A stretch of 64,000 bases of DNA from a virus (Duplodnaviria > Heunggongvirae > Uroviricota > Caudoviricetes). This document shows positions 1 through 64,000 of this stretch, piece by piece. The position numbers and the translations under genes were made by a program. The notes under the pieces are model-generated. The model made no database searches. It saw nothing but the letters and a program-made list of their open reading frames with translations, and had not been told where the DNA came from. Positions within the stretch are counted from its first letter, which is position 1. Every line of letters starts with the position of its first letter. The DNA is taken from the IMG/VR virus record IMGVR_UViG_3300042987_001724, one strand, 5' to 3'.

Positions 1-176
1 TGGCCGAATCCCAAGCTGCTGTGATACCGCAATCGCGAGTTGCGTTTGATCCAAGTCAAACTGCTCCGCTACGATTGGAACCCCAGCCTCAATCACTTGT
101 GCCATCAATTGTCGCATGGTGATTCGACTGCCCGACAAGCATGGTTCGCCGCGTGCTGTTTCTGGATCCGTGGTGA

Positions 177-377
177 TTACGTCGGACTCGTCCGTTTGCA
201 GGCAACATTGCGAACCATCTCCAACTCCCGCTTCGTGTCAGCAAGTTCCTTTTCAAGTTCAGCGATTCGCGTTGCATGGACTTTCACCGGCTGGACATCC
301 GGGATGAAGTCCGCAGTTGGATATTCACTACGCATCATCTCTTCCGCAAACTCGCCTGATGTTGGTTGTGTGGTCAT
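177..377 (-). CDS. hypothetical small coiled-coil protein
   Basis: 66-aa ORF with a clean non-repetitive composition (..RIAELEKELADTKRELEMVRN..). It overlaps the upstream minus-strand ORF by ATGA. The opposite-strand ORF 40..549 is low-complexity and rejected. Confidence 0.4.
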   Translation of the reverse strand: MTTQPTSGEFAEEMMRSEYPTADFIPDVQPVKVHATRIAELEKELADTKRELEMVRNVACKRTSPT

Positions 378-661
378 GCTGTGCCTTTCACGTACGGAAT
401 CTGAATTACGCTGTATGTTTGGTGCGAGTTATCGCCTGCTGGATGACGTTCCAGCCATCGTTGCTGACGAGCCTCTGCAAGTTCCCATGCAACTTCGTCG
501 TCTATATCTGGAAGTTCCGGGCGTCGTTTTTCGTGTGCGGTACACTTAGCCGCGAACTCTTGCGCGTCAGACTCAACTTCGAAAACTCGGATAGGGTCGG
601 AGTTTTCATATTGCGTGTACCCCATCACGATAAATGCCGTGCTCACGTTTCGCCCCTTCAA
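374..661 (-). CDS. hypothetical protein
   Basis: 95-aa ORF with balanced composition. It is translationally coupled by ATGA to 177..377. Confidence 0.4.
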   Translation of the reverse strand: MKGRNVSTAFIVMGYTQYENSDPIRVFEVESDAQEFAAKCTAHEKRRPELPDIDDEVAWELAEARQQRWLERHPAGDNSHQTYSVIQIPYVKGTA

Positions 662-895
662 AAAAGCTCCCGTTGTCGCCGGGAGGTTTGGTTACGCAAC
701 CAGTTTACGCTACTCCCGATTGCCGGATCACAAAAATATCGAAGTTTGTCTAAAAATTCCCGTATTGACGTATTTTGCAGAATAGCGCCACAATCAACTT
801 GCCCGCCAGAGATCCAACCGCGTGTCGAAAGTTCCCTGCGAACAATAGAGATGAGGTGATCCTAAAACTGGCCAAGACGTTGGCTCGGCGGGCTT

Positions 896-1426
896 TTGAA
901 AACACAATCAGGGGGATTGGATATGAATGCGAAGTGGGCGACGAGGATTGGGCTGTTGGCATCGTCGGTAGTGGGGTGGCTGGTGGCGTGCTGGGTAACG
1001 ACGCAAACCGCGTTGCCGCATCTGGCTGTCGGGGCTAGCGTGACTTCCGCAGGCTGGTTTGCTCAGGTCGTTTCTCTGATTTCCGCTTCGGGCCTGTCAC
1101 TGGCAACCGTCATCGCATTTGTAAAACAGTGGTCCCCAGTCGTCCAGAATGTTCTGCCGGGAATCAAACTCCCAGACCTGACTGATCCAAAGGCCGAAAA
1201 ACTGCTGTCAGACACCGTAGAACTCGGATTGGCGGTGACTGCATATCTGGCCGCGAAAGACGACAAAGGCGCACAGCGCCGATTCGCATTGGCCGCAATC
1301 ACCGAACTCGGCGACATGGCCGAACTGAAATCCCCTGCGATTGCCGCCGCACTGAGTCAACTCGGCGCAGCGATGGCTACGCAATGGTTCCCCGCTCCCG
1401 TTCAAGTATCCGGAGTGCAATCGTGA
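896..1426 (+). CDS. multi-pass membrane protein
   Basis: Several hydrophobic helices (GLLASSVVGWLVACWV, VVSLISASGLSLATVIAFV). The more likely start is ATG ~923 after a GGGGGA RBS. Its stop overlaps the next gene's GTG start. Confidence 0.5.
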   Translation: MKTQSGGLDMNAKWATRIGLLASSVVGWLVACWVTTQTALPHLAVGASVTSAGWFAQVVSLISASGLSLATVIAFVKQWSPVVQNVLPGIKLPDLTDPKAEKLLSDTVELGLAVTAYLAAKDDKGAQRRFALAAITELGDMAELKSPAIAAALSQLGAAMATQWFPAPVQVSGVQS

Positions 1427-1809
1427 GGCGACTCTATCCACTCTTTTTGCTGCTGGTTATCGGCTGCGGAGACTGGACCATCCCGGTCGATCAACCGAAG
1501 CCTACCCCAAAACCGACGCCAACTGTCCACGACGCTGGCGAGCAGGCGAAACTGTATTTGAATGGTGTTGCCGACGCATTCGATGCCGCTGCTGCGAGTT
1601 ACGACGCTCACAAGCCATCGACACAGATTAACGACACGATGGGAAATCAGCAGCATGACGCCCGGTTGAATGCGTTCACCCCGTTGATGCTGGAACTTAA
1701 TGCGACCCGCCCGACATCCGATGTCAGCGATTCGGAGCGAGAGGAATACGACGCCAAGTCAGCCGCACTACTCCGCAAGTGGGCTTCGCAGATCCGGGGG
1801 GCAAAATGA
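1423..1809 (+). CDS. lipoprotein
   Basis: GTG start gives MRRLYPLFLLLVIGCG, i.e. a signal peptide plus lipobox (LVIGC). A PTPKPTPT linker follows. The start overlaps the upstream membrane-protein gene. Confidence 0.5.
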   Translation: MRRLYPLFLLLVIGCGDWTIPVDQPKPTPKPTPTVHDAGEQAKLYLNGVADAFDAAAASYDAHKPSTQINDTMGNQQHDARLNAFTPLMLELNATRPTSDVSDSEREEYDAKSAALLRKWASQIRGAK

Positions 1810-2639
1810 ACTACGCTGAAATCAACGAACACCGACTTCCTCAATGCAAATCAACTGCGGTTCCCGGAAAGGTTTTCGGTCGACTGACCGTGATTGGTCC
1901 AGAACCATACAGGATCTTGCCATCTGGCAGGAAGATTCCACGGGAAAGATGCCGGTGCGAGTGCGGCAATGAAGTGGTTGTGCTTCGGAACTCGCTAACA
2001 ATCGGGAACACTCGGTCTTGCGGGTGCATCAGAAAAGAAACCACTAGAGACCGCAGTTTGACGCACGGGGCAACGTCCGGCAGGGGAATGACCACCGAGT
2101 ACAGTTCGTGGTCTTCGATGAAATCGCGAGTACGAAGCAAAGCCGCTGGTTACGAGGGTGTGACTGTATGCCAGAGATGGCTCGACTCATTTGACAGTTT
2201 CCTTGAGGACATGGGGTACGCTCCGTCGCCAAAGCACTCGATTGATCGTATTGAGTCTACCGGCAATTACGAGCCGAGCAACTGCCGATGGGCGACCGAC
2301 AAGGATCAGGCAAATAACACTCGCCGCAATATTCGAATTACGTTCTACGGGGTCACGAAAACACTGACTCAGTGGTGCGAAATATCCGGCATTGATGCCA
2401 GAACAGCATGGGCGAGACTAAAGCAGCATGGGTGGAGCGAAAAAACTGCGGTGTGGACTCCATGCAAACGGATCGTTCGCAAAAATAGGCTGTTAGAGTT
2501 TTACGGCAAGTCGATGCCACTCACCGACTGGTGTAAGGTTTCTGGAGTAAGTCGTGCATCCGCTGTGTTAAGAATAAAAGCTGGATGGCCTGACAAGCTG
2601 GCCGTCTGGACTCCAACGAGGATTTCCAGCAATGGCTGA
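1806..2639 (+). CDS. HNH_3-type homing-endonuclease-like protein with two C-terminal HTH repeats
   Basis: Cys cluster RCRCECGN..TRSCGC, then YSSWSSMKSR..QRW..F..DMG..IDRIESTGNYEPSNCRWAT..QANN (HNH_3-like). Tandem repeats TLTQWCEISGIDARTAWARLKQHGWSEKTAVW and PLTDWCKVSGVSRASAVLRIKAGWPDKLAVW follow. GGGGGG RBS before ATG 1806. Confidence 0.6.
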   Translation: MNYAEINEHRLPQCKSTAVPGKVFGRLTVIGPEPYRILPSGRKIPRERCRCECGNEVVVLRNSLTIGNTRSCGCIRKETTRDRSLTHGATSGRGMTTEYSSWSSMKSRVRSKAAGYEGVTVCQRWLDSFDSFLEDMGYAPSPKHSIDRIESTGNYEPSNCRWATDKDQANNTRRNIRITFYGVTKTLTQWCEISGIDARTAWARLKQHGWSEKTAVWTPCKRIVRKNRLLEFYGKSMPLTDWCKVSGVSRASAVLRIKAGWPDKLAVWTPTRISSNG

Positions 2640-3438
2640 TTTCATGGGTCTTATTCAGGAGTCTCCTGCCGAACTTGCTGATCGTCTTTCGCAGCAGATT
2701 GCGATGCCAGCGTGTGCCGCAGTTGTCACCGAAAAGTTGTGGGACAAGCCGCCAGCAGCCTTCGTGAATTCGGACCAGCAAAGCACCAATATGTGCGCGG
2801 TTAATGCTGGAACATCCGCAATGGAGGTTGTTGGATACCAAATCAACGGAAAAATGATTCAGAGGTCTCGCAACTGGCTGTATCGCGAATCGCAAAAGCG
2901 ATGCGGGATTTACGGTGATCGCGGAGTTACTCTCGGCAGCGTAATTCAGGCAGGCAGAGAAGTTGGGGTTTGTCGCGAGGATATTTACCCATTCAGGGGA
3001 TACTTCGACATAAATGCCCCCGCTGGATGTTCCGAAGATGCGGCAACATTCAAGATAACGGCTACTATCGACGTTCATTCTGGCGGATACAATTCGGTTC
3101 GCACTGTGATTGGTCAAAATCTCGGATGCGTGCTTATGGCGACGTACTGGCCAATTATTCATGCGAATAATTACTTAGTTGAGCAGTACCGACCGCAGGG
3201 CAACGCAGGGCATGCAAGGGCGTATCTGTTCTTATCGAGCAAGCTAGACTCCAAGGGGCGTCCTTGGGTCTGGACGGCAAACTCACATGCGGACCTTCCG
3301 TGGGAGCTTTGGTCGCCAGATGCTATCGATCAGCAATTGGAAGATGACCCGTGGGGGACCACTGGGATTACGGGGCTGTCTGTGATTGAGCCTCGCGAGG
3401 TGGATTGGGCAGGACTGGACAACCCGTTCCTGAAATGA
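2632..3438 (+). CDS. papain-fold cysteine peptidase-like protein
   Basis: Q-x5-C spacing (QQSTNMCAVNAG) and a later NAGHARAY resemble the C1/CHAP-type Cys/His arrangement. It could equally be a cell-wall peptidase. Confidence 0.4.
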   Translation: MADFMGLIQESPAELADRLSQQIAMPACAAVVTEKLWDKPPAAFVNSDQQSTNMCAVNAGTSAMEVVGYQINGKMIQRSRNWLYRESQKRCGIYGDRGVTLGSVIQAGREVGVCREDIYPFRGYFDINAPAGCSEDAATFKITATIDVHSGGYNSVRTVIGQNLGCVLMATYWPIIHANNYLVEQYRPQGNAGHARAYLFLSSKLDSKGRPWVWTANSHADLPWELWSPDAIDQQLEDDPWGTTGITGLSVIEPREVDWAGLDNPFLK

Positions 3439-3448
3439 GGGTGGCCAC

Positions 3449-4459
3449 ATGCGTCGTTTATTTTTGGCAGTTTCTCACCTACTTCTACTCCTGACTCCGG
3501 CATTTTCGCAGGAAGTCGATTTTCGTTCCGTGTTTACGGAACAGGCGACCCCTCCCCAGCCGTCCGCACTGAAGCCGATCTCCCCTCTCGACTATACAGT
3601 GCGCATCCGTGTCCAAGACGGCACCGAAAAAAAGTGGTACGCATCAGGCACTATTATCGCCGATGGTGGTGTCCTGACGTGTGCTCACGCCTGCCCGAAA
3701 CTCGGTCTGGATATCACGGTCGAGTACGGCGACGATGAGTTAAAAGCAAGTCTGATTGCAGCAAACTCGGTCCATGACGTCGCATTGTTGCGAGTGGACT
3801 GGAGGTCACCACCGAAGCACATTGCCAAACTGGCGACCGTCCCAGCAAAGCAGGGCGATACCGTCCGGAGTTGTGGTCGCAACCATCGCGGGGTTCTCGA
3901 TATTCAAACGCATCGCGTTACTGGCGAATCACGCTGGGAACGAATGGGAATGCTCGAATACACCAATCCGCCAGAACAAGGCCGAAGCGGCGGCGGAATC
4001 TACAACCAAGCCGGTGAAATCGTCGGAGTCGTCCACGCTTACGCTGAATTTGTTGACAACTCCGGAAAAACTGAACGCTATGGAATCGGCATCAGCCTTG
4101 AGTCAATTGAATCCGTCATTCACCCGAAACAGCAGCAGAAACCGGAGCCACCACGACAGCAGAGGCGACAGCGCCGCCGGGCCACTGTGTTCACGGGTGA
4201 GGCTCAATTCGGTATTGGCTGGTGCATCAACTGCACAAACCTGAAATCACGATGGGGCGACGGAAACGACGACATCGAAATCGTCTGGAGCACCGAGGTC
4301 GCGCCGGGTGGATTCGTCGGGGACGACAACTACCCGGCGATCCGATTTCGTGGCACGACCGGGTGGATGTATCCAGCAAACGCAGACGGTTCCTACAAGA
4401 TGGTGACGGACATCGCCACACTGACCGGAATCTATGACCGGAACGGGGGCCAACCATGA
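3449..4459 (+). CDS. trypsin-like (S1) serine protease with N-terminal signal peptide
   Basis: Signal-like N-terminus MRRLFLAVSHLLLLLTPAFSQ. Catalytic triad context: TCAHAC (His), DVALLRV (Asp), GRSGGGIY (Ser, GDSGG-like). Confidence 0.75.
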   Translation: MRRLFLAVSHLLLLLTPAFSQEVDFRSVFTEQATPPQPSALKPISPLDYTVRIRVQDGTEKKWYASGTIIADGGVLTCAHACPKLGLDITVEYGDDELKASLIAANSVHDVALLRVDWRSPPKHIAKLATVPAKQGDTVRSCGRNHRGVLDIQTHRVTGESRWERMGMLEYTNPPEQGRSGGGIYNQAGEIVGVVHAYAEFVDNSGKTERYGIGISLESIESVIHPKQQQKPEPPRQQRRQRRRATVFTGEAQFGIGWCINCTNLKSRWGDGNDDIEIVWSTEVAPGGFVGDDNYPAIRFRGTTGWMYPANADGSYKMVTDIATLTGIYDRNGGQP

Positions 4460-5097
4460 CTGAGATGACCGCCCCGATTTCCGGTCGCGTCCGCGATGCG
4501 ATTGAGTTCGTCCGGTCGAACATTGGCGAGAATGCACAAATCACGCTGCGATGGGATCGGACCGGCGCAAGCTCGCTGCCATTGCTTGGCGGTGAATCTG
4601 GGCAATGGACCCCTGAAAATCTGTTCGGTCGCGTCGGTGAATTCTCTGCTGTTGCGCAAAACAGCAAATTGCCGGTTCCGGAAGCCAGTTGTGGCTATCG
4701 ACTGATCGGCGACGATATCGAGATGACCCCCCGGTTTCTGATTCGCGGATTCGGGAAGACGCCAAAAGCAGTCGGGAGCGGCGGCGCAACAGGATTTGGT
4801 CCGATGTCAATTCTGACCGTGATCAGCCTGATTTCCGGAATCTGGTCGCTGCTCCATCCGTCGGTTTCGGTGACACTACCGGGCAATATGGAGCTTACTG
4901 CTGTCCTGTCTGGTGATACGGTAACCGTCGAATTCGTTCGAATGCCCACGATTCATGCTCAGATGTGGTTTCACCTCGACTTGGCCGTCAGCGGTGCGAT
5001 CATCACACCAGACAACGCCAGAATCACTTTTGACCCCGCCAAAAACGCCGGGTTTTTCTCTCGTTTCATTGAATCCCGTGACGTGAGGTTCACATGA
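4456..5097 (+). CDS. hypothetical protein with one hydrophobic segment
   Basis: 213-aa ORF with an ATGA overlap to the upstream gene. Contains a TM-like stretch MSILTVISLISGIWSLL. Confidence 0.5.
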   Translation: MTEMTAPISGRVRDAIEFVRSNIGENAQITLRWDRTGASSLPLLGGESGQWTPENLFGRVGEFSAVAQNSKLPVPEASCGYRLIGDDIEMTPRFLIRGFGKTPKAVGSGGATGFGPMSILTVISLISGIWSLLHPSVSVTLPGNMELTAVLSGDTVTVEFVRMPTIHAQMWFHLDLAVSGAIITPDNARITFDPAKNAGFFSRFIESRDVRFT

Positions 5098-5441
5098 CGC
5101 CTATCCTCGCCGATTTCACAATAGACGCTGCAACACTGAATTGGCTCATCGGAGGCACCGCCGCAGTTCTGACTACAGTCGGCGGTGGGTTGTGGGTGTC
5201 TCTACGAAAATTGTGTGAATTCCTGAAGCCACATATCGTCGGTTTTTTCACTTCACACAAGACGCTTGTTGACACGATGTCGGAACAAGTGCCGATCGTA
5301 ACAGCAACGCTGGCGGGAGTTAATCAAAATCTTGAACGATTCGGGGAGACTCAGGCGCAGCATGGGGTAATGTTGAATCAGCACGGGGAAACCCTTGCAC
5401 AGATCAAGGCCCGGCTGGACAGCGCAAGGACTGCCACTTGA
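5094..5441 (+). CDS. small membrane protein (holin-like size and topology)
   Basis: 115 aa with one strong TM (LIGGTAAVLTTVGGGLWV) and a charged C-terminus. ATGA overlap with the upstream gene. Confidence 0.4.
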   Translation: MTPILADFTIDAATLNWLIGGTAAVLTTVGGGLWVSLRKLCEFLKPHIVGFFTSHKTLVDTMSEQVPIVTATLAGVNQNLERFGETQAQHGVMLNQHGETLAQIKARLDSARTAT

Positions 5442-5504
5442 TTCGTTTCGTCCGGTTGGTATAGTTTTGTGGAACTTTCCAACAAACTGCCCGCAGGAAC
5501 GGAA

Positions 5505-5981
5505 ATGAAACTACTGATTGTCGGACTCGGACGCGCCGGGAAAGATACGGCTGGCGAATATCTGGAGTCCATCTCAACCCTGAAGTTCGCCGGGACCACT
5601 TCCCGCTATCTTGCCCCTTACGTCGCCGAACGACTCGGTGTGAGCGTCGATGATGCCTATCGCGACCGTCACAGAAATCGCGACGAATGGTATCGAATCG
5701 GAAACGAAATCAGGGAAAGCGACCCCGGAGTGCTGATCAGGGAGTCGTTGAGGTTCGGTGATATTGTCGGGGGTGTCCGGGACTGGGAGGAAATCGTCGC
5801 GGCTCGCCGGGGAAGTATGGTTGATCTCATCGTCTGGATCGAAAACATCTGGGTTCCCGTTGACCCGACCGTGAAGTTTTCTGCGAGGGAATGCGATTTG
5901 ACGATTCCTAACAATTGGGGGATTGACGAGTTTCGCGGCAGGCTCCGTCGGTTTGCTGCCGCAATTGGGATTCTGAGGTGA
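5505..5981 (+). CDS. dNMP kinase-like protein (T4 gp1-type P-loop)
   Basis: MKLLIVGLGRAGKDTAGEYL matches the GxxRSGKDT signature of phage deoxynucleoside-monophosphate kinases. AGGA RBS before ATG 5505. Confidence 0.5.
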   Translation: MKLLIVGLGRAGKDTAGEYLESISTLKFAGTTSRYLAPYVAERLGVSVDDAYRDRHRNRDEWYRIGNEIRESDPGVLIRESLRFGDIVGGVRDWEEIVAARRGSMVDLIVWIENIWVPVDPTVKFSARECDLTIPNNWGIDEFRGRLRRFAAAIGILR

Positions 5982-5985
5982 TGCG

Positions 5986-6528
5986 GTGCATGCGCTGGAC
6001 TGGCTCGGAGATCTGATCCACGTCGTCAGTCTGGTGATTCCGAGACTTGTCTTAGTCCGTCGTACTCATGCAGGTGTTCTCTACTGTCGCGACAAGGTTA
6101 AAGCAGTTGGTCCGGGGGTGACATGGTATTGGCCGGTCTGGTCCGAAATCCAGTTGATATGCACGGTGCGACAGACGCTCAATCTGTCGTATCAATGCCT
6201 GTTCTGCCGGGACGGCTCCCCGATCGTAGTCGCCGCAATCGTGGTCTATCGAATCGAAAGTGCGGTAGATGCGCTGACAACCACAGATCAAATCGTGGAT
6301 ACGATCCACGATGTCGCAATGGCCGCAATTCGTCGCGTTGTAACGGCTTGCACGTTCAAAGAGATCCACGAAAACAAAACAGAAAAGGGGAAGTCGATAG
6401 ACAGCATGCTGCGCCACAGGCTGCAAGCGGATCTGTCGACTTACGGAGTGTCGATTGAACGGTCGTTTTTGTGCGACATCTCCAAGCCGGTAATCGTCCG
6501 GCTGCTGTCAGATGTCGCTTCAAACTGA
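5986..6528 (+). CDS. SPFH/band-7 domain protein
   Basis: Hydrophobic N-terminus followed by VVAAIVVYRIESAVDALTTTDQIVDTIHDVAMAAIRRVV..HENKTEKGKSIDSMLRHRLQADLSTYGVSIERSFLCDISKP. This matches the prohibitin/HflK-C core pattern (VVyRv.d..kav..v.n....i..la.t.lR..ig...ldell..r..i...l...l...gi.v..v.i.di.pp). Confidence 0.55.
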   Translation: MHALDWLGDLIHVVSLVIPRLVLVRRTHAGVLYCRDKVKAVGPGVTWYWPVWSEIQLICTVRQTLNLSYQCLFCRDGSPIVVAAIVVYRIESAVDALTTTDQIVDTIHDVAMAAIRRVVTACTFKEIHENKTEKGKSIDSMLRHRLQADLSTYGVSIERSFLCDISKPVIVRLLSDVASN

Positions 6529-6537
6529 AAGGATTCC

Positions 6538-6852
6538 ATGATCGAACTGAAGGGGTTGTTTCCAGTGAAAAAGCAAACGAAAAAGGCTGCACCAAAAGCA
6601 GCAAAAAATGGCTGCGGTGGCCTGCTTGATATCGCGAAATCAATTCGCCCCAAAGCTCCAGCAAATTGGCTGGATCTGGTGACTCCGCAACAGCGAGCAG
6701 AAATCATCGAAACCTGCCATGCCATCGTCAACGGAGAAATCGTAGGGAGCATCCGCGCCATCGCTGCCGCATGGAAAGCCCACGGCATTGATTGCAGTCG
6801 TGCGAAACTCACTGACTTGGTCGCCAAGGTCCGCAGGGGAGAGGTCAAGTGA
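6538..6852 (+). CDS. hypothetical basic protein
   Basis: 104-aa ORF, Lys/Ala-rich at the N-terminus, coupled to the downstream gene. Confidence 0.4.
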   Translation: MIELKGLFPVKKQTKKAAPKAAKNGCGGLLDIAKSIRPKAPANWLDLVTPQQRAEIIETCHAIVNGEIVGSIRAIAAAWKAHGIDCSRAKLTDLVAKVRRGEVK

Positions 6853-7889
6853 AGAAGCAAAGCCTGAAGGAAGCCGCCGCAGTTGCCGTACAGCACGCCA
6901 AGGATCGCGAGTTTGAGCGTCGCATTGCGAAGGCCGAAGAACAGGCCAAGTCATACAAAGCGAAGTACGAACATGCGTGTCAGGCACTGGACGAGTATGA
7001 GCAGCGATTCGCGGCGATGGAGTCGCTCGACCATTCGATTCCAGAAATCGAGATGAAGCGATTGAAGGGGAGCGGAGAATCGACTGCGATTCTTGCGTGC
7101 AGCGACTGGCATATCGCAGAGGTTGTCGATCCGTCAACAGTCAACAACCTCAATGAATTCAATGTCGAGATCGGCAGGAAGCGCGCCGTCGCAATGTTTC
7201 AGCGGGCCGCGATGATGATCGATGTCGCAAGGGGGCTGTCCCCTGTAAAAGAGATGGTCGTATGGCTCGGTGGTGATTTCATCTCTGGGGCACTGCACGA
7301 TGACCAGAAAGAAAACGACGAAATCAGCCCAACAGAGTCAATCATCGTTTGCGAAGACATGATTGTGAATGGCATCCGCTTCCTGAAACGGGAAGCAAAG
7401 ATGTCGCGAATCGTGGTAGTCACATCGAACGGCAACCACGGCAGGACGACACCGAAGCCAAGGGCGTCAACATCCCACAGCACTAGCTTCGAACAGTTGA
7501 TGTACTGGCATCTTGCAGCGACGGTGAAGGATGCCGGTGTTTCATGGAAAGTCGAGAACTCATACCACAACTTCCTGCCCATCTATAATCGCGCATATCG
7601 TTTCCACCACGGGGATTGCGTGAAATATCTCGGTGGGTCGGGTGGCCTTGGAATCCCACTGCAAAAGGCGATTGGGGACTGGGACAAGACGATTCCTGCC
7701 TATCACGATGTCTGCGGGCACTTCCATCAAACATCCTTCGCCCGAAAGTATTCCGTAAATGGCTCGCTCGTTGGTTACAACAGCTATGCAATGCGGAATA
7801 AGTGTGCCTTCGAGGAGCCGTCACAGAATCTTTTGATCACCAGTAAGAAGAGGGGTAATACGCTGGCAATGCGGGTGTTTGCAGACTGA
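6849..7889 (+). CDS. calcineurin-like metallophosphoesterase with N-terminal coiled coil
   Basis: Ordered phosphoesterase motifs CSDWH (DxH), GGDFISG (GDxxD), GNHG (GNH), HHGD, GHFH (GHxH). Confidence 0.65.
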   Translation: MKKQSLKEAAAVAVQHAKDREFERRIAKAEEQAKSYKAKYEHACQALDEYEQRFAAMESLDHSIPEIEMKRLKGSGESTAILACSDWHIAEVVDPSTVNNLNEFNVEIGRKRAVAMFQRAAMMIDVARGLSPVKEMVVWLGGDFISGALHDDQKENDEISPTESIIVCEDMIVNGIRFLKREAKMSRIVVVTSNGNHGRTTPKPRASTSHSTSFEQLMYWHLAATVKDAGVSWKVENSYHNFLPIYNRAYRFHHGDCVKYLGGSGGLGIPLQKAIGDWDKTIPAYHDVCGHFHQTSFARKYSVNGSLVGYNSYAMRNKCAFEEPSQNLLITSKKRGNTLAMRVFAD

Positions 7890-8664
7890 CATGGGATACA
7901 TCACTTCAAACCCAAATGAAGTCCACAGCCGTGGGGTGTATCGCATCAGGAACACGGCCAATGGCCATGTTTACATCGGTTCCACGTCCCAGACATTCAA
8001 TAGGAGATGGAATACCCACGCAAGCTACCTATCGCGAGGCGCGCACCATAACGCACCACTCCAGAGAGCATGGGTAAAGTATGGTGCTGATTCGTTTGTG
8101 TTCGAAGTTCTGGAAGTCTGCGAACCAAGGCATCGGTTTGATGTTGAGCAGGTGATGATCGACTTCTACCAAAGGATTGGCCAAGGATTGATCTACAACA
8201 CGCTTCGAGTCGCTGGCAGCGCAAAGGGCTATAAGCACACCCCAGAGGCAATGCAGAAACTGCGAGGGCGCAAGATGAGTAAGGACGCCGTTGAGAAGTG
8301 TGCGGCAGCTAGAAGGGGAAAGCCAAGGTCTCCGGAAGTAAGGAAAAAGCTATCCGAAGCAAATAAGGGGAAGCGACACTCGCCAGAAACAAAAAAGAAA
8401 ATGAGTGATGCTCGAAAGGGAAGGGTTTTCCCCGCTGATGTCGTTGAGAAGATTCGGCGAGCCAATACGGGGAGAAAGGCTTCACCAGAAACAAGAGCCA
8501 AGATTGCGGAAGCCGCCAGAAACATAAGCGACGAAACGAGGCGTAAGATGGCTGAAGCAAAGTTGGGCCACAAACCAAGTCCAGAATCAATAGCCAAGAG
8601 GCTTGCGACGATGGCAGAAAACAAAAAGAAAAGGCAGCAGGAATTAAATGGCGAGCTTCAATAA
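7879..8664 (+). CDS. GIY-YIG homing endonuclease with NUMOD3 repeats
   Basis: GVYRIRNTANGHVYIGSTSQ..R..H carries the GIY-(x10)-YIG core. Four to five NUMOD3-like repeats follow (HTPEAMQKLRGRK, RSPEVRKKLSEANKGK, HSPETKKKMSDARKG, ASPETRAKIAEAARN, SDETRRKMAEAKLGH). Confidence 0.85.
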   Translation: MQTDMGYITSNPNEVHSRGVYRIRNTANGHVYIGSTSQTFNRRWNTHASYLSRGAHHNAPLQRAWVKYGADSFVFEVLEVCEPRHRFDVEQVMIDFYQRIGQGLIYNTLRVAGSAKGYKHTPEAMQKLRGRKMSKDAVEKCAAARRGKPRSPEVRKKLSEANKGKRHSPETKKKMSDARKGRVFPADVVEKIRRANTGRKASPETRAKIAEAARNISDETRRKMAEAKLGHKPSPESIAKRLATMAENKKKRQQELNGELQ

Positions 8665-9088
8665 AGTAATTCTCATTGGCAATCTGACTCGCGATCCACA
8701 GGTGAAATACACGACCGGGGGAACCGCAATCGCGGAAATCGGTCTGGCTGTAAATCGCGACTGGTACGACAAGTCAACCAACCAGAAAAAGAGCGAGGTC
8801 ACGTTTGTTGACGTCACCTATTTCGGGAAGACTGCCGAGGTGATCGGCGAGTACATGAGGAAGGGTTCTTCCATACTGGTGGAAGGCCGATTATCTCTCG
8901 ATTCATGGGACGACAAGGCGACCGGCCAGAAACGAACCAAGCTGAAGGTCGTCGGCGAACAGATGACGATGCTAGGCGGTCGTAATGGCGGAGGTGAACG
9001 CCAGCAGGATCACGGCTCGGAACCGCAGCAATCGGAGCCACAAGCCGAACCATCCTATCAGGGCGGCAGCGACGAAGTGCCGTTTTAA
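8648..9088 (+). CDS. ssb: single-stranded DNA-binding protein
   Basis: OB-fold SSB signature (NKVILIGNLTRDPQVKYTTGG..VTFVDVTYFGK..AEV). Gly/Gln-rich tail with the acidic C-terminal tip DEVPF. Confidence 0.95.
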   Translation: MASFNKVILIGNLTRDPQVKYTTGGTAIAEIGLAVNRDWYDKSTNQKKSEVTFVDVTYFGKTAEVIGEYMRKGSSILVEGRLSLDSWDDKATGQKRTKLKVVGEQMTMLGGRNGGGERQQDHGSEPQQSEPQAEPSYQGGSDEVPF

Positions 9089-9092
9089 GCCG

Positions 9093-9425
9093 CTACTTTG
9101 CGGGTGTCGCCCGTGCGACTCTTCCGGGGGTTGAGAATACTTCGTGTAAACCACGGGCAGTCTTTAACGCTTCTCTCGTCGTCTTCGCCTCAACCCAGCA
9201 GACATACACCCATTTCCCAGCAGCAGAGCGGACTTCAATGTTAAATCTCGTTTTTCTGTCACCCGATGAAGTTGATTGCGATTCGCTCTGCTTCTCTGCA
9301 AACTCGCCCGGTTTCTTTCCGTCATGCGATTCGTGCTCGCGGGGATGTTTTGATTCGTCGAATGAATTGGAGAATTCGAAGTGGTCGGTAAGAATATCAA
9401 CCGCACGCAGGAATCCGTCTTCCAT
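9093..9425 (-). CDS. small protein carrying the giant-protein N-terminal leader/linker module
   Basis: Begins MEDGFLRAVDILTDHFEFS..KHPREHESHDGKKPGEFAEK. This is the same leader as the giants at 31059 and 35407, and the same HDGK(K/R)PGEFA(P/E)K box. Confidence 0.55.
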   Translation of the reverse strand: MEDGFLRAVDILTDHFEFSNSFDESKHPREHESHDGKKPGEFAEKQSESQSTSSGDRKTRFNIEVRSAAGKWVYVCWVEAKTTREALKTARGLHEVFSTPGRVARATPAK

Positions 9426-9537
9426 GTTTCTGCCCTCTGGTTTGTGTGTCTGTAACGGGAAATGATACCCCAGTCACTGATTTGTACGCCAGACCAAACC
9501 CCAGTCACAAAAACGCATTGACGTCGCACCGTATTTG

Positions 9538-9876
9538 TCATCGAATTTCATTCAGAATCATTTCTGCCGCAGCGGCGAGTCCACGGTCGACCTGTTCATG
9601 AATCATGTTTGATGCGACGGTTCCGGCGATCCGTAGTTTGCTGGACACTCGCCGACAAGAAATCAGTTCCATGCCGACGTCAAACGCATTCGCTGGGTGC
9701 ATGCAGTACGCAAGGTAAAAGCCGCTTGGCAGTTCCCATAGATCCGCCAGTTTCGCCAGCCGTTTCAAGCGTTCATTCGCCGACATCCAATCGGCTTGCA
9801 GTTTGTTTTTCATCGGAGACAGTCCAGTGACAAATCTTCGCGCCATGGTCAGCAGTTTCCTTTCGGGCTGGTTCAT
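9538..9876 (-). CDS. hypothetical protein
   Basis: 112-aa ORF immediately downstream of the sigma-factor gene on the minus strand. Confidence 0.4.
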   Translation of the reverse strand: MNQPERKLLTMARRFVTGLSPMKNKLQADWMSANERLKRLAKLADLWELPSGFYLAYCMHPANAFDVGMELISCRRVSSKLRIAGTVASNMIHEQVDRGLAAAAEMILNEIR

Positions 9877-9905
9877 TACGGCTCTTTTGGTGTCAATTCC
9901 AAGAA

Positions 9906-10475
9906 TTACTTGGCAACGGCTCGCGTCAGCATTCGCAATCGTTCCTTACCGAGTCTCAATCGGCTTTTGACGGTCGGTACGCACAGATGCAATTCTTCCG
10001 CGATCTGGGGAAGGGATTCCCCCTCGCAGTATCGTCGCAGAACATCGGCCTGATCGGCGTTGAGTTCCGGAAGATGCTGGCGGATCTGTTCCAGAGCCTC
10101 TTTTGCTTCGGCCCGGCAGAGCGGACTCATCTCGTCTGATGCAATTGGTCGTGCATGTCCGTCGTCATCATACATCGGGACGGCTTTCCGGGCTTGCATG
10201 GCACGGACCCCGATGACGTTTTTGCGGCGTCCGAAATCGATCCAGATGTGACGGCACAGCACTGATACCCATGCCGAGGCGTCCCCAAGGGCGGGGTCGT
10301 ATTTGCCAGCGTTCTGGAGAATCCGCATCAGTGCATCTTGTGCCAGATCTTCGGCGGTGTGGTAGCACCTGATGCGAACCCAGAAGTAGTCGACAATCTT
10401 CCGTTCGTATCGCGTCGCGAATTCCGTGAACGCGGATTCGTCGCCATCGGCCATTCGTCGCAGTAGGTTGTTCAT
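9906..10475 (-). CDS. ECF-type sigma-70 family RNA polymerase sigma factor
   Basis: Region 2 (EDLAQDALMRILQ..ASAWVSVLCRHIWIDFGRRKN) and region 4 HTH (LRRYCEGESLPQIAEELHLCVPTVKSRLRLGKERL). Confidence 0.85.
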   Translation of the reverse strand: MNNLLRRMADGDESAFTEFATRYERKIVDYFWVRIRCYHTAEDLAQDALMRILQNAGKYDPALGDASAWVSVLCRHIWIDFGRRKNVIGVRAMQARKAVPMYDDDGHARPIASDEMSPLCRAEAKEALEQIRQHLPELNADQADVLRRYCEGESLPQIAEELHLCVPTVKSRLRLGKERLRMLTRAVAK

Positions 10476-10945
10476 TACAAGCTCCCGTTCTCGTAGAGAT
10501 CGCGAACCTCGCTGATCGTCAATTCTCTACCATTGAGAATGCCGGTCTTGCGGGACAGTGAAAGCAGGTGAGACCTGCGGTCGGCGTCGATGCCTTTTGT
10601 TTTGTGTGCGGCGTTGATGAATGCGGTCCATCTGTCGCCGTTTTCAAGTGCCATTACGCGGCCTTCTCCGAAGTCTTTTGCGTATCGCTTGGCGACGTCC
10701 CTGTCGTTGAAGTGAGCGACGGGCACGCCGGACATATTCCCGGAGACTCCACCGATCACATAGACCCCCGGAATTGATGGTCGCTCATACAGTTCAGCCC
10801 AGAGCGTTCCGTATCCACGAACCCGAGGGTTGAATCCGTCCAGATCCTCTTTCGGAATGCTTCTGTTGTATTCGTCGAAGAAACGATCGGTTTCGCTGAG
10901 AACATCATCAATGTTGCGTCCGAAGTATGGGGCAGGCAGCGTCAT
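10475..10945 (-). CDS. hypothetical protein co-transcribed upstream of the sigma factor
   Basis: The ORF track extends to 11194, but the 5' part is low-complexity. An internal Met (MTLPAPYFGRNIDD..) at ~10945 leaves a ~215-bp divergent intergenic region. Its stop overlaps the sigma-factor start. Confidence 0.45.
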   Translation of the reverse strand: MTLPAPYFGRNIDDVLSETDRFFDEYNRSIPKEDLDGFNPRVRGYGTLWAELYERPSIPGVYVIGGVSGNMSGVPVAHFNDRDVAKRYAKDFGEGRVMALENGDRWTAFINAAHKTKGIDADRRSHLLSLSRKTGILNGRELTISEVRDLYENGSL

Positions 10946-11162
10946 GTTGTTCCGTTCGTTGCGATGTTTTCCGTTGACCACACTGGGGAGAAGGATACCA
11001 ACCGTATCGGTATCTGCAATAGAATTATTTGAGAAACTTCCCGTGATCGCGTATGATTGTCCCGAACTACAAGCACGGTCGAGAAATACGATTTGTTGGA
11101 AACTTCCAGAAAATTGTGATCCGAACGGAAAATCGAGCGTAGATACTGGCAAGGAGACAGAG

Positions 11163-11354
11163 ATGGGAAAGAAAAAGCCGCCAGAAGAACGCACGCATAC
11201 TCACGTCACATTCAATACAACGGAAGAGGAGCGGGATCTATTCAGCCGGGCCGCACGAGCAACCGGGTTGAGTAGCCGAACGGACTGGATGCGTTCAATT
11301 CTGATTCCAGCCGCGAAAAAGGCACTGAAGGGAACCGGCAATGCGCCAGATTGA
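11163..11354 (+). CDS. ribbon-helix-helix (CopG/Arc-like) DNA-binding protein
   Basis: MGKKKPPEERTHTHVTFNTTEEERDLFSRAARATGLSSRTDWMRSILIPAAKKAL has a beta-strand followed by two helices. AGGAGACAGAG RBS. Transcribed divergently from the sigma-factor operon. Confidence 0.5.
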   Translation: MGKKKPPEERTHTHVTFNTTEEERDLFSRAARATGLSSRTDWMRSILIPAAKKALKGTGNAPD

Positions 11355-11737
11355 AGAACTGCGAACAACCGGGGATTCCTGCGTATTTCGGATGTTGCGT
11401 CGAGTGTTCACGCTCGGTTTTTCTCGCTGCCGTCCACATCGGGGCGAGAACCGGAATTGGAACGCTCCGAAGCCAGATAAGTACAAAAACAAGCGGCGAT
11501 AATATGGTCGTCCGAATTAGCCAGCACGCTCTCGAACGATTCCGGCAGCGATCAAAAGTCGCTCGTCAGGATTATGAGGTCGTTCGCTTGCTGAAGGCGA
11601 TAGTGATGCTTTCGGCGTCCGCTCAACAATCAGGTGGGTGGAGATTGAGAAGCCGGGGGATGGTAGTTGTTGGGGAGACCGTCGGCGATGTTGCCACGGT
11701 TTGTAGTTGCTGGTTCCTGAAGGAGACTCGTAAATGA
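11351..11737 (+). CDS. hypothetical protein
   Basis: ORF coupled by ATGA to its neighbours. The start is uncertain; there is an internal Met at ~11504. Confidence 0.35.
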   Translation: MKNCEQPGIPAYFGCCVECSRSVFLAAVHIGARTGIGTLRSQISTKTSGDNMVVRISQHALERFRQRSKVARQDYEVVRLLKAIVMLSASAQQSGGWRLRSRGMVVVGETVGDVATVCSCWFLKETRK

Positions 11738-12045
11738 GTTGGCTGCTTGGTCTTTTCGGGTTGTGCTGGAAGTCGGAGGCGGATGAGATGTATCAAAAGC
11801 TCGTTGCGGCGGAACGAGATGCTTTGCGCCTACAATTAGATGCCTCTCGGTTGAAAGACGACCTAAAAACAAGCGAGGCTCTGCACAAATTACTGCGAGC
11901 CGAAAACGCAGTGCTGCGGGATCAAATCGCCGATCTCGAACTGGAAGATGGCGATGACGACGACGAAGACTTCGACGATGATTTTGATGACGATGATTAC
12001 GATGAAGAGGACGAATACTACGACGATGAGGATGACGACGAATGA
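11734..12045 (+). CDS. coiled-coil protein with poly-acidic tail
   Basis: LRLQLDASRLKDDL..AENAVLRDQIADLELE followed by a D/E-rich tail (DGDDDDEDFDDDFDDDDYDEEDEYYDDEDDDE). Confidence 0.5.
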   Translation: MSWLLGLFGLCWKSEADEMYQKLVAAERDALRLQLDASRLKDDLKTSEALHKLLRAENAVLRDQIADLELEDGDDDDEDFDDDFDDDDYDEEDEYYDDEDDDE

Positions 12046-12263
12046 ACTTGATTCGACCCAACCCAGCCACAATCAAAACCGGGAATGCCGCGTCGGAACT
12101 ACGGCGGTACGCATCCGAAATGCGTGATTCTGGGGTGCCCGTGCAAGGATGCGCGTGGATCGAAGTTACGGCTGACCTGATCGACCGGCAACAATCCAAG
12201 ATCGAAGCACTCGAAAAGGAACTCAATGCCACGCAAGCCGACTCGAAGACCCGCGAAGCGTAA
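12042..12263 (+). CDS. hypothetical protein
   Basis: 73-aa ORF coupled by ATGA to the upstream gene. It overlaps the PhoH start region. Confidence 0.4.
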   Translation: MNLIRPNPATIKTGNAASELRRYASEMRDSGVPVQGCAWIEVTADLIDRQQSKIEALEKELNATQADSKTREA

Positions 12264-12972
12264 GGATCTGACCGCCCCGGAATCCATGAAGCCACCGCAG
12301 GAGTGGTCCGGTCCGACGTTGAAACGTGTCGTCAAGCCAAGGACGAAGAATCACGCCGCCTACATGAAGTCTATGGCCGACAATACGATCACGTTTGCTC
12401 TCGGCCCGGCGGGGGGCGGGAAAACCTACATGGCGGTAGGTTACGCATCGTCACTATTGGCGTCAGGTGCGATCAAGAAAATCGTCCTCTGTCGTCCAAT
12501 GGTTCAGGCTGGAGAAACGGACGAAATCGGATTCTTGCCCGGTGACGTCGGCCTCAAAGCTGGTCCGTTCATGGCTCCGCTGACCGATGCTTTGTTAGAC
12601 TTTTTCAGTTCGCAGGACATCGACAGGCTGATGGAATCCGGCGCGTTGCAAGTTCTGCCAATTTCCCTGATGCGTGGAAAGTCGCTTCGATCGTCATTCG
12701 TGATCGTCGATGAGGCTCAGAACTGCACCGCCAAGCAAGTTCGTCTCGTCCTGACTCGCATCGAGGCGGGCTGCAAGGTCGTTCTTGCAGGGGATCAGGG
12801 ACAGTCGGATATCTCCCACATCCACCCCATTGACGAAATTGCCGACTGGTTGACAGGGACAATCGCCGGTCCGCCAATCGCAGGGATCGGTCGCATTAAG
12901 TTTGATTACGCCGACAACCAGCGAGACCCGTTAATCACTGAGATCGACAAGAGAATGTCGTCACGAATTTAG
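12226..12972 (+). CDS. phoH: PhoH-like ATPase
   Basis: Walker A ALGPAGGGKTY. Conserved PhoH core: IVLCRPMVQAGE..GFLPGD, Walker B FVIVDEAQNCT, VVLAGDQGQSDI. Confidence 0.9.
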   Translation: MPRKPTRRPAKRKDLTAPESMKPPQEWSGPTLKRVVKPRTKNHAAYMKSMADNTITFALGPAGGGKTYMAVGYASSLLASGAIKKIVLCRPMVQAGETDEIGFLPGDVGLKAGPFMAPLTDALLDFFSSQDIDRLMESGALQVLPISLMRGKSLRSSFVIVDEAQNCTAKQVRLVLTRIEAGCKVVLAGDQGQSDISHIHPIDEIADWLTGTIAGPPIAGIGRIKFDYADNQRDPLITEIDKRMSSRI

Positions 12973-12979
12973 GGAAACC

Positions 12980-13390
12980 GTGGAAAACCGATTGCCGCCA
13001 GAACCAGAGGAGCCGCATGAGCACGATATCGAATCGCGGATCATCCTGAAGTCGATCAGCCATCACATGGGCTGTAAGGCGGTCTATGCCGACATCTCGC
13101 CGGATACCGGGCAGGCATTCCTGTTCACTGCGGATCTGGCGTTTCTCGGTGTCGCCACTGTGATCGTCAGCGAATACTGCGGGGATGAGTTGATCGACCG
13201 CATGAAATCAAGCATGGTCGTCGGCGTCGAACTGGTTGACGGATTGCAGTTGATCTCGAATGATAAGGAAAACTTCGCCGGACTGATGCCGGTCGGAAAG
13301 GAAATGGAGGATTGTTTGGGTGCCCTAAGCCCGAAATACTTCGACAGATTGCCCGATCACATCAAACGAAGGAACGCCGCTCAGTGGTGA
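12980..13390 (+). CDS. hypothetical protein
   Basis: 136-aa ORF with clean composition. Confidence 0.5.
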   Translation: MENRLPPEPEEPHEHDIESRIILKSISHHMGCKAVYADISPDTGQAFLFTADLAFLGVATVIVSEYCGDELIDRMKSSMVVGVELVDGLQLISNDKENFAGLMPVGKEMEDCLGALSPKYFDRLPDHIKRRNAAQW

Positions 13391-13398
13391 TTTTATGA

Positions 13399-13411
13399 AA
13401 TTCCGAGAATT
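13399..13411 (+). promoter_or_regulatory. palindromic operator/promoter-like element AATTCCGAGAATT
   Basis: One of four near-identical copies of AATTCCNGGAATT (others at 26611, 42576, 47490). All lie in intergenic DNA upstream of plus-strand genes. This copy is followed by ATTGCAATTGTCGTGG, resembling ATTGTAATTGTCGCGG after the 26611 copy. Confidence 0.45.
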
Positions 13412-13498
13412 CGCACGGATTCTGTATTGCAATTGTCGTGGCGGCGGCGATAATCACTTTCGTTACGCCAATTCAACCGCGAACGAAAGAAGAACCAA

Positions 13499-13729
13499 AT
13501 GATGACTCAAGAAGATCAGGATTACGAATTCAATTCCTACTACGATCACAAGATTGGCATGTTCGACGCTTTGGACCCACAAGCCGAAGCTGAGTCGGAC
13601 GCATCTTGTGCTGAAGAAGAATGGCGACAACTCAATCCTGCGGAGCGATTCGTCCGAATTTCCCAGTTTGAGCGAACGATGCTCAAGTATGCCAGCACTG
13701 CAAGCTACGGGGCAGATGTCCCGTTCTAG
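13499..13729 (+). CDS. hypothetical acidic protein
   Basis: 76-aa ORF downstream of the palindromic element. Confidence 0.4.
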   Translation: MMTQEDQDYEFNSYYDHKIGMFDALDPQAEAESDASCAEEEWRQLNPAERFVRISQFERTMLKYASTASYGADVPF

Positions 13730-13803
13730 GACGAAACGGGAGCAATCCCGTCTGCCAGTTACGCTGGCACTGATGAGTCCGACCGCCAGCAAGGATCGCC
13801 ACC

Positions 13804-14184
13804 ATGAAAACGAAGGCCACAAAGCACGATCTTGAGCGAGAAATCGCTGACCTGAAATCGCAATTGAAGGCCGTTCGTAATGAAATGGCCGTTTTGGAGG
13901 AAACGAATTACTCCAGATATATTCCATTTGGCCCGAAACTCGAACTTTATGACCACCCATTCGAGAGCGATATTCGCAACGCCGTCAGCAGCCAATTCGA
14001 CGGACGAACCGGATGGGTTGTTGTTGAACTCGGCAGCGATCACCCTTTCCGCTTCGTGTTGGTGAACGTCAGTTACACCAACGAAGATGGGACTTGGGTT
14101 GACAGCGGATTCTACAGATTGGCCCGCCAGACTCGCGAGCGAGATTATGATAAGAACGTATGGGGCGAATGGGTGAACAAATAG
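13804..14184 (+). CDS. hypothetical protein
   Basis: 126-aa ORF with an N-terminal coiled coil. Confidence 0.5.
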   Translation: MKTKATKHDLEREIADLKSQLKAVRNEMAVLEETNYSRYIPFGPKLELYDHPFESDIRNAVSSQFDGRTGWVVVELGSDHPFRFVLVNVSYTNEDGTWVDSGFYRLARQTRERDYDKNVWGEWVNK

Positions 14185-14286
14185 TCAGCCGGAGCGATCA
14201 GAAATGTGCGAAGAAAACCCGGAATTCAGAGACTCCTCCGAACTTGTCATGCGAGAGCATGGTGATATCGCAATTGATAACGTGAA

Positions 14287-14511
14287 TTGATCCAAATGAG
14301 AAAGCGTAAAAGCTGGAACGAGCAGATATGCTCAATCGAAAACAAGGGATACTCTGCCTTCACGAGCGGCCAGCCTATTGAATCCAATCCGTATGTCGGC
14401 GGACATCGCAATCAAAACGGGAGCGGTGGCCAGTTGCAGAGACAACGGGGCTATGCGTGGTCGCGAGGCTGGAGGCTTGCGGAATCAGAGTCCCAAGAGA
14501 AACCCGCGTAG
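14287..14511 (+). CDS. Rmf-like (ribosome modulation factor-like) small protein
   Basis: KGYSAFTSGQPIESNPY..RQRGYAWSRGWRLAE aligns to the Rmf core (RGYQAGIAGRSKEMCPY..QRSQWLGGWREA). Paralogous to 52485..52715. Confidence 0.4.
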   Translation: MIQMRKRKSWNEQICSIENKGYSAFTSGQPIESNPYVGGHRNQNGSGGQLQRQRGYAWSRGWRLAESESQEKPA

Positions 14512-14563
14512 CGACTGAATCCGCCGCGCGGTAAAATCCACGGCTAAACTGCAAGGAACCCGA

Positions 14564-16489
14564 ATGTCTGCATCGTCACGATTTTCGCCACAGGACTGGG
14601 AGGCCACTTTAGTCGCCTGCCACTACCATCCAAAGCACGTCAAGGAACTGATGAAGCTGAGGGACGACATGCACGACTACGAAATGCACGTCCACCGGCT
14701 AGCAACAGATCCGAACCATAAAGTCCCGGACCCGCCGAACGTGACGATGCGACTCGGGCAGATCATTGGTGATGATGCCATGCGGCAATTCAGCCGCGAC
14801 GACGAATCCCCGCTCGAACTCGCCTGCCGACTCTCTGGGATCGGCCCGGCTGATGTTATCGCGTCTCTACCGTCGGAATTCAGCCGCCAGTTAGACGATA
14901 TCGGCCCCGTTGAATTCGGCCAGAAGTCGTTTGACTGGGACGAGACTGCGGTACACCGGGAAACGTCCGCTCACGACGGGAAAAAGCCCGGCGAATTCGC
15001 ACCAAAGCATGACTTCCCCGCAATCAATGCCGTGAAAGACGAATACAAGTTTCCGGAACGGCTGAATAAGCTGACTGCGATTCTGGATGCACATCAAACC
15101 GGAGATGTCCCGAAGGCTCAGTTCGAAATGGCCAAGAGCCACCTCAACTGGATTAAAGACGCAAAACGCCATTTGCTCGACTGGATGCACGCGGACCGAG
15201 ATGGGGATACTGATGCCGAACACCCACCAATGTCTCCAGCAGAAAGCGAGGCGGTTCGTGAGGCGTATTATGGATTCAACAAGAAGTCCATCAAGGCACT
15301 CGAAAAGCTGAACTCCGACCACCCAGCGGTAAAATACGCTCTCGCTCTGAATGCGGAACTGGACAAACTTGGCTCGCACATCGAATCCATGAAAGACAGG
15401 GTTGTCACGGCGGCACAGCAAAGGGAAGCCAAGAAAGCCGCAGCGGTTCGCGCCGAGAAGTCGAAGCCAGTGACCTCACTTTCGAAGGTTGTTGCCGAGG
15501 CGACTGAAACACTTCGCCCACAAATGACGTCCTTCTTTAAGCGAGTAATGACTGATCGGTTGAGTCTTCTGAATCGCATGGTTGACGAATACAACTCACA
15601 AGAGATTCCAAAGTCCACCGGGATTAGACTCACCAAGGAAGAACGAGACGCAGAGGAGTCCAGAAGCCGAAAATGGAAAAGCATCCAAGTCCTGTTCTCT
15701 GAAGTGCGAAACTGCCTGAGCGCTGACGCATCGGTGATGGAGGGAAACCACAAATTCGACGATGCTCGACTCGAAAGCCAGTCCAACGCATACGCCACGG
15801 GAGTCATCGAAGGGATGAGGTCCAAGATCAACCAAAAGCTGGAGGATCTTGACGACGCCAGCTTTAGGCATGCCAGCGGCGGCGAAAACACATTCGGATT
15901 GCACGGAACTCGCGACGGAAAGAAAGTCGAGATTCAGCAGAGCGTAAAATGGAACGTATCGTCTCTCGGGAACCCATTCAATCAGTATCCGGCCCTGATC
16001 TACGTTGACGGCAAGAGCGTATCTGAGGCGAAGTACAAAAGCATGTTCAGTCAGAAACCTGAACATCCGTCAAGTGAACCGGAGAAGCCAAAAGGCTCTG
16101 CACAGTCATTCATCTCTACCGTGCGGGAAATGGGATACAAAAACCCATTCTCCAATGAGACAGTTGTCGGAAACGCCGCCGTAGAACTGCACGCCAGCCC
16201 GGACGGATCGGTCTGGTTGAAAAGCATTCGGGCACTGACGCCGAAAAAAGGCGACGGCAGCGCAATGCTGAAGCAACTCACGAAACTGGCGGATGAAAAC
16301 GGAGTCGAGATCAAGGGCGAAGCGGTCCCATTCGGCAAGAGCATGAGTGCTGCGAAGCTCAAGAAATGGTACGTCGCCCACGGATTTACGCTGAACGGAG
16401 AAGAGTTTACCTACACGCCAACTCCACGATTGAAGATCGGCAGCGGACCCATGCGATCAATCCCAATCGAACAGCCGGAGCAAGAATAG
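14564..16489 (+). CDS. polyvalent protein 1 (641 aa) with linker module and C-terminal GNAT-like domain
   Basis: Contains RQFSRDD and SEFSRQLDDIGPVEFGQKSFDWDETAVHRETSAHDGKKPGEFAPK (module). C-terminal GNAT motif A-like LKSIRALTPKKGDGSAMLKQL. Ends EEFTYTP plus tail. Confidence 0.8.
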   Translation: MSASSRFSPQDWEATLVACHYHPKHVKELMKLRDDMHDYEMHVHRLATDPNHKVPDPPNVTMRLGQIIGDDAMRQFSRDDESPLELACRLSGIGPADVIASLPSEFSRQLDDIGPVEFGQKSFDWDETAVHRETSAHDGKKPGEFAPKHDFPAINAVKDEYKFPERLNKLTAILDAHQTGDVPKAQFEMAKSHLNWIKDAKRHLLDWMHADRDGDTDAEHPPMSPAESEAVREAYYGFNKKSIKALEKLNSDHPAVKYALALNAELDKLGSHIESMKDRVVTAAQQREAKKAAAVRAEKSKPVTSLSKVVAEATETLRPQMTSFFKRVMTDRLSLLNRMVDEYNSQEIPKSTGIRLTKEERDAEESRSRKWKSIQVLFSEVRNCLSADASVMEGNHKFDDARLESQSNAYATGVIEGMRSKINQKLEDLDDASFRHASGGENTFGLHGTRDGKKVEIQQSVKWNVSSLGNPFNQYPALIYVDGKSVSEAKYKSMFSQKPEHPSSEPEKPKGSAQSFISTVREMGYKNPFSNETVVGNAAVELHASPDGSVWLKSIRALTPKKGDGSAMLKQLTKLADENGVEIKGEAVPFGKSMSAAKLKKWYVAHGFTLNGEEFTYTPTPRLKIGSGPMRSIPIEQPEQE

Positions 16490-16492
16490 CCA

Positions 16493-19400
16493 ATGTCGCT
16501 CGAATCCGACCTGCAAACCGTACTCGGTTCATTTGTGGAAGTTTCCACGCCAATTCCTTTCTCAAGAACCGCCGCACCGGGGCAGAAACGTCTCTGGAAT
16601 GAGGCCGATGTCAGCCGGGAGTCCGAAGCCCATGAGGGGAAGCGCCCCGGCGAGTTCGCCCCGAAGCCACATGAGGGCACTGTTGACATCGGGAACGGAG
16701 TGTCGCTTAAAACTCATCCGCCAAAAACACACGTTATTAGGCCCGGCAACCAGTACGACACCCATTATTGGGAGGCCATAAAAAACGGAGAGACCATCGG
16801 CAGCGGGAGATATGCGAACTACGGAACCGCAACCCAGCCACTGGAGGTATCGGTGAATCCGTCGCATCGCGGTCAGGGAGTTTATTCGTCGGTGTTGGCG
16901 GAACTAAATCGCCGCGCGACTGTAATCCCGAACGACCTAAGCGTAAGCACTGAAGCAAAAAGGGCGTGGAACAGATTTCGAAAACAAACCGGAGAGCAAC
17001 CACAGTTCCCAGAAGCTATGACTCCGCAAGAGAAAAAGTCAAAAACGCCAGCCGGTCAGAATCTCCTGTTCGACTCCGGCGTCAGCGATCAGCCCGTAGC
17101 GAAGCCAGCCCCGCAACCGAGTGAGTTGGAGAAGATTGACGACGAGCAGAAGAAATCGAAGATTGCTCCGGTCGAAGGGCAGAAAGAGCTATTTGAGGGT
17201 GGATTGGAGCCTGTTCATCACCACGTCGCGAAGCGATTCGGGATTCCCCCGCACGCCGTCAAGAGCCTGATGGAATCCGGCGTGCCAGAATTGCGACGCC
17301 GCGACGAGTGGCTAGCTGAGAGTAATGGGGCTTCCCCGCAAACCGGGTTCGAGACATTCCCTCACGGCACAGCACGGATCAACCAATTCGGCGATCCCAA
17401 CGAATCCTACGTTGATTACATGACGGAATTCAGCCCGCACGATATCGAGCCGACGGAACCAGAGGACGGAATCAAGAAAAGCCAGACGTACAAGGATTAC
17501 GTCCAATGGGCGAAGGCGGGCCACCAGCCTCCCCCGGTCAGTGTGTTCAGTAGTAACAATGGCAACGGGAAACTGTTGACCTCAAGCCGCCGCAGAACGC
17601 TGGCCGCACGAGAGGCGGGAGTCGCAAAGATTCCAGCATGGCACGGACCCTATAACCCTGAAACCGGCAACCCGCTGAAATACGGTGACGTGATGAAGGC
17701 CGTAAACGAGTTCCACTCTCAGCAGTTTTCGCGAACGCTCAATGAAGTCACCCCGATAGAGTTCTCTGTCGCTGCTCCGCCACGTAAACGTCGAGTTATC
17801 GACGACAAGCGAACTCGCGAAGATGTTGACGAAGACGAAAAGGTATTCGGCAAGAAAAAACGAATCCCGACCGATGGTAACAAACCAGAAACCGGCTGGA
17901 CGAAAGTCGGTGGCAGCACGGTCCACGTCAACGATGATGGCGTCATCGACAAAGGCTGTCCCGGATTGAAGGGCGAGGAAGTCGAAGACCTGATTGACGA
18001 ATCCGACGAATCCCGCGAACGCCGCGAAGCCCGGCAGGCATACGCTCGCGCCGCTGGCATCACCGGAGATCAGATCACAGCCGAGCAAGCAAAAGCGATG
18101 GGGAGCGATGCTCACGTCGAAGGAATGAAGCAAGCCAAGGCAGTAGCGGAAGCAGATCCACGCCCAACAATCGGCACATCTGACGTTCTCCGTGGAGTGG
18201 ACGACCAGACCGGAGAGCTAGCCGGGAACGGTCACGAGCTTCTGCAATCCAACAATCGTGAGCACCCAGAATCCAACGAGCAATTCGAGGGAACTGGAAT
18301 GCCGTCGCCGATGAAGTTCATGGACGACGAAGACGAAGGCACCCGCCCGCAGTGGATGGGACCGAAGTTGTCGGAGATGGTCCCGATTCCGCCACGACCG
18401 AAATTCCTGCGAGATCGTGAGCCGCTCGACCACGATGCCGCAGCACAGTACCAGCCCCAGATTGACAAACTTGAGGCGGATATCGCCAAATGGCGAGATG
18501 CTCGCGACGCGATGAAAAAAGGCCGCGACGTCGGCCAATTCGGGCTTTCTCCAGAACAGAAAACCCCAGAATACGCCGATGCGCAAATCAAAGCACTGCA
18601 AGGACCGCTGGGGAAACTGAAACGGCAGTTGTCTGACTACCGGATGCGATCAACTCCAAACCAAAATCCAGCAACGCAGACATGGACCTCGCTGGACTCC
18701 GCAGCAGAGGGAGCGTCATCAAAATTCGGAATCCCAATTCACCACATTGTCGAAGCCATGCCGGATGCGTATTTATTCCGGCTGGCGCAGTCGATCGAGC
18801 ATGAATCGCTCAAAAAGGCAGCACGCAAGAAACTGCAAATGCACGCCGGTGATTTGGCAAGAATCGAAAACCAGCATTCCGACTGGTCTGATGTCCCCCG
18901 CTTCGACGAGGCTTCCCGAGAATTCGCGTCAGAAAACCCCGGTGCAGGTCTGGACCCATACGCCCACGATACGCCAGACAAGGTGTGGAGCCTGATCCGT
19001 GAGGGCGCGACGTCGATGCCAGCCAAGGACTCCCCGGAAATCGCAGAGCTTGCCGCACAGATGATTTCTGGCGACTACAATCGGAAGCCGCTGGAGTTCA
19101 CGTCAGAAGATGACCATGACGATCATGGCGACGATTTTTCAGATGACTGGGGAGGAGAACACGGCGACACGTCATTCGATCCGAATTCGTTCAGTCGATG
19201 GATACTCAATGCCGGTCCCGTGGAGTTCGCCCGCGTCAGGCCCGCCCGCAATCAATCTGCGTTCAATTGGGATGAGGATGCCCACCCCCGAGAGGCCACT
19301 GTACACGACGGAAAACGACCGGGAGAGTTTGCCGCAAAGCAGGGAGTCGCCGCGCCGCAGGAGATCGACCACGAATCCGACTACAAGCAGAACGGAACCC

Positions 19401-27052: not shown

Positions 27053-30000
27053 ATGCTTCCTTCAACCGCGTATTTGCTTTCCGACGCTTTTCGGCAGTCC
27101 ATTCAGTTTTCTACGGTGACGCCAGCGGCCCCTCACTCGCCAGTCCAGCACGCGACGATTGACCACAACACATTGAGCCATGCGGAGTTGGCGAACGCAG
27201 TAAAAACAGGCGGTCCGCACCAATTTCATGAATCAGAGCTTCCCAAGATCGGAATGCGGCTACGGAAGTCCGGCCAATTTTCAGCGGCAGACATCGTGGA
27301 TAACCATGCCAAGGCAATTCAGGCCGCGAAACAGCCCCCCGCCGCGCCTGTCGCCCAACGGCCAAATCTCCCCGCCTACGCTGGGGTTCTGTCGCCGAAT
27401 CGCAAAAAAGCCGTCATGGATTTTGTCAATCACGCGAATCCTGACGTTCAAAAGCATGTTGCCGATCATCAGGTCCACGTCCCCGGACTGACGCCCAAAG
27501 AAGCCTACGTGCGAGCACAGAAAGCCTACGACACATTCCATGCCGCGCACATGGGCGTTCCGCTGGCGACTCCTACCGCTTCACAGCCGACGGCAGCGCC
27601 GCAGTCAGCCCAACAATCGCCACCGCAGCCCGGAGTCTCTGCCTCTGCTCCACAACCAGCCGAGGATAAGGGTTCCGATTGGGATCTATGGAAAAACAAG
27701 GGGAGTCGGCCTCCGTTGAGTAGCCAGCAAAGGGCGGCGATTGGTCGGAAAATGGGGCTGACTGTCGGAACGCCAGAGGATGACGCACATCTCCCGAAGA
27801 CTATGCTGAACATCAGAAGTGATTATGCGGCGAACGCGGTAAAGGAGGAGGAGCCGGCGTACCAAAAGCCACTCATAGACCCCTCAAAGTACATTCCAGA
27901 TCGAAATGACCGCCTGCGATTGCGGACAATGGAAGCATGGGCGTTCAAGACTCCAGAGGGAAAAAAGGCTTACGATGAGTCCGGGATTGAAAAACTTGGA
28001 ATGGGGAAGCAACACACAGAGGCATTTCACCAACTTTACGACAAGTATCATTCCGGGCAGCAATCCGCACCCCCAGCGACACAACCAGCGAAGCAAACCC
28101 CGGCAGACGTCGCGAAGATGCACGCCGAAGCCGTCCGCAGTGGTCGCCCGGTCCCACCGCAGTATCTTGATCGCGTTCAGAAAAACCTGCGAGCACACGG
28201 CTACCATGCCGAGGCCGATCAGATCGCCCCGAAACAGGATGACGCGGCCTATGCTGCCGATCAGTTCGGATCGGGAACGATTCCGGCAACAACCGGGATC
28301 ACCGGCGCGGGGATGAAACGTCCCGGAGCACCTGCCCCGCAGAGATCGTTCTTGAATGACGAATCCACTGGCAGTCCAGCTAAATTACCGCCACGCCGCC
28401 CCGCACCAGCAAGCACGCCAGCCGAACAGCTTCCCGCCCCGAAGTTTGGTTACAGCACCCACACCGCACCGGCTGGAGTTGTCCCCGGAGAGCAATCAGA
28501 ACAACAGCCATCAACCCACGGTCGATTCTCCAGACTTCTCGACGCCGCGCGGCAGGGAAAGTTGAAAGAACACGTCGAAGGCGGTTTAGGGAACTTTTTT
28601 GACAAGTTCGAGCGACACGGCGGTAAACTTCTGAAAAAGATCGGCATCGACACCGGCTACAACGAGCAGGAATACAGCCGAGTTTCCGTAGCAATCGCCA
28701 ATCTGAACGATATCGTCCAAGAGTTCGCACGGAAATCCGATCCGAACCAGATGAGCTTATTTGGCGGTGACGAAATCGCACTGGCAACGGCCCCAAAGTC
28801 CAAGACCAGAAATCTGCGAAAGCCCGCCCCCGGTCAGAAGTCGTTCAATTGGGACGAAGATAGCCACCCTCGCGAAAAGGATCATCACGACGGGAAGCGG
28901 CCCGGAGAGTTCGCTCCAAAGGAATCCGGACACACATCAGCCACGAAACAAGAGCCGGAACCTGAAGAATCAGCCGAAAAACCGGAATCGGAACAGAAGC
29001 CGGACACGAAGCGGACATATTCGGCCAAAGGAAACGAGGTCCACGACGCCGACGGTGTCCGCCACGGCGCATTCCGCAACGAAGAAAAAGCGAAAGAGGC
29101 CGCAGAGCGATGGAACCGGGAAGGGAAACCAAACTCGACCCCAGCGGCGAAAGCTGTCGAAGCGACGTTCCCTTCACTGGCGGGATATGTGGAGCCGGAA
29201 TCGCCTCGCGAAGAACTCAAGAAGATTGCCGATGAGCACTTGGCGAGCGAGATTCCACCGGCACAGAATCCAGTTTCGGGACCAAAAGCAACCGACGGAA
29301 CAATTCCCGGACTGGAGCCAGAAAAGCCGAGCGAGACCCCACGGGAAGCCGCTGAACGGCAACAAAAGGCACTGGACGCCGATTACGAATTCGCCCGACA
29401 ATCCGCCGTCCGAAACGCAGGAGAAGACTTGAAAGGATCGGCAAGGCACAAGCGAAACGCTTGGCAAGGGCTTGATGACGCCGAAGAGAACGGAACCGCC
29501 GCAGAATTGGTGACTCGCGACAATTTACTGAAAGCCGAGCCTCACGACCTGATGTCGGCAGCAGATGAAAACCCGCGAACTTCTCTGGCTGGTTATTTCG
29601 CCCTTCGATCTTTTCCCGCAAAACCGGGTTCGACATCGAAACGTGTTCGCATAGACGAAGAGACCGCTAAGAAAGATCGCCGACAGTTCTTGGAGACATA
29701 CAGGCAGTACAAATCGAAGATCGAAGAACTGGCAAAAACAGAGCCAGATCCCGCAAAGGCCATCGCAGAGATTCGTGGCTGGGTTGGTAAAAAAATCAAT
29801 GAATTGCGGGGGATTGAAAAGAACAGGTCAGACTATATGGCCAACGCAGGGTTGATTGGTGACGACAAGTACAACAACACAGCGAATGGATTGGTCGACA
29901 CGTACAAGTCGCTCGGACACAGGAAAACTGGCGTTGCTTCCCGGCTACAAGACTTCGACTTCCTTGCTCGCGAAAAATACGGTTCAGAAAAACCAAGCAC

Positions 30001-31048
30001 AGATGATTTGGCAGAGCACGCCAAGGACATCATTGAAGGCCGGTCAATGCCTGACGCATTTGGCGCGAAGGGGACCAAGAAGTCTCAGTTCAACGCATCA
30101 GATGCGTATGTGAAACACGCCATTCGCAAGGGCGGTCGCGACGTCTCGAAACTGACGAAAAACCCGAACGAAGCCGCCAAGCATATCCTTGAGAAGTTCG
30201 GCGCTCGCGGTGTTCAGTGGGGCAATAGCGTCACCGATGACGAGCGGATGCACCATGCGTCGAAACTGGTTGAGTCCCTTGCTGATCTCGCCGACATGAC
30301 AGGACTGAAGCCAGAGGATCTAAGCCTTGGCGGGAAACTTGGGTGGGCAGTCGGAGCACGCGGCCACGGCACGGCGTCCGCGCACTACGAGCCGGGAACA
30401 CAGGTCATTAACCTAACTCGCAAATCCGGAGTCGGGGCGCTGGCGCACGAGTGGGCGCACGCATTCGATCACTCGCATTCTAACTACAATATCATTAGCG
30501 ACGGCGAAAAACGCATGGGCGATTACGAGTCAGGAAACTGGTATCCGCAGAAGTTTAGCGGCAGCAGTCGGACACCAGTGGATCAAACGAAAAAGCCGCT
30601 ATGGCAGGCATACGAGGCTGTCCGTCAAGCATGGGCAAAAAGCGGATTCGACAAGCGTCTTTCCGCTGCCGTTTCACACCACATCAATGAAGGTCGGATG
30701 TCAAAGGGTAAACGAGACTATTGGCTTTCAAAACACGAGAAATTCGCACGCACTTTCGAGCGGTTCATCCAGCACAAGTTGCGTGAAAACGGCAGAGACA
30801 ACACGTATCTGTCTGGACTGGCATCAATCGAAGGTGAGCACGCATTGTGGCCGAACGACGAGGAAATCAAGGTGATGGCCCCCGCATTCGAGAAGCTGCT
30901 GTCGCACTATCGCAAAGAAAAGTACGGCGACGAAAAACCGCAGGAGTTCAGCCGATCTCAGGCGATTGCGTATTTCTCAGGAAACTCGCTCAGTTCAGCA
31001 GTTGAACGCCTGACAGCTCTTTCGTCCTCACTCCGCAACGCAAGCTGA
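27053..31048 (+). CDS. giant polyvalent protein 3 (1331 aa) with zincin metallopeptidase domain
   Basis: P/A/Q-rich N-terminal ~530 aa. Internal module IVQEFARKSDPNQMSLFGG..PAPGQKSFNWDEDSHPREKDHHDGKRPGEFAPK. HExxH zincin motif LAHEWAHAFDH. Ends KPQEFSRSQAIAYFSG plus tail. Confidence 0.85.
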   Translation: MLPSTAYLLSDAFRQSIQFSTVTPAAPHSPVQHATIDHNTLSHAELANAVKTGGPHQFHESELPKIGMRLRKSGQFSAADIVDNHAKAIQAAKQPPAAPVAQRPNLPAYAGVLSPNRKKAVMDFVNHANPDVQKHVADHQVHVPGLTPKEAYVRAQKAYDTFHAAHMGVPLATPTASQPTAAPQSAQQSPPQPGVSASAPQPAEDKGSDWDLWKNKGSRPPLSSQQRAAIGRKMGLTVGTPEDDAHLPKTMLNIRSDYAANAVKEEEPAYQKPLIDPSKYIPDRNDRLRLRTMEAWAFKTPEGKKAYDESGIEKLGMGKQHTEAFHQLYDKYHSGQQSAPPATQPAKQTPADVAKMHAEAVRSGRPVPPQYLDRVQKNLRAHGYHAEADQIAPKQDDAAYAADQFGSGTIPATTGITGAGMKRPGAPAPQRSFLNDESTGSPAKLPPRRPAPASTPAEQLPAPKFGYSTHTAPAGVVPGEQSEQQPSTHGRFSRLLDAARQGKLKEHVEGGLGNFFDKFERHGGKLLKKIGIDTGYNEQEYSRVSVAIANLNDIVQEFARKSDPNQMSLFGGDEIALATAPKSKTRNLRKPAPGQKSFNWDEDSHPREKDHHDGKRPGEFAPKESGHTSATKQEPEPEESAEKPESEQKPDTKRTYSAKGNEVHDADGVRHGAFRNEEKAKEAAERWNREGKPNSTPAAKAVEATFPSLAGYVEPESPREELKKIADEHLASEIPPAQNPVSGPKATDGTIPGLEPEKPSETPREAAERQQKALDADYEFARQSAVRNAGEDLKGSARHKRNAWQGLDDAEENGTAAELVTRDNLLKAEPHDLMSAADENPRTSLAGYFALRSFPAKPGSTSKRVRIDEETAKKDRRQFLETYRQYKSKIEELAKTEPDPAKAIAEIRGWVGKKINELRGIEKNRSDYMANAGLIGDDKYNNTANGLVDTYKSLGHRKTGVASRLQDFDFLAREKYGSEKPSTDDLAEHAKDIIEGRSMPDAFGAKGTKKSQFNASDAYVKHAIRKGGRDVSKLTKNPNEAAKHILEKFGARGVQWGNSVTDDERMHHASKLVESLADLADMTGLKPEDLSLGGKLGWAVGARGHGTASAHYEPGTQVINLTRKSGVGALAHEWAHAFDHSHSNYNIISDGEKRMGDYESGNWYPQKFSGSSRTPVDQTKKPLWQAYEAVRQAWAKSGFDKRLSAAVSHHINEGRMSKGKRDYWLSKHEKFARTFERFIQHKLRENGRDNTYLSGLASIEGEHALWPNDEEIKVMAPAFEKLLSHYRKEKYGDEKPQEFSRSQAIAYFSGNSLSSAVERLTALSSSLRNAS

Positions 31049-31058
31049 AAGAATCTAT

Positions 31059-34000
31059 ATGGAACCCGGTTTCCTTGCCGCAGTCGATATTCTGGTCAAT
31101 CACTACCTCCCTGAATCCGAGTTCGCCCGCAAGTCGGCACCGAATCAACTTGGATTGTTTGGTGAGGACGAACTTGCCGCAGCCGTGGCCCCGAAGTCTC
31201 GCGCCCGGAATCTGCGAAAACCAGCCAAGGGGCAGATGGCTTTCAATTGGGATGAGGATTCGCACCCCCGAGAGGCGACTGTACACGACGGAAAACGACC
31301 GGGGGAGTTCGCGCCGAAGGAACACGCAGAGGCGGCGAAGGTCGCAGAGATGTACCCGTCCCTGAAAGATGACGTGGAGTCAGAGCCTGATGAGGAACAG
31401 CCGGAACCGGAACCAGTGGCGACTCACGCCGAACCGATCGTTCACAATGGCCATCAGATCGAACCGAAAGTCAGCAAGTCTAGCGACGGCACCGACGAGC
31501 ACTACGCACACTGGAAGAAAAACGGATCATGGGAAGCCGGAGTCACCAACTCGCACGGCAGCAGGGAAGAGGCGATTGAATCCGCGAAAGCGATGATCGA
31601 CGAATCCAATGATTCGAAGCAGCCCGCGAACCCATTCCGCGAAGAAGCCGACAGAATCAGGGCGAAAGCCGATCAGCTTGCGGGTGGAACAGCACACGAC
31701 AAGGCGATGGCATCGGCCTTCATTCTCGGCACCGGACGCCCCGGAAACGCATCGTCACAGCGAACAAGCCGACAGGCTGAGAAACGCATCGACGCAAGTA
31801 TCGACCGGGCATTGAAGGCCACCGAACTGTACGGTAAGGCGAAGTCAGTGGAGGCAAAAGCGGCAGCATTCGACAATGGGCAGATTGACGCCAACGGGAA
31901 TCCAACAGAGAAAGCCGTGGCGGCAAGTGAAGCCCGAAAGACCGCAGCGGACGGAGCAAAGCAGCAAATTGCCGACTACTTGAAGGGAACACTGAAGCCG
32001 GGAGACCTGATCGACATCGGCGGGAATGGTCCGGTTGCAGTGCAGAAGGTCAATAAAACGACGGTGACATCCGAAGGTGGATCGAAGTGGAAGTTCGACG
32101 ACATCACTCCTACGGAAAACGGAAAGCCAATTTCAAGATCCGAGTTTGCGAAGCGAGTCAACGCATTCCACGCCAGCAATGATCAGCCCGCAACTGAGGC
32201 CGCACCGAATCCGATCACAGAGCAATTCCCGTCCCTAAAGGGATTCACAGAAGAACCGAAGCCAGCGGAAGCACCCGCCGAAACCAAAAGCGTCTGGCAG
32301 CTTCCTTCGGAACAGTTCGATGCGATGCTTGAAAAGCAAGCGAATGGTAAAGCACCAGAGGACTCCGGCCCACTCACGCTAGCAAAACTCGACGAACGCA
32401 AGGAGCGCATCAACACCGGGAAAGCAACAGCCGACGAAGTTCGGCAGTGGCACAAGGAACTCAGCGACCCCGCCAATATCGAGGCCATAAAGGCGGAATT
32501 CAACAAGCAGTCCGTCGCCGAATTGAAGTCGAAGGGCGGGACTGGGTACTACAACCGACAAAAGAAAGCCGATCTGATCGAGTCAATCATGGATCACATC
32601 GGCGACGAATACGACGTATCCCCCGGAGGGCTGTCGTATGTGATGAGTCCGGGCGGGAGTTTAATGAAGTCCAAGCAGGCCGCACTTCAGAAAAAACTCG
32701 CCGGATTGACTGACCAGCACATTGCCGATCACGCCGCGAAATTGTCCGGCGCAGTGGCAAAAAGAGAGGAAGCAAGCGAAGCGGTCCAAGAGGGAATCAA
32801 GAATCCACAGACGCTCGACGACTTCCGAAACGCGGTTCGCCATTATGGCGGTTATGCGAACATGCCGGAAGATATCCAAGTGGCGTTTGATGAGTTCGCT
32901 GCGAACCGACGGCGAGAGACTGCCGCACAGTCGAAAGCGAAAGTCACCGGGTTCAGCGGCGGCACCGAAGCCACTGGCGCAACCTCAATCGTCGAAGGTC
33001 ATCACCAGAAGAAAAACGCCCCAACCTACACCGTCACCGTTGAAAAGCATTTGGGCGATGGGTGGGGTGACGCACTGAGTCGAGCACGTCAACTCGGCGG
33101 AAGCTACGTCAATGGGTGGACAGCCAAGGCATACAAGGCAACGCCCGGCTTCCAATTCTTCAATCGGGCTGATGCGGAGAAGTTCCAAAAGTCGCTTGGC
33201 GGTGAGGAAGTAGACCGATCCGACCGTCTGGACGAAAAGAACATCGCCCGGATGGATAACGCATCGGAACGACTGGCCGCACTGTCCGAAGCCACGAAGA
33301 AACGTGCCGAAGAGAAGTTAAACGCACCGCGACAGACGAACACGCACCGCCGCGCCGAACACGCCGCAGGAGCACAGGCACAGGCCCGGTCCGAAGCAGC
33401 CAAGGCGGAAACCATGCAGCGGATCTCCGAAGGGCTGTCATCCGGATCGTTGAAGCATCTCGGCGGAATCCGCGCCAGAACCCACGTTGATACGCTCGAT
33501 TCTCTTCTGCACAACGCGAAGCTGAATGCGTGGCGAGACTCGAAATCGACGTCACAGGATTCCTACGAAGAAATGCGGGAACGTGACGCCACTTCGCAGG
33601 ATATCGCCAAGGCGAAATATCCGTACCCAAGGATTTGGGATCACGAACTCGCCGAACACCTCGACGAGTTATCGCAGATTCCCGGACTGAAGAACATCGC
33701 TCGCGACCTGAAGAGGTCTACAGAGAAATCCCCGTACAAAAAGAAGATCGGCAAGATTTCCATCAATGGCGGTGAAGCCAAGACGGCGGACCAATTGGCA
33801 GATATCCCGCTGGCCCGAGGACTCGTTAAAGACAAGGCTGTCCGAATCCACGTCTCCCAAGATCCGACACTACTGAAGGGACGACACCCAGTCGCCTACA
33901 CAGCCGACGGCGGGAAGACTTGGGGCACGACTCAGGACATCGCCGTTAGCGCAGCCGTTCACGGAGAAATCAACGGGACCAGCAAGCTCGACCTGATCGA

Positions 34001-34850
34001 CCCACCGCAGCACGAACAGGTGGAAATCAAAGATCCGGACACCATCGCCAGCATCCAAAAGGCGATCAAGATCCTGAAAAGGAAGTCAAACCCACGATTG
34101 AAACGTGTCGCGGAATCACTCGGCCAGCACATGGAGGATTACAACCGACTCCAAGGGATGGATATCACGACGCCGATGGAACTTCGGGCCGCACTCCGCG
34201 AATACGCACCGCTCAAGAAGCGACAGGACAAGGAAGACCCGGTAAAGGCCAAGGAAAGATCGTTGGTCGGTCGCAAAATAGACGGCTTTTTCCCGACACC
34301 ACGCCCGGCGATCGACAAGATGCTGGCCGCAGCAGACATCCAGCCCGGAATGAGCGTATTGGAGCCGTCCGCAGGCAAGGGCGATATCCTTGATGCAGTG
34401 AAGGAACAGCACCCCGACGCCAAGACCATCGGGATCGAAACGAATTCGGATCTCCGCGACCTCATCGGCATGAAAGGCCACGAGTTACACGACGACACCG
34501 ACTTCCTTCAGCACAACGGCCAATACGATCGAATCGTAATGAATCCACCTTTTGAAAATCGTCAGGACGCGACGCATGTTCAGCACGCTTTCAAGAACCT
34601 CAAGCCGGGAGGCAGGCTGGTAGCCATCATGGGGGCAGGCGTGTTCGGTGGCAGCAGCAAAAAGGATCAGGAGTTCCGGGACTGGCTCGACGAGCACGGC
34701 GGGGAAGTCGAAGACATGCCGGAAGGTTCATTCAACGGGGCCGACGCATTCCGCAAAACCGGCGTCAACACCCGCATGGTAGTGATTGACAAACCACACG
34801 ATACCAAACAGTTCAGCCGGGATCTCGCCTTCGTCCTTTCTCGCATTTGA
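31059..34850 (+). CDS. giant polyvalent protein 4 (1263 aa) with C-terminal N6-adenine DNA methyltransferase domain
   Basis: N-terminal leader MEPGFLAAVDILVNHYLPESEFARKSAPNQLGLFGED..KGQMAFNWDEDSHPREATVHDGKRPGEFAPK. MTase motif I VLEPSAGKGDIL and motif IV NPPF (DRIVMNPPFEN). C-terminal KQFSRDLAFVLSRI. Confidence 0.9.
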   Translation: MEPGFLAAVDILVNHYLPESEFARKSAPNQLGLFGEDELAAAVAPKSRARNLRKPAKGQMAFNWDEDSHPREATVHDGKRPGEFAPKEHAEAAKVAEMYPSLKDDVESEPDEEQPEPEPVATHAEPIVHNGHQIEPKVSKSSDGTDEHYAHWKKNGSWEAGVTNSHGSREEAIESAKAMIDESNDSKQPANPFREEADRIRAKADQLAGGTAHDKAMASAFILGTGRPGNASSQRTSRQAEKRIDASIDRALKATELYGKAKSVEAKAAAFDNGQIDANGNPTEKAVAASEARKTAADGAKQQIADYLKGTLKPGDLIDIGGNGPVAVQKVNKTTVTSEGGSKWKFDDITPTENGKPISRSEFAKRVNAFHASNDQPATEAAPNPITEQFPSLKGFTEEPKPAEAPAETKSVWQLPSEQFDAMLEKQANGKAPEDSGPLTLAKLDERKERINTGKATADEVRQWHKELSDPANIEAIKAEFNKQSVAELKSKGGTGYYNRQKKADLIESIMDHIGDEYDVSPGGLSYVMSPGGSLMKSKQAALQKKLAGLTDQHIADHAAKLSGAVAKREEASEAVQEGIKNPQTLDDFRNAVRHYGGYANMPEDIQVAFDEFAANRRRETAAQSKAKVTGFSGGTEATGATSIVEGHHQKKNAPTYTVTVEKHLGDGWGDALSRARQLGGSYVNGWTAKAYKATPGFQFFNRADAEKFQKSLGGEEVDRSDRLDEKNIARMDNASERLAALSEATKKRAEEKLNAPRQTNTHRRAEHAAGAQAQARSEAAKAETMQRISEGLSSGSLKHLGGIRARTHVDTLDSLLHNAKLNAWRDSKSTSQDSYEEMRERDATSQDIAKAKYPYPRIWDHELAEHLDELSQIPGLKNIARDLKRSTEKSPYKKKIGKISINGGEAKTADQLADIPLARGLVKDKAVRIHVSQDPTLLKGRHPVAYTADGGKTWGTTQDIAVSAAVHGEINGTSKLDLIDPPQHEQVEIKDPDTIASIQKAIKILKRKSNPRLKRVAESLGQHMEDYNRLQGMDITTPMELRAALREYAPLKKRQDKEDPVKAKERSLVGRKIDGFFPTPRPAIDKMLAAADIQPGMSVLEPSAGKGDILDAVKEQHPDAKTIGIETNSDLRDLIGMKGHELHDDTDFLQHNGQYDRIVMNPPFENRQDATHVQHAFKNLKPGGRLVAIMGAGVFGGSSKKDQEFRDWLDEHGGEVEDMPEGSFNGADAFRKTGVNTRMVVIDKPHDTKQFSRDLAFVLSRI
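31241..31318 (+). repeat. about 78-nt direct repeat, copy B
   Basis: Near-identical to 19262..19340. Both encode the WDED-HPRE-HDGKRPGEF box. Confidence 0.8.
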
Positions 34851-34894
34851 TGAATTAGGGAAGTTTCGTATAATCTCCCCGAAAGGAGCTAGTT

Positions 34895-35395
34895 TTGGCA
34901 AATCAAGCACAAGTGACGGCTCAACTGTACGCGAAGGAAACTGTCGCAGCGACAGATACCGCACCGAGTTACGATCAGCCCGCAGACATCGCGAACTATC
35001 CGACGCAATACTCTGCGTCACAGTTTCCGGGGCTGACGATCTGGGCACAGACCGTCACGCTGACGGCGGGAGCCTTGACACTCGATTTGACCGCACTGGC
35101 TCGCGCTGGGGCATCAACCGTCAATCTGACCGGGAAACGCATTCTGGCGGCCAAGGCTGTTGCGCTGGCGACGAATACGCATCCGGTCACCATCAAGCCC
35201 GGAGCGAGCAACCCCTATTCCGCTCTCGGCCTTGGCATCAGTCTCGGCGTTTCCGCTGTTACCACTGAACGACCGGATGAAGCTCTATTGCACATCCCGT
35301 CCGGGACAGCAGTTGACGCCACTCACAAAAATCTCGACTTCGCCAGTAGTGATGCTGACGCATCCGTAGCCATTATCATCATCGCCCGCACATAA
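34895..35395 (+). CDS. beta-rich structural-like protein (TTG start)
   Basis: Strong AAAGGAG RBS 7 nt upstream of TTG, and a TATAAT box ~25 nt upstream. Ala/Thr/Ser/Val-rich beta-type composition typical of virion accessory proteins. Inserted between giant genes 4 and 5. Confidence 0.5.
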   Translation: MANQAQVTAQLYAKETVAATDTAPSYDQPADIANYPTQYSASQFPGLTIWAQTVTLTAGALTLDLTALARAGASTVNLTGKRILAAKAVALATNTHPVTIKPGASNPYSALGLGISLGVSAVTTERPDEALLHIPSGTAVDATHKNLDFASSDADASVAIIIIART

Positions 35396-35406
35396 GGCCC
35401 GCAAAC

Positions 35407-38400
35407 ATGCCGGAACCCGGATTTCTTCGCGCAGTGGAAGTATTGACCGACGCCCTGTTGACCCCGCAGGAGTTTGCACGGCACAAGCCATCTCCAGACC
35501 AAATGACGCTCCGTTGGGTGACGATTCACCCACATGGCGAAGGTGAAGAAAGTCGAAGAATCCAGATCAACACCGAAACCGGCGAAATCGAGAAGGGTTT
35601 CGGGGCTGGAAAAACCATGCACGAAGCCTTTTCACCGAAGAGTGAAACGCTTGCCACAAGTGAAACACAGTCCAGCACTCCGGGGCGCAAATGGTATGGG
35701 ATGACGTATCGACCACCAGCATTGGGCGCGATCCCCAAAGGTGAGTATGAGCACAAGCCGCACCCTGATTTCCGGCACGGACAGATCTCCTACAATGAGC
35801 CACTCAGTCAGGAGATGCAGGACGCCTATGAGCTTACGCCAATCCATGAGGACGGGGATATTCCGGCTGTCGCGAAGTCTGTTGGCGCTGCGATGGGGAA
35901 GTATGCTGGCGAATACGCCAAGCCGCAAAACGCACAGCTTCTCGACGACCAACTGTCTCTAGAACGCATCCGCAAACTTCTCGGTCACGTTGACAAGGAG
36001 AAACTGAAAGCGGAGTTCCGGAAACAGTTCGGACAGGAATCCGATGCGGACCGCATTGAATCGGAGGCGTCATCTATCGCGGATGGCGTGCAAAAGCAAA
36101 AACAGCGATCAATGATTTATCAGGCGGACGACAAGGAGCGACTTGCAGAAAAGCACGGAAAGCCGCTCGACGCATATCACGATCTCCCGTTTGATGATTG
36201 GATGAAACTTCGTGCGGCTGATGACGAATCAGGTCGGGAACCGCAAAAGCCAGACGACGCCATCCTGAGCAAATATCCATCCCTTGCCGAACCACCGAAA
36301 CAAGCCGAAATGAGCGAGATGGTCCGCGCCGCCGCTGGCTATCAACTCCACGGAATGAGGAATGAACCAGAAGACCGCGCGGCATGGCGAGAACATTCAC
36401 AGCACATGACGAAATCCGCACTCGACGGATGGCTGATGAAGAAGTTCGGGATCGATTCCGCCACCGCCCGAGCCGTCAGCAACGCCGCTGGTGATATGAA
36501 CCCATTCACAACCGAAGGAGCGGGGACCGTTGGAGGGCAGGGCGTCAAATGGAATCACGACAGCCCGGAACCGACGATGGAGGAACTTGGTGACATGCCT
36601 TGGCTGAAGTCGGACGCGGCAGCAGAGAACTCAATCCAGCACAATCGCGAATCGCTATCGTCGATGCGTTCCGGGATGAAAGCGAAGATTGCCGAACTTG
36701 AGGCCAAGGAGGCGTCGGAAACTAAGCGACTGACGGCGGAAAAATCCCGAGCAAAGGGGGCGGAGAAAAAGGACGCGATTGACGATCAGTGGCGAGCCAT
36801 GAAGGACGACTTGTCAAAGCAGCGACAGGCTGTGATGCAGTCTCACCTGAAGGAAATCGAGTCGCATCCCGAGTATCAGCAGGAAAAGGCGGAGTCGTCA
36901 AGAAAAGCCAAGGGAAGGCAGGACGCATCTCAGGCGGAAGACAAGGCGAGAGCCAGCGACGCTGATAAAGCGAACTGGGACCACATTCAGAGCAACGGAG
37001 GCTACGAAGCCGTTCGCGACAGTCTTACCGCAGACATCAAAAGTCTGAAAAGTCGACTTGCTAAAACCAAGGACGCGAATAAATGGAAACTGGAAAGCAA
37101 TCTCGCCAATCGGGAGCGTGACCTTGAGCGAGTGAATGCACTGAATGAGAAATACGGGTCGAAACAGCCAGCCGTCCCACCGGAGATAGCCGCAAAGTAC
37201 CCATCATTGGCGGAAGACGTTGGCGCAAAACCAGAGGCAGCAAAAGAGCCGTGGGAGATGACACGAGACGAGTTCATGCGACAATCGGCAGCGAAACCAG
37301 CGTCGGGCGGATTTGCTGCGAGAGCAAACGCGAAGATTGCCAAGCCGTACCATCGACAATTGGTCACTCAGGCCGTCGCTGATGGGAAGTCGGTTCCGCC
37401 AGAAGTTCTCGCCGATTATCCAGAATTGTCGGGCGATCCAGAGAAGTCTGGTCAAGTCTCGTCAAGTCCGGAGAAGTCCGCAGACGAGCGGAAACCATTC
37501 AAGCCCGAAGGCGTCCCCGGCGAGCAAATGGGGTTGTTCGATCAGGACGCAGGCGGACAGAAATCTCTGTTCAATGTTGTCAAACCCGACAAGAAATCGA
37601 AAAAGGCACCAGCCGCCGCGCCGTCCGAACTGGAAAAGATCAGAGACGAGCACAATGCGAGGTCCGAAGAATCCGCACCGCTACCGGGGCAGAAGTCTAT
37701 CAGGGGTTTAGCAACAAAGCCGAAAAACACCGCAGAGGCTGATGAAAAGATCGCGTCTCAAAAAATGGCCTCCGACTTTCTTCAGGAGTCCAGAGATGAA
37801 AAAGAACAAGCGAAAAGAAAAGAGCGAGTGAGTCAATGGAGAAGCGGCTTCACTGGATCTCCAAAGGAGAATAACGCATCCGGAGATATCGCTCGCCACG
37901 ACTGGGAAAAGGCACTGCAAAACGGAGTATCCCCAAAACGACTTTCCGAGATGGTCGATAGTGCCGTTCAGGCTGGCGCTCTCGACGCTGGCGTTGGAAA
38001 GCATCTAAAGTCTCGGTTTTCTATCGAAGATCAGTACCCGAGCCTGAAGGGGTTCTCGGATCACCAAAATCTCAAGCCCATGTACGCCCCAAGCGACGAA
38101 AAGACCAAGGCGGGCGAGGAGTACCGCACCGCACTTGCCGGAGCCGGTAAATTCCACGCATCCAGAGTTGCGGCAGCGGAAGCAGGCGTTAAGGCTGGTC
38201 ACACACTCGACGAAATGCTGCAAGACCTGAAGGACGAAGGCGTCCACGAATTCGACGCGAAGCGGATCATCGGAGACGCATTCAACAAGGCCGGAAAGCC
38301 AGTAACTCGAAGCGACCAGCCGAAGCCGAGGCCATCCGACGATGACTGGAAACCAGAGAACCACGTCAAGATCGCAGCGGATGACATCAGCAAACTACGA

Positions 38401-39363
38401 AAGCAAGACGTTCACCGACTCATGGAGAACGCCACGGGCGACCGCCGCGCCAAGATGGCCGACTACATCCGGCAGAACCGCCCAGAACTCGCAGGAGAGG
38501 TTCAGGACTCGCTTGACGACTTGGGTGGAGATTCATCCGCATCTAAGGACTCCCCGTCTGTGTACGAGATTCGAGTGAAAGGCCAAGACGGAAACCCGAC
38601 AACTAAACATGCTGTGGCAATGCGAGGTAAGCCGGGTTTTGGAGATAGCGTATTTAACTCGCGAGAGGAAGCCGAATCTCACATCAAAAAGACGGGCGAG
38701 ATAAACAGACTTAATGCTGAATATCAGGCTAAACAAGACGTGATTCGTAAAACGGAACAGGAAAAGGAACACGCCGAAAAGACGGAGCGTGAAAGCATCG
38801 ACGGGTTTGCCAACGACAGGTCACCAAGAGACAAGGCCAATATCATCAAGACACTGAATGCGAAAGCGTCATTCGATGGTAAGGTTATGTCGGTTAAAGA
38901 TAAAGTAAGGGATCTTGTCGCGAATGGAGAATCGCTGTCGGCTGACGAGGAAAACAAAATCAAGCCTATGACGCGAACTCAATTCAACAGGGCGGATGGT
39001 CGCGAACAGGACGCCCACGAAAAAAGAATGCGTGAAGGCGGCAAGAAAACCGTGTATCGCATTGGCGGGTATGATCTCGGGAAGACTGCATACGACTACG
39101 CCAAGCATCTGCTCTCGCAAGGAAAGAAAGAGTTCTCCCGCCGCGCACCACACGAAGAACTAATCCATCATCTCCACGAAGCAATGAACCACGACGGAAA
39201 ATGCTGCTACGAAAAAGAGGAAGGGGAAGACGACATCGCGGATCACGTTCCAGCCGATCACCGCCACATGGACAAATCCGTCCACGAACTCTGCCGACAT
39301 CTCGGAGCATCGCACCCGGAATTGCAGGCGGCATACGAAAACTACACCGCCGCAGTAGAATAG
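35407..39363 (+). CDS. giant polyvalent protein 5 (1318 aa), mostly charged/coiled-coil
   Basis: N-terminal leader MPEPGFLRAVEVLTDALLTPQEFARHKPSPDQM. Internal LFDQDAGGQKSLFN..KKAPAAAPSELEKIRDE box shared with protein 2. C-terminal KKEFSRRAPHEE plus Cys/His-rich tail. Confidence 0.85.
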   Translation: MPEPGFLRAVEVLTDALLTPQEFARHKPSPDQMTLRWVTIHPHGEGEESRRIQINTETGEIEKGFGAGKTMHEAFSPKSETLATSETQSSTPGRKWYGMTYRPPALGAIPKGEYEHKPHPDFRHGQISYNEPLSQEMQDAYELTPIHEDGDIPAVAKSVGAAMGKYAGEYAKPQNAQLLDDQLSLERIRKLLGHVDKEKLKAEFRKQFGQESDADRIESEASSIADGVQKQKQRSMIYQADDKERLAEKHGKPLDAYHDLPFDDWMKLRAADDESGREPQKPDDAILSKYPSLAEPPKQAEMSEMVRAAAGYQLHGMRNEPEDRAAWREHSQHMTKSALDGWLMKKFGIDSATARAVSNAAGDMNPFTTEGAGTVGGQGVKWNHDSPEPTMEELGDMPWLKSDAAAENSIQHNRESLSSMRSGMKAKIAELEAKEASETKRLTAEKSRAKGAEKKDAIDDQWRAMKDDLSKQRQAVMQSHLKEIESHPEYQQEKAESSRKAKGRQDASQAEDKARASDADKANWDHIQSNGGYEAVRDSLTADIKSLKSRLAKTKDANKWKLESNLANRERDLERVNALNEKYGSKQPAVPPEIAAKYPSLAEDVGAKPEAAKEPWEMTRDEFMRQSAAKPASGGFAARANAKIAKPYHRQLVTQAVADGKSVPPEVLADYPELSGDPEKSGQVSSSPEKSADERKPFKPEGVPGEQMGLFDQDAGGQKSLFNVVKPDKKSKKAPAAAPSELEKIRDEHNARSEESAPLPGQKSIRGLATKPKNTAEADEKIASQKMASDFLQESRDEKEQAKRKERVSQWRSGFTGSPKENNASGDIARHDWEKALQNGVSPKRLSEMVDSAVQAGALDAGVGKHLKSRFSIEDQYPSLKGFSDHQNLKPMYAPSDEKTKAGEEYRTALAGAGKFHASRVAAAEAGVKAGHTLDEMLQDLKDEGVHEFDAKRIIGDAFNKAGKPVTRSDQPKPRPSDDDWKPENHVKIAADDISKLRKQDVHRLMENATGDRRAKMADYIRQNRPELAGEVQDSLDDLGGDSSASKDSPSVYEIRVKGQDGNPTTKHAVAMRGKPGFGDSVFNSREEAESHIKKTGEINRLNAEYQAKQDVIRKTEQEKEHAEKTERESIDGFANDRSPRDKANIIKTLNAKASFDGKVMSVKDKVRDLVANGESLSADEENKIKPMTRTQFNRADGREQDAHEKRMREGGKKTVYRIGGYDLGKTAYDYAKHLLSQGKKEFSRRAPHEELIHHLHEAMNHDGKCCYEKEEGEDDIADHVPADHRHMDKSVHELCRHLGASHPELQAAYENYTAAVE

Positions 39364-39624
39364 TTGACATTTCAGCAGAAGTTTCTAACATACTTCCAGT
39401 GATAGAAATCGCCGTCCAATACGGTCGGCGTCTTGCTATTTCGGGAGTTCTGAGATGTTCGAATACTGGTTTTCACGGTGGGTGAACACCGACGACGGCA
39501 GCAGGATGAGAAATCCGCGTGGCTCCGCGATGTACCCCAAGCACATCATCCGCCAGATGCTGGAATCCGCGTTTAACGCCGGGGCAGCAATGAAAGAGGC
39601 GGAACTGGCTGCGGGGGCGACGGC

Positions 39625-39864
39625 ATGAAAGTTGAGAGCCTGATAAAGATCACGATCGGCGAAACCGCCCACGAGATCACGATGGATGAGGCCAGATCCC
39701 TGTTCGCGGAACTCCAGAAGCTGTTCCTGTCTAGCCCGCCAAATGACGGGCTTCGGGACGCGATTCAAGACGCTTTAGGCTACAGGCGATGGCGTCCGTC
39801 AGTGATCCCGCTTCGCGTCTATCCGGGTACTTTGGAGGCTGCGGAAGATGGGTCACCCGTTTGA
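39625..39864 (+). CDS. hypothetical protein
   Basis: 79-aa ORF. It is preceded by a possible 57-aa ORF (~39455..39628) coupled by ATGA. Confidence 0.4.
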   Translation: MKVESLIKITIGETAHEITMDEARSLFAELQKLFLSSPPNDGLRDAIQDALGYRRWRPSVIPLRVYPGTLEAAEDGSPV

Positions 39865-40084
39865 AGAACACAAACCGCATTGTGGTCGTACAAATGCAGT
39901 TGTGCGGCAATGCCAGAAAACAAAGGAATACTGCACCGCCACGAACCCACGCGGCGGGCAGTGTGATTGCGAGTTTGTCCAGTTGAACGGCGCGAAAAGC
40001 TGGTCTTGCGTCGCAAAGTGGGGGCTGTTGATGAATGTGCTCTACGCACTGACAGGAAAACGAAGTACGGAGTTGATGCAATGA
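39848..40084 (+). CDS. Cys-rich small protein
   Basis: 78-aa ORF with multiple Cys (HCGRTNAVVRQCQ..CTATNPRGGQCDCEF..WSC). Confidence 0.4.
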   Translation: MGHPFEEHKPHCGRTNAVVRQCQKTKEYCTATNPRGGQCDCEFVQLNGAKSWSCVAKWGLLMNVLYALTGKRSTELMQ

Positions 40085-40410
40085 TGTTGGTGAAGCAAGT
40101 CGGCCCCACAACCTGCGGCCAAGCCTGTCTGGCGATGATCCACGGAGTCTCACTGGACGAGGCTATTCGTTACGTTGGTCACACCGGCGAGATCAGCGAT
40201 ATCGATATGTTCACGATGAGCGGCACCGACTCCGGATTCGTTGACGGCCCGCCATCACCGGACATCGTGGCAATCCAGAAGCATCGCGACCCCAGCGGAG
40301 ATCGTGAGCACTGGACAGTTAGTTTCAGGGGACAGCTTTTGGACCCGGCAGAGATCGGGGAAAAGATCTGGCCTGTCTACAAGCATTTTGCGGTCGATTG
40401 GATGTGCTGA
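40081..40410 (+). CDS. C39-like papain-fold cysteine peptidase
   Basis: MMLVKQVGPTTCGQACLAMIHGVSLDEA matches the C39 signature (Q..CG.ACLAMI). A downstream EHWTVSF supplies a candidate His. ATGA-coupled. Confidence 0.5.
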   Translation: MMLVKQVGPTTCGQACLAMIHGVSLDEAIRYVGHTGEISDIDMFTMSGTDSGFVDGPPSPDIVAIQKHRDPSGDREHWTVSFRGQLLDPAEIGEKIWPVYKHFAVDWMC

Positions 40411-40499
40411 CGTGATCGAGGCTGACAGGGAAACAGAAGAACTCATCGACAAGTTTTGCATCAGATTAGACCAGTCCTGCCGAGAACGAGAGGGGCGAC

Positions 40500-40694
40500 A
40501 TGCTGACAGCAGAATGCAAGCACGGCCACAGCTTCGATGCCAGAGGTCGATGCGACTGCGGGATGACGGAGGCGGAATACCATCTCAGCGACCGCAAGCC
40601 GCCATGCGTGCAAACCGTCCCGGATAACCACAGATCCCGGCAGAACTACTACGGTGTTTTCACGCTGTTTCACTCCCGCAACAGGGTTCGATGA
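40500..40694 (+). CDS. Zn-ribbon-like small protein
   Basis: 64-aa ORF with CKHGH..RCDCG..C. Confidence 0.4.
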   Translation: MLTAECKHGHSFDARGRCDCGMTEAEYHLSDRKPPCVQTVPDNHRSRQNYYGVFTLFHSRNRVR

Positions 40695-40921
40695 TGGGCG
40701 AGATATTCATTTGCGACGGATGCGGGAGAGACACAACGTCAACCAAGAGACTTTGCAGCCGATGCACGGGGCTGTCATCGAATAGCTACGACAATCGCGG
40801 CCTGATCGGTCGCAAGTCGCCATCAATTGACGAATCGCGGCGAAACATCATTCGGGAATTAGTCCAGCGGTCTGAATCCACTGGATGGGCATATGACGAC
40901 GGTGACGAGGGAGACGAGTAG
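40691..40921 (+). CDS. Zn-ribbon small protein with acidic tail
   Basis: CDGCG..CSRC followed by DDGDEGDE. ATGA coupling. Confidence 0.4.
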   Translation: MMGEIFICDGCGRDTTSTKRLCSRCTGLSSNSYDNRGLIGRKSPSIDESRRNIIRELVQRSESTGWAYDDGDEGDE

Positions 40922-40923
40922 GC

Positions 40924-41109
40924 ATGTTTGACCTGACAACGATTCAACTGCGAAACGTGCGAGAACGAGCGCAGGCGGATATCAGAAACGCCATTGGCCG
41001 GAACGATTTTTACGTGGGGACGCCAAGCGTCATCAACGCGCTGAAGATCGCGGCGAAGCAGTGCGACCAAACCCCGGTTGAGGTCTTGGACTACTGGAGC
41101 AAGCGATGA
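40924..41109 (+). CDS. hypothetical small protein
   Basis: 61-aa ORF in a coupled series. Confidence 0.35.
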   Translation: MFDLTTIQLRNVRERAQADIRNAIGRNDFYVGTPSVINALKIAAKQCDQTPVEVLDYWSKR

Positions 41110-41309
41110 CGGAACAAGCCAGTCCACTGAGCACGCCAATAACGCTACATCAAGCCATTATTTACGAAATCGGCGGATCGTGGTGGGCGTCATGGGTTGG
41201 ATATCCACCGCTGCAAAGGATCGTCAGTAAATACTTTGCGTGGAAAGCATCTCGCAAGCTTGCACGTTACAAGTGGCTCTTGGGAACACCACGGGAGGCA
41301 AGGCGATGA
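41106..41309 (+). CDS. hypothetical small Trp-rich protein
   Basis: 67-aa ORF, ATGA-coupled. Confidence 0.35.
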   Translation: MTEQASPLSTPITLHQAIIYEIGGSWWASWVGYPPLQRIVSKYFAWKASRKLARYKWLLGTPREARR

Positions 41310-41396
41310 TGAAGCAACTCGCGGAGGAGCGATGAACACCAGTCAGGCTATCGCTATTTCCGATAACACGTTGACAAAGTATTTGCGGGGCCGATA

Positions 41397-41936
41397 ATGT
41401 CAGAAACCGACGAAAACGAACCCTCTTCTGCTCGCCCGAATGAGGGGTTGGGAAGCGATCCGCTTCATGGCTTACTTCTTGACCCAAACAAGGTTAGGTC
41501 GGACATCCGGATGCTGGCCCACGCCTTCAAGGGGAAAGGCCCGCCGTCGCATCACATTGAGGAGATCTGGAATCGGTTGATGCTCCACCTGCGGACCGAT
41601 GCTGTCCGTGAGATCGACCCGGAAACCGGGATGAACATCGTCAACGAGAAGATGGGGGCGGACATCTCGATCAAGGCTGCTGGCATGCTTGGCCGCTTCC
41701 TTGAGATGTTCGTGAAGGACGAGCAATTGGCGCTGGGGATGATGGAAAAGGAAGCCGCCAAGAGCACGACGATCAACATTGGCGCCATCGGTTCGATTTC
41801 GATGGGGCAGGAGCCACTGACGCCAACTGACGCCAAACTACAGGCGGAGGACATCTTGCAGCGGGTGTTGAGCCGGACGAAGCAGCCGGAGCCGGTGCGG
41901 GTTGAGAATAAATTGGACGATCTGAGTTCTATCTGA
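41397..41936 (+). CDS. hypothetical protein
   Basis: 179-aa ORF with clean composition. Confidence 0.5.
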   Translation: MSETDENEPSSARPNEGLGSDPLHGLLLDPNKVRSDIRMLAHAFKGKGPPSHHIEEIWNRLMLHLRTDAVREIDPETGMNIVNEKMGADISIKAAGMLGRFLEMFVKDEQLALGMMEKEAAKSTTINIGAIGSISMGQEPLTPTDAKLQAEDILQRVLSRTKQPEPVRVENKLDDLSSI

Positions 41937-41946
41937 GGGGAGCTAG

Positions 41947-42204
41947 ATGGCGATCAGCGACTTTTTCAACGGAGAGCGTGCCGGTCGATCTACGGCGCAG
42001 CGAGCGAAAGCAAGCCTGTTTTCACACTCCTGCGACGTGATCGCACATATTGTCGACGCGGTGATTGAACTGGTGCCGCATGTTGTTACGTTCACTGTTG
42101 TCATGATTGTTGTGGCCACGCTTCCCGTATCGGTCCCGGCTATCGCGTTTCTGAGACGCGGGCGGGATCGTGCGGAAGTCTCAAAAAACACGAAAGCCGA
42201 TTGA
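41947..42204 (+). CDS. small membrane protein
   Basis: TM stretch VVTFTVVMIVVATLPVSVPAIAFL. Confidence 0.4.
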   Translation: MAISDFFNGERAGRSTAQRAKASLFSHSCDVIAHIVDAVIELVPHVVTFTVVMIVVATLPVSVPAIAFLRRGRDRAEVSKNTKAD

Positions 42205-42207
42205 TAT

Positions 42208-42543
42208 GTGGAAGTTGAGGCGCAGTCCGGAGCAATGACAGCCCTGTCCGTGGCGATTTCCCGCCGACTTGGCGTCCGTCTGTCGGACCATCAAGCATGG
42301 GAAAGCCAAATGAGGGCGATCGCCGAGTTCGGCACCCATCTTCCGTCTGCTCGATGGGCGAGGCTGGCAATGGCCATTGAGAAATGCGTTCCCCACCTTC
42401 AGGAAGAACTGCGGGAACTGGAGGCGTGGGTAGAGAAGGCGCAGTCATGCGACAACCCGCAAATGGGCAGCTACTGCGACGACTCGGTGTCTCAAAACAC
42501 GGGGTTGAAAGAAACCGCCGATTCGTGCAATGCGAACGCCTGA
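42208..42543 (+). CDS. hypothetical protein
   Basis: 111-aa ORF. Confidence 0.45.
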   Translation: MEVEAQSGAMTALSVAISRRLGVRLSDHQAWESQMRAIAEFGTHLPSARWARLAMAIEKCVPHLQEELRELEAWVEKAQSCDNPQMGSYCDDSVSQNTGLKETADSCNANA

Positions 42544-42575
42544 AACGCCTTGCGTCAAAACTGCGAAATAACGCT

Positions 42576-42593
42576 AATTCCGGGAATTATCTA
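42576..42593 (+). promoter_or_regulatory. palindrome AATTCCGGGAATT + ATCTA abutting a start codon
   Basis: Third copy of the element. The trailing ATCTA overlaps the ATG at 42593. Confidence 0.5.
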
Positions 42594-42934
42594 TGGCTCG
42601 AAAACTCGATTCAACGATCACCGTCACCTTGAGCTTCCCGGCGTTGCTGTCGATGCTGGCTTCGATTCGTGGCGGCGGACTCGCCCGGATCAACGGAGAC
42701 CTTCCGTATCCACCCGACGGGGCGAAGCAAATCATTCTCCCGAAGATCGACATCGGTATCCCGCTCCCGGAAGGCTGCGAGGTCGTTTCGGCGAGCAGCA
42801 ATGGCGACTACGTCAATGTAACGCTCTGGCATGAATCGTTTGCGGGAAATCACCGACAAATACCACTTACTGCGATTCGGCTGCTGTGCATTGACGTACA
42901 ACGACAGCGAGCCATCCCGGCGAGAATTACTTGA
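42593..42934 (+). CDS. hypothetical protein
   Basis: 113-aa ORF starting immediately at the palindromic element. Confidence 0.45.
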   Translation: MARKLDSTITVTLSFPALLSMLASIRGGGLARINGDLPYPPDGAKQIILPKIDIGIPLPEGCEVVSASSNGDYVNVTLWHESFAGNHRQIPLTAIRLLCIDVQRQRAIPARIT

Positions 42935-43027
42935 TGGATTGGAACGAACTTACCCAACTTCGACTTGATTTGTGGAAGTTTCTGGTAAAATGCCATCAAG
43001 ATAGCGTCATTCGGGGGATGAAAAATA

Positions 43028-43627
43028 ATGGCTGACGTGAGTTCAATCCAAGTCAACATCGACGAGCACTACAAGCAATGCGTGATGGCGTTACAGCAGA
43101 TCGCACAACTCGCGGATACGGGAAGCAAAGCCCACAAGGAACGATTCTGCCCGAACGCAGAAGGCGATGGAATCGCCAATGGATGGCGCGTCGCTGAGGC
43201 GATGCGAGAGATCGCAAACGATGTTGTCGGTAGCATCAGCCTGCCTCGATCATTGTTTTGCGTGTACGACCGTGTTCGAGTGAAAGCCGGTCGCGATGCT
43301 GGCCATTACGGGACAGTCACGCACGTCGGAGGGGATGACGGAACTTACTACGGCGTGAAACTGGACTGCCACGACAAGGAAATCGGATACAGCGAGTATG
43401 AATTGGAATATGCGAGGCTGGATGAACCAGCATGGGTGACGCGATTCGCAAAAGGAAATGCTGCGACCAGTCCGTTCACCGCAAAGGAAATCGCCGATCA
43501 GGTTCGAGAAATGCTGGTGTATAAGCGGGCTATGGAGTCGATGGCGCGTCAGTTCATTCATCCGAAAATGACGGCAATTGAGATGGCGGAAATGCAATTA
43601 CGAGACAGCGGTACAGGCGAGGGTTGA
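43028..43627 (+). CDS. hypothetical protein
   Basis: 199-aa ORF. Preceded by GGAAGTTTC-N6-TAAAAT. Confidence 0.5.
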   Translation: MADVSSIQVNIDEHYKQCVMALQQIAQLADTGSKAHKERFCPNAEGDGIANGWRVAEAMREIANDVVGSISLPRSLFCVYDRVRVKAGRDAGHYGTVTHVGGDDGTYYGVKLDCHDKEIGYSEYELEYARLDEPAWVTRFAKGNAATSPFTAKEIADQVREMLVYKRAMESMARQFIHPKMTAIEMAEMQLRDSGTGEG

Positions 43628-43903
43628 GTGATGCGTCCTGAATCCTATTCTGATAAGCCTCTCGAAAGGTGTTGTAGTACCTGTCGATTCTCTCATCTCG
43701 TCGCCTACAAGCTCGATCTGCTGTGCTTTCATGGTGACAAAATCGAGATCACAGGAACGAGCGAATACCCAGTCACCGCGCATCACGTCATGCTGAATGG
43801 CAATGATGATGTCGGAATGATGGAAGGTGATTCCTACGACAGAATCTGGGGGTCACGGTCAGTTGATGGGGAAGCGGTTTGCGACTTTTGGGAGCCAGAG
43901 TGA
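43628..43903 (+). CDS. Cys-rich hypothetical protein
   Basis: 91-aa ORF with CCSTC..C. Confidence 0.45.
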   Translation: MMRPESYSDKPLERCCSTCRFSHLVAYKLDLLCFHGDKIEITGTSEYPVTAHHVMLNGNDDVGMMEGDSYDRIWGSRSVDGEAVCDFWEPE

Positions 43904-44259
43904 TGACAACGAAACAAGTCACCGAGGTTCAGATTCGCTGGATGATTCGTCGAGACATGCCAGAAGTCTTGGAAATCGAGAACCAGTCTTTCGAGTTCCC
44001 GTGGAGCGAGGAAGATTACATTTCGTGCCTGAGCCAGAGAAACTGCATCGGCATGGTCGCGGAGCACGATGAGCGTATCGCTGGCGTGATGCTGTACGAG
44101 TTGCTGAAGTCGAAGCTGCACGTTCTAAACTTCGCCGTCCATCCAGAATTCCAGCGTCAAGGTGCTGGCGGGGCCAAGAAGTGGCAAAAGTCAACTGACA
44201 CCAGATGCACGGCAGAGGCGAGAGCGGTGTGTCGCTCATACGGTGGCCGTTCTCGATAA
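43903..44259 (+). CDS. GNAT (RimI-like) N-acetyltransferase, possibly C-terminally degenerate
   Basis: IRWMIRRDMPEVLEIENQSFEFPWSEEDY..LHVLNFAVHPEFQRQGAGGA matches the RimI N-terminus through motif A. The region after motif A does not align to GNAT motif B. GGAG RBS and TGATG overlap. Confidence 0.45.
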   Translation: MTTKQVTEVQIRWMIRRDMPEVLEIENQSFEFPWSEEDYISCLSQRNCIGMVAEHDERIAGVMLYELLKSKLHVLNFAVHPEFQRQGAGGAKKWQKSTDTRCTAEARAVCRSYGGRSR

Positions 44260-44506
44260 GACGTATACGCCACTCGCCCTATCTCCCGGAATGACCGTTG
44301 AGCATCACGCAAACTGCTCTCTGATCGACGATCAGTGCGATTACGAGGAATGCCAGATCGTCAGGGAAGACGCGGGTTGACCAATGAACGGTTACGATCT
44401 TGGCAGTGCGGCGGCAAGGGGAATTCTCGCGTTGATCGTCGGCGCGATGATTTGCGGGGCGGCGATGATGGCCGTTGTGGTTTGGGTCGGAATGTCGATC
44501 CTGTCC

Positions 44507-45181
44507 CTAGCTTCGCGAACTATCCGGAAACTCCGGAAGGTTCAGCATGTACCGCCAGCCTTCGACGAGCCACATCACAAACGCGGCTGAATCTTCGCCG
44601 TACCATCCGCAGGCATATGGATGATGGCTTTCGACGAGAGCGATCTGCCCGGTTGAGAGTCGCCCGAAGTCAACGGCACCGCAGAAGCCTTTCGGCCAGT
44701 CGATGTTGAGTTCCGGGGCTGGTTCGAGTTCATCGTCACCGTCATACCATCCAGTTTCGAGAACGCAGCCATCAGCGACGTAGTATCGCCACTCCTGAGT
44801 GAACTCGACGACTTCGGACAGGTAGAGACAGCCCGGCGGATACTCTTGCGAATCTTCGACGATTTTCGCGGGGAACGCCTTGTATCGTTCGGCAGACTTC
44901 ACGAACCAATCGCCAAGGAATCTCGCCCCGCCGGTACGGATTCCCCACCGACGGTGCATCCAGTCATGAAGGAACACCGGGTAGAAATCAGGCGTCGGGT
45001 TGTATCCCAGACAGTCTTCGCAGTAGTCGACGCTACCGACCGGAGTCTTCCCGATTGTCGTTTCCGGGTTCCCCCAGCCGACTTGATAGCCGAGCTTCCG
45101 TGCGCCTTCGATCGCCTTGACGGCTTCGCGGCTCGATCCGTAGCCAGTCTCAAGCCAGAGTGTCGTCATGTTCAGGTCCAT
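44507..45181 (-). CDS. hypothetical protein (possible ATP-grasp-like fold)
   Basis: 224-aa ORF. Weak resemblance to ATP-grasp C-terminal regions (GARFLGDWFVKS.., VDFGRLSTGQIALVESHHPYACGWYG). The functional call is low confidence. Confidence 0.35.
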   Translation of the reverse strand: MDLNMTTLWLETGYGSSREAVKAIEGARKLGYQVGWGNPETTIGKTPVGSVDYCEDCLGYNPTPDFYPVFLHDWMHRRWGIRTGGARFLGDWFVKSAERYKAFPAKIVEDSQEYPPGCLYLSEVVEFTQEWRYYVADGCVLETGWYDGDDELEPAPELNIDWPKGFCGAVDFGRLSTGQIALVESHHPYACGWYGEDSAAFVMWLVEGWRYMLNLPEFPDSSRS

Positions 45182-45295
45182 GCCAGAAGTTTTCCATCGC
45201 AGATTGCTGGATCGCGAAATACCGTGCCGCGCCTGTTTGGTCTCGCCATGCCAACCATTCGATGCACCATTCCTCGTACTGGTAATCCAGTGTCG

Positions 45296-45637
45296 TCACT
45301 TCATTTCCTCCACCCATCGAACCAGCATCTGCGGACTGAACCGGCACGGATGATCGGGATACGCTTCCCGAAGCATTTCAGACGCCCGGTACGGTTTGAT
45401 AGATCCATCTGCAATCCTCGCCAGCATCGCCACGGCTTCCGCTGGTGGCTTCTTTCGCGGTCGTCCGGAGTTTCCCTTGGCGGCGAGTCCCGCCCGGCTG
45501 CGGTTCGCCTGTAGCGTTTCCAGATTGGCGCGGAGATCCAGCAGGAGAGAGCGGAGTTCACCCCGGATGGAATTTCCGAGCTTGTCCACCTTGGTAATGG
45601 CGGAGTCGATGCGAGCGATCAGTGGATGTGGTTTCAT
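45296..45637 (-). CDS. hypothetical protein
   Basis: Internal Met with GGAGGTGA RBS (MKPHPLIARIDSAI..). First of a tightly coupled minus-strand series. Confidence 0.45.
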   Translation of the reverse strand: MKPHPLIARIDSAITKVDKLGNSIRGELRSLLLDLRANLETLQANRSRAGLAAKGNSGRPRKKPPAEAVAMLARIADGSIKPYRASEMLREAYPDHPCRFSPQMLVRWVEEMK

Positions 45638-45794
45638 TTCACCTCCCCGGATTCCGGAATTGGCTGCTGTTTCCACTCACGACCGACGAGCTTGAATGAG
45701 GCGACGTCATCTTCGTCGGAATAAATCTCGATCCTCAGCGATCCATCCCGGTCGTCAATGCAGAGAAACACACCGTTCGGCCTCATGAATGTCA
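45634..45794 (-). CDS. small hypothetical protein (about 52 aa, not in ORF track)
   Basis: MTFMRPNGVFLCIDDRDGSLRIEIYSDEDDVASFKLVGREWKQQPIPESGEVK. ATGA overlaps at both ends. Coordinates are approximate. Confidence 0.3.
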
Positions 45795-46007
45795 TAGTTC
45801 GATGTTCTCGTCCTCATCCGCGATGATCTCGTCGATCTGCCGTTTCGCTTCCTCAAAGCTCGGGGCTGTCCCGCATCGTTCATCCGGAGGCCCATCGTAG
45901 TCGACGTGAGCGAACTGGTAGTCCCATGCTCGCGTCGGTACTGGTGGCGGATCGTAGCTGATTTTGTAGTCGCGATAGACTTCAGGGACTCGGTGAAATT
46001 CTGTCAT
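45792..46007 (-). CDS. hypothetical small protein
   Basis: 71-aa ORF, ATGA-coupled. Confidence 0.4.
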   Translation of the reverse strand: MTEFHRVPEVYRDYKISYDPPPVPTRAWDYQFAHVDYDGPPDERCGTAPSFEEAKRQIDEIIADEDENIEL

Positions 46008-46243
46008 TGCGATTCCTTTTCATCCATAACCTTGACGGACCATGCGGAGACATCTCCGGGAAGATGCGACTCCGCTTCCTTTTGTGCGGCCTCGATTGAC
46101 GGCCTACGGATGCGACCATTCAGGACAAATCCGTTCAGTGAAAGCGTCCAGTTGTAGCCAGTCTGCTTGCTGCGGCGAATTCGGATTGCATAGACATCCG
46201 CACCGGCTCCGGTTTCGAGTTCAGGGTTTTCCGTGTCGTTCAT
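46004..46243 (-). CDS. hypothetical small protein
   Basis: Internal Met start (MNDTENPELETGAGADVYAIRIRR..) gives an ATGA overlap with the upstream gene. The long ORF-track 5' extension is Arg/Pro-rich low-complexity. Confidence 0.4.
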   Translation of the reverse strand: MNDTENPELETGAGADVYAIRIRRSKQTGYNWTLSLNGFVLNGRIRRPSIEAAQKEAESHLPGDVSAWSVKVMDEKESQ

Positions 46244-46443
46244 GGCGAAACCTTTTCGAGTTTGTGGTAGATCGCTTCTGGGATGCAAATCCGCGCCCCG
46301 CGATAGATGTAGAAGTAGACGGAACCGACGCCGTGTTTCTTGTCGCCGATGTGTGCGTTCACTTCGCGACCGTCGGACAATTTGACGCGGCCCCGGCGGC
46401 GGATGTTTTTCAGGCGGATCGTGAGGATAATTTCGTCTGTCAT
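46240..46443 (-). CDS. hypothetical small protein
   Basis: 67-aa ORF, ATGA-coupled. Confidence 0.4.
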   Translation of the reverse strand: MTDEIILTIRLKNIRRRGRVKLSDGREVNAHIGDKKHGVGSVYFYIYRGARICIPEAIYHKLEKVSP

Positions 46444-46667
46444 TTCGCCACCAATTCAACTTCAATTCCACCCGGAAACCGAACTCGCCCACCCCAGTCA
46501 AGGTCGAGGGCGATCACCCCGGTCGCATCGCCGGGTTCGTCAGCAACTCGCCTGTATGTGTGGCAAGGACCGCACATACCACGAGCAATAAATTCATCAC
46601 CTTGAGCGAGTTCACTAGCCTTCATCATCATCTCCTTGTCGCGGGTGCCTGTTGCCTTCATCGTCAT
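46440..46667 (-). CDS. hypothetical small protein with CxxC
   Basis: Internal Met (MTMKATGTRDKEMMMKASELAQGDEFIARGMCGPCHTYRR..) overlaps the upstream stop by ATGA. Confidence 0.4.
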   Translation of the reverse strand: MTMKATGTRDKEMMMKASELAQGDEFIARGMCGPCHTYRRVADEPGDATGVIALDLDWGGRVRFPGGIEVELVAK

Positions 46668-47161
46668 TCTCCGTTCGTTTCTTCGAGATCCCGGCAGTCG
46701 CTGCACACGAGGCCGGTTTCCCTTTCCTCTTGGTTGATGTATCCCGCTGACCCGTCCTTGCGGACATACTCGCCCGTTCGGTTGCGGCTGAACTTCCCGC
46801 ACTTCGAACAGTGACGGAGGCTGGCGGCTGGTTTCTTTTTCGATTTCAGACTGTTCGATCGTTGGGGCATGCCGAGTTGCATGCGACGCGCCCGGTCTGC
46901 GGCGAATGTCCCGATCTTTTCCCATCGTTCGTCAGGGAACTCGATTCGCAGTCGGTCGTAAAGCTCGTAAATCGCCCGGTCGTAGTCATCGTTCGTTCCG
47001 GGAAGAGGCAGTTCAAACCCGCTACTCCGCGCGAATCCGACCATCTCGGGCCGCGTTACGCGATAGGATGGAGCAACATCCAGCACAGACTTCGATGGCG
47101 TCCGGCTGCGAAACCTGCGATCCGTTTCATCGACAATCATTTTGATTTGGTCTGGTGTCAT
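46664..47161 (-). CDS. hypothetical protein with C-terminal Zn-ribbon
   Basis: 165 aa, with CSKCGKF..CSDC at the C-terminus. Confidence 0.45.
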   Translation of the reverse strand: MTPDQIKMIVDETDRRFRSRTPSKSVLDVAPSYRVTRPEMVGFARSSGFELPLPGTNDDYDRAIYELYDRLRIEFPDERWEKIGTFAADRARRMQLGMPQRSNSLKSKKKPAASLRHCSKCGKFSRNRTGEYVRKDGSAGYINQEERETGLVCSDCRDLEETNGE

Positions 47162-47418
47162 TTCGGATTCCGTTCGTCGACAATCTTCTGAAAGTTGGAA
47201 TCGACGGCTGCGATGCAGTTGCCGGTTGCGCCCACCAGTTCAATCAGGGCGGAGCGGAGGCTTCCGTACTGACACCGCTTGTCGGACTTCGCCAGCGAGA
47301 CGCCGTGAACCGCTGAAGCGATTTGCTGACGCAGGATCGCGGCACGGGGACCGTAAATTGCGTCCATGTATCGCTGCCCGTTCGTGGCGGAAGATTTCAG
47401 GATCTCGATTGCCTTCAT
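47158..47418 (-). CDS. hypothetical small protein
   Basis: Start at MKAIEILKSS after a GGAGAGGA RBS. First gene of the minus-strand operon. Confidence 0.45.
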   Translation of the reverse strand: MKAIEILKSSATNGQRYMDAIYGPRAAILRQQIASAVHGVSLAKSDKRCQYGSLRSALIELVGATGNCIAAVDSNFQKIVDERNPK

Positions 47419-47489
47419 CGTAATTCCTCTCCATGTTGAGTGACTGAACAACAGGAACAATATCGACCTGTCCCGCTCGCGTCAACAGT

Positions 47490-47507
47490 AATTCCGAGAA
47501 TTATCTA
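47490..47507 (+). promoter_or_regulatory. palindrome AATTCCGAGAATT + ATCTA
   Basis: Fourth copy. Lies in the divergent intergenic region between the minus operon (47418..) and plus gene 47682. Followed ~90 nt later by GAAAAACTTCCGTAGAAT. Confidence 0.5.
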
Positions 47508-47681
47508 CAGGCTGACCACCGGCTTGATTGCCTTGACGAGCTTCCGCTACTGTTTACGCTCAAAAAACTCTCCAGATCACCAAAATGCGAGAATTTTCTG
47601 AAAAACTTCCGTAGAATGTGATCCGACGCGGCTTGCGAGCGTATCAATGGGCGGGTGATGTTCCGCAAACGGGAGAGCTAA

Positions 47682-48110
47682 ATGGACCTGAAAGAGCGAG
47701 TCGAACTGATGCGGCAGACATTGGACGCACTTGAACGAATCGAGGCGAACGGCGGAAAAGTGCCGGATGGGTTTGTGCTGGAATGTACTGACCGTGGAGA
47801 GCATTGGGGCCGATCTGCCTATGTGAACGTAGCCGACAAAACAGTTAGACAAACTGATGCTGGAGTGTATTACCGACTCCGCAGCACAACCCCGCGACTG
47901 GTTCCGCTCGGGCCGGAAGACGTGCCGCCGGGAAGTGTCGTTCGTCTCGCAAAAGTCGGATGGCTCGCAGTCTCAGAATGCGCAGATGAAGGATTGATCG
48001 TCAACTCGCTCGCTCCCGACGACATTTCATGGAGCAGGCTTATGGATGATGGATGGGAAATCAAACGCCCCGGCGAAGACTGGGCACCGTGCAGTAAGGA
48101 GTCGAAGTGA
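47682..48110 (+). CDS. hypothetical protein
   Basis: 142-aa ORF. Confidence 0.5.
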   Translation: MDLKERVELMRQTLDALERIEANGGKVPDGFVLECTDRGEHWGRSAYVNVADKTVRQTDAGVYYRLRSTTPRLVPLGPEDVPPGSVVRLAKVGWLAVSECADEGLIVNSLAPDDISWSRLMDDGWEIKRPGEDWAPCSKESK

Positions 48111-48176
48111 TTATCGTTGCGAGTTCCCATTCAGGGGCTTGTGAGACTCCGTAGAGCTTGGAGCCACGGAGCAGGT

Positions 48177-48215
48177 CAGACGCCGCGTCACTTCGATTCG
48201 GCGTCTGATTTCGTT
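48177..48215. terminator. bidirectional intrinsic-terminator-like hairpin
   Basis: TCAGACGCCG-N12-CGGCGTCTGA is a 10-bp perfect stem followed by TTTCGTT. It sits between convergent genes. Confidence 0.5.
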
Positions 48216-48795
48216 AGTAGAGAAAGAATGATTTCGACCTGCCGTCTTCGTTGGTGATCGTGAGATTCTCCGAAACGGACTGCTTTGACAGAAACGCCGT
48301 CATGGCCGTCGACAGCGGCCCCTCAACATCGAATGGGCTGAACATCTTCTGGAGCATGGGCCACGCCTTGGACATCCTGCCAGACTTCCTGACGTAAGGG
48401 TGCATCCACGCCCATTGCATCGCCCAGTATTTGCTTGGGGACGTGTTTGGATACTGCCGAAACCGAAAGCAGCAAGCGCCAACTGCAACCGGCTTTTCTG
48501 GCATGGAGTCGAGAAATAGGACAGCAATCGTGCCATCATCGCGAGCGGCCTCGACCGCAGAGTATTGGAGAAGGTCGTATCCGAATTCACGGCGAAAATA
48601 TTTTGCCAAAGTCTCGACAGCATTGAGCGACGACTTTCGGCTACGGCGGTGGACAAGCCTCGTCTCTACGGGTTGCTCAACGCCAGCGACAATGTCTGGT
48701 CTCGTAGTTATTTCGCGGAGGCTCTCGAATCTCTCGACCGATGGAAGAATGATGTCGTATTTGCTGCTCACTTCCGTGGCCTCCCTTTCGGCCAT
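48214..48795 (-). CDS. hypothetical protein
   Basis: 193-aa ORF. Confidence 0.45.
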   Translation of the reverse strand: MAEREATEVSSKYDIILPSVERFESLREITTRPDIVAGVEQPVETRLVHRRSRKSSLNAVETLAKYFRREFGYDLLQYSAVEAARDDGTIAVLFLDSMPEKPVAVGACCFRFRQYPNTSPSKYWAMQWAWMHPYVRKSGRMSKAWPMLQKMFSPFDVEGPLSTAMTAFLSKQSVSENLTITNEDGRSKSFFLY

Positions 48796-49034
48796 CCCCC
48801 GCCATTGTTCGACCCTTCCCCGAGCTTCGGATTTCCGGGGCTGCGAAGGATCACGGCGCGGAGCTTCGGAATGTCGGTGTCAGTGAACGCCAGTGCTCGC
48901 CCCACGGTCTGGCCGATGTTGTGATTTCGCGCCGCACGCTGGACGGACCGGCTGTGGCATCCGAGGGATTCGGCGACTTCCGTAGAGGTGTAGAGCTTGC
49001 CGAGTTCCGGTGGCTTCGGTTTCTTCTTTTTCAT
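48768..49034 (-). CDS. HTH DNA-binding protein (excisionase/AlpA-like)
   Basis: Basic N-terminus followed by an HTH: LYTSTEVAESLGCHSRSVQRAARNHNIG. Confidence 0.5.
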   Translation of the reverse strand: MKKKKPKPPELGKLYTSTEVAESLGCHSRSVQRAARNHNIGQTVGRALAFTDTDIPKLRAVILRSPGNPKLGEGSNNGGGWPKGRPRK

Positions 49035-49222
49035 TTCGCTTTTCTTTCCAATCTCAACTCTTCTGGCGTCAACCGTCGACCGAAGTCAACGAAAAACGTG
49101 CATCCGCATTCATGGCATCTCGGCACGCCGCGACTCGGTGTCGTGAACTTGCTTCCAGACACGAACGCAACATTCTGCGCCCCGCAGAACGGACAAAACG
49201 CAACTTTTGGATTCTTCTCCAT
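49031..49222 (-). CDS. Zn-ribbon small protein
   Basis: CPFCG..CHECG. ATGA-coupled. Confidence 0.45.
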   Translation of the reverse strand: MEKNPKVAFCPFCGAQNVAFVSGSKFTTPSRGVPRCHECGCTFFVDFGRRLTPEELRLERKAK

Positions 49223-49341
49223 GCGGAAATTATTGTCGCGACGGCGGCGATGGTCAAGACTTCCGCTTGATTTCTGATTTCGCGCCGCTAAACTGGAAGT
49301 TGGTCGGAAACTTCTACGGAAAATCGGAGAGGAGCGGAGGG

Positions 49342-49647
49342 ATGATGATTGTTGTCGACATTTTCATTGGATTCGCTGCCGGATGCACAGTGATGGGGCT
49401 TGCCTTCGGTCTCTACGGCAATCCACGAGCGGACCAGCTTGAGGCGGAGTTGGCTGGCGTCCGGGATGCGATTCACGAAGAGTTCGAAGACGAACTCAGG
49501 TTCATGAGGCTTCGCAACACCAAGTTACAAGAGCGACTCTCGTCTTGCCTTGATGCGTTGATTTCGTGGGAAAAATGGGCAGGTATCGCCATGCGAGAGA
49601 TGCCGAGAGTTGAAAACCACACTGAAGACGAATGGTCCGCAGGATGA
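49342..49647 (+). CDS. small membrane protein
   Basis: Strong GGAGAGGAGCGGAGGG RBS. MMIVVDIFIGFAAGCTVMGLAFGLYG TM followed by a coiled coil. Confidence 0.45.
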   Translation: MMIVVDIFIGFAAGCTVMGLAFGLYGNPRADQLEAELAGVRDAIHEEFEDELRFMRLRNTKLQERLSSCLDALISWEKWAGIAMREMPRVENHTEDEWSAG

Positions 49648-50243
49648 CGAACGATTTCCCCGGAACGAAGCTACCGGATCTGTCGAAGCTCCCGGCGACT
49701 GATCGCGAAAAGCAGATCGCAGCGGAGTATTCGCGAATCTCAACCGAGGATACGGTCCCGATTCTTGTCGTCGGGCGGCAATCATTCCAACTCGGTGGAT
49801 TGACCGGACTCGGCGACGATCAAGCGAATTGGACGTGCTGGATGCTCGCCAAGGCCATCAAGAAGATTGAGGACGCGGTTTACGACAAGGCTATCGAAAA
49901 GATCAACGACATGGCCTCTGCGGCGTCCGGAAAGTCTGATTCGATTGCGAACATATTGAATCTTCTGGAGTGCTACCGACTCTCGAAGCAGGGAAAAACC
50001 GGCGACGATGCTAAGGTTCGGGATGAAGTCGGATCGCCACCGATGCGGAAGTTTCGCGGCGAGGCTTACGCGGCAACATGCTATGGGACCGCGCCGGTTG
50101 AATTTGAGTTCGAGGTTCCCGCAACTGCGACCGTCGAAGAAATTGAATCCGCCGCAAATATGGCTGCGATGGACGAGGTGCAGGTTAGCTGGAGTGAGGT
50201 ACATCCGCCAAAACCACGAAAGAAGAAAGTCAAAACCGACTGA
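49632..50243 (+). CDS. putative terminase small subunit (positional call)
   Basis: About 200-aa ORF immediately upstream of, and overlapping, the terminase large subunit gene. No diagnostic motif. Confidence 0.3.
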   Translation: MVRRMTNDFPGTKLPDLSKLPATDREKQIAAEYSRISTEDTVPILVVGRQSFQLGGLTGLGDDQANWTCWMLAKAIKKIEDAVYDKAIEKINDMASAASGKSDSIANILNLLECYRLSKQGKTGDDAKVRDEVGSPPMRKFRGEAYAATCYGTAPVEFEFEVPATATVEEIESAANMAAMDEVQVSWSEVHPPKPRKKKVKTD

Positions 50244-51913
50244 TGGTCCCGGCCCCGAAGACTGTTGAGTCCTGCGAAGAATTCGCCCGATCACAAGAGT
50301 TGATTCCGGAACTGGACGCTCTACTTTCGAATTGGGACCATCTCACGCAAGCGGAGCGAGACTTTGCCCTGAAGTACGCGAAGTACGTCGATCGAGGCTA
50401 CCGTATCACGCCATACATGATGCGAGCTTGCCCGAATCCGTACCCGAAGCAACAGCAGTTCATAAGTCTCAATGATTTAGAGGCTTACACAGGGGGAAGT
50501 ACGGGCGGCGGAAAATCGAATGCCTTACTTCTGGCTGCTCTCCAATTCGTGGATATCCCCACATACTCGGCTTGCGTGTTTCGCGCCACGTACACCAACC
50601 TTTCGAAATCTGGCGCGATAATGGACCGTGCGAAGTCGTGGCTGATCTACGACGGCTCCGACGTCCACTGGAACGCCAATGATTGCGTTTTCACGTTCCC
50701 CAGCGGCGCGAAGCTCTCGTTCGCCTACATGCAGTCACAGAAGCACGCCGACAATCATCGGTCAGCCGAATACACTTTCTTGGCATACGATGAAGTGACT
50801 GAGATCCCGGAGGAGTGCTATCGGTTCCTGTTCTCTCGTCTTCGCAGAAATAAGACCGGCTTCAATATCCCGCTGCGGTGCCGATCGGCGTCGAATCCGG
50901 GGGGCGAGCACTCCGAGTGGGTTAAAAATCGGTTCATCCCGAAAGGATACTTGGAATGCAAGGACAACGAATTCCGGTTCAACAGGCTGTGGAAGAAGGG
51001 GGAGGTTTGCTCTGACTGCGAGGGAACAGGGAAGCTCGACAAGGAGCCTTGTTTCTATTGCGATGGGGTCGGGTACACGACAAGGACATTTGTCCCGTCC
51101 CGAATTCAAGACAACCCCGCGATGGACGCAAACGAATACCGCAAGGCGCTGTCAAAGCTGACATTCGTCGAGAGACAGCAGGCGGAGCATGGCGACTGGA
51201 ACATCACTGCCGAAGGTGGCGTGTTTCGTTTGGCATGGTTCCGTTACTACACCATGAATGGCGACTACCTGAAGCTGCCTCGATTCGACGAGCACAACAG
51301 GCCGCTTTCGACGCTGGCGATCAGCAAAAAGGATTGCGTCATATTCGTCACTGCGGACACGGCCACGAAGGAAAAGACGACGGCAGACTTCAGCGTGATC
51401 TGCACATGGGCCTACCATCGACAATCTGGATCTCTTGTCTTGCTCGATGTCATCCGCAAGAAGGTGGACACGCCGGAACTTCTGCCGCTTCTGTCTGGAG
51501 CCTGCCTGCAATCGCACGCCCAATTCGTTCTTATCGAAGAGGCGTCATCCGGAGTTGAATTATTGCAGTCGCTGCGAAAGAACAACGCTTGTATCGGCGG
51601 AATTCCCGTCAAAGCGTTTCTGACGGGTTCGAAAGACAAGGTTTCTCGTTCGGCACCTGCGCAGATTCGCATGGAATCCGGGATGATCTATTTCCCCGCA
51701 GAAGAGACGGAGTGGAAGTCAGCTTGCCAAGCGGAGTTACTTTCGTTTGGCTCCGCCACAGCCCCCCACGACGATTTCGTCGACAACGTCAGCATGGCGG
51801 CGTGGTACGCAGAGAATCACAACACGATCCACATCGGCGGTGGCGAGAACGCGGCCCCGGTGGAGATCGCGGCTGGCCCTTCGCTACCCGGTAGGCGGAT
51901 GCAATTCGGATGA
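50243..51913 (+). CDS. terL: terminase large subunit
   Basis: ATPase Walker A GGSTGGGKS and Walker B FLAYDEVTE. C-terminal RNaseH-like nuclease (VIFVTADTATKEK.., HDDFVDNVSMA). Confidence 0.9.
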   Translation: MVPAPKTVESCEEFARSQELIPELDALLSNWDHLTQAERDFALKYAKYVDRGYRITPYMMRACPNPYPKQQQFISLNDLEAYTGGSTGGGKSNALLLAALQFVDIPTYSACVFRATYTNLSKSGAIMDRAKSWLIYDGSDVHWNANDCVFTFPSGAKLSFAYMQSQKHADNHRSAEYTFLAYDEVTEIPEECYRFLFSRLRRNKTGFNIPLRCRSASNPGGEHSEWVKNRFIPKGYLECKDNEFRFNRLWKKGEVCSDCEGTGKLDKEPCFYCDGVGYTTRTFVPSRIQDNPAMDANEYRKALSKLTFVERQQAEHGDWNITAEGGVFRLAWFRYYTMNGDYLKLPRFDEHNRPLSTLAISKKDCVIFVTADTATKEKTTADFSVICTWAYHRQSGSLVLLDVIRKKVDTPELLPLLSGACLQSHAQFVLIEEASSGVELLQSLRKNNACIGGIPVKAFLTGSKDKVSRSAPAQIRMESGMIYFPAEETEWKSACQAELLSFGSATAPHDDFVDNVSMAAWYAENHNTIHIGGGENAAPVEIAAGPSLPGRRMQFG

Positions 51914-51975
51914 TGTCGGGAATTTTCCGATAAACTTGTGATCTGATCGGATTCTGGAACGTATCACAGGACGGG

Positions 51976-52488
51976 TTGTTATCACGGATCGAAGTTTATG
52001 GGGATCGCGATATGAGATCAAAGAATCGTAGGCTTGCCTGCGGAACAGCAAAACGACTGATTGATGGTGTTGTTCGCCGGTGCGATGAAGTGAACGCCAG
52101 TGGAGAATTCATCGAATCCGTTGCGCGTGCGTGGCTATTTGGCTCCTGCGCTCGCGGCGAGCAGAGGCCGCACGACGTGGATATCTGCCTTCAGCTTGAC
52201 CGGAGGCCACACGGCGTTTGCGGTCAAGAATGGGTGCAGACGTCGATTCGGTTCGCGGAGGAATCCGGCAGAGAATTCAGGTCATTCATGGACATGATCT
52301 ACTGGCCGACGACATCCCTGTTGCGGAAAGTTCGCGGTGGATCGGTCGCGCTGTCGATTCACATTTACCACGATACGGAAAAAATCGTCTACGACCATCC
52401 AGAGACGACGATGATTTACGAATGCGAAAACCTGAAGGGTATCGTTGCAGATCCTCTCGGGAAACCTTTCACGGGAGTATGGCAATGA
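51976..52488 (+). CDS. minimal nucleotidyltransferase (Pol-beta superfamily) domain protein
   Basis: WLFGSCARGEQRPHDVDICL matches the hG[GS]x[AR]xGxxxxxSD[hV]D NTase signature. Confidence 0.55.
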   Translation: MLSRIEVYGDRDMRSKNRRLACGTAKRLIDGVVRRCDEVNASGEFIESVARAWLFGSCARGEQRPHDVDICLQLDRRPHGVCGQEWVQTSIRFAEESGREFRSFMDMIYWPTTSLLRKVRGGSVALSIHIYHDTEKIVYDHPETTMIYECENLKGIVADPLGKPFTGVWQ

Positions 52489-52715
52489 AAGGGAAGCGAC
52501 GCTCGAAGAATGAAAAAGACATCCAGCATGAAGGCGTCTCTGCCTTCGCTGCGGGTTCACAGGACACGGACTGCCCTTACAAATCGAACGGGAACGCAGC
52601 CGACGTGTCACAGAAGCGGATTTGGTGGATGAACGGCTACTGGGCCGCGCATGTTGTCGCGAATGTTCGCGGCGTCACCTTGAACGAAATGCTTGCGGAA
52701 AAGGATGCGGAATGA
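52485..52715 (+). CDS. Rmf-like (ribosome modulation factor-like) small protein
   Basis: KDIQHEGVSAFAAGSQDTDCPYKSNG..SQKRIWWMNGYWAAHVV aligns to E. coli Rmf RAHQRGYQAGIAGRSKEMCPYQ..QRSQWLGGWREAMADRVV, including the CPY and W..GW..A motifs. Confidence 0.5.
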   Translation: MKGKRRSKNEKDIQHEGVSAFAAGSQDTDCPYKSNGNAADVSQKRIWWMNGYWAAHVVANVRGVTLNEMLAEKDAE

Positions 52716-53260
52716 AGATCGAGGAATTCAAGGCGTTGGCCAACGGAGCGAAGGTCGTTTGGACGGGATACAACGGCCCCGTCGATGGAGTGTTCACGAA
52801 AAACGGCGACGGATATCAGATTACGTGGAGCGATGGGAAGGTCGCTTACGGGGTGTTTCGCCAAGGAGGCTTCATGGAGGATAAATGGGTGGCGAACATC
52901 GCCGTCGCCGCAACTCAGTTTGCCGAAATCAAGATTCCGATTCCCGCAGGCTGGGTAGCAACCGGCGAATTCAGATTGCCATCGCCGCTGGTTGATTGCT
53001 ATCTCCATCAGGACGGCGTCACCGTAATCGAGGCGAAGTGTGGCAACCAGCCCTGTCTCGGCCCTCGCGTCATCTTGAAGCGGATCGTTCCGAAAACTCT
53101 TGCCGACAGGATTCGCGACTACACCAGAGTGATCGGCGAGGCTGTTGACGCCACCAACCCAGCCGATGAAGGAGCACTCCGTATCGTAATTCTGAGGGAG
53201 GTTCGCCGCGACTTGATCGAAATCCTCAAGGAATTTGACGGACCGGAATCAAAAGCGTAA
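52712..53260 (+). CDS. hypothetical protein
   Basis: Start MKIEEFKALANG with ATGA coupling. The 5' extension in the ORF track is Cys/Arg-rich and implausible. Confidence 0.45.
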   Translation: MKIEEFKALANGAKVVWTGYNGPVDGVFTKNGDGYQITWSDGKVAYGVFRQGGFMEDKWVANIAVAATQFAEIKIPIPAGWVATGEFRLPSPLVDCYLHQDGVTVIEAKCGNQPCLGPRVILKRIVPKTLADRIRDYTRVIGEAVDATNPADEGALRIVILREVRRDLIEILKEFDGPESKA

Positions 53261-53442
53261 GATTCGCGGAAACTTCCTGAAAGGTTCGAGATGGTCAACA
53301 TCGGCGCATGGCTACTACTGACGATTGAAGCCGCAAGCATGATCGCTGCGATACAGGATGGTCTTGCCGCTGTCGCGTCGGCTCACGGGCTAATCTCCGT
53401 GGCCGTGACGATTCTTCTTGCTTCGGATGGGGTGACACCGGC

Positions 53443-53736
53443 ATGAGTTTGACTTTCGCTATCGACTTCGACGACACGTTGACCGCCTGCCCGGAGATCT
53501 GGTGCAGGTTCATCGCAGACGCGGAGTCAAACGGCCATCGCGTATTTCTGGTGACCGCCCGCAGGGAGACAGAGGAAAACGTCGAGATCGTCCGTGAGTT
53601 CATGAAGGAACACGGAATATCTCTTCCCCGGCTGTTCACGAATCTCGGATCGAAGCTGAAGGCGGCAGAGCTTCGCGGCATCAAGGTTGATATCTGGATC
53701 GACGACAACCCGGAGGCACTCGTTCATGGGCACTAA
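53443..53736 (+). CDS. HAD-superfamily phosphatase-like small protein
   Basis: Motif I AIDFDDTL (DxDxT) and motif IV-like IWIDDNPE. Preceded by a 51-aa TM peptide ORF (~53291..53446). Confidence 0.55.
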   Translation: MSLTFAIDFDDTLTACPEIWCRFIADAESNGHRVFLVTARRETEENVEIVREFMKEHGISLPRLFTNLGSKLKAAELRGIKVDIWIDDNPEALVHGH

Positions 53737-53935
53737 TCAACCGACAAGACGGAGTTGATGGAATGGAAATCCTGAAATGCAGTTGCGGCAACGAAATGTA
53801 TCCAAGCCAGCAGAACAGCCGGGACCACACCGGCAAGAAGCTGGTGAAACCGATCTGCAAGGATTGTTTTGAGCGTGGGGTGCGATCGTCAGTGCTGACG
53901 AAACCACGGATGGCAAGTTTAACTTCGGAGTCGCG

Positions 53936-54145
53936 GTGATGAGCGATCAAGACGACATGAGGAAGATTGCTGGCGAGTGGATGGAGGCTCGCGACATCAT
54001 TGCTCAGGCTTTGCTGGACATGGGAGGCGTTCCGGGGGCCGTCGATCATAACGCCGCAGCGATCATTGCGAGGCTGGCTCACGCTGGCATCCTTCTGGAG
54101 AAGACAGAAGAAGATGTTCAACAAATCGGAGTTCGTAATGAGTAG
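53936..54145 (+). CDS. hypothetical small protein
   Basis: 69-aa ORF. A possible 58-aa Zn-ribbon ORF (~53762..53938) precedes it. Confidence 0.4.
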   Translation: MMSDQDDMRKIAGEWMEARDIIAQALLDMGGVPGAVDHNAAAIIARLAHAGILLEKTEEDVQQIGVRNE

Positions 54146-54350
54146 TCGAAAGAATCAATTCGTAGCCCCCAAGAAGGCTCCAGACGGAACGATGGGCGAC
54201 CTGCGAAGGCATTGTGAGTTCTTCGCGATGCGGGCACTTGACGAGAAAGACATGCAGTTCCTGTCGCACCTGTACCGCACCATCTACATCAGCGGCGGAA
54301 AGGTCGCGATCTCGTCAAACGGGGATGAAAGCCAGACGTACAACTTCTGA
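54138..54350 (+). CDS. hypothetical small protein
   Basis: MSSRKNQFVAPKK.. ATGA-coupled. Confidence 0.4.
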   Translation: MSSRKNQFVAPKKAPDGTMGDLRRHCEFFAMRALDEKDMQFLSHLYRTIYISGGKVAISSNGDESQTYNF

Positions 54351-54441
54351 TATCGGTTCAACAACTCGGTGTTTCACAGCCGCAACAGCGCCTAACGGTC
54401 CTGACTGCGGCTTTTTTGTTTCCATCACAGGGGGTCAGATT

Positions 54442-54852
54442 ATGAGCAATGACAAGGGGCAGAAGCAGCCAACGGTTCAGGAACTCCAAGCGGAGGTGAA
54501 GCGACTGAACGAACGGCTCGAAGGCGCGGCGGTGAAGTTCGAACTGAAAGAGAAACTGACGCGACTTATTCTCCGGACGATCCCGCGACACTCGCTCTAC
54601 GGTGCTCGGTGGGAAATGGCGGAGACGTTCACGCTTCCGGAAATCGATGTCGTGATCGAATACATGAAATCGGTTCTGCCGGACGAACGAAACCTTCTCG
54701 ACGCCTACCGCCCAGAGTTCATCGCCCATCGTGAGGCATTCGATGCCAAGGCGAAGCTCGACGCGGAATTGGCGGAGCAGAAAGCAAGCGAACCGGCGCC
54801 AATCAAGGCTCCGGTTCTGGATGTTCGGCCAGCGGTAATCGGCACGCCCTAA
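54442..54852 (+). CDS. hypothetical coiled-coil protein
   Basis: GGGGG RBS before MSNDKGQKQPTVQELQAEVKRLNERLE. Confidence 0.45.
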   Translation: MSNDKGQKQPTVQELQAEVKRLNERLEGAAVKFELKEKLTRLILRTIPRHSLYGARWEMAETFTLPEIDVVIEYMKSVLPDERNLLDAYRPEFIAHREAFDAKAKLDAELAEQKASEPAPIKAPVLDVRPAVIGTP

Positions 54853-55223
54853 AACACGGTTTCGATTATCGAACCGTTGAGATCGTCAACAACCGCCAGA
54901 ACATCGTTTGTGATCCTTGCCGCCGTCTCGATGTGTTCGTGATCCGGGGCATCCTTGCCGGGGCACTGTAGCCGCTTTTCGAGGTCAAACAAACGGCGGA
55001 TCGCTTGACGCAGGCGAACAGACATCAATCGCGATGTTTCCGATGTCGGTGTATGCGGCGACTTGTCATCAAACCGGTCAACGACTTGACCAGCGGAGAC
55101 GTTTATCGTTCGTCCCTCACCGAGAACTTCGATATTGAGGTTCTGAATACTGGCACATTGGACGGTTGATCCGGGGACAATTTTAACCTCGTCTCCAACT
55201 TTCGGCCAATCGTTGTTCGCCAT
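54849..55223 (-). CDS. hypothetical protein
   Basis: Start at MANNDWPKVGDEVKIV after a GGAGAA RBS. Confidence 0.4.
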   Translation of the reverse strand: MANNDWPKVGDEVKIVPGSTVQCASIQNLNIEVLGEGRTINVSAGQVVDRFDDKSPHTPTSETSRLMSVRLRQAIRRLFDLEKRLQCPGKDAPDHEHIETAARITNDVLAVVDDLNGSIIETVF

Positions 55224-55246
55224 CGTCGCCGTTCTCCGCTTAAATC

Positions 55247-55777
55247 TCAATGAAAACCATACTGCTGTCGTGCATAGTGCATTCTTCGCAGTTCGTTCGA
55301 CCATCGGTGTAGATTGTCCTGCCCGATCAGCTTTATGAATCCGATCTGAACGAGAAGCGATGCGTCAATCGCCGATTCCAGAATCCAGCAAGCGAACCGC
55401 GATTCTCCCAAAACTACCAACCGAACATTCATCGTTACCTGATTGTATTCCCTGCGATTCGGCCCCGGACCACTCATTGGATCGTCGAACTCGCTGGATG
55501 GAAGGATCACTGAAAGATTCAGCCACGGGCGATTCGTTTTCGTTGGATCTACATCAACGTAACCGACAAGCGTCATGTCACTCAGACGAACATCGAACAG
55601 ATTGCGGATGGTTTTCTCGATGCGACCAAGCCCCACTGGACGCAGCCAATACTCGTCATCTTTCGTGTAGGTGACGAACTTGCTGCGGGAAACCGGCGGA
55701 TGCCATGTTTCGTCAAACAGCCCGTGGGTTTGCATTGGCTTAATGGCTGCTGGACGTGCTGATACTGATGTCGTCAT
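55247..55777 (-). CDS. hypothetical protein
   Basis: 176-aa ORF. Confidence 0.45.
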   Translation of the reverse strand: MTTSVSARPAAIKPMQTHGLFDETWHPPVSRSKFVTYTKDDEYWLRPVGLGRIEKTIRNLFDVRLSDMTLVGYVDVDPTKTNRPWLNLSVILPSSEFDDPMSGPGPNRREYNQVTMNVRLVVLGESRFACWILESAIDASLLVQIGFIKLIGQDNLHRWSNELRRMHYARQQYGFH

Positions 55778-56022
55778 TGTTCGGCCAGTTTTTCAAACGT
55801 GACTCGATACCCCATCGCTTCCGCCAGAGACAGGACTGTTGTTACATGAAGGTTGTCGCGGCTTCGCTTCAAGAATCGGTAAACACTGGCGTTGTCGACT
55901 CCAGCGCCCTCGCAGATCTCCGGGATGCTACGATCGTCCGCTTCGAAGAGTTTGTAGAGGTCTTCCCGCAGATCTTCGATCAATGGGGTGGCAGTTGTCA
56001 TAATCAGGTCGGATGCACTCAT
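55774..56022 (-). CDS. HTH (XRE/Cro-like) transcriptional regulator
   Basis: IPEICEGAGVDNASVYRFLKRSRDNLHVTTVLSLAEAMG is a helix-turn-helix. Confidence 0.55.
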   Translation of the reverse strand: MSASDLIMTTATPLIEDLREDLYKLFEADDRSIPEICEGAGVDNASVYRFLKRSRDNLHVTTVLSLAEAMGYRVTFEKLAEQ

Positions 56023-56265
56023 GCTGCCCTCACCTAGTTTACTGGTTCAAGAAAATCAAATGTCACACGGCGGACAATTCGATGGCGATCCAAATCGACG
56101 ATGCGAGATTGACAGACATGGCCCCGGTTTCGTCTCGCCACATCAAGACAATCCGATGACAAGTCTGGACAATCCACCCACACGCCCATGTCATTTCGCT
56201 TCTGCACAATCCACCGCACGGAGCACGCAGACAGCTTTTCTACGCTTGAAACGTCCATCTCAGCC

Positions 56266-56535
56266 TCACCCATTTGTTGCGTCCGAAAACCGCTTCACTG
56301 CCTCGACCGTCGTGTAAACCTTGCCGCCCTGCCTGTACCATTCCAGATAGGCCCGGCCACCGTTGACGTCTCTGGCCCCTCGCTGACGCCAGTTGTAGAT
56401 GTCGGACATCGAAGCCGGGACGGCAAACAGCTTCCCGGCGTTCTTCAGAAGGACTGGCGTTTCAGTCCGAACCTGATCGGGCGTCAGGATGTTGCTTTTC
56501 TTCGCCAGTTTCTTGACAACACGCTTTTTCTTCAT
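56266..56535 (-). CDS. hypothetical basic small protein
   Basis: Start MKKKRVVKKLAKK... The 5' extension in the track is implausible. Confidence 0.4.
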   Translation of the reverse strand: MKKKRVVKKLAKKSNILTPDQVRTETPVLLKNAGKLFAVPASMSDIYNWRQRGARDVNGGRAYLEWYRQGGKVYTTVEAVKRFSDATNG

Positions 56536-56670
56536 AGTTAAAACTTCGCATAGGGATGAGCGACTGGACATCGCACGGAGTTGTCGGGCTGCATCTGGAC
56601 GAAGCATTCCCATGCCAACGTCGGAATCCCCCAAGTGTGCGGCGGGTTCGTTTGAAGCCACGCCGATACG

Positions 56671-56953
56671 TCACTGAATGGGTTGATCATTGCTTGCCGC
56701 TTCCTTGTGTTTCCCAATGTCGCGAAGTTTCTCGGCAACAAAGTTCATAACGTCATCCGCCATGAATGGAAGTGCGTTCGGCTCAACTTGGATCTTGCGG
56801 ACGGAAATAAAGAGGCTCAGCATGGCATATACCAGCGACAGCAACTCAACCGGGGCAGATCCGTCGAATTCGACAGCGTCAATCACATCAATCGCCCGCT
56901 GCTTGGCAAGATTGTGAGTCTCCACATACCTTTTGAGCATCGCGTCGTCCATC
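56671..56953 (-). CDS. hypothetical small protein
   Basis: Start MMDDAMLKRYVETHNLAKQ.. Confidence 0.4.
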
Positions 56954-57592
56954 ATCAAGCCCCCTTCGGCATCAAATACACAGAAACACCAGACACTGAC
57001 GAAACCCGGTGATCGCTCAGGTTCCACAATTCTTTTCGGCGAGGTTCGAGAATGTCGCAGAACACGCTAACCAGCCGTGTCCCAGACACCTTTTCAGGGA
57101 AAACCCCGGTCGACAGGCTCCACTCTTCCAGTTTCATCCCATCCTCGCTTTTAGCATCTCGTCAGCCATGTCGTATGCCTGATTGGCGATTTCATCAAAA
57201 AACAAACACTCACCATCGCGACACGGGCGAGCCATCTCCCCCTGCATGAACTTCGCTGCGAAGTAGTCGCGAATCGTGATTCCGAGTTCGAATCCTTTCG
57301 CGTCATTGGGGCAAGGAAACGCCGGTAATTCTCCGGCCAATACGTGTTCTTGTGGCGACTCACTCACGATGAAGCTCTCCTTTGTTCGACTCAAACCCTG
57401 ATGACCGTGGATCGGGGCCAACCATCAGGTGTTGGCGAAATGAACCTGTTTCCCATCGCTCTCACGGATCACGAACGGAATTGGCTACTCACATGAATTT
57501 TCGCCGGGAATCCGCGTCCCCGAGAAGATTCTAGTAAACTTCCTAAGGGTAGTCAATTCAAGCAAAACTCGTAATCTCCCACAATCTTCTGA

Positions 57593-59023
57593 TTGTTCAC
57601 GTCGCGGGGTTTCACATCTTCGCGGACGATGACCGACATGAAGGTCACCAAAGACATCATTCGAGCAGCCGAGTATCGACCGAATCCGCACAACCGCGAT
57701 TTCGTCGTGCCGGTAACCGTTGAGACGCTCGACCATTGGGCCGACACCTTCAACAAGATGAAAGAGGCTGGCATCGGGGTTCCCGTCCCTTGGGAGCACC
57801 CACCGGCAACTGATCCTCACACCAATCCAATCGAGTGGAGTAAGCGGCGCGATGGCGATCCGCGAAACAACGCCGGTTGGGTTGAAAGCATCTACCGGGA
57901 TGGCGACACGCTGATGGCGGTGCTCGACGTTCCTGATGAGTGCGGTAAATCGCTGGTCGAGCGTGGTTGTTATGTCTCCCCGAAATTTGGCGGGACATGG
58001 AACGACAGTCTTGACCGGAAATGGGTGAACCCAATCCATCACATCGCACTGACGACGAAGCCAGTGGCGGTAAATCAATCCCGAGAATTCAAGCCGGTCG
58101 ACGCGACGTTAGCGTTCTCCCGAGCCATGTGTTTTTCAACGACCGCGTGGGACGAAAGTTCCGAATGGTCGCAACCCGGAGACGACGAAATGCCGGATAC
58201 CCCAGAAGTCAGCGAAGCCATTCAACGATTGCTTGAGAATCCTGACGTCCTCGCTGCTGCTGCCGAAAAACTGCGAATGACTCACGAATTCTCGGCGACG
58301 TTTGCACCAAACCCCGGCGCGCCCGGCGGAATCCCGAACGCTCAACCTGATCCATACGCCGCCGCTCCAGAACAGGAGCCAGATGGCGACGAAGGCAACG
58401 ATACAAACGCACTGGCGATCTGTATGCAGGTCTTGCATGCGGTGAATCAGGCGTCCGCAGAAGGCATGAAGGCTCTTGCCAAAATGCACGGCGTCAATGT
58501 CGGTGACGATGATGACGGCGATGACGACAGCCAGTATGCCCCGCCACCATCGGCCCCCGCCGCTCCGGTTACGGCAACTCCAGCCGTTGTCAGTATGAGC
58601 CGCGATGGCGATTACGAACACGAGTTCAGCCGCGAAGAGTTTGACCACCTCCGAGTTCTCAATGCTGCAATGGCAAACAAGCTGACGCGACTTGAGCAGG
58701 CCGGACTGGTTGGACGTGCGGAAGCCCTGTTTGATTCCGGTCGATGCACTCGACCAGAAGTCGATGCCATTAAGGATCGGATCGGCAAGTATGAGTTCAG
58801 CCGACAGTCCGAACCCGACAACGTCCTGTTGGTTCGCGAACTGGAGATCTACGAAAAGCTCCCCGAAGGAGCCGCTGTCAAGTCCCCAGAATCCACGACA
58901 CAGTTTAGCCGACCGGCGACATCCAGCCGAGACGAGTCATTCCTGAGCGGCAGCGACATCAGCGACGAGCGTGCCGACCAGATCCTCGCCGAAGAATACC
59001 GATTGCCGAAAAAGACGGCCTGA
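57593..59023 (+). CDS. putative scaffolding protein (possibly protease-scaffold fusion), carries four (E/Q)FS(R/A) sites
   Basis: Sits just upstream of the decoration-like and capsid genes. Globular N-terminal ~170 aa, an Ala/Asp-rich middle, then HEFSATF, HEFSREEF, YEFSRQSEP and TQFSRPAT spaced through the C-terminal half. Preceded by GTAAACTTCC. Confidence 0.5.
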   Translation: MFTSRGFTSSRTMTDMKVTKDIIRAAEYRPNPHNRDFVVPVTVETLDHWADTFNKMKEAGIGVPVPWEHPPATDPHTNPIEWSKRRDGDPRNNAGWVESIYRDGDTLMAVLDVPDECGKSLVERGCYVSPKFGGTWNDSLDRKWVNPIHHIALTTKPVAVNQSREFKPVDATLAFSRAMCFSTTAWDESSEWSQPGDDEMPDTPEVSEAIQRLLENPDVLAAAAEKLRMTHEFSATFAPNPGAPGGIPNAQPDPYAAAPEQEPDGDEGNDTNALAICMQVLHAVNQASAEGMKALAKMHGVNVGDDDDGDDDSQYAPPPSAPAAPVTATPAVVSMSRDGDYEHEFSREEFDHLRVLNAAMANKLTRLEQAGLVGRAEALFDSGRCTRPEVDAIKDRIGKYEFSRQSEPDNVLLVRELEIYEKLPEGAAVKSPESTTQFSRPATSSRDESFLSGSDISDERADQILAEEYRLPKKTA

Positions 59024-59074
59024 GTTCACGAAGTTTCCAGACACATTCCAGTTTTGATATCCGCATAGGAGTTA

Positions 59075-59893
59075 GTGATGACTTATCCCGGCTTTTCGAC
59101 CAGCACCCCCGGCAACACCGACGCGAGATTCAGTCTGGAAAACGATAGCTTTTTCCAGAGCAATTACCTGAATGATCCGATTTACGATCCTTTGGGCCAG
59201 ATCGACTCCACCGCAGTTGACAGCACCCATACCAGCTACACGGCACAGCTTCGCGTCGGTCTGGTCATGGCTCGCCTGACGAGCGGCGGAAACTGGGTTG
59301 ACTACGATCCGACCGCGAATGATGGTAGCCAGATCGCTGCCGGTATTCTCGCCAAGGAAGTCATCCTCACCGATCCGACCACGGGAAGCTCGCAGACTCG
59401 CCAAGGCATCATCGCCGTCAGTGGGAAAGTGAAATCCGCCACCGGCAAACTGATCGGCTTGGATCAGATGGCTCGCATGCAGTTGCGACAGGCCGGATTC
59501 ATTTTCGACGACGCCTCGACGAACCCAGCCCCAGTCGAACCATTCGTGGGAACGCGAACCGTCACCGGCGACACCACACTGACCTCTGCTGATTACGGAA
59601 AGCTCGTTGTCGCCAACGGCTCCGGCTCCACAAACCTGACCCTGCCAGCACTCGCAAACGGCGCCGTAATCGAAGCCCTGAACGCGGTGAACCAGAACAT
59701 GGTCATCACGTCCGCCGAAGGCACGAACATCGTTGTTGTGAACAGTCTGGCAGCTTCCAGCCTGACGTTCTCGACGTCTAGCATGAAGATCGGCGCCCGT
59801 GTGAAGCTGGTCGGAATGTACGTCGGAAGCACCCTGAAGTGGGTTGCCTCATTCCCCGGAACCGGCGGCACGCAAACCTGCACCGTTGCCTGA
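59075..59893 (+). CDS. putative capsid decoration/accessory protein
   Basis: Position between scaffold and major capsid genes, in the lambda D-E arrangement. Beta-rich Thr/Ser/Ala/Val composition. Confidence 0.4.
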   Translation: MMTYPGFSTSTPGNTDARFSLENDSFFQSNYLNDPIYDPLGQIDSTAVDSTHTSYTAQLRVGLVMARLTSGGNWVDYDPTANDGSQIAAGILAKEVILTDPTTGSSQTRQGIIAVSGKVKSATGKLIGLDQMARMQLRQAGFIFDDASTNPAPVEPFVGTRTVTGDTTLTSADYGKLVVANGSGSTNLTLPALANGAVIEALNAVNQNMVITSAEGTNIVVVNSLAASSLTFSTSSMKIGARVKLVGMYVGSTLKWVASFPGTGGTQTCTVA

Positions 59894-59914
59894 TTTTTGT
59901 TTTGATTTCACAAA

Positions 59915-59935
59915 AAGTGGAAGTTGGGTTGCAAC
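59915..59935 (+). promoter_or_regulatory. perfect 8-bp stem hairpin GGAAGTTG-ggttg-CAACTTCC upstream of capsid gene
   Basis: Inverted repeat ~30 nt upstream of the capsid start. It contains the recurrent GGAAGTT/AACTTCC element in both orientations. Confidence 0.45.
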
Positions 59936-59961
59936 TTCCAAAGTTACTCAGGAGTTGATAA

Positions 59962-61119
59962 ATGACTGACGCTTCATTGGCCGAACTGCTCTCAACGAAA
60001 ATGACCGCTCGCGCGGTGACGCAAGTTGCGGCCACCACGTCAGAGTTGCTCAATTTCTTCGGGTTCCAAGGGAACGATTCCAAGACGGATGGACGCAATG
60101 TCCGCCGCGTTGGACACCGAACCGTCGGATACGACATCTTCAACGATGCTCGTACCGTTGGCTCCGGTCGCGCCCCCGGAACCTCCGCTGGAACGATCCG
60201 CCGGAACCCGGTTGGTCGCGTCGAAGTCACGTTCCCTCGCATGTACGAAAAGCTGCCGCTGCTCCACGATGAGTTGCACAACTTCCGTAAGATCGGCGGA
60301 CCGTCGAACGAATACGACGAAGCTGGCAAAGACTACATCATGAAGCAGCAGCGGTATCTCGGCCAGCGTGCCGCGAACTTCCGGTTGCTGCTGGTTGCCG
60401 GGATGATGCGAGGCGGTGCCCTGTACGGTCACGTCAGCGGTGATGACATCTATTACGACTTCACGTCGAGTGGTGCCGCATTCACCGTGGACTGGAAGAT
60501 GCCAGCCGGAAACAAGACGAATCTGAACATGACGGGCAGCGGGGCGATCATCGACACCCTCTGGTCCGATGCTTCGGCGGATATCCCACTGCACTTGGCG
60601 AAGATCAACGCCGCATTCCAGTATCTGGCTGGAACGAGCTTGAAGAACATCATCATCAACTCGACGACTTGGCAGTACATCATCAACAACACGAAGGTCC
60701 AGAAGCAAGCCGGTACTTCGGCAACGCCATTCGAAACCTTCAAGCGAGATGTCGGCATGGGTGCCAATGGTCGGCCACTGACCGTTCAGCACGCAACGCT
60801 GCGAGCCTGCCCATTCTTCGACTTCATGATTACGGACGCGGTGATCGAAGTCGGCCCACTCGGCAATACCTCGACGGTAAAGCTGGTGCCAGATGGATAC
60901 GCTTGGTTCGGTCCTGAACCAGACAGCAACATTTGCGAAATGCTGCTCGGTTCGGAGCCTGTCAACGAAGGCTACGGCAAAAACACCAGCGTCCAGTACG
61001 GTGCCTACGCTTGGACGAAGGAAGTTGACGATCCCGCCGGGGTCTTCATGTATAGCCTCGATAACGCCCTTCCGGCGTGGTACATCCCGAACGCTTCGGC
61101 GTGGGGAACGATCGCCTGA
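59962..61119 (+). CDS. major capsid protein (lambda gpE-like by context and composition)
   Basis: 385 aa, positioned after the scaffold and decoration genes and followed by a strong intrinsic terminator. No internal EFSR sites. Its glycine-rich segments resemble E-family capsid proteins. Confidence 0.6.
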   Translation: MTDASLAELLSTKMTARAVTQVAATTSELLNFFGFQGNDSKTDGRNVRRVGHRTVGYDIFNDARTVGSGRAPGTSAGTIRRNPVGRVEVTFPRMYEKLPLLHDELHNFRKIGGPSNEYDEAGKDYIMKQQRYLGQRAANFRLLLVAGMMRGGALYGHVSGDDIYYDFTSSGAAFTVDWKMPAGNKTNLNMTGSGAIIDTLWSDASADIPLHLAKINAAFQYLAGTSLKNIIINSTTWQYIINNTKVQKQAGTSATPFETFKRDVGMGANGRPLTVQHATLRACPFFDFMITDAVIEVGPLGNTSTVKLVPDGYAWFGPEPDSNICEMLLGSEPVNEGYGKNTSVQYGAYAWTKEVDDPAGVFMYSLDNALPAWYIPNASAWGTIA

Positions 61120-61142
61120 TGCGGCCTGAATGACTGATGCCC

Positions 61143-61190
61143 GAGCGGGGCGGGTTCCACAGCCCGTCCCGCTTTTTGTTTCAACACGGG
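61143..61190 (+). terminator. rho-independent terminator after capsid gene
   Basis: GAGCGGGGCGGG-ttccacag-CCCGTCCCGCT forms an 11-bp GC-rich stem with one G-U pair. It is followed by TTTTTGTTT. Confidence 0.7.
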
Positions 61191-61199
61191 GAGAATGGG

Positions 61200-61532
61200 A
61201 TGCTGGGGCAGATCGGACAGATTGACAATTTGGATGACCGGAAGCAAATCAAGATTCTGCTGGACAATCTGACGGAAACTCAACGTCTGGCTTGGCTTCA
61301 ACAATGTTTGAACCTGTCACCAGTGAATATCGCGAATCCGGGGTCGGTGACGGTGAGCAGGACCGGGAAGATCGGGAAGTATGACACCAATCAGTTCCCG
61401 TGGGGTTCCGTTGAGCAAGTCTATTTCGATTTCGCTTCGGCGGTGACCGGGTTTGGTGTGCCGCTGAAGAAATGCTTGGAAAACCTTGAACTGATGGTGA
61501 GCCGTATCGGTCGGAAAAAGGTGCTGGTGTGA
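61200..61532 (+). CDS. hypothetical head-completion-region protein
   Basis: GGGGAGAA RBS before MLGQIGQIDNLDD.. The ORF track start at 61137 lies inside the terminator. Confidence 0.4.
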   Translation: MLGQIGQIDNLDDRKQIKILLDNLTETQRLAWLQQCLNLSPVNIANPGSVTVSRTGKIGKYDTNQFPWGSVEQVYFDFASAVTGFGVPLKKCLENLELMVSRIGRKKVLV

Positions 61533-62041
61533 CGAATCCGTATTGTTCGGCCACTGATGTCACGACGTATATCGGTTCATGTGCGATGCCGCAGGTGACA
61601 ACCGGCGATCCGACATCCGTGACCACGGACACCGCATTCATCGCCTACGCAATCAACGCTGCCGACGCAGAAATCGATTCGCATCTGGTTCATCAATACG
61701 ATTTAGAAGTTACCCATGCACTGCATCCTGACTGGCTGCGACACACCAGTGCCATCATCGCGGCGGTCTGGATCTTTCGCAGCGGCCAGAACGGGACCAT
61801 TCCGCCGGGCCTTCAGGCGTGGTTTGACGAGCGCATGCAGGCGTTGCAGTCGATCGGAGAAGGGAAACGGCAGATTCCGGGCGTCAACGTGAAAGCAGAT
61901 CCGGGGGTTTCGATGTCGAACCTCCGCCACGATCAGCGACCAGCCGACAAGAAGATCAGAACAATGCCTTGGCTCAACACCGGGGATCAGAACAGCACAC
62001 AAGTCCGTAGCATCGACCTCAATCCACCGTTTGCACTATGA
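61529..62041 (+). CDS. putative head-tail connector/adaptor protein
   Basis: N-terminus MTNPYCSATDVTTYIG.. resembles gp6-like head-tail connector N-termini. Gene-order context. ATGA-coupled. Confidence 0.4.
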   Translation: MTNPYCSATDVTTYIGSCAMPQVTTGDPTSVTTDTAFIAYAINAADAEIDSHLVHQYDLEVTHALHPDWLRHTSAIIAAVWIFRSGQNGTIPPGLQAWFDERMQALQSIGEGKRQIPGVNVKADPGVSMSNLRHDQRPADKKIRTMPWLNTGDQNSTQVRSIDLNPPFAL

Positions 62042-62601
62042 GTCAGTTAGCACTACGCGCCGCGATCAGAGACGCAATCAGGACGGAATACAGCCTGAAG
62101 GATTGCCAGTGCATGGTCATGGATGCCGACGGACAGCCTCCGCAGAGTGCATCGCCACTGTTCGTTGCCGTGCATCCGGGGGCTTGGCGGCGAGCATCGC
62201 AGTGGAAAGGCGGTCCGCTGTTTGATGAGGAACTCGGATTCCGGGTAACAGTCAGTGTCCAGAACTCTGGGGTTCAGCCTCAGAATTATGGGGAATGGTA
62301 TCTGCAAAACGCAGTGCCACTTGGAACATGCGGGGCCGGTCTGGAGTCGTTTTGCCGTGCCATTGCGGTGTTCCTGCATGACAACGACAGCATTATGTGC
62401 GGACTCGAAACGGCGACGGGAAACGAAGGCCAGTATTCCGGCGGTGTTTTTTTTCAAGACGGCGGGATGGCAGTTGAAAGAACTGCGGATTGGTGGAGAA
62501 GTAATCCCGCCAGCAAGACCAGTAACCCACCGATCGGATTGTCTCAGACGATGACGTTTGACGGTGTAAGACGAACTCAGTTATCAGGAACGGCGACATG
62601 A
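62038..62601 (+). CDS. hypothetical virion-module protein
   Basis: 187-aa ORF in the coupled structural series. Confidence 0.4.
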   Translation: MSQLALRAAIRDAIRTEYSLKDCQCMVMDADGQPPQSASPLFVAVHPGAWRRASQWKGGPLFDEELGFRVTVSVQNSGVQPQNYGEWYLQNAVPLGTCGAGLESFCRAIAVFLHDNDSIMCGLETATGNEGQYSGGVFFQDGGMAVERTADWWRSNPASKTSNPPIGLSQTMTFDGVRRTQLSGTAT

Positions 62602-62930
62602 TCAATCAAACCCCTCGAAAAGTATTCGTTCATTTGCAGGTCGCCAATCCAGATGGTGCCGTGAAATCGGAATTCATGAACTACCATGTCGCCTGCGATC
62701 CGAAATCATCGATCCCGGAAAGCTGGTCTCCCGTCGCGTCCGTTGTGACGTGCCCGCTATGTCTGGAGTCCGCAGATTACGCGGAGATCGTCGCGGAGCA
62801 GTCTCACGCTTCATCCGCTGACCGCAAGGCTCACGAGCACGCCGCCGCGAAAACAGCCAAGGCGGCAGAACCCGCCAAGGAACCAGAAACGGTTCCAGAA
62901 CCAGAAGAAACCAAACCTCCCGCAGAATAA
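62598..62930 (+). CDS. hypothetical protein with Ala/Lys/Glu/Pro-rich tail
   Basis: 110-aa ORF. Confidence 0.4.
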   Translation: MINQTPRKVFVHLQVANPDGAVKSEFMNYHVACDPKSSIPESWSPVASVVTCPLCLESADYAEIVAEQSHASSADRKAHEHAAAKTAKAAEPAKEPETVPEPEETKPPAE

Positions 62931-62941
62931 GGAACTCCACT

Positions 62942-64000: not shown

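Follow-up and report, generated by a model that had tools for sequence, protein, structure and literature searches.

A repeated intergenic palindrome and its position relative to promoter-like blocks in an uncultured phage genome

The repeat and its genomic setting

The window analysed here (the whole stretch of DNA under study, 64 kb) is part of an uncultured phage genome of ~115 kb. Besides an ECF sigma factor and several giant polyvalent proteins, which are probably injected, it encodes a number of candidate small DNA-binding proteins, namely a ribbon-helix-helix (RHH) protein (11163-11354), an HTH_17 protein (48768-49034), a weak helix-turn-helix (HTH) match (55774-56022) and a DUF1580 protein (56266-56661). 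Two homing endonucleases are present, of the HNH (25207-26190) and GIY-YIG (7879-8664) types, and neither an integrase nor an immunity repressor was seen in the window. By a wide margin, the top over-represented palindrome of this sequence is AATTC-N3-GAATT, found in five exact copies starting at 9895, 13399, 26611, 42576 and 47490, as compared to 0.10 expected from shuffled sequences. The initial annotation had recorded the repeat at the last four of these positions, where it is indeed present (hereafter sites 1 to 4, in that order), but had overlooked the copy at 9895. Likewise, its description of a perfect 13-bp palindrome in four copies holds for 26611 and 42576, which match AATTCCNGGAATT exactly (two occurrences in the window, 0.02 expected), but not for 13399 and 47490, where the sequence is AATTCCGAGAATT and the innermost pair is broken.

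All five copies are intergenic, in agreement with the earlier statement that the repeat is restricted to non-coding DNA, and two of them overlap a stop codon by 2 nt. Intergenic DNA constitutes 9% of the window according to the gene map made in this work, and the chance of all five copies falling there is ~6e-6. Copies within coding regions were also sought in six related uncultured phage genomes, which carry the palindrome partly at orthologous and partly at additional positions; 17 distinct sites were found in total, none of them reaching further into a gene than 2 nt of a stop codon. Throughout these 17 sites the arms AATTC and GAATT are invariant, whereas the centre is occupied by six different triplets (CGA, CCG, CGG, CAA, TTG and CTA) and differs even between orthologs, as seen for site 3 with CGG in the window and CGA in the relative L010. 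Invariant arms combined with a free centre is the pattern expected if a dimer contacts two half-sites. Centre to centre, the half-sites are separated by 8 bp, which is short for classical helix-turn-helix dimers. The palindrome was absent from 51 kb of a more distant relative (L021/L009), where another promoter motif is used, and in the genomes compared it is apparently confined to one subclade.

The RNA hairpins that the palindrome could form have predicted energies of -1.5 to -3.4 kcal/mol, with z-scores of -1.1 to +0.8, and are not more stable than those of shuffled sequence, a result in favour of recognition as DNA. For the 9895 copy the best fold (-5.6 kcal/mol) is another hairpin than that of the palindrome. 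An RNA-level element built on AAUUC-NNN-GAAUU (terminator, processing hairpin or translational operator) would agree with the situation at site 3, where the mRNA leader would contain the repeat or begin with it, the AUG being 4 nt away. However, no U-tract follows the hairpin, no compensatory changes are seen in the stem and, in the canonical promoter cassettes described below, the palindrome lies upstream of the inferred start site. This explanation is already disfavoured and scarcely credible.

As the initial annotation had it, ATCTA follows the palindrome at three sites and CGCAC follows at 13399. The copies with ATCTA (26611, 42576 and 47490) have the 19-mer TAATTCCNNGAATTATCTA in common, and the usual extended form of the palindrome is (T)AATTCYNRGAATTATCTA. 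The ATCTA extension occurs in mixed orientation and the core itself is strand-symmetric; a symmetric dimer would leave this strictly kept, one-sided extension unexplained. The claim that all copies lie on the same strand upstream of plus-strand gene blocks can consequently be retained only in part, as the copy at 47490 fits a minus-strand promoter and gene best and that at 9895 precedes a minus-strand gene. No family or database matches were found for the genes adjoining the sites, which are small, variable ORFs.

Two window copies stand directly before start codons. The fifth copy, AATTCCAAGAATT (9895..9907), overlaps the stop codon of the ECF sigma gene by 2 nt; gene 9538-9876 on the minus strand has its ATG (9876) 18 nt downstream of this copy. 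An 820-bp cassette (9085-9904) with the palindrome right at its border is missing from L018 and L019, in which the SSB gene abuts the sigma gene. Site 3 (AATTCCGGGAATT followed by ATCTA, 42576..42593, plus strand) is an exact match to AATTCCNGGAATT, and the final A of its ATCTA doubles as the first base of the ATG of gene 42593-42934. The palindrome thus occupies positions -17 to -5 relative to the start codon and ends 4 nt before it, without a Shine-Dalgarno sequence. The gene is real, as all eight differences from L010 within its first 24 codons fall at third codon positions. Orthologs of site 3 are found at L010:2812, L022:18568 and L024:20023, each with CGA in the centre. A recognisable promoter at the canonical distance was not found at site 3, at the 9895 copy or at a further copy in a relative, L010:6467. 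A single mechanism does not obviously cover these promoter-less copies, nor site 2, which is devoid of a -10 element.

Promoter-like blocks downstream of the palindrome

In the relatives, the palindrome belongs to a canonical cassette composed of the palindrome, ATCTA, TTGCAATTGTCG (-35), N10, CGATAAT (-10), a leader of about 45-50 nt, a Shine-Dalgarno sequence and ATG. The promoter in the canonical copies has the sigma-70-like form TTGCAA-N16-GATAAT and follows the palindrome. In nine paralogous or orthologous copies the blocks TTGCAATTGTCG and CGATAAT are kept and the 10-nt spacer between them varies, and all 14 occurrences of the TTGYAATTGTC block have a palindrome no more than 35 nt upstream. 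The distance from the end of the palindrome to the -35 block is only 5, 15 or 16 nt (ten cassette copies, three loci), the 10-11-nt inserts CGCACGGATT, TTTCCGCAATC and TTCACGCCTCC being unrelated in sequence. Relative to the predicted start site, this centres the palindrome at ~-46 or, in copies with an insert, a full helical turn farther out (~-57). The -35/-10 blocks would constitute a putative active promoter. The sigma-70-like assignment is based on conservation and on an E. coli-type consensus, which may not be that of the host, and sigma-70-like matches in the scanned regions are no commoner than in shuffled sequence. The genes downstream of the cassettes encode small proteins without assigned function as well as polyvalent-protein clusters. 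Several canonical copies are paralogous, and their similarity may in part stem from recent duplication rather than from selection.

Within the window, site 1 carries the full promoter and site 2 the -35 block only. At site 1 (AATTCCGAGAATT, 13399..13411; ortholog L018:8391), a consensus scan located TTGCAA (13427-13432) and GATAAT (13449-13454) on the plus strand, separated by 16 nt (13427..13454 overall), upstream of gene 13499-13729. The palindrome centre is 44 nt upstream of this -10 element, i.e. at ~-56/-57. Site 1 is missing from L019 and L020, and so is the entire cassette 13391-14498, the left edge of which is 8 nt from the palindrome. At site 2 (AATTCCCGGAATT followed by ATCTA, 26611..26628, plus strand, again an exact AATTCCNGGAATT match), the first 2 nt of the palindrome are overlapped by the TAA stop of gene 26310-26612, and the -35 block TTGTAATTGTCG follows at 26629..26640 on the plus strand. 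The -10 element expected ~16 nt further downstream is missing because of a deletion in the window: homology to L018 and L019 stops at ~26641 and restarts at 26682-26683, and the relatives' two small genes are gone together with CGATAAT. Orthologs of site 2 are found at L018:19746, L019:18038, L024:584 and L025:637. The block ATTG(T/C)AATTGTCG(C/T)GG, previously noted after two of the copies, is confirmed at 26611, where it begins 4 nt past the palindrome and overlaps the last A of ATCTA, and at 13399, where it begins 14 nt past it; the segment given there as ATTGYAATTGTCGYGG corresponds to the -35 block of the cassette.

Site 4 (AATTCCGAGAATT followed by ATCTA, 47490..47507; ortholog L025:21538) is located in a divergent intergenic region. 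A leftward sigma-70-like promoter, TTGACG-17-TATTGT, is predicted on the minus strand at 47457..47485, with its -10 element 34 nt from the palindrome centre, a distance equal to that in the canonical cassette. The L025 ortholog of this promoter reads TTGACT-17-TATCTT. The predicted promoter would drive a minus-strand operon from the ATG at 47418, which is preceded by the Shine-Dalgarno sequence GGAGAGG. Thus, the position of the palindrome relative to the -35 and -10 blocks is fixed and kept across genomes at the cassettes and at site 4. Moreover, the 20-mer AATTCCGAGAATTATCTACA is identical at L010:6467 and at site 4 of the window and L025. The gene pairs flanking this island are unrelated, which points to portability of the element.

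The same geometry would be compatible with UP-element-like DNA, the arms (~-52 to -48 and -44 to -40) being contacted by the alpha C-terminal domains of the polymerase and strengthening early host-polymerase promoters without any regulator. In a genome of 55% GC, an A/T-rich stretch directly upstream of the -35 block (e.g. TTTTTTAGAAAATTCCAAGAATTATCTA before TTGCAA) has this character, a shift by exactly one helical turn is tolerated, as is reportedly also the case for the UP subsites of rrnB P1, and the small, variable downstream genes without database matches are typical of early genes. UP elements resemble the repeat in being A/T-rich, in lying at ~-40 to -60 and in tolerating such a displacement; A/T-rich arms at ~-52 to -40 also occupy the position of an UP element. 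However, UP elements are degenerate A/T tracts, whereas the palindrome never varies at the C and G of its arms and is strictly dyad-symmetric in all 17 sites. In addition, the palindrome is found away from recognisable promoters, both close to start codons (4-18 nt, at site 3 and 9895) and between unrelated genes (L010:6467), and its limitation to one subclade, with none in 51 kb of L021/L009 and another promoter motif in that relative, is not readily accommodated. Consequently, we regard an UP element as a rather unlikely explanation.

The initial annotation had also proposed a phage-specific promoter class, with the ECF sigma factor as a candidate, and this part of the proposal was not borne out. 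ECF promoters combine a -35 element containing AAC (GGAAC/GAAAC) with a conserved -10 element (of the CGT, GTC or TCTGA type) after 16-17 nt. No shared -10 element was found downstream of the palindrome at any spacing (sites 1-4 and L010:6467), at the canonical copies an ordinary sigma-70-like promoter lies downstream of it, and its orientation to the genes is inconsistent. Conversely, a separate motif, AAACTTCC-N10-TGTGATCCG, present at 11100, 47604 and 746 (minus strand) and kept in L010, L018 and L025, resembles ECF promoters (sigma-E-type) much better than the palindrome does.

A putative site for a dimeric regulator

The proposal of an operator for a dimeric regulator, likewise made in the initial annotation, is the best-supported reading, given the invariant arms, the intergenic sites, the fixed position relative to -35 and -10, the 10-11-bp spacing variants and the 20-nt island. 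Hence the palindrome is probably, albeit with considerable room for doubt, a duplex-DNA binding site of a dimeric sequence-specific regulator, sited beside bacterial-type promoters at some of its copies. The over-represented dyad is found in non-coding DNA only and keeps its arms while its centre is free. The regulator could be a product of the phage clade or of the host; nothing was found that ties the RHH, HTH_17, HTH or DUF1580 candidates to the palindrome. In the canonical setting the palindrome would then form the upstream end of a portable promoter cassette, and a dimer bound at -46 or -57 would share a helix face with RNA polymerase. Such a dimer may recruit the polymerase (activation, slightly favoured) or hinder its upstream contacts (repression). 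At the stand-alone copies, whether ahead of start codons by 4-18 nt (site 3 and 9895) or between co-directional genes (L010:6467), the protein would bind at the start site or slightly past it, or would act as a roadblock. A system of this type would represent a normal kind of phage gene switch and not a new kind of system.

A self-sufficient, directional phage promoter was considered as well, in which the 19-20-nt unit TAATTCCNNGAATTATCTAY is read in a T7- or N4-like manner by a polymerase or factor that the phage encodes or injects, with transcription starting at the end of ATCTA. The 19-mer is long and strictly kept in three or four unrelated contexts, conservation stops 11-12 nt from the loop centre, and the ATG of site 3 begins exactly at the end of ATCTA, as it would in a leaderless mRNA. 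The dimensions also match the hairpin promoters of the N4 virion polymerase (5-bp stem, 3-nt loop), and the giant polyvalent proteins of the phage are probably injected. Still, neither Pfam nor sequence comparison with solved structures revealed a single-subunit or N4-like polymerase among the window ORFs, and no PDB sequence match to an RNA polymerase was found for the four largest polyvalent proteins. In L010 (6467) and L025 (21538) the unit opposes the local minus-strand genes, its CTA being their stop codon, and site 1, the 9895 copy and the orthologs with an 11-nt insert are without adjacent ATCTA. Furthermore, the loop bases vary, the predicted hairpin has little stability, and the canonical copies have a complete sigma-70-like promoter downstream of the unit. 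Taken together, this makes a promoter of its own quite unlikely.

The indels described above could alternatively suggest a recombination or mobility site, where the palindrome marks, and maybe creates, the 5' ends of exchangeable cassettes through microhomology or as a target of the HNH or GIY-YIG homing endonuclease. Of two clean indels relative to the relatives, 9085-9904 starts directly at a palindrome (0 nt) and 13391-14498 at 8 nt from one, the homology between paralogous cassettes begins at the palindrome, and the 20-nt island has unrelated DNA on either side. However, the recipient junctions in L018 and L019 are without palindrome, so the indels are not palindrome-by-palindrome exchanges. 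Terminal repeats and target duplications are absent, known recombinase core sites would need longer arms, and the most upstream promoter element would be expected at the edge of a minimal self-expressed cassette in any case. A role in recombination is accordingly very improbable.

An unlikely further reading treats the 19-20-nt unit (T)AATTCYNRGAATTATCTA(Y) as a self-sufficient regulatory module, portable within this phage clade, that sets where exchangeable gene cassettes begin at their 5' ends. The factor reading it would be an unrecognised one, perhaps a non-canonical polymerase or a DNA-binding module that enters the cell along with the injected polyvalent proteins. If true, this could jointly explain why the unit abuts stop codons and indel junctions, why an identical island stands between unrelated genes, and why site 3 is 4 nt from a start codon without a Shine-Dalgarno sequence, which would yield a leaderless transcript.

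Comparison with known regulatory sites

Returning to the putative dimer site, the KorB operators (OB, TTTAGCSGCTAAA) of IncP plasmid RK2 are 13-bp palindromes with a free central base, dispersed in several copies that lie a few bp upstream of the -35 in some promoters and at varying distances elsewhere, such that one protein serves many transcription units. The phage repeat has the same length, a free centre and dispersed copies beside the -35 block or at other distances. However, the sequences are unrelated, the replicons differ (phage versus plasmid), and KorB belongs to the ParB family, whereas no ParB/ParBc domain was found by Pfam among the ~75 window ORFs. The operator/dispersed-centromere type represented by RK2 OB and the sopC-like sites of N15 requires a ParB-family protein, and no sign of action at a distance or of a partition role, as for KorB, was seen at the palindrome.

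Activator sites of other phages offer a second parallel. The late promoters of P2/P4 carry an Ogr/Delta dyad at ~-55 and those of Mu a dyad for C and Mor at ~-43.5, with four promoters each in P2 and Mu; a small phage-encoded protein binds these sites, and the promoters are without a usable -35. Here, too, a few promoters per genome have the same dyad fixed just upstream of or overlapping the -35, but in this case the -35 is a conserved TTGCAA, and neither an Ogr_Delta nor a Mor family protein was detected. The controlled genes also differ, being head and tail genes in P2/P4/Mu, and small uncharacterised proteins and polyvalent-protein clusters here. A similarly compact inverted repeat with a 3-nt spacer, GACT-N3-AGTC, is found in the C-boxes of restriction-modification controller (C) proteins, where a helix-turn-helix dimer binds beside the -35 or over part of it, the occupied site deciding between activation and repression by the same protein. 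C-boxes form a tandem pair at one operon, in contrast to the single sites at several loci observed here, and no C protein of the Xre type was found.

The stoperators of mycobacteriophage L5 and other cluster A phages are 13-bp sites as well, asymmetric and orientation-locked, numbering ~24-30 in L5 and bound by the immunity repressor of a temperate phage. By analogy, an immunity-type repressor bound in short co-directional gaps could act as a roadblock and silence read-through. Five of the six independent contexts of the palindrome are indeed short gaps of 29-114 nt between co-directional genes, several copies abut the stop codon of the upstream gene, and site 3 and the 9895 copy are without a promoter of their own. 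Conversely, the integrase and immunity repressor of such a phage were not seen in the window, and the fixed -46/-57 promoter geometry is foreign to stoperators; such stoperator-like roadblock sites are distinctly improbable. The resemblance to stoperators is thus one of size and of scattering in short intergenic gaps along transcription units, whereas the phage palindrome is symmetric, with its ATCTA extension in mixed orientation, and occurs in five copies per 64 kb rather than in tens with a known repressor.

Palindrome copies in the window and in related phages

In an exhaustive count of palindromes in the window (arms of 5-7 nt, spacers of 0-6 nt), AATTC-N3-GAATT showed by far the strongest over-representation, with five exact occurrences vs 0.10 expected from dinucleotide-preserving shuffles. 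The initial annotation had described four copies of one 13-bp palindrome, at 13399 (site 1), 26611 (site 2), 42576 (site 3) and 47490 (site 4). A repeat is indeed present at all four positions, but the exact sequence AATTCCNGGAATT occurs only at 26611 and 42576 (two copies vs 0.02 expected), whereas the copies at 13399 and 47490 read AATTCCGAGAATT, one mismatch away. An additional copy at 9895, AATTCCAAGAATT, also has one mismatch to AATTCCNGGAATT, and AATTC-N3-GAATT is the part common to all five. The ATCTA described after three copies was borne out by the 19-mer TAATTCCNNGAATTATCTA common to 26611, 42576 and 47490, and so was the second block after two of them, as ATTGYAATTGTCGYGG is found at 26628 and 13426, downstream of the palindromes at 26611 and 13399. 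The earlier placement in non-coding DNA likewise held for all five copies (chance ~6e-6, with intergenic DNA making up 9% of the window in the gene map used here); at two of them a stop codon is overlapped by 2 nt.

The window belongs to an uncultured phage of ~115 kb; a 100%-identical copy of its 2899-aa protein lies on a 115,069-bp JGI contig, and neither the GenBank phage collection nor IMG/VR gave a match to the window. To gather relatives, the terminase, the 2899-aa protein and the DarA-like protein served as protein queries, and contig look-ups followed; queries of IMG/VR with the PhoH and KOW proteins returned nothing, or only a common 58-residue domain. Among the resulting loci, L017 is identical to a part of the window, L018, L019/L020, L010/L011/L022/L023, L024 and L025 are syntenic but mosaic relatives, and L009/L021, L015, L016 and L014 are more distant. 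The palindrome core is present in all sampled syntenic relatives and absent from the 9-51 kb sampled of the distant ones, whose terminases are 70% (L009 and L021), 76% (L015 and L016) and 87% (L014, sampled as one 9-kb contig) identical to that of the window. Window and relatives together hold 17 palindrome sites of distinct sequence, 17/17 of them intergenic. The recurrent palindromes of the distant loci lie in genes or are themselves G+C-rich terminator-like hairpins, and thus no co-evolving alternative operator was found among them.

The predicted promoter cassette and operator

The full cassette is found at four sites in the relatives (given as locus:position), namely L025:637, which is orthologous to site 2, and L022:13930, L024:14289 and L025:14202, which all lie directly after the DarA-like gene. 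Its order is AATTCYNRGAATT, ATCTA, TTGCAATTGTCGCG, N8, CGATAAT, ~45-50 nt, AAGGGG or another Shine-Dalgarno sequence, and ATG. TTGCAA-N16-GATAAT is a predicted sigma-70-type promoter, and a consensus scan reports it at site 1 of the window (13427-13454). The -35 and -10 blocks are strictly conserved and the intervening spacer differs in nearly every copy, which argues for constraint on the blocks and not mere recent duplication. The extended -35 sequence TTGYAATTGTC has a palindrome ≤35 nt upstream in 14/14 of its occurrences in the data set. Furthermore, only three distances separate the palindrome end from the -35: 5 nt in the canonical copies, 15 nt at site 1 in the window and L018, and 16 nt at site 2 in L018, L019 and L024. 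The extra 10-11 nt are unrelated in sequence (CGCACGGATT, TTTCCGCAATC, TTCACGCCTCC); the length has therefore been kept, and the sequence not. As the insert amounts to one helical turn, a bound protein would still lie on the same DNA face relative to RNA polymerase. ATCTA is invariant wherever it directly abuts the palindrome, and degenerates to GTCTA, ACCTA, CTGTA or CAGTA where the insert splits it off.

Because the palindrome is a dyad with invariant arms and a free centre, is confined to intergenic DNA, is phased beside a conserved promoter and persists as an island independently of its flanks, we favour, with moderate confidence, its prediction as the binding site of a dimeric regulator, in keeping with the operator proposed initially. 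If transcription starts ~7 nt after the -10, the palindrome would span about -52 to -40. With its centre at about -46 or -57, always on one face of the helix, a bound regulator would be placed much as an activator is; repressors such as KorB can also act from directly upstream of the -35, and at copies that coincide with or follow the inferred starts (site 3 and 9895) repression would be the more natural outcome. A symmetric dimer does not account for the one-sided ATCTA. Less likely readings of the element are an UP-element-like upstream promoter sequence and stoperator-like roadblocks. Alternatively, the repeat could be a self-sufficient directional promoter for an unseen polymerase, against which stands the result that none of the ~75 window ORFs matched a phage RNA polymerase; nor did the four largest proteins give a PDB sequence match to a polymerase. 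An RNA element, such as a hairpin or terminator, is disfavoured by the weakness of the element hairpins, which are no better than those of shuffled sequence.

The initial annotation had also considered a promoter class for the phage ECF sigma factor (9906-10475, minus strand). This did not hold, as no common ECF-type -35/-10 arrangement exists downstream of the palindrome, and an ECF promoter reading of GGAAT-N-GTC fails on its spacing and its lack of a common -10. A second conserved motif upstream of operons, (G/A)AAACTTCC-N10-TGTGATCCG, is a better candidate for this sigma factor than the palindrome, judging by its resemblance to sigma-E/ECF promoters (GGAACTT-N16-TCTGA). It occurs in the window at 11100-11130 (+), 47604-47632 (+) and 746-716 (-), preceding the RHH gene at 11163, the gene at 47682 and a minus-strand unit near 700, respectively, and in the relatives at L010:6970, L018:5844 and L025:22421. 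Two further readings of sequence around the palindrome were rejected. For an opposite-strand -10 in TAGATAAT, visual inspection of sites 2 and 4 gave no acceptable -35, although the scan pairs it with TTGAAT-17-GATAAT at site 3; at all of these sites its transcript would enter the upstream gene in antisense direction. TTATCTACA as a DnaA box matches in the site 4 type only (8/9 positions), and was treated as coincidence.

In working principle, the palindrome is closest to the dyads at the Ogr-dependent promoters of P2 and the C/Mor-dependent promoters of Mu, to the compact C-boxes of restriction-modification controller proteins, and to the KorB OB sites of RK2, likewise dispersed 13-bp palindromic operators. 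Homologs of ParB, Ogr/Delta, Mor and C proteins were not detected, which places the element outside these families; the ~75 window ORFs include no detected ParB/KorB-like protein, and a small CxxC...CxxC protein (26310-26612, its stop overlapping site 2) is reminiscent of Ogr but gave no family match. Pfam, PHROGs and NCBIfam assigned no family to the genes flanking every site. Candidate binders in the window are the RHH protein (11163-11354), an HTH_17 protein (48768-49034), a weak HTH match (55774-56022) and a DUF1580 protein (56266-56661); alternatively, the gene for the binder may lie in the host or in the phage genome beyond the window. Cassette patterns gave no match in IMG/VR, and the two A/T-rich matches in GTDB genomes are attributed to chance and unrelated to the window, as are the six exact 19-mer matches in IMG/VR (L001-L006), none of which resembles it; no prophage or host was found by this route, and literature searches returned nothing relevant. 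The element is a predicted clade-specific phage operator inside a promoter cassette, an expected kind of phage control element.

Individual sites and cassette boundaries

Site 1 carries a full cassette of the +10 type, predicted to drive the next gene (13499-13729). At 13407-13420 the right palindrome arm doubles as the left arm of a degenerate dyad, AATTC-GCAC-GGATT, which occupies the canonical position beside the -35 and hints at overlapping or tandem binding sites. At site 2 the canonical palindrome, ATCTA and -35 block are present, and homology to L018/L019 ends at ~26641 and restarts at 26682-26683, with CGTGGT at the expected -10 position. Two small genes and the -10 have therefore been lost from the window, and this copy may be crippled. 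The palindrome of site 3 lies at -17 to -5 relative to the ATG at 42593. The gene that follows is considered genuine, because its first 24 residues are identical in L010 and 8/8 nucleotide differences fall at third codon positions. The 92 nt upstream, non-coding in L010, are more conserved than the gene itself; a weak TTGCGT-17-GCTAAT, found by eye, would put the start inside the palindrome.

At site 4 the scan finds a leftward TTGACG-17-TATTGT (47485-47457), with 34 nt between the palindrome centre and the start of its -10, just as in the canonical cassette. This predicted promoter would serve the minus-strand operon starting at 47418, and its ortholog in L025 reads TTGACT-17-TATCTT. In L025 and L010 an upstream 133-aa gene on the minus strand ends in the CTA of ATCTA, read as its TAG stop; only the last ~50 nt of this gene are left in the window. 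L010:6467 carries an identical 20-mer, AATTCCGAGAATTATCTACA, between two genes unrelated to those of L025, and is therefore a conserved island in foreign surroundings. The 9895 copy shares 2 nt with the sigma factor stop codon, precedes the start codon (ATG) of a minus-strand gene (9538-9876) by 18 nt, and forms the very edge of an 820-bp cassette (9085-9904) missing in L018 and L019. Similarly, block 13391-14498 is cleanly absent from L019 and L020, its left edge 8 nt from the site 1 palindrome. A recombination or homing site at cassette edges is a less likely explanation, in favour of which stand these clean insertions relative to L018/L019, each of which begins 0-8 nt from a palindrome.

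In the operator reading, one common site appears to join several cassettes made up of small genes without known function, and would also link the downstream polyvalent-protein clusters if these are co-transcribed with them. The promoter cassette would also explain where genomes of the clade break and recombine. In combination, this maps, in a form that can be tested, the predicted regulation of an uncultured phage lineage of ~115 kb with giant polyvalent (Dar-like, anti-defence) proteins as its hallmark. The map is of practical use in annotation, in work on how polyvalent-protein and accessory-gene cassettes are controlled, and in the choice of EMSA or DAP-seq probes.

Further motifs and gene content

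Inverted repeats GGAAGTT...AACTTCC at 39364-39393, 49290-49314 and 59914-59938 form a third motif family. One copy overlaps the -10 of a TTGACA-16-TAACAT promoter directly after the DarA-like gene, where L022, L024 and L025 carry a palindrome-type cassette; promoter cassettes have therefore been swapped at this position. Another copy lies directly upstream of the major capsid gene. The distant relative L021 has its own repeated, non-palindromic intergenic motif, TGAAWTGGGGATTGGCGTAGTA (4412-4466, 4806-4933 and 28091-28155, the last also carrying GCGTAGTAG), probably the promoter type of that lineage. Its 2656-aa polyvalent protein (20120-28090) has precomputed Pfam matches to Sigma70_r2, T2SSF_N, LPD1 and ART-PolyVal, so that virions of this lineage may bring in a sigma-like module.

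Further window genes encode PhoH, SSB, GIY-YIG and HNH endonucleases, the large terminase, a decoration protein and the major capsid protein. The GIY-YIG/NUMOD3 endonuclease gene (7879-8664) is missing from L018, and the HNH endonuclease, with a C-terminal helix-turn-helix region (25207-26190, minus strand), lies between two polyvalent-gene clusters. The DUF1580 assignment (56266-56661, minus strand) is a weak match. This Pfam family is typical of Planctomycetes (Rhodopirellula), and the match, the only pointer of its kind, hints at a planctomycete host; a literature search on this point yielded nothing.

In L009 (9468-11587) a 179-aa protein, probably the small terminase, immediately precedes the large terminase. 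In the window its gene (41397-41936) lies ~8.3 kb from the large terminase gene (50243-51913), and the variable cassettes in between contain, besides sites 3 and 4, genes for a GNAT acetyltransferase and for an R2K ATP-grasp protein. ART-PolyVal, LPD1, methyltransferase and DarA_C domains occur in the four or five giant polyvalent proteins that the window encodes; on the coding strand of their genes, AT skew is very strong at 14000-40000 (A over T, 0.22-0.35), and it is near zero elsewhere in the window. A coding module, ~FNWDEDxHPRExxxHDGKRPGEFAPK, is repeated six times in four of them (14927-15007, 16616-16665, 19259-19339, 20879-20928, 28841-28921 and 31239-31319) and may be a linker, cleavage signal or packaging signal between modules; a short EFSR/EFAR motif recurs throughout these proteins.

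Follow-up and report, generated by a model that had tools for sequence, protein, structure and literature searches.

Can a phage carry its own counterparts of a bacterial ribosome hibernation factor? This question is raised by a 64,000-nucleotide stretch of DNA from an uncultivated virus of the Caudoviricetes (IMG/VR record IMGVR_UViG_3300042987_001724), the whole of which is called the window here. A sequence-only reading had proposed that two small genes in it encode proteins resembling ribosome modulation factor (Rmf), which could modulate host translation or 100S formation during infection. In this study, we found both open reading frames on the + strand, ORF1 at 14296..14511 (71 aa) and ORF2 at 52485..52715 (76 aa), which agrees with that reading apart from the start of ORF1, listed at 14287.

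ORF1 and ORF2 are conserved phage genes

The phage origin of the element was borne out by its genes for TerL, a portal-like protein, decoration protein D, and major capsid protein E. The listed start of ORF1 is a TTG at 14287, in frame upstream of an ATG at 14296. Since protein conservation with the relative L002 starts exactly at the ATG, this is the conserved start, and the TTG is probably not used. The 71-residue product from ATG 14296 is MRKRKSWNEQICSIENKGYSAFTSGQPIESNPYVGGHRNQNGSGGQLQRQRGYAWSRGWRLAESESQEKPA. No clear Shine-Dalgarno sequence could be read in the start region of ORF1. The corresponding protein in L002 (P0006) lies at the same position with 90% identity to ORF1. Codon changes between the two genes were 14 synonymous and 7 non-synonymous, and third codon positions held 19 of the 26 base differences. 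Directly 5' of ORF1, a conserved stretch (14246..14295, + strand) corresponds to the 3' remnant of an upstream gene present in L002, and it was retained with ORF1 when that gene was replaced.

ORF2 starts with an ATG at 52485, and a Shine-Dalgarno-like GGGAG was read in the sequence at 52473..52477 (+ strand), 7 nt 5' of the start. The start overlaps the upstream stop codon in an ATGA junction, and the ORF2 stop overlaps the ATG of the next gene. Five homologues of ORF2 were found (64-96% identity). A comparison with related phages had been proposed, and it supported the genes: both ORFs are in place in L001 and L002 despite replaced flanking genes, and other family members lie on phage-like contigs. 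These results show both ORFs to be genuine, conserved genes of the phage.

Both products are remotely homologous to Rmf

RMF (PF04957) was the sole Pfam family matched by either ORF, with 24.2 bits for ORF1 (E 3.6e-5) and 18.5 bits for ORF2 (E 2.2e-3). The HMM check that had been proposed thus gave a family match, but both scores lay under the gathering cut-off of 27.9 bits. The scores also favour ORF1 over ORF2. In BLASTP comparisons with E. coli Rmf, ORF1 matched over 17 residues and ORF2 did not align at E<=100, so the convincing alignment claimed for ORF2 does not hold. Single-sequence phmmer searches of the PDB found nothing for either ORF.

In NCBIfam, Rmf/CrpP models were the sole matches of the ORFs. 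The Rmf model PRK14563 (NF011162) matched neither at E<=10. With NF041886 ('Rmf/CrpP family protein', cut-off 28), ORF2 scored 27.2 bits, 0.8 under the cut-off, and ORF1 15.8. With NF041887 ('Rmf_like_phage', an equivalog model, cut-off 40), the scores were 13.3 bits for ORF1 and 18.4 for ORF2. The CrpP models have cut-offs of 35 (NF041856) and 55 bits (NF033696). The ICE-associated CrpP model NF033696 gave 12.1 bits for ORF2 and no match for ORF1, and NF041856 matched the ORFs weakly (E 1.6e-3 and 2.3e-3), far under its cut-off.

Leave-out profiles were built only from family members less than 35% identical to the tested ORF. They recovered ORF1 with 38.9 bits (E 3e-11) and ORF2 with 50.9 bits (E 6e-15), where the E-values refer to all 1307 six-frame fragments of the window. 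The motif resemblance of both ORFs to Rmf is therefore far beyond chance. When profiles were searched against 177,635 PDB sequences, RMF was the sole match of a profile of both ORFs and six close homologues. RMF chains were likewise the sole matches in the PDB of the whole-family profile (E 1.7e-9) and the ORF1-type subfamily profile (E 4e-6), and they were the top three matches of the ORF2-type subfamily profile (E 1.4e-3); a profile of ORF2 only found no match there. These results give statistical support for homology of both ORFs to members of the Rmf/CrpP-fold superfamily, and the proposed Rmf-like character holds in the sense of a remotely shared fold. Neither ORF is an Rmf orthologue.

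The two proteins belong to distinct subfamilies

The products of ORF1 and ORF2 are small proteins of the Rmf/CrpP-fold superfamily, predicted to form two-helix hairpins, and their AF2 models were confident overall, less so in the expanded linker. Like Rmf (PF04957, PRK14563; PDB 2jrm, 4v8g, 6h4n), they are small and basic, with an N-terminal Lys/Arg tail, and are predicted to have a helix, linker, helix architecture. The core common to all is G-(Y/V)-x-A-x3-G-x5-(C/N)-P-Y ... R-x2-W-x2-G-(W/Y). The motif given earlier was approximate: the core is real, but the spacing is G(Y/V).A...G.....(C/N)PY, and ORF2 carries GV instead of GY and W..GY instead of W..GW. Rmf is shorter (55 aa), and relative to it the linker is expanded by 13 residues in ORF1 and by 7 in ORF2, which also has an extra C-terminal helix. 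The ORFs are phage-encoded, whereas the Rmf gene lies on a gammaproteobacterial chromosome, and 100S formation is a trait established for Rmf.

ORF1 and ORF2 share 32% identity and fall into separate subfamilies, which rules out recent duplication of one gene. The ORF1 subfamily follows the pattern 'SW..QI..IE.KG..AF.AG.P...NPY..GYRNQNG.GG.LQRQR..AW.RGW', in which the insertion of ~13 residues in the inter-helix linker is Gly-rich. The ORF2 type combines the ~7-residue insertion with a C-terminal extension, 'AAHVV.NVRGVTL.EMLA'. Across the family, conservation is limited to the structural core (G, A, G, (C/N)PY, W, G(W/Y)). Metal binding by the cysteine of the CPY motif was rejected because ORF1 and most members of its subfamily have Asn at this position.

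Five conserved basic residues of Rmf, R3, K5, R8, R11, and R15, contact the backbone of 16S rRNA (Beckert et al. 2018, doi 10.1101/382572). By HMM alignment, each ORF keeps two of these five basic contacts. ORF1 retains the equivalents of R3 and R15 (K5, K17), with W7, Q10, and S13 at the others; ORF2 retains those of R3 and K5 (K4, R6), with N9, D12, and E16 at the others. Throughout the ORF2 subfamily, the position equivalent to Rmf R15, just ahead of the conserved Gly, holds E, D, or Q, and the basic N-terminal tail is not conserved. The N-terminal basic tail and R37 of Rmf are partly retained overall, and R37 is Gly in ORF1. The S1 domain 4 contacts of Rmf, E10 and Q39, are absent from ORF2.

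Distribution of the family

An exhaustive search yielded 83 representative family proteins. Among the 75 that were scanned, PF04957 matched 69; at E<0.01, the counts were 67 for NF041886, 46 for NF041887, and 30 for PRK14563. Fourteen of the 75 matched phrog_13106 in PHROGs, a phage family of unknown function that overlaps the wider Rmf/CrpP family, and therefore the fold already occurs in sequenced phages; neither ORF of the window matched it at E<0.01. The phage-like contigs that carry family members range from 8 to 220 kb, and the members sit there in arrays of small genes that overlap. ORF1 and ORF2 stand for two distinct subfamilies in phage-like metagenomic contigs.

Searches for ORF2-type genes recovered two loci in IMG/VR and one in the JGI metagenomes. 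The ORF1-type motif, written as three degenerate DNA patterns, gave 0, 0, and 74 matches in IMG/VR, none of the 74 encoding a family member. Neither region had a megablast match among 50,697 phage records, and tblastn searches of phages with ORF1, ORF2, E. coli Rmf, and P0013, another member of the family, as queries yielded nothing of use. GTDB scans with the ORF2 alignment (185,579 species genomes) and with TerL found no relative. We found no published paper on phage-encoded Rmf homologues.

Because NCBIfam already holds Rmf/CrpP-fold models, one of them for phage, the ORFs are divergent members of a catalogued group. Proteins of NF041886 and NF041887 share with them a small Rmf/CrpP fold and a location largely on mobile elements and phages, but these models are short (39-43 positions) and do not cover the insertions and extensions of the ORF subfamilies. 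CrpP and its relatives (NF033696, NF041856) are also small proteins of this fold on mobile elements; CrpP proteins come from Pseudomonas integrative conjugative elements, whereas the ORFs have a phage context. According to PMC9495688, which cites Zubyk & Wright 2021 (its reference 33), the fluoroquinolone (ciprofloxacin-modifying) activity of CrpP has been refuted, and therefore CrpP offers no functional guide.

Genomic setting

ORF1 is directly followed on the + strand by genes for a 641-aa protein and a 2899-aa ART-PolyVal polyvalent protein (14564..25192), in the same order in L002. These two open a block of polyvalent proteins of ~25 kb (ART-PolyVal, LPD1, MTase, DarA_C) that extends to 39363. 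ORF2 lies in a tightly packed array on the + strand, downstream of a TerL-like gene (50243-51913) and directly after a Pol-beta-type nucleotidyltransferase gene (52012-52488). The close relative L001 kept ORF2 and lacks the nucleotidyltransferase. Neither an Rfam RNA family nor a tRNA was detected in the window. The leave-out profiles detected no third Rmf-like copy among the 1307 six-frame fragments, and a third Rmf-like domain embedded in the giant proteins was ruled out by the profile scan of the window.

Discussion

What might such proteins do? As the core is conserved and the surfaces differ by subfamily, the Rmf fold seems to serve as a compact binding module, here perhaps in an accessory host-takeover protein of the phage. 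Remote homology to Rmf together with such a binding module, the ribosome step left aside, is the account we consider probable. By analogy with Rmf, the single likeliest activity would be binding to the 30S subunit of the host in or close to the Rmf pocket, which adjoins the 3' end of 16S rRNA. Occupancy of this pocket would disturb SD/anti-SD pairing and hence host translation initiation, or alternatively ribosomes would be parked and protected; 100S dimers would not be a necessary outcome.

Binding to the ribosome is a plausible role of ORF1; for ORF2 the case is weaker. For ORF1, the pI of 9.9, the basic tail MRKRK, and a Lys at the R15 position make docking near the Rmf pocket a tentative proposal that we would still bet slightly against. 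For ORF2, with a pI of 7.9, acidic residues in place of R11 and R15, and a basic tail that is not conserved in its subfamily, the same docking is unlikely. ORF2-type genes tend to be part of the packaging and head module, so ORF2 may have acquired a new target.

For both proteins, it is possible, though rather doubtful, that the Rmf/CrpP hairpin was retargeted to a non-ribosomal partner, giving small virion or packaging proteins or inhibitors of another host system (e.g. defence). They may serve portal, MuF, or polyvalent proteins as adaptors, chaperones, or co-injected partners. The position of ORF1 at the head of the polyvalent block, conserved in L002, is consistent with this, and promoter-like and terminator-like sites at 13375-13454, which are consensus matches only, would place it in the transcription unit of that block. 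ORF2-type genes are flanked by portal and MuF genes in L008 and L009, two unrelated IMG/VR contigs, and ORF2 sits after TerL in the window and in L001. A 1317-aa protein (P0061) with several Rmf-like repeats occurs in a row of large phage genes, among whose products a PHROGs scan found nothing. The restriction of family-wide conservation to core residues and the nearly neutral character of ORF2 point the same way. However, the polyvalent association is not general: in L004, L091, and L093, ORF1-type genes have small early-type genes as neighbours and giant ORFs are absent from their vicinity, and Iyer et al. 2017, who surveyed the domains of polyvalent proteins, make no mention of an Rmf domain.

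It is very improbable that the two proteins are functional equivalents of Rmf, binding the 30S anti-SD pocket and dimerising 70S ribosomes into hibernating 100S particles in infection. Profile homology, a basic N-terminal tail resembling MKRQKRDR of Rmf, and the label 'ribosome modulation factor' given to two family members by the JGI pipeline speak for it. Against it, both ORFs miss the Pfam and NCBIfam Rmf thresholds, and the loss of E10 and Q39 in ORF2 and of R37 in ORF1 adds to that of three of five rRNA-contact residues in each. The linker of Rmf shapes and contacts the anti-SD region, and the proposal of 100S formation or translation modulation is weakened because only two of five contacts are kept and 7-13 residues are inserted in the linker. 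In E. coli, 100S formation requires HPF and compacted S1, and nothing similar is encoded near the ORFs. Rmf is known from gammaproteobacteria, and the scan of 185,579 species genomes returned no ORF2 relative. Chance open frames with a coincidental motif, for which the shortness of both ORFs, the ORF1 start region, and the empty single-sequence PDB searches could be cited, are effectively refuted by the leave-out profiles, the conserved homologues on other contigs, the third-position bias in ORF1, the GGGAG and coupled junctions at both ends of ORF2, and the confident AF2 models.

The outcome is a solid remote-homology annotation and not a demonstrated new mechanism. To our knowledge, Rmf is the sole member of the Rmf/CrpP fold with a known mechanism, and we know of no established function for the much larger set on phages and conjugative elements. 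A bolder and improbable extension is that the phage deploys two structurally distinct Rmf-fold factors that silence or park ribosomes, in a host possibly without Rmf, one co-expressed or delivered with the 25-kb injected polyvalent arsenal and the other from the packaging and head module. In that case phages would manipulate ribosome hibernation directly, and the Rmf/CrpP proteins found more widely on phages and ICEs would form a class of translation modulators borne by mobile elements. The ORF1-type and ORF2-type subfamilies are concrete candidates for deciding between the ribosome and another partner. If the phage versions bind 30S, this would be a new way in which viruses control translation in the host, and a widespread family of small mobile-element proteins would gain a function; if the partner is something else, the hairpin would be a reusable binding scaffold.

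Results

The two Rmf-like small genes, ORF1 and ORF2, lie in a tailed-phage genome for which no close relative was found among 50,697 deposited phages. The sequence-only reading had proposed two short ORFs, and both were confirmed on the + strand at the stated coordinates, with the start of ORF1 shifted from the first-listed TTG at 14287. Protein similarity between ORF1 and its homologue on the metagenomic contig L002 began exactly at the ATG equivalent to 14296, and the residues upstream of it differed. ORF1 was therefore taken as 14296-14511 (+), encoding 71 aa from the ATG. ORF2 (52485-52715, +) encodes 76 aa, and a GGGAG lies 7 nt before its ATG. The start codon shares bases with the stop codon of the gene before it, and the ORF2 stop overlaps the ATG of the next one, which is how translationally coupled phage genes usually look.

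L002 (42 kb) and a second contig, L001 (47 kb), are close relatives of this phage (TerL 99.5%, capsid protein 100% and PhoH 93% identical). ORF2 was retained at the equivalent place in L001 and ORF1 in L002, and the genes flanking them have been exchanged. The gene upstream of ORF1 was replaced relative to L002, with a conserved remnant of 45-50 nt still attached to ORF1. Five homologues of ORF2 (64-96% identity) and one of ORF1 (90%) were found. Codon changes between ORF1 and the L002 gene were synonymous in 14 cases and non-synonymous in 7, and 19 of the 26 base differences fell at third positions. The AlphaFold models were confident (pLDDT 86.0 and 84.8 for the two ORFs) and predicted two long helices in each protein and a short third helix in ORF2.

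We compared both proteins with Rmf. The motif proposed earlier was roughly right, but the true spacing is G(Y/V).A...G.....(C/N)PY, so it was approximate only; ORF2 has GV in place of GY, and its second block ends W..GY in place of W..GW. ORF2 had also been said to align convincingly to E. coli Rmf. This was wrong, because BLASTP gave no alignment at E<=100; ORF1 gave a 17-residue match. Using phmmer with the single sequences, neither ORF matched any PDB entry. As shown by the Pfam scan, RMF (PF04957) was the sole family match of either ORF, but both scores (24.2 bits for ORF1 and 18.5 for ORF2) were under the gathering score of 27.9. The NCBIfam scan matched only Rmf/CrpP-type models, all under cut-off, the best being ORF2 against NF041886 (27.2 against 28).

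Profile searches supported the claimed homology for both ORFs. A profile built from ORF1, ORF2 and six close homologues gave three matches among 177,635 PDB sequences, all of them RMF. An exhaustive search of 1.84 billion representatives yielded 83 proteins at E<=1e-3, mostly of 55-90 aa and with the core in common. Of the 75 scanned, 69 matched PF04957 and 67 matched NF041886 at E<0.01. The profile of these 75 sequences found RMF in the PDB at E 1.7e-9 and no other entry, and RMF also ranked first with the single-subfamily profiles (ORF1 type, E 4e-6; ORF2 type, E 1.4e-3). When all sequences more than 35% identical to the tested ORF were removed from the profiles, ORF1 still scored 38.9 bits and ORF2 50.9 bits. 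At the level of sequence, these profile methods settle the homology of ORF1 and ORF2 to Rmf. Structure comparison gave a mixed picture: the ORF1 model matched many unrelated helical hairpins and did not single out RMF.

ORF1 and ORF2 are 32% identical, and by sequence they belong to two subfamilies and are not a duplication. The ORF1 group has the pattern SW..QI..IE.KG..AF.AG.P...NPY..GYRNQNG.GG.LQRQR..AW.RGW, with a Gly-rich linker insertion of roughly 13 residues and, in most members, Asn in place of the Cys of CPY. The ORF2 group has an insertion of about 7 residues and a conserved C-terminal extension, AAHVV.NVRGVTL.EMLA. No third Rmf-like copy was found in the window, giant proteins included. 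Several Rmf-like repeats are present in the 1317-aa family protein P0061 (L084 8001-11954; Pfam RMF 73 bits), in which the family profile finds four stretches. Its gene sits among large + strand phage genes without known function. Smaller tandem-repeat forms are P0071, P0069, P0070 and P0030.

The window also encodes an SSB, an ECF-type sigma factor (9906-10475, -), PhoH (12226-12972, +), a KOW-motif protein (43028-43627, +), a GNAT acetyltransferase (43879-44259, +) and a Band_7 protein (5986-6528, +; named from the Pfam match of its 96%-identical L002 homologue). ORF1 heads a block of roughly 25 kb (14564-39363, +) with one 641-aa ORF and four giant ORFs of 2899 aa (ART-PolyVal), 1331 aa (LPD1), 1263 aa (methyltransferase domain) and 1318 aa (weak DarA_C match). 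These are polyvalent, Dar-like, presumably injected proteins, of a class believed to be carried in the virion and delivered into the host (Iyer et al. 2017, PMC5512222). The set is unusually large given the size of this phage. L002 retains the order ORF1, short protein, ART-PolyVal giant. Elsewhere, ORF1-type genes are found in runs of small early-type genes that overlap one another. One has Sipho_Gp157 and a Lar restriction-alleviation gene nearby, and others are on phage-like contigs of 109 kb and 220 kb; the link to giant proteins is thus lineage-specific.

A module of 35-70 residues with 40-80% identity recurs in four of the five block proteins (residues ~105-148 of the 641-aa protein; 1-58, 897-964 and 1430-1479, three copies, of the 2899-aa protein; 552-647 of the 1331-aa protein; 21-118 of the 1263-aa protein), and may serve for capsid targeting, for protease cleavage or as a linker. 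By eye, the N-terminus of the 1318-aa protein is similar to that of the 1263-aa protein. The block is split between the 2899-aa and 1331-aa genes by a 327-aa protein on the opposite strand (25207-26190, -), possibly a homing endonuclease, with weak HNH/His-Me endonuclease and HTH matches.

The genes around ORF2 run TerL, nucleotidyltransferase, ORF2, 182-aa protein. The Pol-beta/MNT-type nucleotidyltransferase directly upstream (52012-52488, +) is present in the window and only a 40-residue remnant in the near-identical L001 (9888-10007), which makes the site a variable accessory slot. Head genes of the window include a lambda-D-like decoration domain and a lambda-E-type capsid protein, and a portal-sized gene (57593-59023) has no Pfam match. 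Between the TerL-like gene and this portal-sized gene lie about 5.7 kb (51913-57593) occupied by small genes of either strand, an unusual layout for a lambda-like head module. On the unrelated IMG/VR contigs L008 and L009, an ORF2-type gene is located between the portal and MuF genes. The L008 MuF gene has intein insertions (6373-8025) and the L009 TerL a Hint domain (1003-3414). GTDB scans found no prophage relative. A weak match in L001 (12497-12766, -) is to DUF1580, a family described from Rhodopirellula, and may point to a planctomycete as the host.

Discussion

Rmf is the only characterised relative. Its helix 1 is inserted between 16S h28 and h37/h40 by R3, K5, R8, R11 and R15, its linker and helix 2 hold the 16S rRNA 3' end, and E10, R37 and Q39 contact S1 domain 4 (Beckert et al. 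2018). In HMM alignments, equivalents of R3 and R15 are retained in ORF1, where W, Q and S stand at the three remaining rRNA-contact positions and Gly at that of R37. ORF2 retains equivalents of R3, K5 and R37, with N, D and E at the R8, R11 and R15 positions. Throughout the ORF2 subfamily, E, D or Q occupies the R15 position, which precedes the conserved Gly, and conservation does not extend to the basic tail. The pI is 9.9 (basic) for ORF1 and 7.9 (nearly neutral) for ORF2, compared with 10.9 for Rmf. Family-wide conservation is confined to the core (Gly, Ala, Gly, (C/N)PY, Trp, Gly-Trp/Tyr) and surface positions vary from one subfamily to another, which suggests that the fold is a compact scaffold for binding.

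By analogy with Rmf, the most likely single activity is that these proteins would dock on the 30S subunit at or near the Rmf pocket and block SD/anti-SD pairing. On the evidence of the contact residues and pI values, we hold this only tentatively for ORF1 and regard it as distinctly doubtful for ORF2. The main alternative, itself somewhat unlikely, is an Rmf-type hairpin retargeted to a non-ribosomal partner, with a head or packaging component as candidate for ORF2 and the polyvalent-protein system for ORF1. Genuine Rmf-like induction of 100S is very improbable. In E. coli it requires HPF and compacted S1. The ribosome-hibernation function suggested by the sequence-only reading is best treated as a testable hypothesis with mixed sequence support.

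Phage-borne Rmf-fold proteins are already catalogued: NCBIfam has the models 'Rmf/CrpP family protein' and 'Rmf_like_phage', 14 of 75 relatives match the unannotated phrog_13106 of PHROGs, and two relatives carry the name 'ribosome modulation factor' in the JGI pipeline. Our literature search found no paper testing such a protein, and the related CrpP proteins of ICEs are without accepted function (PMC9495688). On sequence grounds, ORF1 and ORF2 are new divergent members of the family outside curated thresholds, and what is unusual here is only the presence of two copies in one phage and the fact that a polyvalent-protein block follows ORF1.

Follow-up and report, generated by a model that had tools for sequence, protein, structure and literature searches.

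Our analysis identifies, in an uncultivated tailed phage with a genome of ~115 kb, an array of giant multidomain genes whose products are divided by a conserved connector. The novelty of this system is that the shared "linker" noticed in the original prediction is a conserved connector that heads autonomous units. We favor a reading in which the array encodes polyvalent effectors that are loaded into the phage head, and in which the connector is probably a signal for cargo recruitment, for proteolytic release, or for both. If so, the connector tag offers a testable entry point to the loading of injected weapons by phages.

The array lies in a 64,000-nucleotide stretch of the genome (hereafter the window) and its five open reading frames, genes A (14564..16489), B (16493..25192), C (27053..31048), D (31059..34850) and E (35407..39363), encode 641, 2899, 1331, 1263 and 1318 aa, respectively. 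The lengths, strand and coordinates agree exactly with the original prediction; all five genes are on the plus strand and lack internal stops. A gene predicted on a 115,069-bp contig of a JGI metagenome matches B exactly, and an independent Logan contig carries C, D and E unchanged, which excludes a sequencing artefact. The span of the five genes is 38.8% of the window, close to the roughly 40% first proposed, whereas their coding part is 35%; the summed products of the array (5-6 genes) amount to 7452 aa, or ~820 kDa. The description of the genes as adjacent holds for A/B and C/D, which are separated by 3 and 10 nt, but not for the other two gaps. The 1.86 kb between B and C contains a minus-strand HNH homing-type endonuclease gene (25207..26190), which interrupts the array and has a counterpart at the equivalent place in a relative (L001), together with a conserved Cys-rich gene of 100 aa (26310..26612, plus strand) that also precedes a C-like gene in L001, L002 and L012. 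The 556 nt between D and E contain a conserved gene of 166 aa (34895..35395, plus strand; conserved at 160-166 aa), which is also present in L010 and, in L002, follows a fused C+D gene. Nor does the array stop at five, as a sixth tagged gene (9093..9425) is found away from the originally described span, on the minus strand, and encodes a 110-aa protein made of a full leader (MEDGFLRAVDILTDHFEFSNSFDESKHPREHESHDGKKPGEFAEK) and a ~50-aa domain.

The connector comprises, in order, a short amphipathic helix, EF[AG]R, KPxxGQxx[FL]x[FW], (D/E)ExxHPRE and xxxHDGK(K/R)PGEFAPK, and each unit closes with [EQ]FSR. Seven full and at least four partial copies are found in the window, with connector HMM domain E-values as low as 1e-30. 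The motifs exceed chance expectation by far, with 18 occurrences of [EQ]F[SA]R against 0.26 expected and six of GxxPGEF against 0.01 expected. All copies in the array are on the plus strand. Gene A has one, at aa 98-150 (14855..15013; EFSR..PVEFGQ..FDWDE..HRE..HDGKKPGEFAPK). Gene B has at least seven, among them an N-terminal copy (16535..16672), the best-scoring copy of all (19181..19348; domain E=3.6e-30), one that includes QMSLF (20774..20938), a short generic form (21935..22042; FNWDADEHPRDEIGRF) and two degenerate copies, one lacking HPR (23087..23182; EFSR..PVEFGR..GQKGFDF) and the other reduced to EFSR..EFEFAR (24350..24451). Long forms occur at aa 541-625 of gene C, with two Q-motifs (28673..28927), and as the full N-terminal leader of gene D, aa 1-90, with QLGLF (31059..31328). 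Gene E bears the module's N-terminal portion alone, with a helix and EFAR followed by a variant RWVTIHPHG..I.I...G.I motif.

That this module is shared was thus correctly seen, but it is not private to the array; it is rare, occurring in 94 protein clusters among 1.84 billion, and its core is also found in portal-region proteins of cultured phages. In the family, 36 of 179 significant copies are at the extreme N-terminus, including those of proteins of 110-450 aa, and small single-domain proteins such as the product of the sixth gene are headed by it as well. Where genes of relatives are fused or split, the event falls exactly inside the connector: in one relative (P0043) C-like and D-like proteins are joined in one ORF, in another (P0004) a B-type tail runs into "MEDGF..." with the start Met kept, and the L001 and L002 arrays are divided into genes at different points. 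Domain order and content also vary greatly among relatives, with breakpoints at connectors. These patterns could be produced by a passive flexible linker or recombination scar, in which DNA repeats at domain borders aid cassette shuffling and the peptide itself has no function, and the one pair of copies that is 89% identical over 81 nt could reflect gene conversion. We consider this explanation very improbable. Of the codon pairs compared across the 12-residue core, 104 were identical, 117 differed synonymously and 31 non-synonymously, which shows strong purifying selection on the connector at the peptide level while synonymous change is free. Identity among the DNA copies ranges from 63 to 89% and for most is only 63-82%, making them a poor substrate for homologous recombination. 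Moreover, the module is kept N-terminally on single-domain proteins, where a linker is unneeded, and its core motif is conserved in phages of different bacterial phyla.

The modules that the connector separates largely bear out the domains first proposed, with the GNAT and Zn-ribbon assignments as the weaker cases. In gene B, connectors set apart GNAT-like, ParB/sulfiredoxin-fold, ART-PolyVal, kinase-like, Cys4 and several unknown modules. The GNAT-like segment (aa 76-142; 16718..16918) is a weak match to Acetyltransf_7 (E=1e-3, below the Pfam threshold), and in gene A, the remainder of which has no family match, a GNAT domain was unsupported by profile search. The ParB-like domain (aa 232-415; 17186..17737) is supported by its predicted fold (pLDDT 89), which ranks ParB/KorB/Noc, sulfiredoxin and other ParB/Srx-fold proteins as best matches, and has an (S/N)RRR..LAA..AG motif; it is common to many other polyvalent proteins and falls outside the Pfam family ddrB-ParB. 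The ADP-ribosyltransferase (aa 1014-1330; 19532..20482) belongs to Pfam ART-PolyVal (6e-13 to 8e-15), and the Alt-like comparison made at first fails because this is a different family. A protein-kinase-like fold (aa 1500-1825; 20990..21967) carries a GKG...VVK and D.xQ.G...D.G pattern, and its model (pLDDT 85.5) matches kinases or pseudokinases, whereas the possible Zn-ribbon (aa 2003-2031; 22499..22585) is a CxxC-x11-C-x12-C pattern only. Gene B ends in KQFSR and a 13-aa tail.

Gene C has an N-terminal half rich in Pro/Ala/Gln and, at aa 1040-1290, a zincin and LPD1 unit that each of the three related arrays examined contains. Its HEWAH motif lies at C1132 (30446-30460); the LPD1 match (4.6e-12) is above the Pfam threshold, and the match of the zincin to NCBIfam CLCA_X (5.6e-28) is nevertheless below that family's cut-off. 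The protein ends in QEFSR and a 30-aa tail. In gene D, a region resembling gp60 of phages F116/H66 (aa 433-1050) precedes a TaqI-type N6-adenine methyltransferase (aa 1046-1250), which matches Methyltransf_23, has M.TaqI as nearest solved structure and bears FPTP (34290-34301) and NPPF (34542-34553); TP and NPPF motifs have been described for the methyltransferases of polyvalent proteins (PMC5512222). The DarB-like comparison made at first fails because the methyltransferase lacks a helicase partner. Gene D closes with KQFSR and a 9-aa tail, and gene E with KEFSR and a 73-aa tail. Gene E further contains two QxxLF motifs in tandem and YPSL as a boundary motif at three places; its aa 80-193 region (35644..35985) falls 0.8 bits short of Pfam's threshold for DarA_C and matches, at 1.4e-9, phrog_1926, annotated as "released from the phage upon host infection".

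The Q-motif within the connector suggests a further function, since GQxx[LM]F resembles the motif that binds the sliding clamp (DnaN), and the connector might be mainly a short linear motif directed at the host. The beta-clamp consensus is QL[SD]LF, with substitutions tolerated at positions 2 and 3, and E. coli examples include GQLGLF of Pol II and GQADMFG of Pol III alpha (PMC11139829). Eight copies of Q..[LMF]F were observed in the array (QMSLF twice, QLGLF, QMGLF, QKSLF, QSSLF, QNLLF and QKELF) against 1.1 expected and a maximum of five in 500 shuffles, and every one lies within a disorder-like linker. Four unrelated polyvalent proteins (P0011, P0019, P0020 and P0109) likewise carry 8-10 Q-motif copies, often as tandem pairs, in the context YA[KR]..PxPGQ[KR]SLFG. 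Were clamp binding the main role, the polyproteins, whether injected or expressed, would either be anchored on DNA through host beta-clamps or titrate these clamps away; the outcome could be a local enrichment of methyltransferase, ParB-like and further enzymes at DNA, or a block of host replication and repair. We judge this unlikely, as the prevailing form in full connectors is QxxFxW instead of QxxLF, and a Trp in the final position reduces binding to the clamp (PMC11139829). In addition, the Q-motif is part of the longer conserved HPRE..HDGK+PGEFAPK module, which has no counterpart in clamp ligands, and in cultured phages the generic, portal-associated form contains the HPR core but no Q-motif.

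This portal association points to the phage head. The connector core W-[DE]-E-x-K-HPR-x3-G-x-F sits on C-terminal extensions of the portal in Xanthomonas PhiXhv-5 and a Helicobacter prophage, plus an Edwardsiella ZHS match at E=0.6, and in Burkholderia Bups phi1 it is N-terminal on a 174-aa protein adjoining the portal and MuF genes. Two modules of B, aa 239-569 and 737-936, have counterparts in proteins that begin with a Mu-type portal (P0013, P0014 and P0016), and on one IMG/VR contig (L006) the gene immediately after a 1115-aa Mu-type portal gene carries a connector. Furthermore, the match homologous to D is annotated as a structural protein in phage Epa33 and in the GenBank record of H66, where gp60, homologous to D 433-1246, is noted as "verified by mass spectrometry"; the connector was not found in this one homologue with virion proteomics. 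This indirect evidence, together with the phrog_1926 match of E, favors delivery of the array products by the virion. Alternatively, the polyproteins could be synthesized in the cytoplasm once infection has begun and serve in host takeover or counter-defence, the connector assisting their folding, assembly or processing there. The genes recognized in the window for TerL, a major head protein and a decoration protein identify it as phage, and the array lies outside this structural module, ~11 kb of small genes separating E from TerL; its neighbours are small early-looking genes and it adjoins a phage sigma-factor block. Sigma-70-like hexamers were picked up by a scan upstream of the 166-aa gene and by eye upstream of C, and neither a portal nor a MuF gene was recognized within the window, all of which would suit cytoplasmic expression. 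However, promoter-like sites are no more frequent than in shuffled sequence, and the above-threshold ART-PolyVal and LPD1 matches, the near-threshold DarA_C match and the virion and portal links of the homologues all point to the head, so that we regard a purely post-infection role as improbable.

As head-loaded cargo, the array would consist of roughly 15 or more autonomous units, each made of a connector followed by a globular domain and then [EQ]FSR at the close, strung in one ORF or split into genes, with the state switched by gain or loss of stop and start codons inside the connector. The connector would most likely recruit each unit to the procapsid, at the portal or core region, and/or allow the unit to be cut free. 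A docking signal would be redundant in portal fusions, and targeting alone therefore cannot explain retention of the motif there. The candidate processing enzyme is the zincin (HExxH) unit of gene C; autoprocessing is predicted for polyvalent zincins and was proposed for DdrB of P1 (PMC5512222). No prohead protease was identified within the window, and its one other protease, which is not conserved, carries a signal peptide. At infection the particle would then bring an enzyme cocktail of ADP-ribosyltransferase, kinase-like enzyme, ParB/Srx-fold enzyme, GNAT-like module, N6-adenine DNA methyltransferase, DarA-like module and zincin. Packaging, cleavage and injection are steps that we infer from homology and context.

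The original assignment to phage polyvalent proteins is sound. Those catalogued by Iyer et al. (2017, J Bacteriol, PMC5512222) are likewise giant and multidomain, come from terminase/portal phages and share the repertoire of ART-PolyVal, zincin with LPD1, TaqI/EcoKI-type N6A methyltransferase, ParB superfamily, GNAT and DarA; they are predicted to be packaged and injected, with zincin autoprocessing proposed. The window differs in having 5-6 genes in one array instead of the single giant protein typical of cases examined, in delimiting its units by a conserved connector that text searches of PMC5512222 did not find described, in tagging small single-domain proteins as well, in a ParB-like domain that is not ddrB-ParB and in its protein-kinase-like unit. 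H66 gp60 (Pseudomonas F116-like, Hollowayvirus), a giant virion protein of 3787 aa annotated as "PLxRFG domain-containing protein", is 32% identical to D 433-1246, methyltransferase included, but it is a single gene beside the lysis cassette and lacks the connector; the PLxRFG motif is absent from the window proteins. In the Dar system of P1 (DarA, DarB, DdrB and Hdf; PMC9024508), the head contains several large proteins that enter the host along with the DNA, and DarA and DdrB are proteolytically processed. The DarA_C-like segment of E and the DarB-like adenine methyltransferase of D, which is without the helicase half of the DarB dyad, recall this system, while Hdf and DarA_N were not detected in the window proteins. 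In DarB of P1, residues 1-30 act as a capsid-targeting sequence that suffices for loading, and T4 likewise has a capsid-targeting sequence (PMC9024508); the P1 Dar proteins have no recognizable consensus targeting sequence (PMC9024508), whereas here one is common to at least six proteins. MuF polymorphic toxins and the portal-PBECR, portal-2H and portal-InPase fusions (PMC5512222) also place effector domains on head-internal proteins, and in portal-fused effectors of cultured phages the connector core lies exactly at the portal/effector boundary. No window unit is joined to a portal or MuF, and the motif has grown to a module of ~45-60 aa with many repeats. The internal proteins and Alt of T4 follow the same concept, in which a short N-terminal tag sends unrelated cargo, including an ART, into the prohead and is then trimmed off by the prohead protease gp21; the window tags show no similarity to it in sequence and are internal as well as N-terminal.

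The five giant polyvalent-protein genes A to E lie exactly where the original prediction placed them, all on the plus strand: A at 14564-16489 (641 aa), B at 16493-25192 (2899 aa), C at 27053-31048 (1331 aa), D at 31059-34850 (1263 aa) and E at 35407-39363 (1318 aa). The array spans 38.8% of the window and the five reading frames themselves code for 35% of it, amounting to ~7452 aa or ~820 kDa of protein. A gene identical to B has been called on a JGI metagenome contig of 115,069 bp, and C, D and E are unchanged on an independent Logan assembly. The genes had been described as consecutive, which holds for A and B (3 nt apart) and for C and D (10 nt apart) but not for B and C or for D and E, between which other genes lie. 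The B-C gap of 1.86 kb holds an HNH endonuclease on the minus strand (25207-26190), one of three homing-type endonucleases in the 64 kb (the others being HNH at 1779-2639 and GIY-YIG-like at 7879-8664, both on the plus strand), and, before C, a Cys-rich gene of 100 aa (26310-26612, +); a gene of 160-166 aa with a beta-rich-looking product separates D from E (34895-35395, +). An HNH gene also follows the B-like gene in relatives, and since the counterpart at the same position of the related locus L001 is 33% identical it appears to be a long-standing resident. Both small array genes keep their relative positions in the related loci L001, L002, L010 and L012; they match no family and could encode chaperones or adaptors for the giant proteins. 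Of B-E, 25-45% looks disordered, with an abundance of Lys, Glu, Gln, Ala and Pro, and the coding-strand AT skew of 0.22-0.35 across 14000-40000 of the window, against about 0-0.1 elsewhere, fits disordered linkers rich in Lys, Glu, Gln and Asp. Such a skew could serve to spot similar arrays in raw sequence.

Polyvalent proteins are recognised by several (2-15) distinct effector or enzymatic domains in one polypeptide, and both this multi-domain organization and the signature domains described by Iyer et al. (2017) are found in the array, in agreement with the class originally assigned; A-E are probably polyvalent effectors of the virion type. The domain list drawn up from sequence alone proved largely right, since profile or fold comparisons support most of it. 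B combines a weak GNAT-like segment (Acetyltransf_7, 1e-3), a ParB/Srx fold, an ART-PolyVal domain (Pfam PF18760, 6e-13), a kinase-like fold and unknown modules. C carries LPD1 (PF18796, 4.6e-12) and a zincin of the CLCA_X type, whose HEWAH motif lies at aa 1132, and D an F116-like region and a SAM methyltransferase with FPTP and NPPF motifs, whose nearest solved structure, M.TaqI, was the only usable match when the five proteins were searched by sequence against the PDB (A, B, C and E gave nothing usable). A TaqI/EcoKI-type adenine methyltransferase such as that of D has been described for polyvalent proteins (PMC5512222). In E, residues 97-147 match DarA_C (PF18789, 1.1e-5) at 26.2 bits, 0.8 below the gathering score of 27, DarA_N has no match, and a further match is to phrog_1926, annotated 'released from the phage upon host infection' (1.4e-9). 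A GNAT domain in A found no support, and the Zn-ribbon amounts to a Cys4 pattern.

The two fold-level assignments in B come from models built on homologue alignments. Residues 232-415 (pLDDT 89), which carry an (S/N)RRR.LAA motif, retrieve ParB, KorB and Noc as top PDB matches, followed by sulfiredoxin and other proteins of the ParB/Srx fold, at a Foldseek probability of ~1.0 and E about 1e-3. We considered and rejected ddrB-ParB (PF18763) for this segment, because that family maps to a different segment of the homologous protein P0022, so B 232-415 has the ParB/Srx fold and belongs to a different family. Residues 1500-1825 (pLDDT 85.5) match kinases and pseudokinases, for example RNase L, PRPF4B and RIO. 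The kinase-like unit and the non-ddrB ParB/Srx unit are additions to the polyvalent repertoire. The likeness to DarB and Alt that had been suggested is less exact: D has a methyltransferase but A-E hold no helicase family in Pfam, NCBIfam or PHROGs that could partner it, so the array is not DarB-like in the strict sense, and the only ART model matched is ART-PolyVal rather than the Alt/ModA/ModB family. An assignment as PLxRFG protein was likewise rejected, as A-E have neither an NCBIfam PLxRFG match nor a PL.RFG string.

These proteins share a connector peptide that heads their units. It reads, in order, [EQ]FSR, 8-12 residues (xLxDIxP), VEF[AG]R, KPxPGQxx[FL]x[FW](D/E)E, xxHPRE and xxxHDGK(K/R)PGEFAPK. 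Full copies stand at aa 98-150 of A, 15-60, 897-952 and 1428-1482 of B, 541-625 of C and 1-90 of D, and shortened or degenerate ones at aa 1815-1850, 2199-2230 and 2620-2653 of B; E has only the N-terminal helix and EFAR, followed by an alternative motif, RWVTIHPHG...I.I...G.I..G, which B (from aa 468) and other polyvalent proteins contain as well. Against shuffled sequences, [EQ]F[SA]R occurs 18 times (0.26 expected), GxxPGEF six times (0.01), [YF]PSL six times (0.11) and Q..[LMF]F eight times (1.1). The C-termini of B, C, D and E each consist of [EQ]FSR and a tail of 9-73 aa, and the N-termini of D and E read 'M(E)PGFLxAV..L....EFAR', which places the gene boundaries inside the module.

Two further elements accompany the connector. 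In some units an alternative element after the Q-motif, W(I/V)T(I/V)GG.H....G..V.ID..G.I..G, stands in for the HPR core (17894-17990, B aa 468-500; 35512-35604, E aa 36-66); it has the appearance of a small beta-hairpin module and is common in other polyvalent proteins, such as the homologues P0011, P0019 and P0020. A second motif, [IV]xxx[YF]PSL[KA][GED], for which 0.11 occurrences are expected, is present at six sites in C, D and E (29168-29179, 31353-31364, 32226-32237, 36274-36285, 37198-37209 and 38035-38046), often ~10 residues past GEFAPK or, in E, where modules meet; it recurs in family members, up to five times per protein.

Selection acts on the connector peptide rather than on its DNA. 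At the nucleotide level the copies share only 63-89% identity, and across the 12-residue core of seven copies 104 codon pairs are identical, 117 differ synonymously and 31 differ non-synonymously; repeats at the DNA level were rejected as the cause of the shared module on this identity and the mostly synonymous differences. This peptide-level selection also contradicts the idea that the connector is a passive linker or a recombination scar, as does its N-terminal use on single-domain proteins, and we consider that explanation very improbable. The connector matches no family in Pfam, PHROGs or NCBIfam (at E<=1 or 0.1), and the passages of PMC5512222 returned by text searches do not describe it.

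The linker had been taken to be private to this array, a view that no longer holds. Of 1.84 billion representative proteins, no more than 94 match a profile of the eight window copies at E<=1e-3, and 39 do so at <=1e-10; many are giant, with up to eight copies each. Among the 179 significant copies, 36 sit at the extreme N-terminus, some of them in proteins whose length is 110-450 aa; these copies follow the consensus M[ED]DGF[LR]xAVDxLxxH[YF]..EFARKPAxGQxxFxFDExxHPRExxxHDGKKPGEFAPK. In one third of the family the protein closes with [EQ]FSR and a tail. A six-frame scan of the window uncovered a sixth carrier, a gene of 110 aa on the minus strand at 9093-9425, outside the array, with a full leader (the N-terminal form) and a domain of ~50 aa. 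The connector therefore serves not only as a linker but also as an N-terminal tag. With the full D leader, tblastn gave no match even at E=1, and only a short generic core reaches cultured phages; tblastn did not bear out a protein-pattern search for the leader in IMG/VR. The minus-strand stretch 9093-9876, with the 110-aa gene, forms one block with a sigma-factor gene (9906-10475, -; phrog_1740, 9e-18) that is also present in L002, and this neighbourhood hints that the tagged proteins may be under phage-specific transcriptional control. As a possible shared promoter motif, a box resembling GGTAKAATYTCCCC occurs three times, but 7 of 100 shuffles contain it as often; scans of the array for sigma-70 promoters and terminators returned no more than chance.

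Related loci reveal how readily the units are joined and separated. The L001 array encodes proteins of 687 and 2759 aa, a minus-strand HNH endonuclease, and then proteins of 77, 448 (leader-bearing), 71 (HTH) and 2214 aa, the last with LPD1 and ART; that of L002 encodes proteins of 2180, 306 (leader-bearing), 57 (HTH), 93 and 2192 aa, the last with LPD1 and methyltransferase. In the 2192-aa homologue P0043 the C-like and D-like parts form one reading frame, and its junction, '...QEFSR SDAIEFFTGE...SGFLDALEFLVENEFAR KPAVGQKSLF...', is colinear with the window's C tail, stop, start and D leader. Likewise, in the homologue P0004 a B-type tail ('KQFSREEWQLYQRIIKGAE') is read through into 'MEDGFRKALDVLVNHYLPESEFARKPAAGQ...' and another domain, with the former start Met kept. 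Module content and order vary between relatives with breakpoints at connectors, and together these cases indicate that covalent linkage is evolutionarily interchangeable with separate genes, as expected if individual units are the mature products.

Several lines of homology connect the array to the phage head. Residues 433-1246 of D share 32% identity with the giant protein that F116-like Pseudomonas phages encode, and this match bears the annotation 'structural protein' in the GenBank record of H66 and in Epa33; for H66 gp60 the record adds 'verified by mass spectrometry as part ...'. What such gp60-type proteins share with D is the region around the methyltransferase only, and the connector is absent from H66 gp60. 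Modules of B (aa ~240-570 and 737-936) recur in proteins with an N-terminal Mu-type portal domain, where the portal is followed by InPase, ART, 2H/Acb1-like or LPD3 units, and in L006, a 36-kb IMG/VR contig, a connector-bearing gene of 723 aa directly follows a Mu-type portal gene of 1115 aa. One such portal-fused protein, P0014, includes at aa 1941-2030 a unit of the 2H phosphoesterase type, for which the anti-CBASS family Acb1 gives a second match (8e-5). This match suggests that some units of this protein family break down cyclic-nucleotide immune signals.

The generic connector core, W-[DE]-E-x-K-HPR-x3-G-x-F, occurs in cultured phages in two settings. The first is the boundary between the portal core and a C-terminal extension, as in the portal of Xanthomonas PhiXhv-5 ('AQWEENKHPRADNGQFGAG'), the HI1409-family portal of a Helicobacter prophage ('AQWDESKHPRAENGQFGAG', then a further domain) and, weakly (E=0.6), the putative portal of Edwardsiella ZHS. 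The second is N-terminal, in a protein of 174 aa from Burkholderia Bups phi1 ('...YDASWEESKHPRAANGQFGAG') whose gene lies just after the portal and head-morphogenesis genes; tblastn with this peptide as query reached E-values down to 3e-5. The connector is therefore a lineage-specific elaboration of a wider head-cargo junction motif. New relative to known systems are the scale of the array (five to six genes), the conserved connector and leader with its closing [EQ]FSR, the fusion and fission documented within the connector, its relation to a portal-junction motif of cultured phages, and the kinase-like and non-ddrB ParB/Srx units.

Polyvalent proteins as defined by Iyer et al. (2017) come from phages that package through a portal and terminase, and lie among late or virion genes. 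Of such genes the window encodes the large terminase TerL (50243-51913), a lambda-gpD-like decoration protein (59075-59893) and a major head protein (59962-61119), with the array ~11 kb upstream of TerL. That distance, the small genes that fill it, and the failure to recognise a portal or MuF gene anywhere in the window, including the stretch between TerL and the head genes (51900-59023), would fit the alternative that A-E are cytoplasmic polyproteins that are not packaged, but the homology evidence favours a head location and we regard this alternative as improbable. A 476-aa gene at 57593-59023, weighed as portal or protease, had no match in Pfam, PHROGs or tblastn against GenBank phages.

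The explanation that we find best, and moderately likely overall, is that of a virion-cargo array whose connector is a loading or release signal. The array would be cargo built of autonomous units that is packaged and injected, and the connector would recruit units to the prohead and/or allow their proteolytic release; for the connector's part as a loading or processing signal taken separately, we see about an even chance. That the motif is kept in portal fusions, where docking is not needed, speaks for a role that includes, at least in part, release or processing. All three related arrays that were examined contain a zincin/LPD1 unit, and by our own reasoning a zincin that prefers a hydrophobic residue at P1' would accommodate the invariant Phe of x-E-F-[SA]-R. 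In T4, the capsid-targeting sequence is cleaved by gp21. In P1, the case studied best, the N-terminal 30-residue targeting sequence of DarB is sufficient for loading a reporter and no targeting consensus is common to its proteins (PMC9024508), while polyvalent zincins have been proposed to autoprocess and P1 DarA and DdrB undergo processing (PMC5512222). A trypsin-like serine peptidase (3449-4459, +; Trypsin_2, 4.9e-16), for which Arg would be P1, was rejected as the enzyme cutting EF[SA]R, since an N-terminal signal peptide (MRRLFLAVSHLLLLLTPAFSQE) means that it is probably exported and the syntenic region of L002 lacks it. An exported protease is unusual for a phage.

The Q-motifs of the connector allow another explanation, namely binding to the sliding clamp (DnaN). 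QMSLF (twice), QLGLF, QMGLF, QKSLF and others fit the QL[SD]LF consensus, and QLGLF is the motif of E. coli Pol II, which uses GQLGLF (PMC11139829); Q-x-x-[LM]-F has eight copies in linker regions against 1.1 expected, as a pattern match only, and such motifs are repeated 8-10-fold in unrelated polyvalent proteins. Most full connectors, however, read QxxFxW, in which the Trp weakens clamp binding, and the portal-associated generic motif has no Q-motif, so that clamp binding seems an unlikely account of the connector. A broader proposal, which we put forward tentatively and think doubtful, is that tailed phages in general use the connector as a transplantable tag for cargo. It would be seen as the HPR core where effectors are linked to portals in cultured Xanthomonas, Helicobacter and Burkholderia phages, and would here have grown into a repeated module that loads units and marks cut sites. 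If so, gene fusion and fission would be neutral and injected weapons could be strung together freely, as beads are. As a further layer of this proposal, the GQxxLF element may dock released units onto the host sliding clamp.

Polyvalent proteins are regarded as a principal means for phages to deliver counter-defence enzymes as infection begins. Their loading into the head, whether they are cut into separate enzymes and what defines a unit are general questions on which this locus bears: here a conserved, repeated peptide delimits every unit, heads small stand-alone cargo, tolerates the fusion and fission of genes and has its core at portal-effector junctions of culturable phages. These properties make the question of loading and processing directly testable, and the connector could also be turned into a portable tag with which foreign proteins are packaged into phage particles.

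The window encodes a tailed-phage gene set, with PhoH and exonuclease genes also present and no tRNA genes found. The best matches of TerL, to the archaeal virus psiM2 and actinophages, are only ~31% identical, and in megablast the array as a whole had no match among 50,697 GenBank phages; the relatives are metagenomic contigs of 110-113 kb. A DNA pattern of the core motif matched only three stretches among 185,579 GTDB species genomes, all in Planctomycetota MAGs (Phycisphaeraceae and Gemmataceae), on contigs CAYRPN010000126.1 (L010/L012) and JAXMBA010000014.1 (L011). The host of this phage lineage may thus be Planctomycetota, as hinted by the binning of two MAGs. The Phycisphaeraceae contig encodes C- and D-like genes near-identical to 27053-34850 of the window.

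Follow-up and report, generated by a model that had tools for sequence, protein, structure and literature searches.

This locus raises the question of what a short peptide module, repeated both inside and at the ends of giant phage proteins, does for its carriers. In the window, i.e., the whole 64,000-nt stretch of Caudoviricetes DNA analysed here, the module is carried by five giant ORFs (A to E) and one small ORF of 110 aa (F). Its grammar is [E/Q-F-S-R], a short amphipathic helix, [E-F-A-R], [P-x-G/N-Q-x-x-L/F-F/W] and [W-D-E-x-x-H-P-R-E-x3-H-D-G-K-R-P-G-E-F-A-P-K]; the helix lies between E-F-[S/A]-R motifs, and downstream of these come a motif similar to Q-x-x-L-F and one of the form HPRE…HDGKRPGEFAPK. 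We refer to the P-x-G/N-Q-x-x-L-F element as M2 and to the HPRE..GEFAPK core segment as M3. A full copy begins with the helix, continues with EF[SA]R and the PxGQ motif, and ends in HPRE..GEFAPK. Translation of the sites gives 7 full and about 12 partial copies. A first-pass annotation had named ten sites as holding the module or part of it, and all ten do:

9291-9425 (-): F, N-terminal tag, seventh full copy although without M2; leader, EFSN, HPRE..HDGKKPGEFAEK (profile match; in paralogue P0081 this tag precedes another body)
14876-15007 (+): A, full copy (aa 105-148), EFSR-QLDDIGPV-EFGQ-KSFDWDE..HRETSAHDGKKPGEFAPK (translation; profile match, 70.6 bits)
16493-16666 (+): B, full copy, N-terminal leader plus module (aa 1-58); the leader ends in PFSR, then AAPGQKRLW..RESEAHEGKRPGEFAPK (profile match; orthologous leader in P0032)
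19187-19339 (+): B, full internal copy (aa 899-949), immediately 5' of the ART-PolyVal unit (profile match, translation)
20777-20929 (+): B, full internal copy (aa 1429-1479), QEFSQ-QLQDIEPV-EFAR-IKPAPGQMSLFDE..RETEAHEGKRPGEFAPK (profile match, translation)
21953-22045 (+): B, partial copy, short generic variant of the HPRD..GRF form, EMSR-TPAAGQGSFNWDADEHPRDEIGRFKDK (profile match; orthologue in L005)
23096-23179 (+): B, partial copy, junction without M3, EFSR-LLDITPV-EFGR-KPAAGQKGFDFDA (translation)
28670-28921 (+): C, full copy, long internal module, EYSR-helix-EFAR-KSDPNQMSLFGGDE…KPAPGQKSFNWDEDSHPRE..HDGKRPGEFAPK (profile match, translation)
31059-31319 (+): D, full copy, N-terminal leader plus long module (aa 1-87) (profile match, translation)
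35407-35517 (+): E, partial copy, N-terminal leader with helix, EFAR and M2-like PSPDQMTLRW, without M3 (translation)

Further sites lie beyond that list:

14786-14797 (+): A, extra QFSR (translation)
17723-17767 (+): B, partial junction without M2 and M3, QFSR-TLNEVTPIEFS (motif retained in P0050)
20480-20491 (+): B, EFSR at the end of the ART unit (QFSR at the same position in P0050, P0019 and P0057)
24263-24445 (+): B, degenerate double junction, QFSR…EFSN…EFSR-LPILTAEEF-EFAR-RPYKPGEGQGEFPF (translation)
25139-25189 (+): B, C-terminal tail, QFSR plus 13 aa (retained in 5 of 5 orthologues)
27053-27115 (+): C, N-terminal leader ending in IQFST (common to P0029, P0033 and P0043)
29387-29398: C, additional site
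30944-31045 (+): C, C-terminal tail, EFSR plus 30 aa (P0022 and P0031 run on in frame into the next unit)
34809-34847 (+): D, C-terminal tail, QFSR plus 9 aa (translation, orthologue alignment)
39130-39360 (+): E, EFSR plus a conserved 73-aa C-terminal unit (translation, orthologue alignment)

A search of the six-frame translation with the core profile found no core copies elsewhere in the window. Structure prediction for the N-terminus of D gives a helix at aa 3-16 and coil for the rest, with no compact fold (pTM 0.21). As modelled, the module is an intrinsically disordered junction or tag, not a folded domain.

The carriers are of the phage polyvalent type and match giant phage proteins in PHROG. 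Their Pfam matches are ART-PolyVal (B), LPD1 (C), Methyltransf_23 (D, with an N6-adenine-type NPPF motif) and a DarA_C-like stretch (E). Protein C also contains a zincin-like metallopeptidase unit:

30446-30460 (+): C, HEWAH motif of this unit (translation), followed by LPD1 at aa 1219-1288

The window further encodes a terminase, a gpD-like decoration protein and a gpE-like capsid protein; the window and the 10 kb downstream of it yielded no portal of this phage. The phage is uncultured and about 115 kb in size, and its sole taxonomic links are Planctomycetota MAG contigs. The HPRE core forms a rare family, with 98 clusters in a set of 1.84 billion representatives; it is present on three MAG contigs, each of them from Planctomycetota.

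The tetrapeptide [EQ]F[SA]R was counted 18 times in 7,452 aa, where 0.29 would be expected (2,000 shuffles, shuffle maximum 3), in agreement with the first-pass estimate of about 20 against fewer than one, and F[SA]R was observed 22 times against 2.2 expected. Among 15 structural and tail proteins of the adjoining locus, from the decoration protein downstream, none has the motif. DNA identity among the copies is 63-89%, and where copies share a residue, about half of the codons are synonymous alternatives. Because the copies diverge in this way, it is the peptide that is conserved, and the module is no recent repeat of DNA; purifying selection acts on the peptide. Among orthologous positions, 52 of 77 retain the strict tetrapeptide (alignments of 21-86% identity). 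The third position of the motif is only S, A or G, whereas the fourth varies in the cargo (R, W, T, Q, N, P).

Relatives fuse and split these proteins at the same points. In P0022, C-like and D-like units are joined in one ORF, in frame, through an intact module, and therefore the gene boundaries of the window fall inside the module; P0031/L011 likewise reads through the end of C. The module is also an N-terminal tag on small unrelated proteins (P0040, P0041, P0048, P0052, P0055, P0075 and P0081). At N-termini of the D and E types, EFAR is found at aa 20-24 (9 clade proteins), and leaders of the B and C types have a related motif at their end (EFGR, PFSR, QFST). Most C-termini of clade cargo have xFSR 12-35 residues from the end; in E-type proteins it stands about 70 residues from the end, ahead of a conserved domain. 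At true N-termini the first motif is degenerate (GFLR, GFRH) and EFAR is retained. As had been claimed, the starts of D, E and F fall inside the module, but not precisely where a cut after EFSR would leave a new N-terminus: in the alignment the start Met precedes the Phe of the EFSR equivalent by about 4 residues (GFLA in D, GFLR in E and F), and the natural N-termini about 7 residues upstream of the post-Arg one. In the wider family, phages without EFSR retain the HPRE..GEFAPK core, for example as portal fusions; therefore the module can exist without the tetrapeptide. Compared with L019 and L005, the proteins are mosaics whose cassette boundaries are often close to modules.

The same motif recurs in one more ORF of the window, in which a prohead protease domain is fused to a scaffold:

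57629-59023 (+): prohead protease of assemblin fold (aa 1-158) fused to a helical scaffold; invariant H57, S117 and H138; xFS[R/A] motifs in disordered linkers
58109-58123 (+): LAFSR (translation)
58283-58297 (+): HEFSA (translation)
58589-58603 (+): VSMSR (translation)
58622-58633 (+): EFSR (translation), confined to close relatives
58793-58804 (+): EFSR (translation)
58901-58912 (+): QFSR (translation)

In the predicted structure, five of the six motifs lie in low-pLDDT linkers and the sixth between two helices. Five of six are conserved in homologues at 45-55% identity, and those kept include two xFSR sites, the first directly adjoining the end of the protease domain and the second some 35 aa short of the C-terminus. 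Distant homologues have xFSV or xFSL in place of xFSR. This, together with the variable fourth position in the cargo, leaves the proposed cut after Arg unsupported. The rest of the proposal, polyproteins made of units that each begin with the leader, fares better: the module marks boundaries of autonomous units, is a portable tag of small proteins, and shares its motif with the protease-scaffold linkers. Such protease-scaffold motifs also occur on the same contig as diverged EFSR-bearing cargo (L005 and L025); the motif is conserved in both cargo and protease-scaffold of two diverged lineages.

The presence of the core motif at the expected self-processing positions of a capsid-maturation protease suggests that the module is most likely a packaging tag combined with a cutting site for the phage's own prohead protease. 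Judged from sequence, we give this explanation an even chance, as part of which A to E and F would be capsid-packaged "polyvalent" effector proteins. The shared linker motif makes the protease-scaffold a candidate enzyme, by a logic similar to known precedents. Processing of the cargo by it is plausible because of the xFSR motifs in its linkers, the in-module gene fusion, the small-protein tags and the C-terminal xFSR tails. In this model, the helix together with the conserved peptide downstream of it would serve as a propeptide or targeting tag and direct each unit into the procapsid; for such a role of the leader, the T4 capsid targeting sequence and the SPN3US propeptides provide the analogy. 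The E/Q-F-[S/A] cores would be recognition sites of the assemblin-fold protease, which may remove leaders of about 20-24 aa from N-termini and tails of 9-35 aa from C-termini and, by cutting at internal junctions, divide the polyproteins into domain-sized effectors that are then ejected. The protease itself has the motif where protease-scaffolds of the herpesvirus type undergo self-cleavage, immediately behind the protease domain and some 35 aa ahead of the C-terminus.

A motif common to scaffold and cargo would also fit a common binding partner. The helix and EF[SA]R might dock, uncut, to the capsid-protein interior, the portal or the scaffold in the procapsid, or the C-terminal tail of one cargo protein might pair with the next leader, as PKS docking domains do, giving an ordered uncleaved chain that is loaded and ejected. 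Tails and leaders are both short amphipathic segments flanking gene boundaries, adjacent in the fused P0022, and N4 vRNAP, a polyvalent protein, is packaged intact (PMC5512222). However, the short internal junctions have a single 8-residue segment between EFSR and EFAR, leaving no space for a helix pair. Moreover, decay of the first motif at true N-termini with retention of the second is expected of cut sites and less of binding sites, and the positions in the protease-scaffold match assemblin-type self-cleavage. We regard docking, in both forms taken together, as rather unlikely. The cutting enzyme could also be the zincin-like metallopeptidase of C, or a host protease acting after injection, with the prohead protease uninvolved. 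Protein C does have its own HEWAH motif and LPD1, and zincin peptidases were predicted by Iyer et al. to process polyvalent proteins before or after injection (PMC5512222). This seems decidedly unlikely, since it leaves the motif conservation in the protease-scaffold unexplained, and the small tagged proteins and leader/tail grammar look like head-maturation propeptides. A secreted Trypsin_2 protein (3449-4459) would suit Arg at P1, but it has a Sec-type signal peptide.

The mosaicism near modules, and one pair of copies (B2 and D) with 89% identical DNA, might indicate a passive linker or recombination joint, a flexible spacer whose similarity arises by microhomology shuffling of domain cassettes and whose peptide has no role. 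The synonymous divergence of most copies with retention of the peptide largely refutes this reading, which is highly improbable; furthermore, the HPRE core is retained between otherwise unrelated proteins across the 98 clusters, and the module tags N-termini of single-domain proteins, where no linker is needed. Compatible with any of these readings, M2 might be a beta-sliding-clamp-binding motif by which, once injected, each released effector is held at the clamp and DNA of the host. Q..LF occurs 8 times in the window against 0.6 expected, and the strict Q[LM][SDGAN]LF 4 times against 0.02. In 67 family proteins there are 41 against 6.7 expected (permuted controls, 7 and 6), among them exact QLSLF, QLDLF, QLNLF and QLGLF. 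QLxLF is the published consensus and is used by transposases (PMC4549789), and the phage Mu late-transcription activator MuC is reported to use the clamp (PMC12867686). Nevertheless, the match is one of resemblance, many copies read Q-x-S-F-N-W instead, and excision of the whole module in the capsid would keep the motif from the host, so that a clamp function appears unlikely.

With a packaging tag and cutting site as the preferred reading, several known systems can be compared. M2 is often an exact pentapeptide match to the bacterial clamp motif and lies in a disordered region, but many copies are off consensus, and the context is virion cargo rather than a replication or repair enzyme. In T4, where the capsid targeting sequence, the L/I-x-E sites of gp21 and the trimming of the ADP-ribosyltransferase Alt at both termini are described (PMC9026906), a short N-terminal propeptide likewise targets unrelated proteins (IPI-III, Alt) to the prohead and is removed by an assemblin-fold protease, and one short motif is used in both scaffold/core proteins and cargo. 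In contrast to E/Q-F-S/A-(R), however, the T4 motif has Glu at P1, its cargo consists of single proteins rather than multi-unit polyproteins with internal tag copies, and it has no counterpart of the long conserved HPRE..GEFAPK segment. In phiKZ and SPN3US (gp175/gp245), many internal or ejection proteins are also cut at a short motif; gp245 removes propeptides of 20-24 aa (PMC10052503) or longer, the long ones in several cuts, and the protease cuts itself at its C-terminal side. There the motif is A/S/G-x-E, the propeptides are not one conserved portable module, and hosts and head architecture are unrelated.

The herpesvirus protease-scaffold (assemblin, with its R and M sites) has the same N-terminal assemblin-fold domain fused to a scaffold, conserved His, Ser and His in the same order, and sites corresponding to the candidate ones, of which one directly follows the protease domain and one lies about 25-35 aa from the C-terminus. 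Its consensus is (V/L)-x-A↓S, whereas the sites here are candidates taken from sequence. Finally, the carriers resemble the polyvalent proteins of phages and conjugative elements (Iyer, Burroughs, Anand, de Souza and Aravind 2017; PMC5512222): they are giant, mix enzymatic domains (ART-PolyVal, GNAT-like, zincin, LPD1, N6-adenine MTase, DarA_C-like) and belong to a phage with terminase-based packaging, and packaging, injection and peptidase processing are predicted. Text searches of PMC5512222 returned no description of a linker, a leader or an HPR-type or EFSR-type junction motif. The candidate processing enzyme here is a prohead protease and not a zincin peptidase, and the cargo lacks a fused MuF or portal domain as a packaging handle, for which the disordered tag seems to be the substitute.

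The window comes from a phage genome. It carries genes for the terminase large subunit, a lambda gpD-like decoration protein and a gpE-like major capsid protein, and its proteins have exact or near-exact copies on metagenomic contigs of up to 115-118 kb. Five giant plus-strand ORFs (A-E) encode putative cargo, and the small minus-strand ORF F shares a sequence module with them. The features concerned are as follows.

Features of the window considered here
9093-9425, minus strand: ORF F, 110 aa
14564-16489, plus strand: ORF A, 641 aa
16493-25192, plus strand: ORF B, 2,899 aa
27053-31048, plus strand: ORF C, 1,331 aa
31059-34850, plus strand: ORF D, 1,263 aa
35407-39363, plus strand: ORF E, 1,318 aa
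50243-51913: terminase large subunit
57629-59023, plus strand: protease-scaffold ORF, a prohead protease domain fused to a scaffold
59075-59893: lambda gpD-like decoration protein
59962-61119: gpE-like major capsid protein
29168, 31353, 32226, 36274, 37198 and 38035, plus strand: linker motif [YF]-P-S-L-[A/K]-[G/E]

According to Pfam, B contains ART-PolyVal (50.2 bits, cut-off 31.2), C contains LPD1 (46.3 bits, cut-off 27), D contains Methyltransf_23, an N6-adenine-type methyltransferase (31.9 bits, cut-off 27), and E has a borderline DarA_C match (26.2 bits, just below the cut-off of 27). The PHROGs matches of the giant ORFs are giant phage proteins. Given these disparate domains and matches, A-E belong to the "polyvalent proteins" described by Iyer et al. 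2017, in which one polypeptide combines at least two domains of disparate activity, among them domains specific to that family (ART-PolyVal, LPD, DarA_C). The zincin-like HExxH metallopeptidase common in such proteins is probably present in C, where the translation reads HEWAH at residues 1132-1136, upstream of LPD1. This is a motif-level assignment, and the putative zincin unit is covered by PHROG matches.

No portal gene of this phage was found in the window or up to 10 kb downstream; relatives have Mu-type portals. A small nucleotidyltransferase-like ORF (51976-52488, plus strand), with weak Polbeta and NTP_transf_2 matches, directly follows the terminase gene, and the approximately 5 kb between it and the protease-scaffold gene hold small ORFs on both strands and no portal. 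In relatives, the stop-to-stop open stretch containing the terminase gene is 939 aa in one case (L006), and a faint LAGLIDADG match in another terminase (L022) may indicate an intein. Between B and C, the minus strand carries a gene for an HNH endonuclease (25207-26190), and further HNH and GIY-YIG homing-endonuclease-like genes are found at 1779-2639 and 7879-8664, both on the plus strand. Mobile endonucleases may have interrupted the giant-gene array.

The first-pass annotation described a reiterated module in these genes, and every site it listed indeed translates to the module or part of it. The core profile, run over all six frames of the window, recovered seven full copies, one short variant and one copy of the M2 part only, and no further ones. 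The claimed enrichment of the tetrapeptide over chance is confirmed too: the 7,452 residues contain [EQ]F[SA]R 18 times, against an analytic expectation of 0.29 and a maximum of 3 in 2,000 shuffles. The copies are 63-89% identical in DNA, and where they agree in residue, about half of the codons differ by synonymous changes. This synonymous divergence leads us to reject a DNA repeat or gene conversion as their origin, and the conserved entity is therefore the peptide. In long alignments to diverged orthologues (21-86% identity), the strict tetrapeptide is kept at 52 of 77 aligned positions.

Aligned window copies and the tags of relatives give a common grammar: E/Q-F-S-R, an amphipathic helix of 8-20 residues, E-F-A-R, M2 (P-x-G/N-Q-x-x-L/F-F/W) and M3 (W-D-E-x-x-H-P-R-E-x3-H-D-G-K-R/K-P-G-E-F-A-P-K). 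The end of M3, G-E-F-A-P-K, has the E-F-[S/A] core too, and its equivalent in the related protein P0024 is GEFSR. Across the cargo of the clade, that is, the EFSR-rich relatives of this phage, [EQ][FY][SAG]x occurs 190 times against 50 expected, with R as the fourth residue in 92 cases and P in 34. A shorter generic form, F-D-E-x-x-H-P-R-x(n)-G-x-F, is present in B (21953-22045) and in several family members. In an AlphaFold model of D, residues 3-16 form a confident helix and the remainder is coil (pTM 0.21), so the module is read as a disordered element with short linear motifs and not as a folded domain. C, D and E also have a third linker motif, [YF]-P-S-L-[A/K]-[G/E], with six occurrences where 0.1 would be expected, and the wider family has 17 where 1.1 would be expected. 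Neither A, B nor the protease-scaffold contains this motif, which may mark another type of junction.

The motifs follow rules of position. Cargo proteins of the window and the clade start with a leader of about 10-25 aa ending in an EF[A/S/G]x motif (EFAR at residues 20-24 in D- and E-type leaders), and near the C-terminus most have xFSR with 9-35 aa of tail behind it; in E-type proteins the C-terminal xFSR precedes a conserved domain of about 70 aa and not a short tail. In the alignment, the first motif is decayed at true N-termini (GFLR, GFRH, SFRA) and the EFAR at the leader end is kept. Decay of this kind would be expected of cut sites, since nothing is gained by cutting at the extreme terminus. 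The Phe follows the natural Met by about 4 residues, which places the Met about 7 residues upstream of the terminus that cleavage after Arg would create, and the earlier statement that proteins start "precisely" at that point is not borne out. The terminase large subunit also has EEFAR at residues 12-16 (50279-50290, plus strand), in a leader-like position; this is a single occurrence and maybe due to chance.

Natural fusions mark the same boundaries. In the relative P0022 (2,192 aa), a C-like unit (zincin and LPD1) and a D-like unit (methyltransferase) are joined in one frame via an intact module, which reads …PQEFSR-SDAIEFFTG…SGFLDALEFLVEN-EFAR-KPAVGQ…HPRE…GEFAPR. Another relative (P0031/L011) also reads through the position of the C end. 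From this in-frame fusion and read-through, the boundary between the C and D genes of the window lies inside a module. A contig of a Phycisphaeraceae MAG (L019) splits C, D and E in the same way as the window, with internal cassettes exchanged. The module might be viewed as a mere spacer between domains. This is argued against by the leader plus M2-M3 serving as an N-terminal tag on small unrelated proteins of 110-450 aa (P0040, P0041, P0048, P0052, P0055, F, which is identical to P0075, and P0081).

A candidate enzyme for processing is encoded by the phage itself. The protease-scaffold gene, immediately upstream of the decoration and capsid genes, specifies a prohead protease of the assemblin/gp21 fold, and its ORF contains the tetrapeptide three times. 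H57, S117 and H138 are invariant in its homologues, in the His-Ser-His order of assemblin. In the AlphaFold model, a β-rich N-terminal domain (residues 1-158, pLDDT about 70-85) is followed by long helices in the C-terminal part. Of the six motifs of the protein, five fall in low-confidence linkers and the sixth (YEFSR) between two helices. LAFSR is at residues 161-165, directly after the protease domain, and QFSR at residues 425-428, 36 aa from the C-terminus. LAFSR, HEFSA, VSMSR, KYEFSRQ and the C-proximal (E/Q)FSR are conserved in homologues at 45-55% identity. In a diverged lineage, a single contig (IMGVR_UViG_3300005582_000001) encodes both cargo that keeps EFSR (L005) and a protease-scaffold that keeps the motifs (L025), so that xFSR is conserved in cargo and protease-scaffold alike. 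None of 15 other structural or tail proteins of the adjoining locus has the motif. Neither the module nor the protease-scaffold matches any Pfam or PHROGs model, even at E=10. In a distant protease-scaffold homologue of 759 aa (L027 1893-4169, L029 8606-10882), an additional domain is inserted immediately behind the protease domain; the LSFDEGKHKRAPKGG…GTF in front of this insert resembles the generic F-D-E-x-x-H-x-R…G-x-F motif.

Processing of the cargo by this candidate prohead protease is plausible, and in that respect the first-pass proposal of polyprotein processing is partly supported. Its further detail, cleavage after Arg, is not supported: distant protease-scaffold homologues have xFSV or xFSL in place of xFSR, the cargo variants include EFGW, QFST, EFSQ and EFSN, and the constrained core is E/Q-F-small residue. 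The zincin peptidase in C could be the processing enzyme instead, and Iyer et al. 2017 (PMC5512222) predict that zincin peptidases process polyvalent proteins. Alternatively, the motif could be a docking site shared by cargo and protease-scaffold. The ORF at 3449-4459 (plus strand), a Trypsin_2 peptidase in Pfam with a basic Q/R-rich linker, was considered as a P1-Arg protease and set aside for its N-terminal Sec-type signal peptide. The enzyme is probably secreted, and it is an unlikely candidate for the head protease. In two loci with the HPRE core and no EFSR (L033, L034), no co-varying motif shared by head proteins and cargo was evident. L033 carries a subtilisin-type Peptidase_S8 gene in its head-gene cluster (7909-8856), and the portal of that phage carries the module.

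The M2 part of the module bears a resemblance, and only that, to QLxLF, the bacterial clamp-binding consensus (PMC4549789). In the window, Q..LF occurs 8 times against 0.6 expected, and its strict form 4 times against 0.02; the window has the pentapeptides QMSLF, QLGLF, QMGLF and QKSLF. Among 67 family proteins the motif occurs 41 times against 6.7 expected (7 and 6 in permuted controls), and exact QLSLF, QLDLF, QLNLF and QLGLF are present. The region is coil in an AF2 model, which places a Q-L-x-L-F-like pentapeptide in a predicted disordered segment, and binding to the hydrophobic cleft of DnaN is putative. The peptide put forward for this idea is KPAPGQMSLFDE.

The core is rare. Its M2-M3 profile matched only 98 of 1.84 billion representative proteins at E <= 1e-3, most of them 800-4,000 aa long and many with 2-7 copies; P0059 and P0072 among the profile matches are repeat-protein false positives. 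The family comprises the EFSR-rich clade of the window and a group without EFSR, in which the core lies between a Mu-type portal and effector domains (L004, P0028, P0042, P0047, P0060, P0065) or otherwise adjoins 2H-phosphoesterase, ART, GNAT or JAB units. In those six proteins (L004 at 7541-11092), a long extension follows the portal domain on the C-terminal side, with the HPRE..GEFAPK core standing between that domain and ART and GNAT-like effector domains; they are portal-fused polyvalent proteins. IMGVR_UViG_3300042444_000560 is one member of the group without EFSR. All three genome-derived matches (L019, L020, L021) come from Planctomycetota MAGs (Phycisphaeraceae, Pirellulaceae, Gemmataceae), which suggests Planctomycetota as the host phylum. 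Among 50,697 deposited phages, neither 27053-39363 (megablast) nor the module (tblastn) found a match, and the short module variant gave an insignificant tblastn match only. A word-indexed protein search with the D tag and a single-protein locus search with D found nothing. Text searches of PMC5512222 turned up no linker, leader or HPR-type motif, and literature searches returned no earlier description of the motif.

Theoretically, the module could be a programmable tag with three functions. Its helix and an uncleavable pseudo-substrate, "PGEFAPK", would recruit cargo to the protease-scaffold inside the procapsid; the protease would then free domain-sized effectors at the EFSR and EFAR sites; and the retained Q-x-x-L-F would hijack the host beta sliding clamp, so that injected effectors are concentrated on DNA at infection. 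That all three hold jointly is, in our judgement, quite unlikely. If true, it would be a previously unrecognised code for cargo loading and host targeting, common to about 100 families of phage proteins; so far these phages have been linked taxonomically to Planctomycetota only. Polyvalent proteins are widespread, and their capsid loading and division into working units is the gap that this locus addresses. It offers a testable code that consists of a portable tag, 20-90 aa long, and a candidate cut site of four residues. A candidate protease can be named for it, and natural fused and split variants define the unit boundaries. We infer the code and its uses from sequence. If confirmed, effector units and mature termini would be predictable from sequence in uncultured phages, the tag might be used, like the T4 capsid targeting sequence (CTS), to load capsids with foreign proteins, and the known specificities of assemblin-fold proteases would be widened.

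The logic of the putative system matches that of the T4 CTS with gp21, the phiKZ and SPN3US proteases and herpesvirus assemblin. In herpesviruses, the protease-scaffold precursor cleaves itself behind the protease domain and close to the C-terminus (R and M sites). The architecture and motif positions in the window fit such a precursor; the herpesvirus consensus, V/L-x-A↓S, differs, and the window sites are candidates. In T4, the capsid targeting sequence works with gp21 and an L/I-x-E motif, and Alt, an ADP-ribosyltransferase that is injected, loses residues from both termini (PMC9026906). The phiKZ and SPN3US proteases recognize A-x-E; the propeptides that they take off are 20-24 aa or longer, and some are removed in several cuts (PMC10052503). 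The principle of a propeptide with a prohead-protease motif is already established in T4 and phiKZ-like phages, and, as in these systems, a short motif is common to scaffold and cargo in the window (xFSR, with 18 cargo copies and those in the protease-scaffold linkers). Whereas the T4, phiKZ and SPN3US enzymes cut C-terminal to Glu (L/I-x-E, A/S/G-x-E), the window motif E/Q-F-S/A-R has no conserved candidate P1 Glu; the putative window system would work like theirs and lies outside their specificity class. It differs from all these systems, including the herpesvirus one, in its motif, in the use of that motif inside multi-unit polyproteins as well as at termini, and in its long conserved HPRE…GEFAPK segment.
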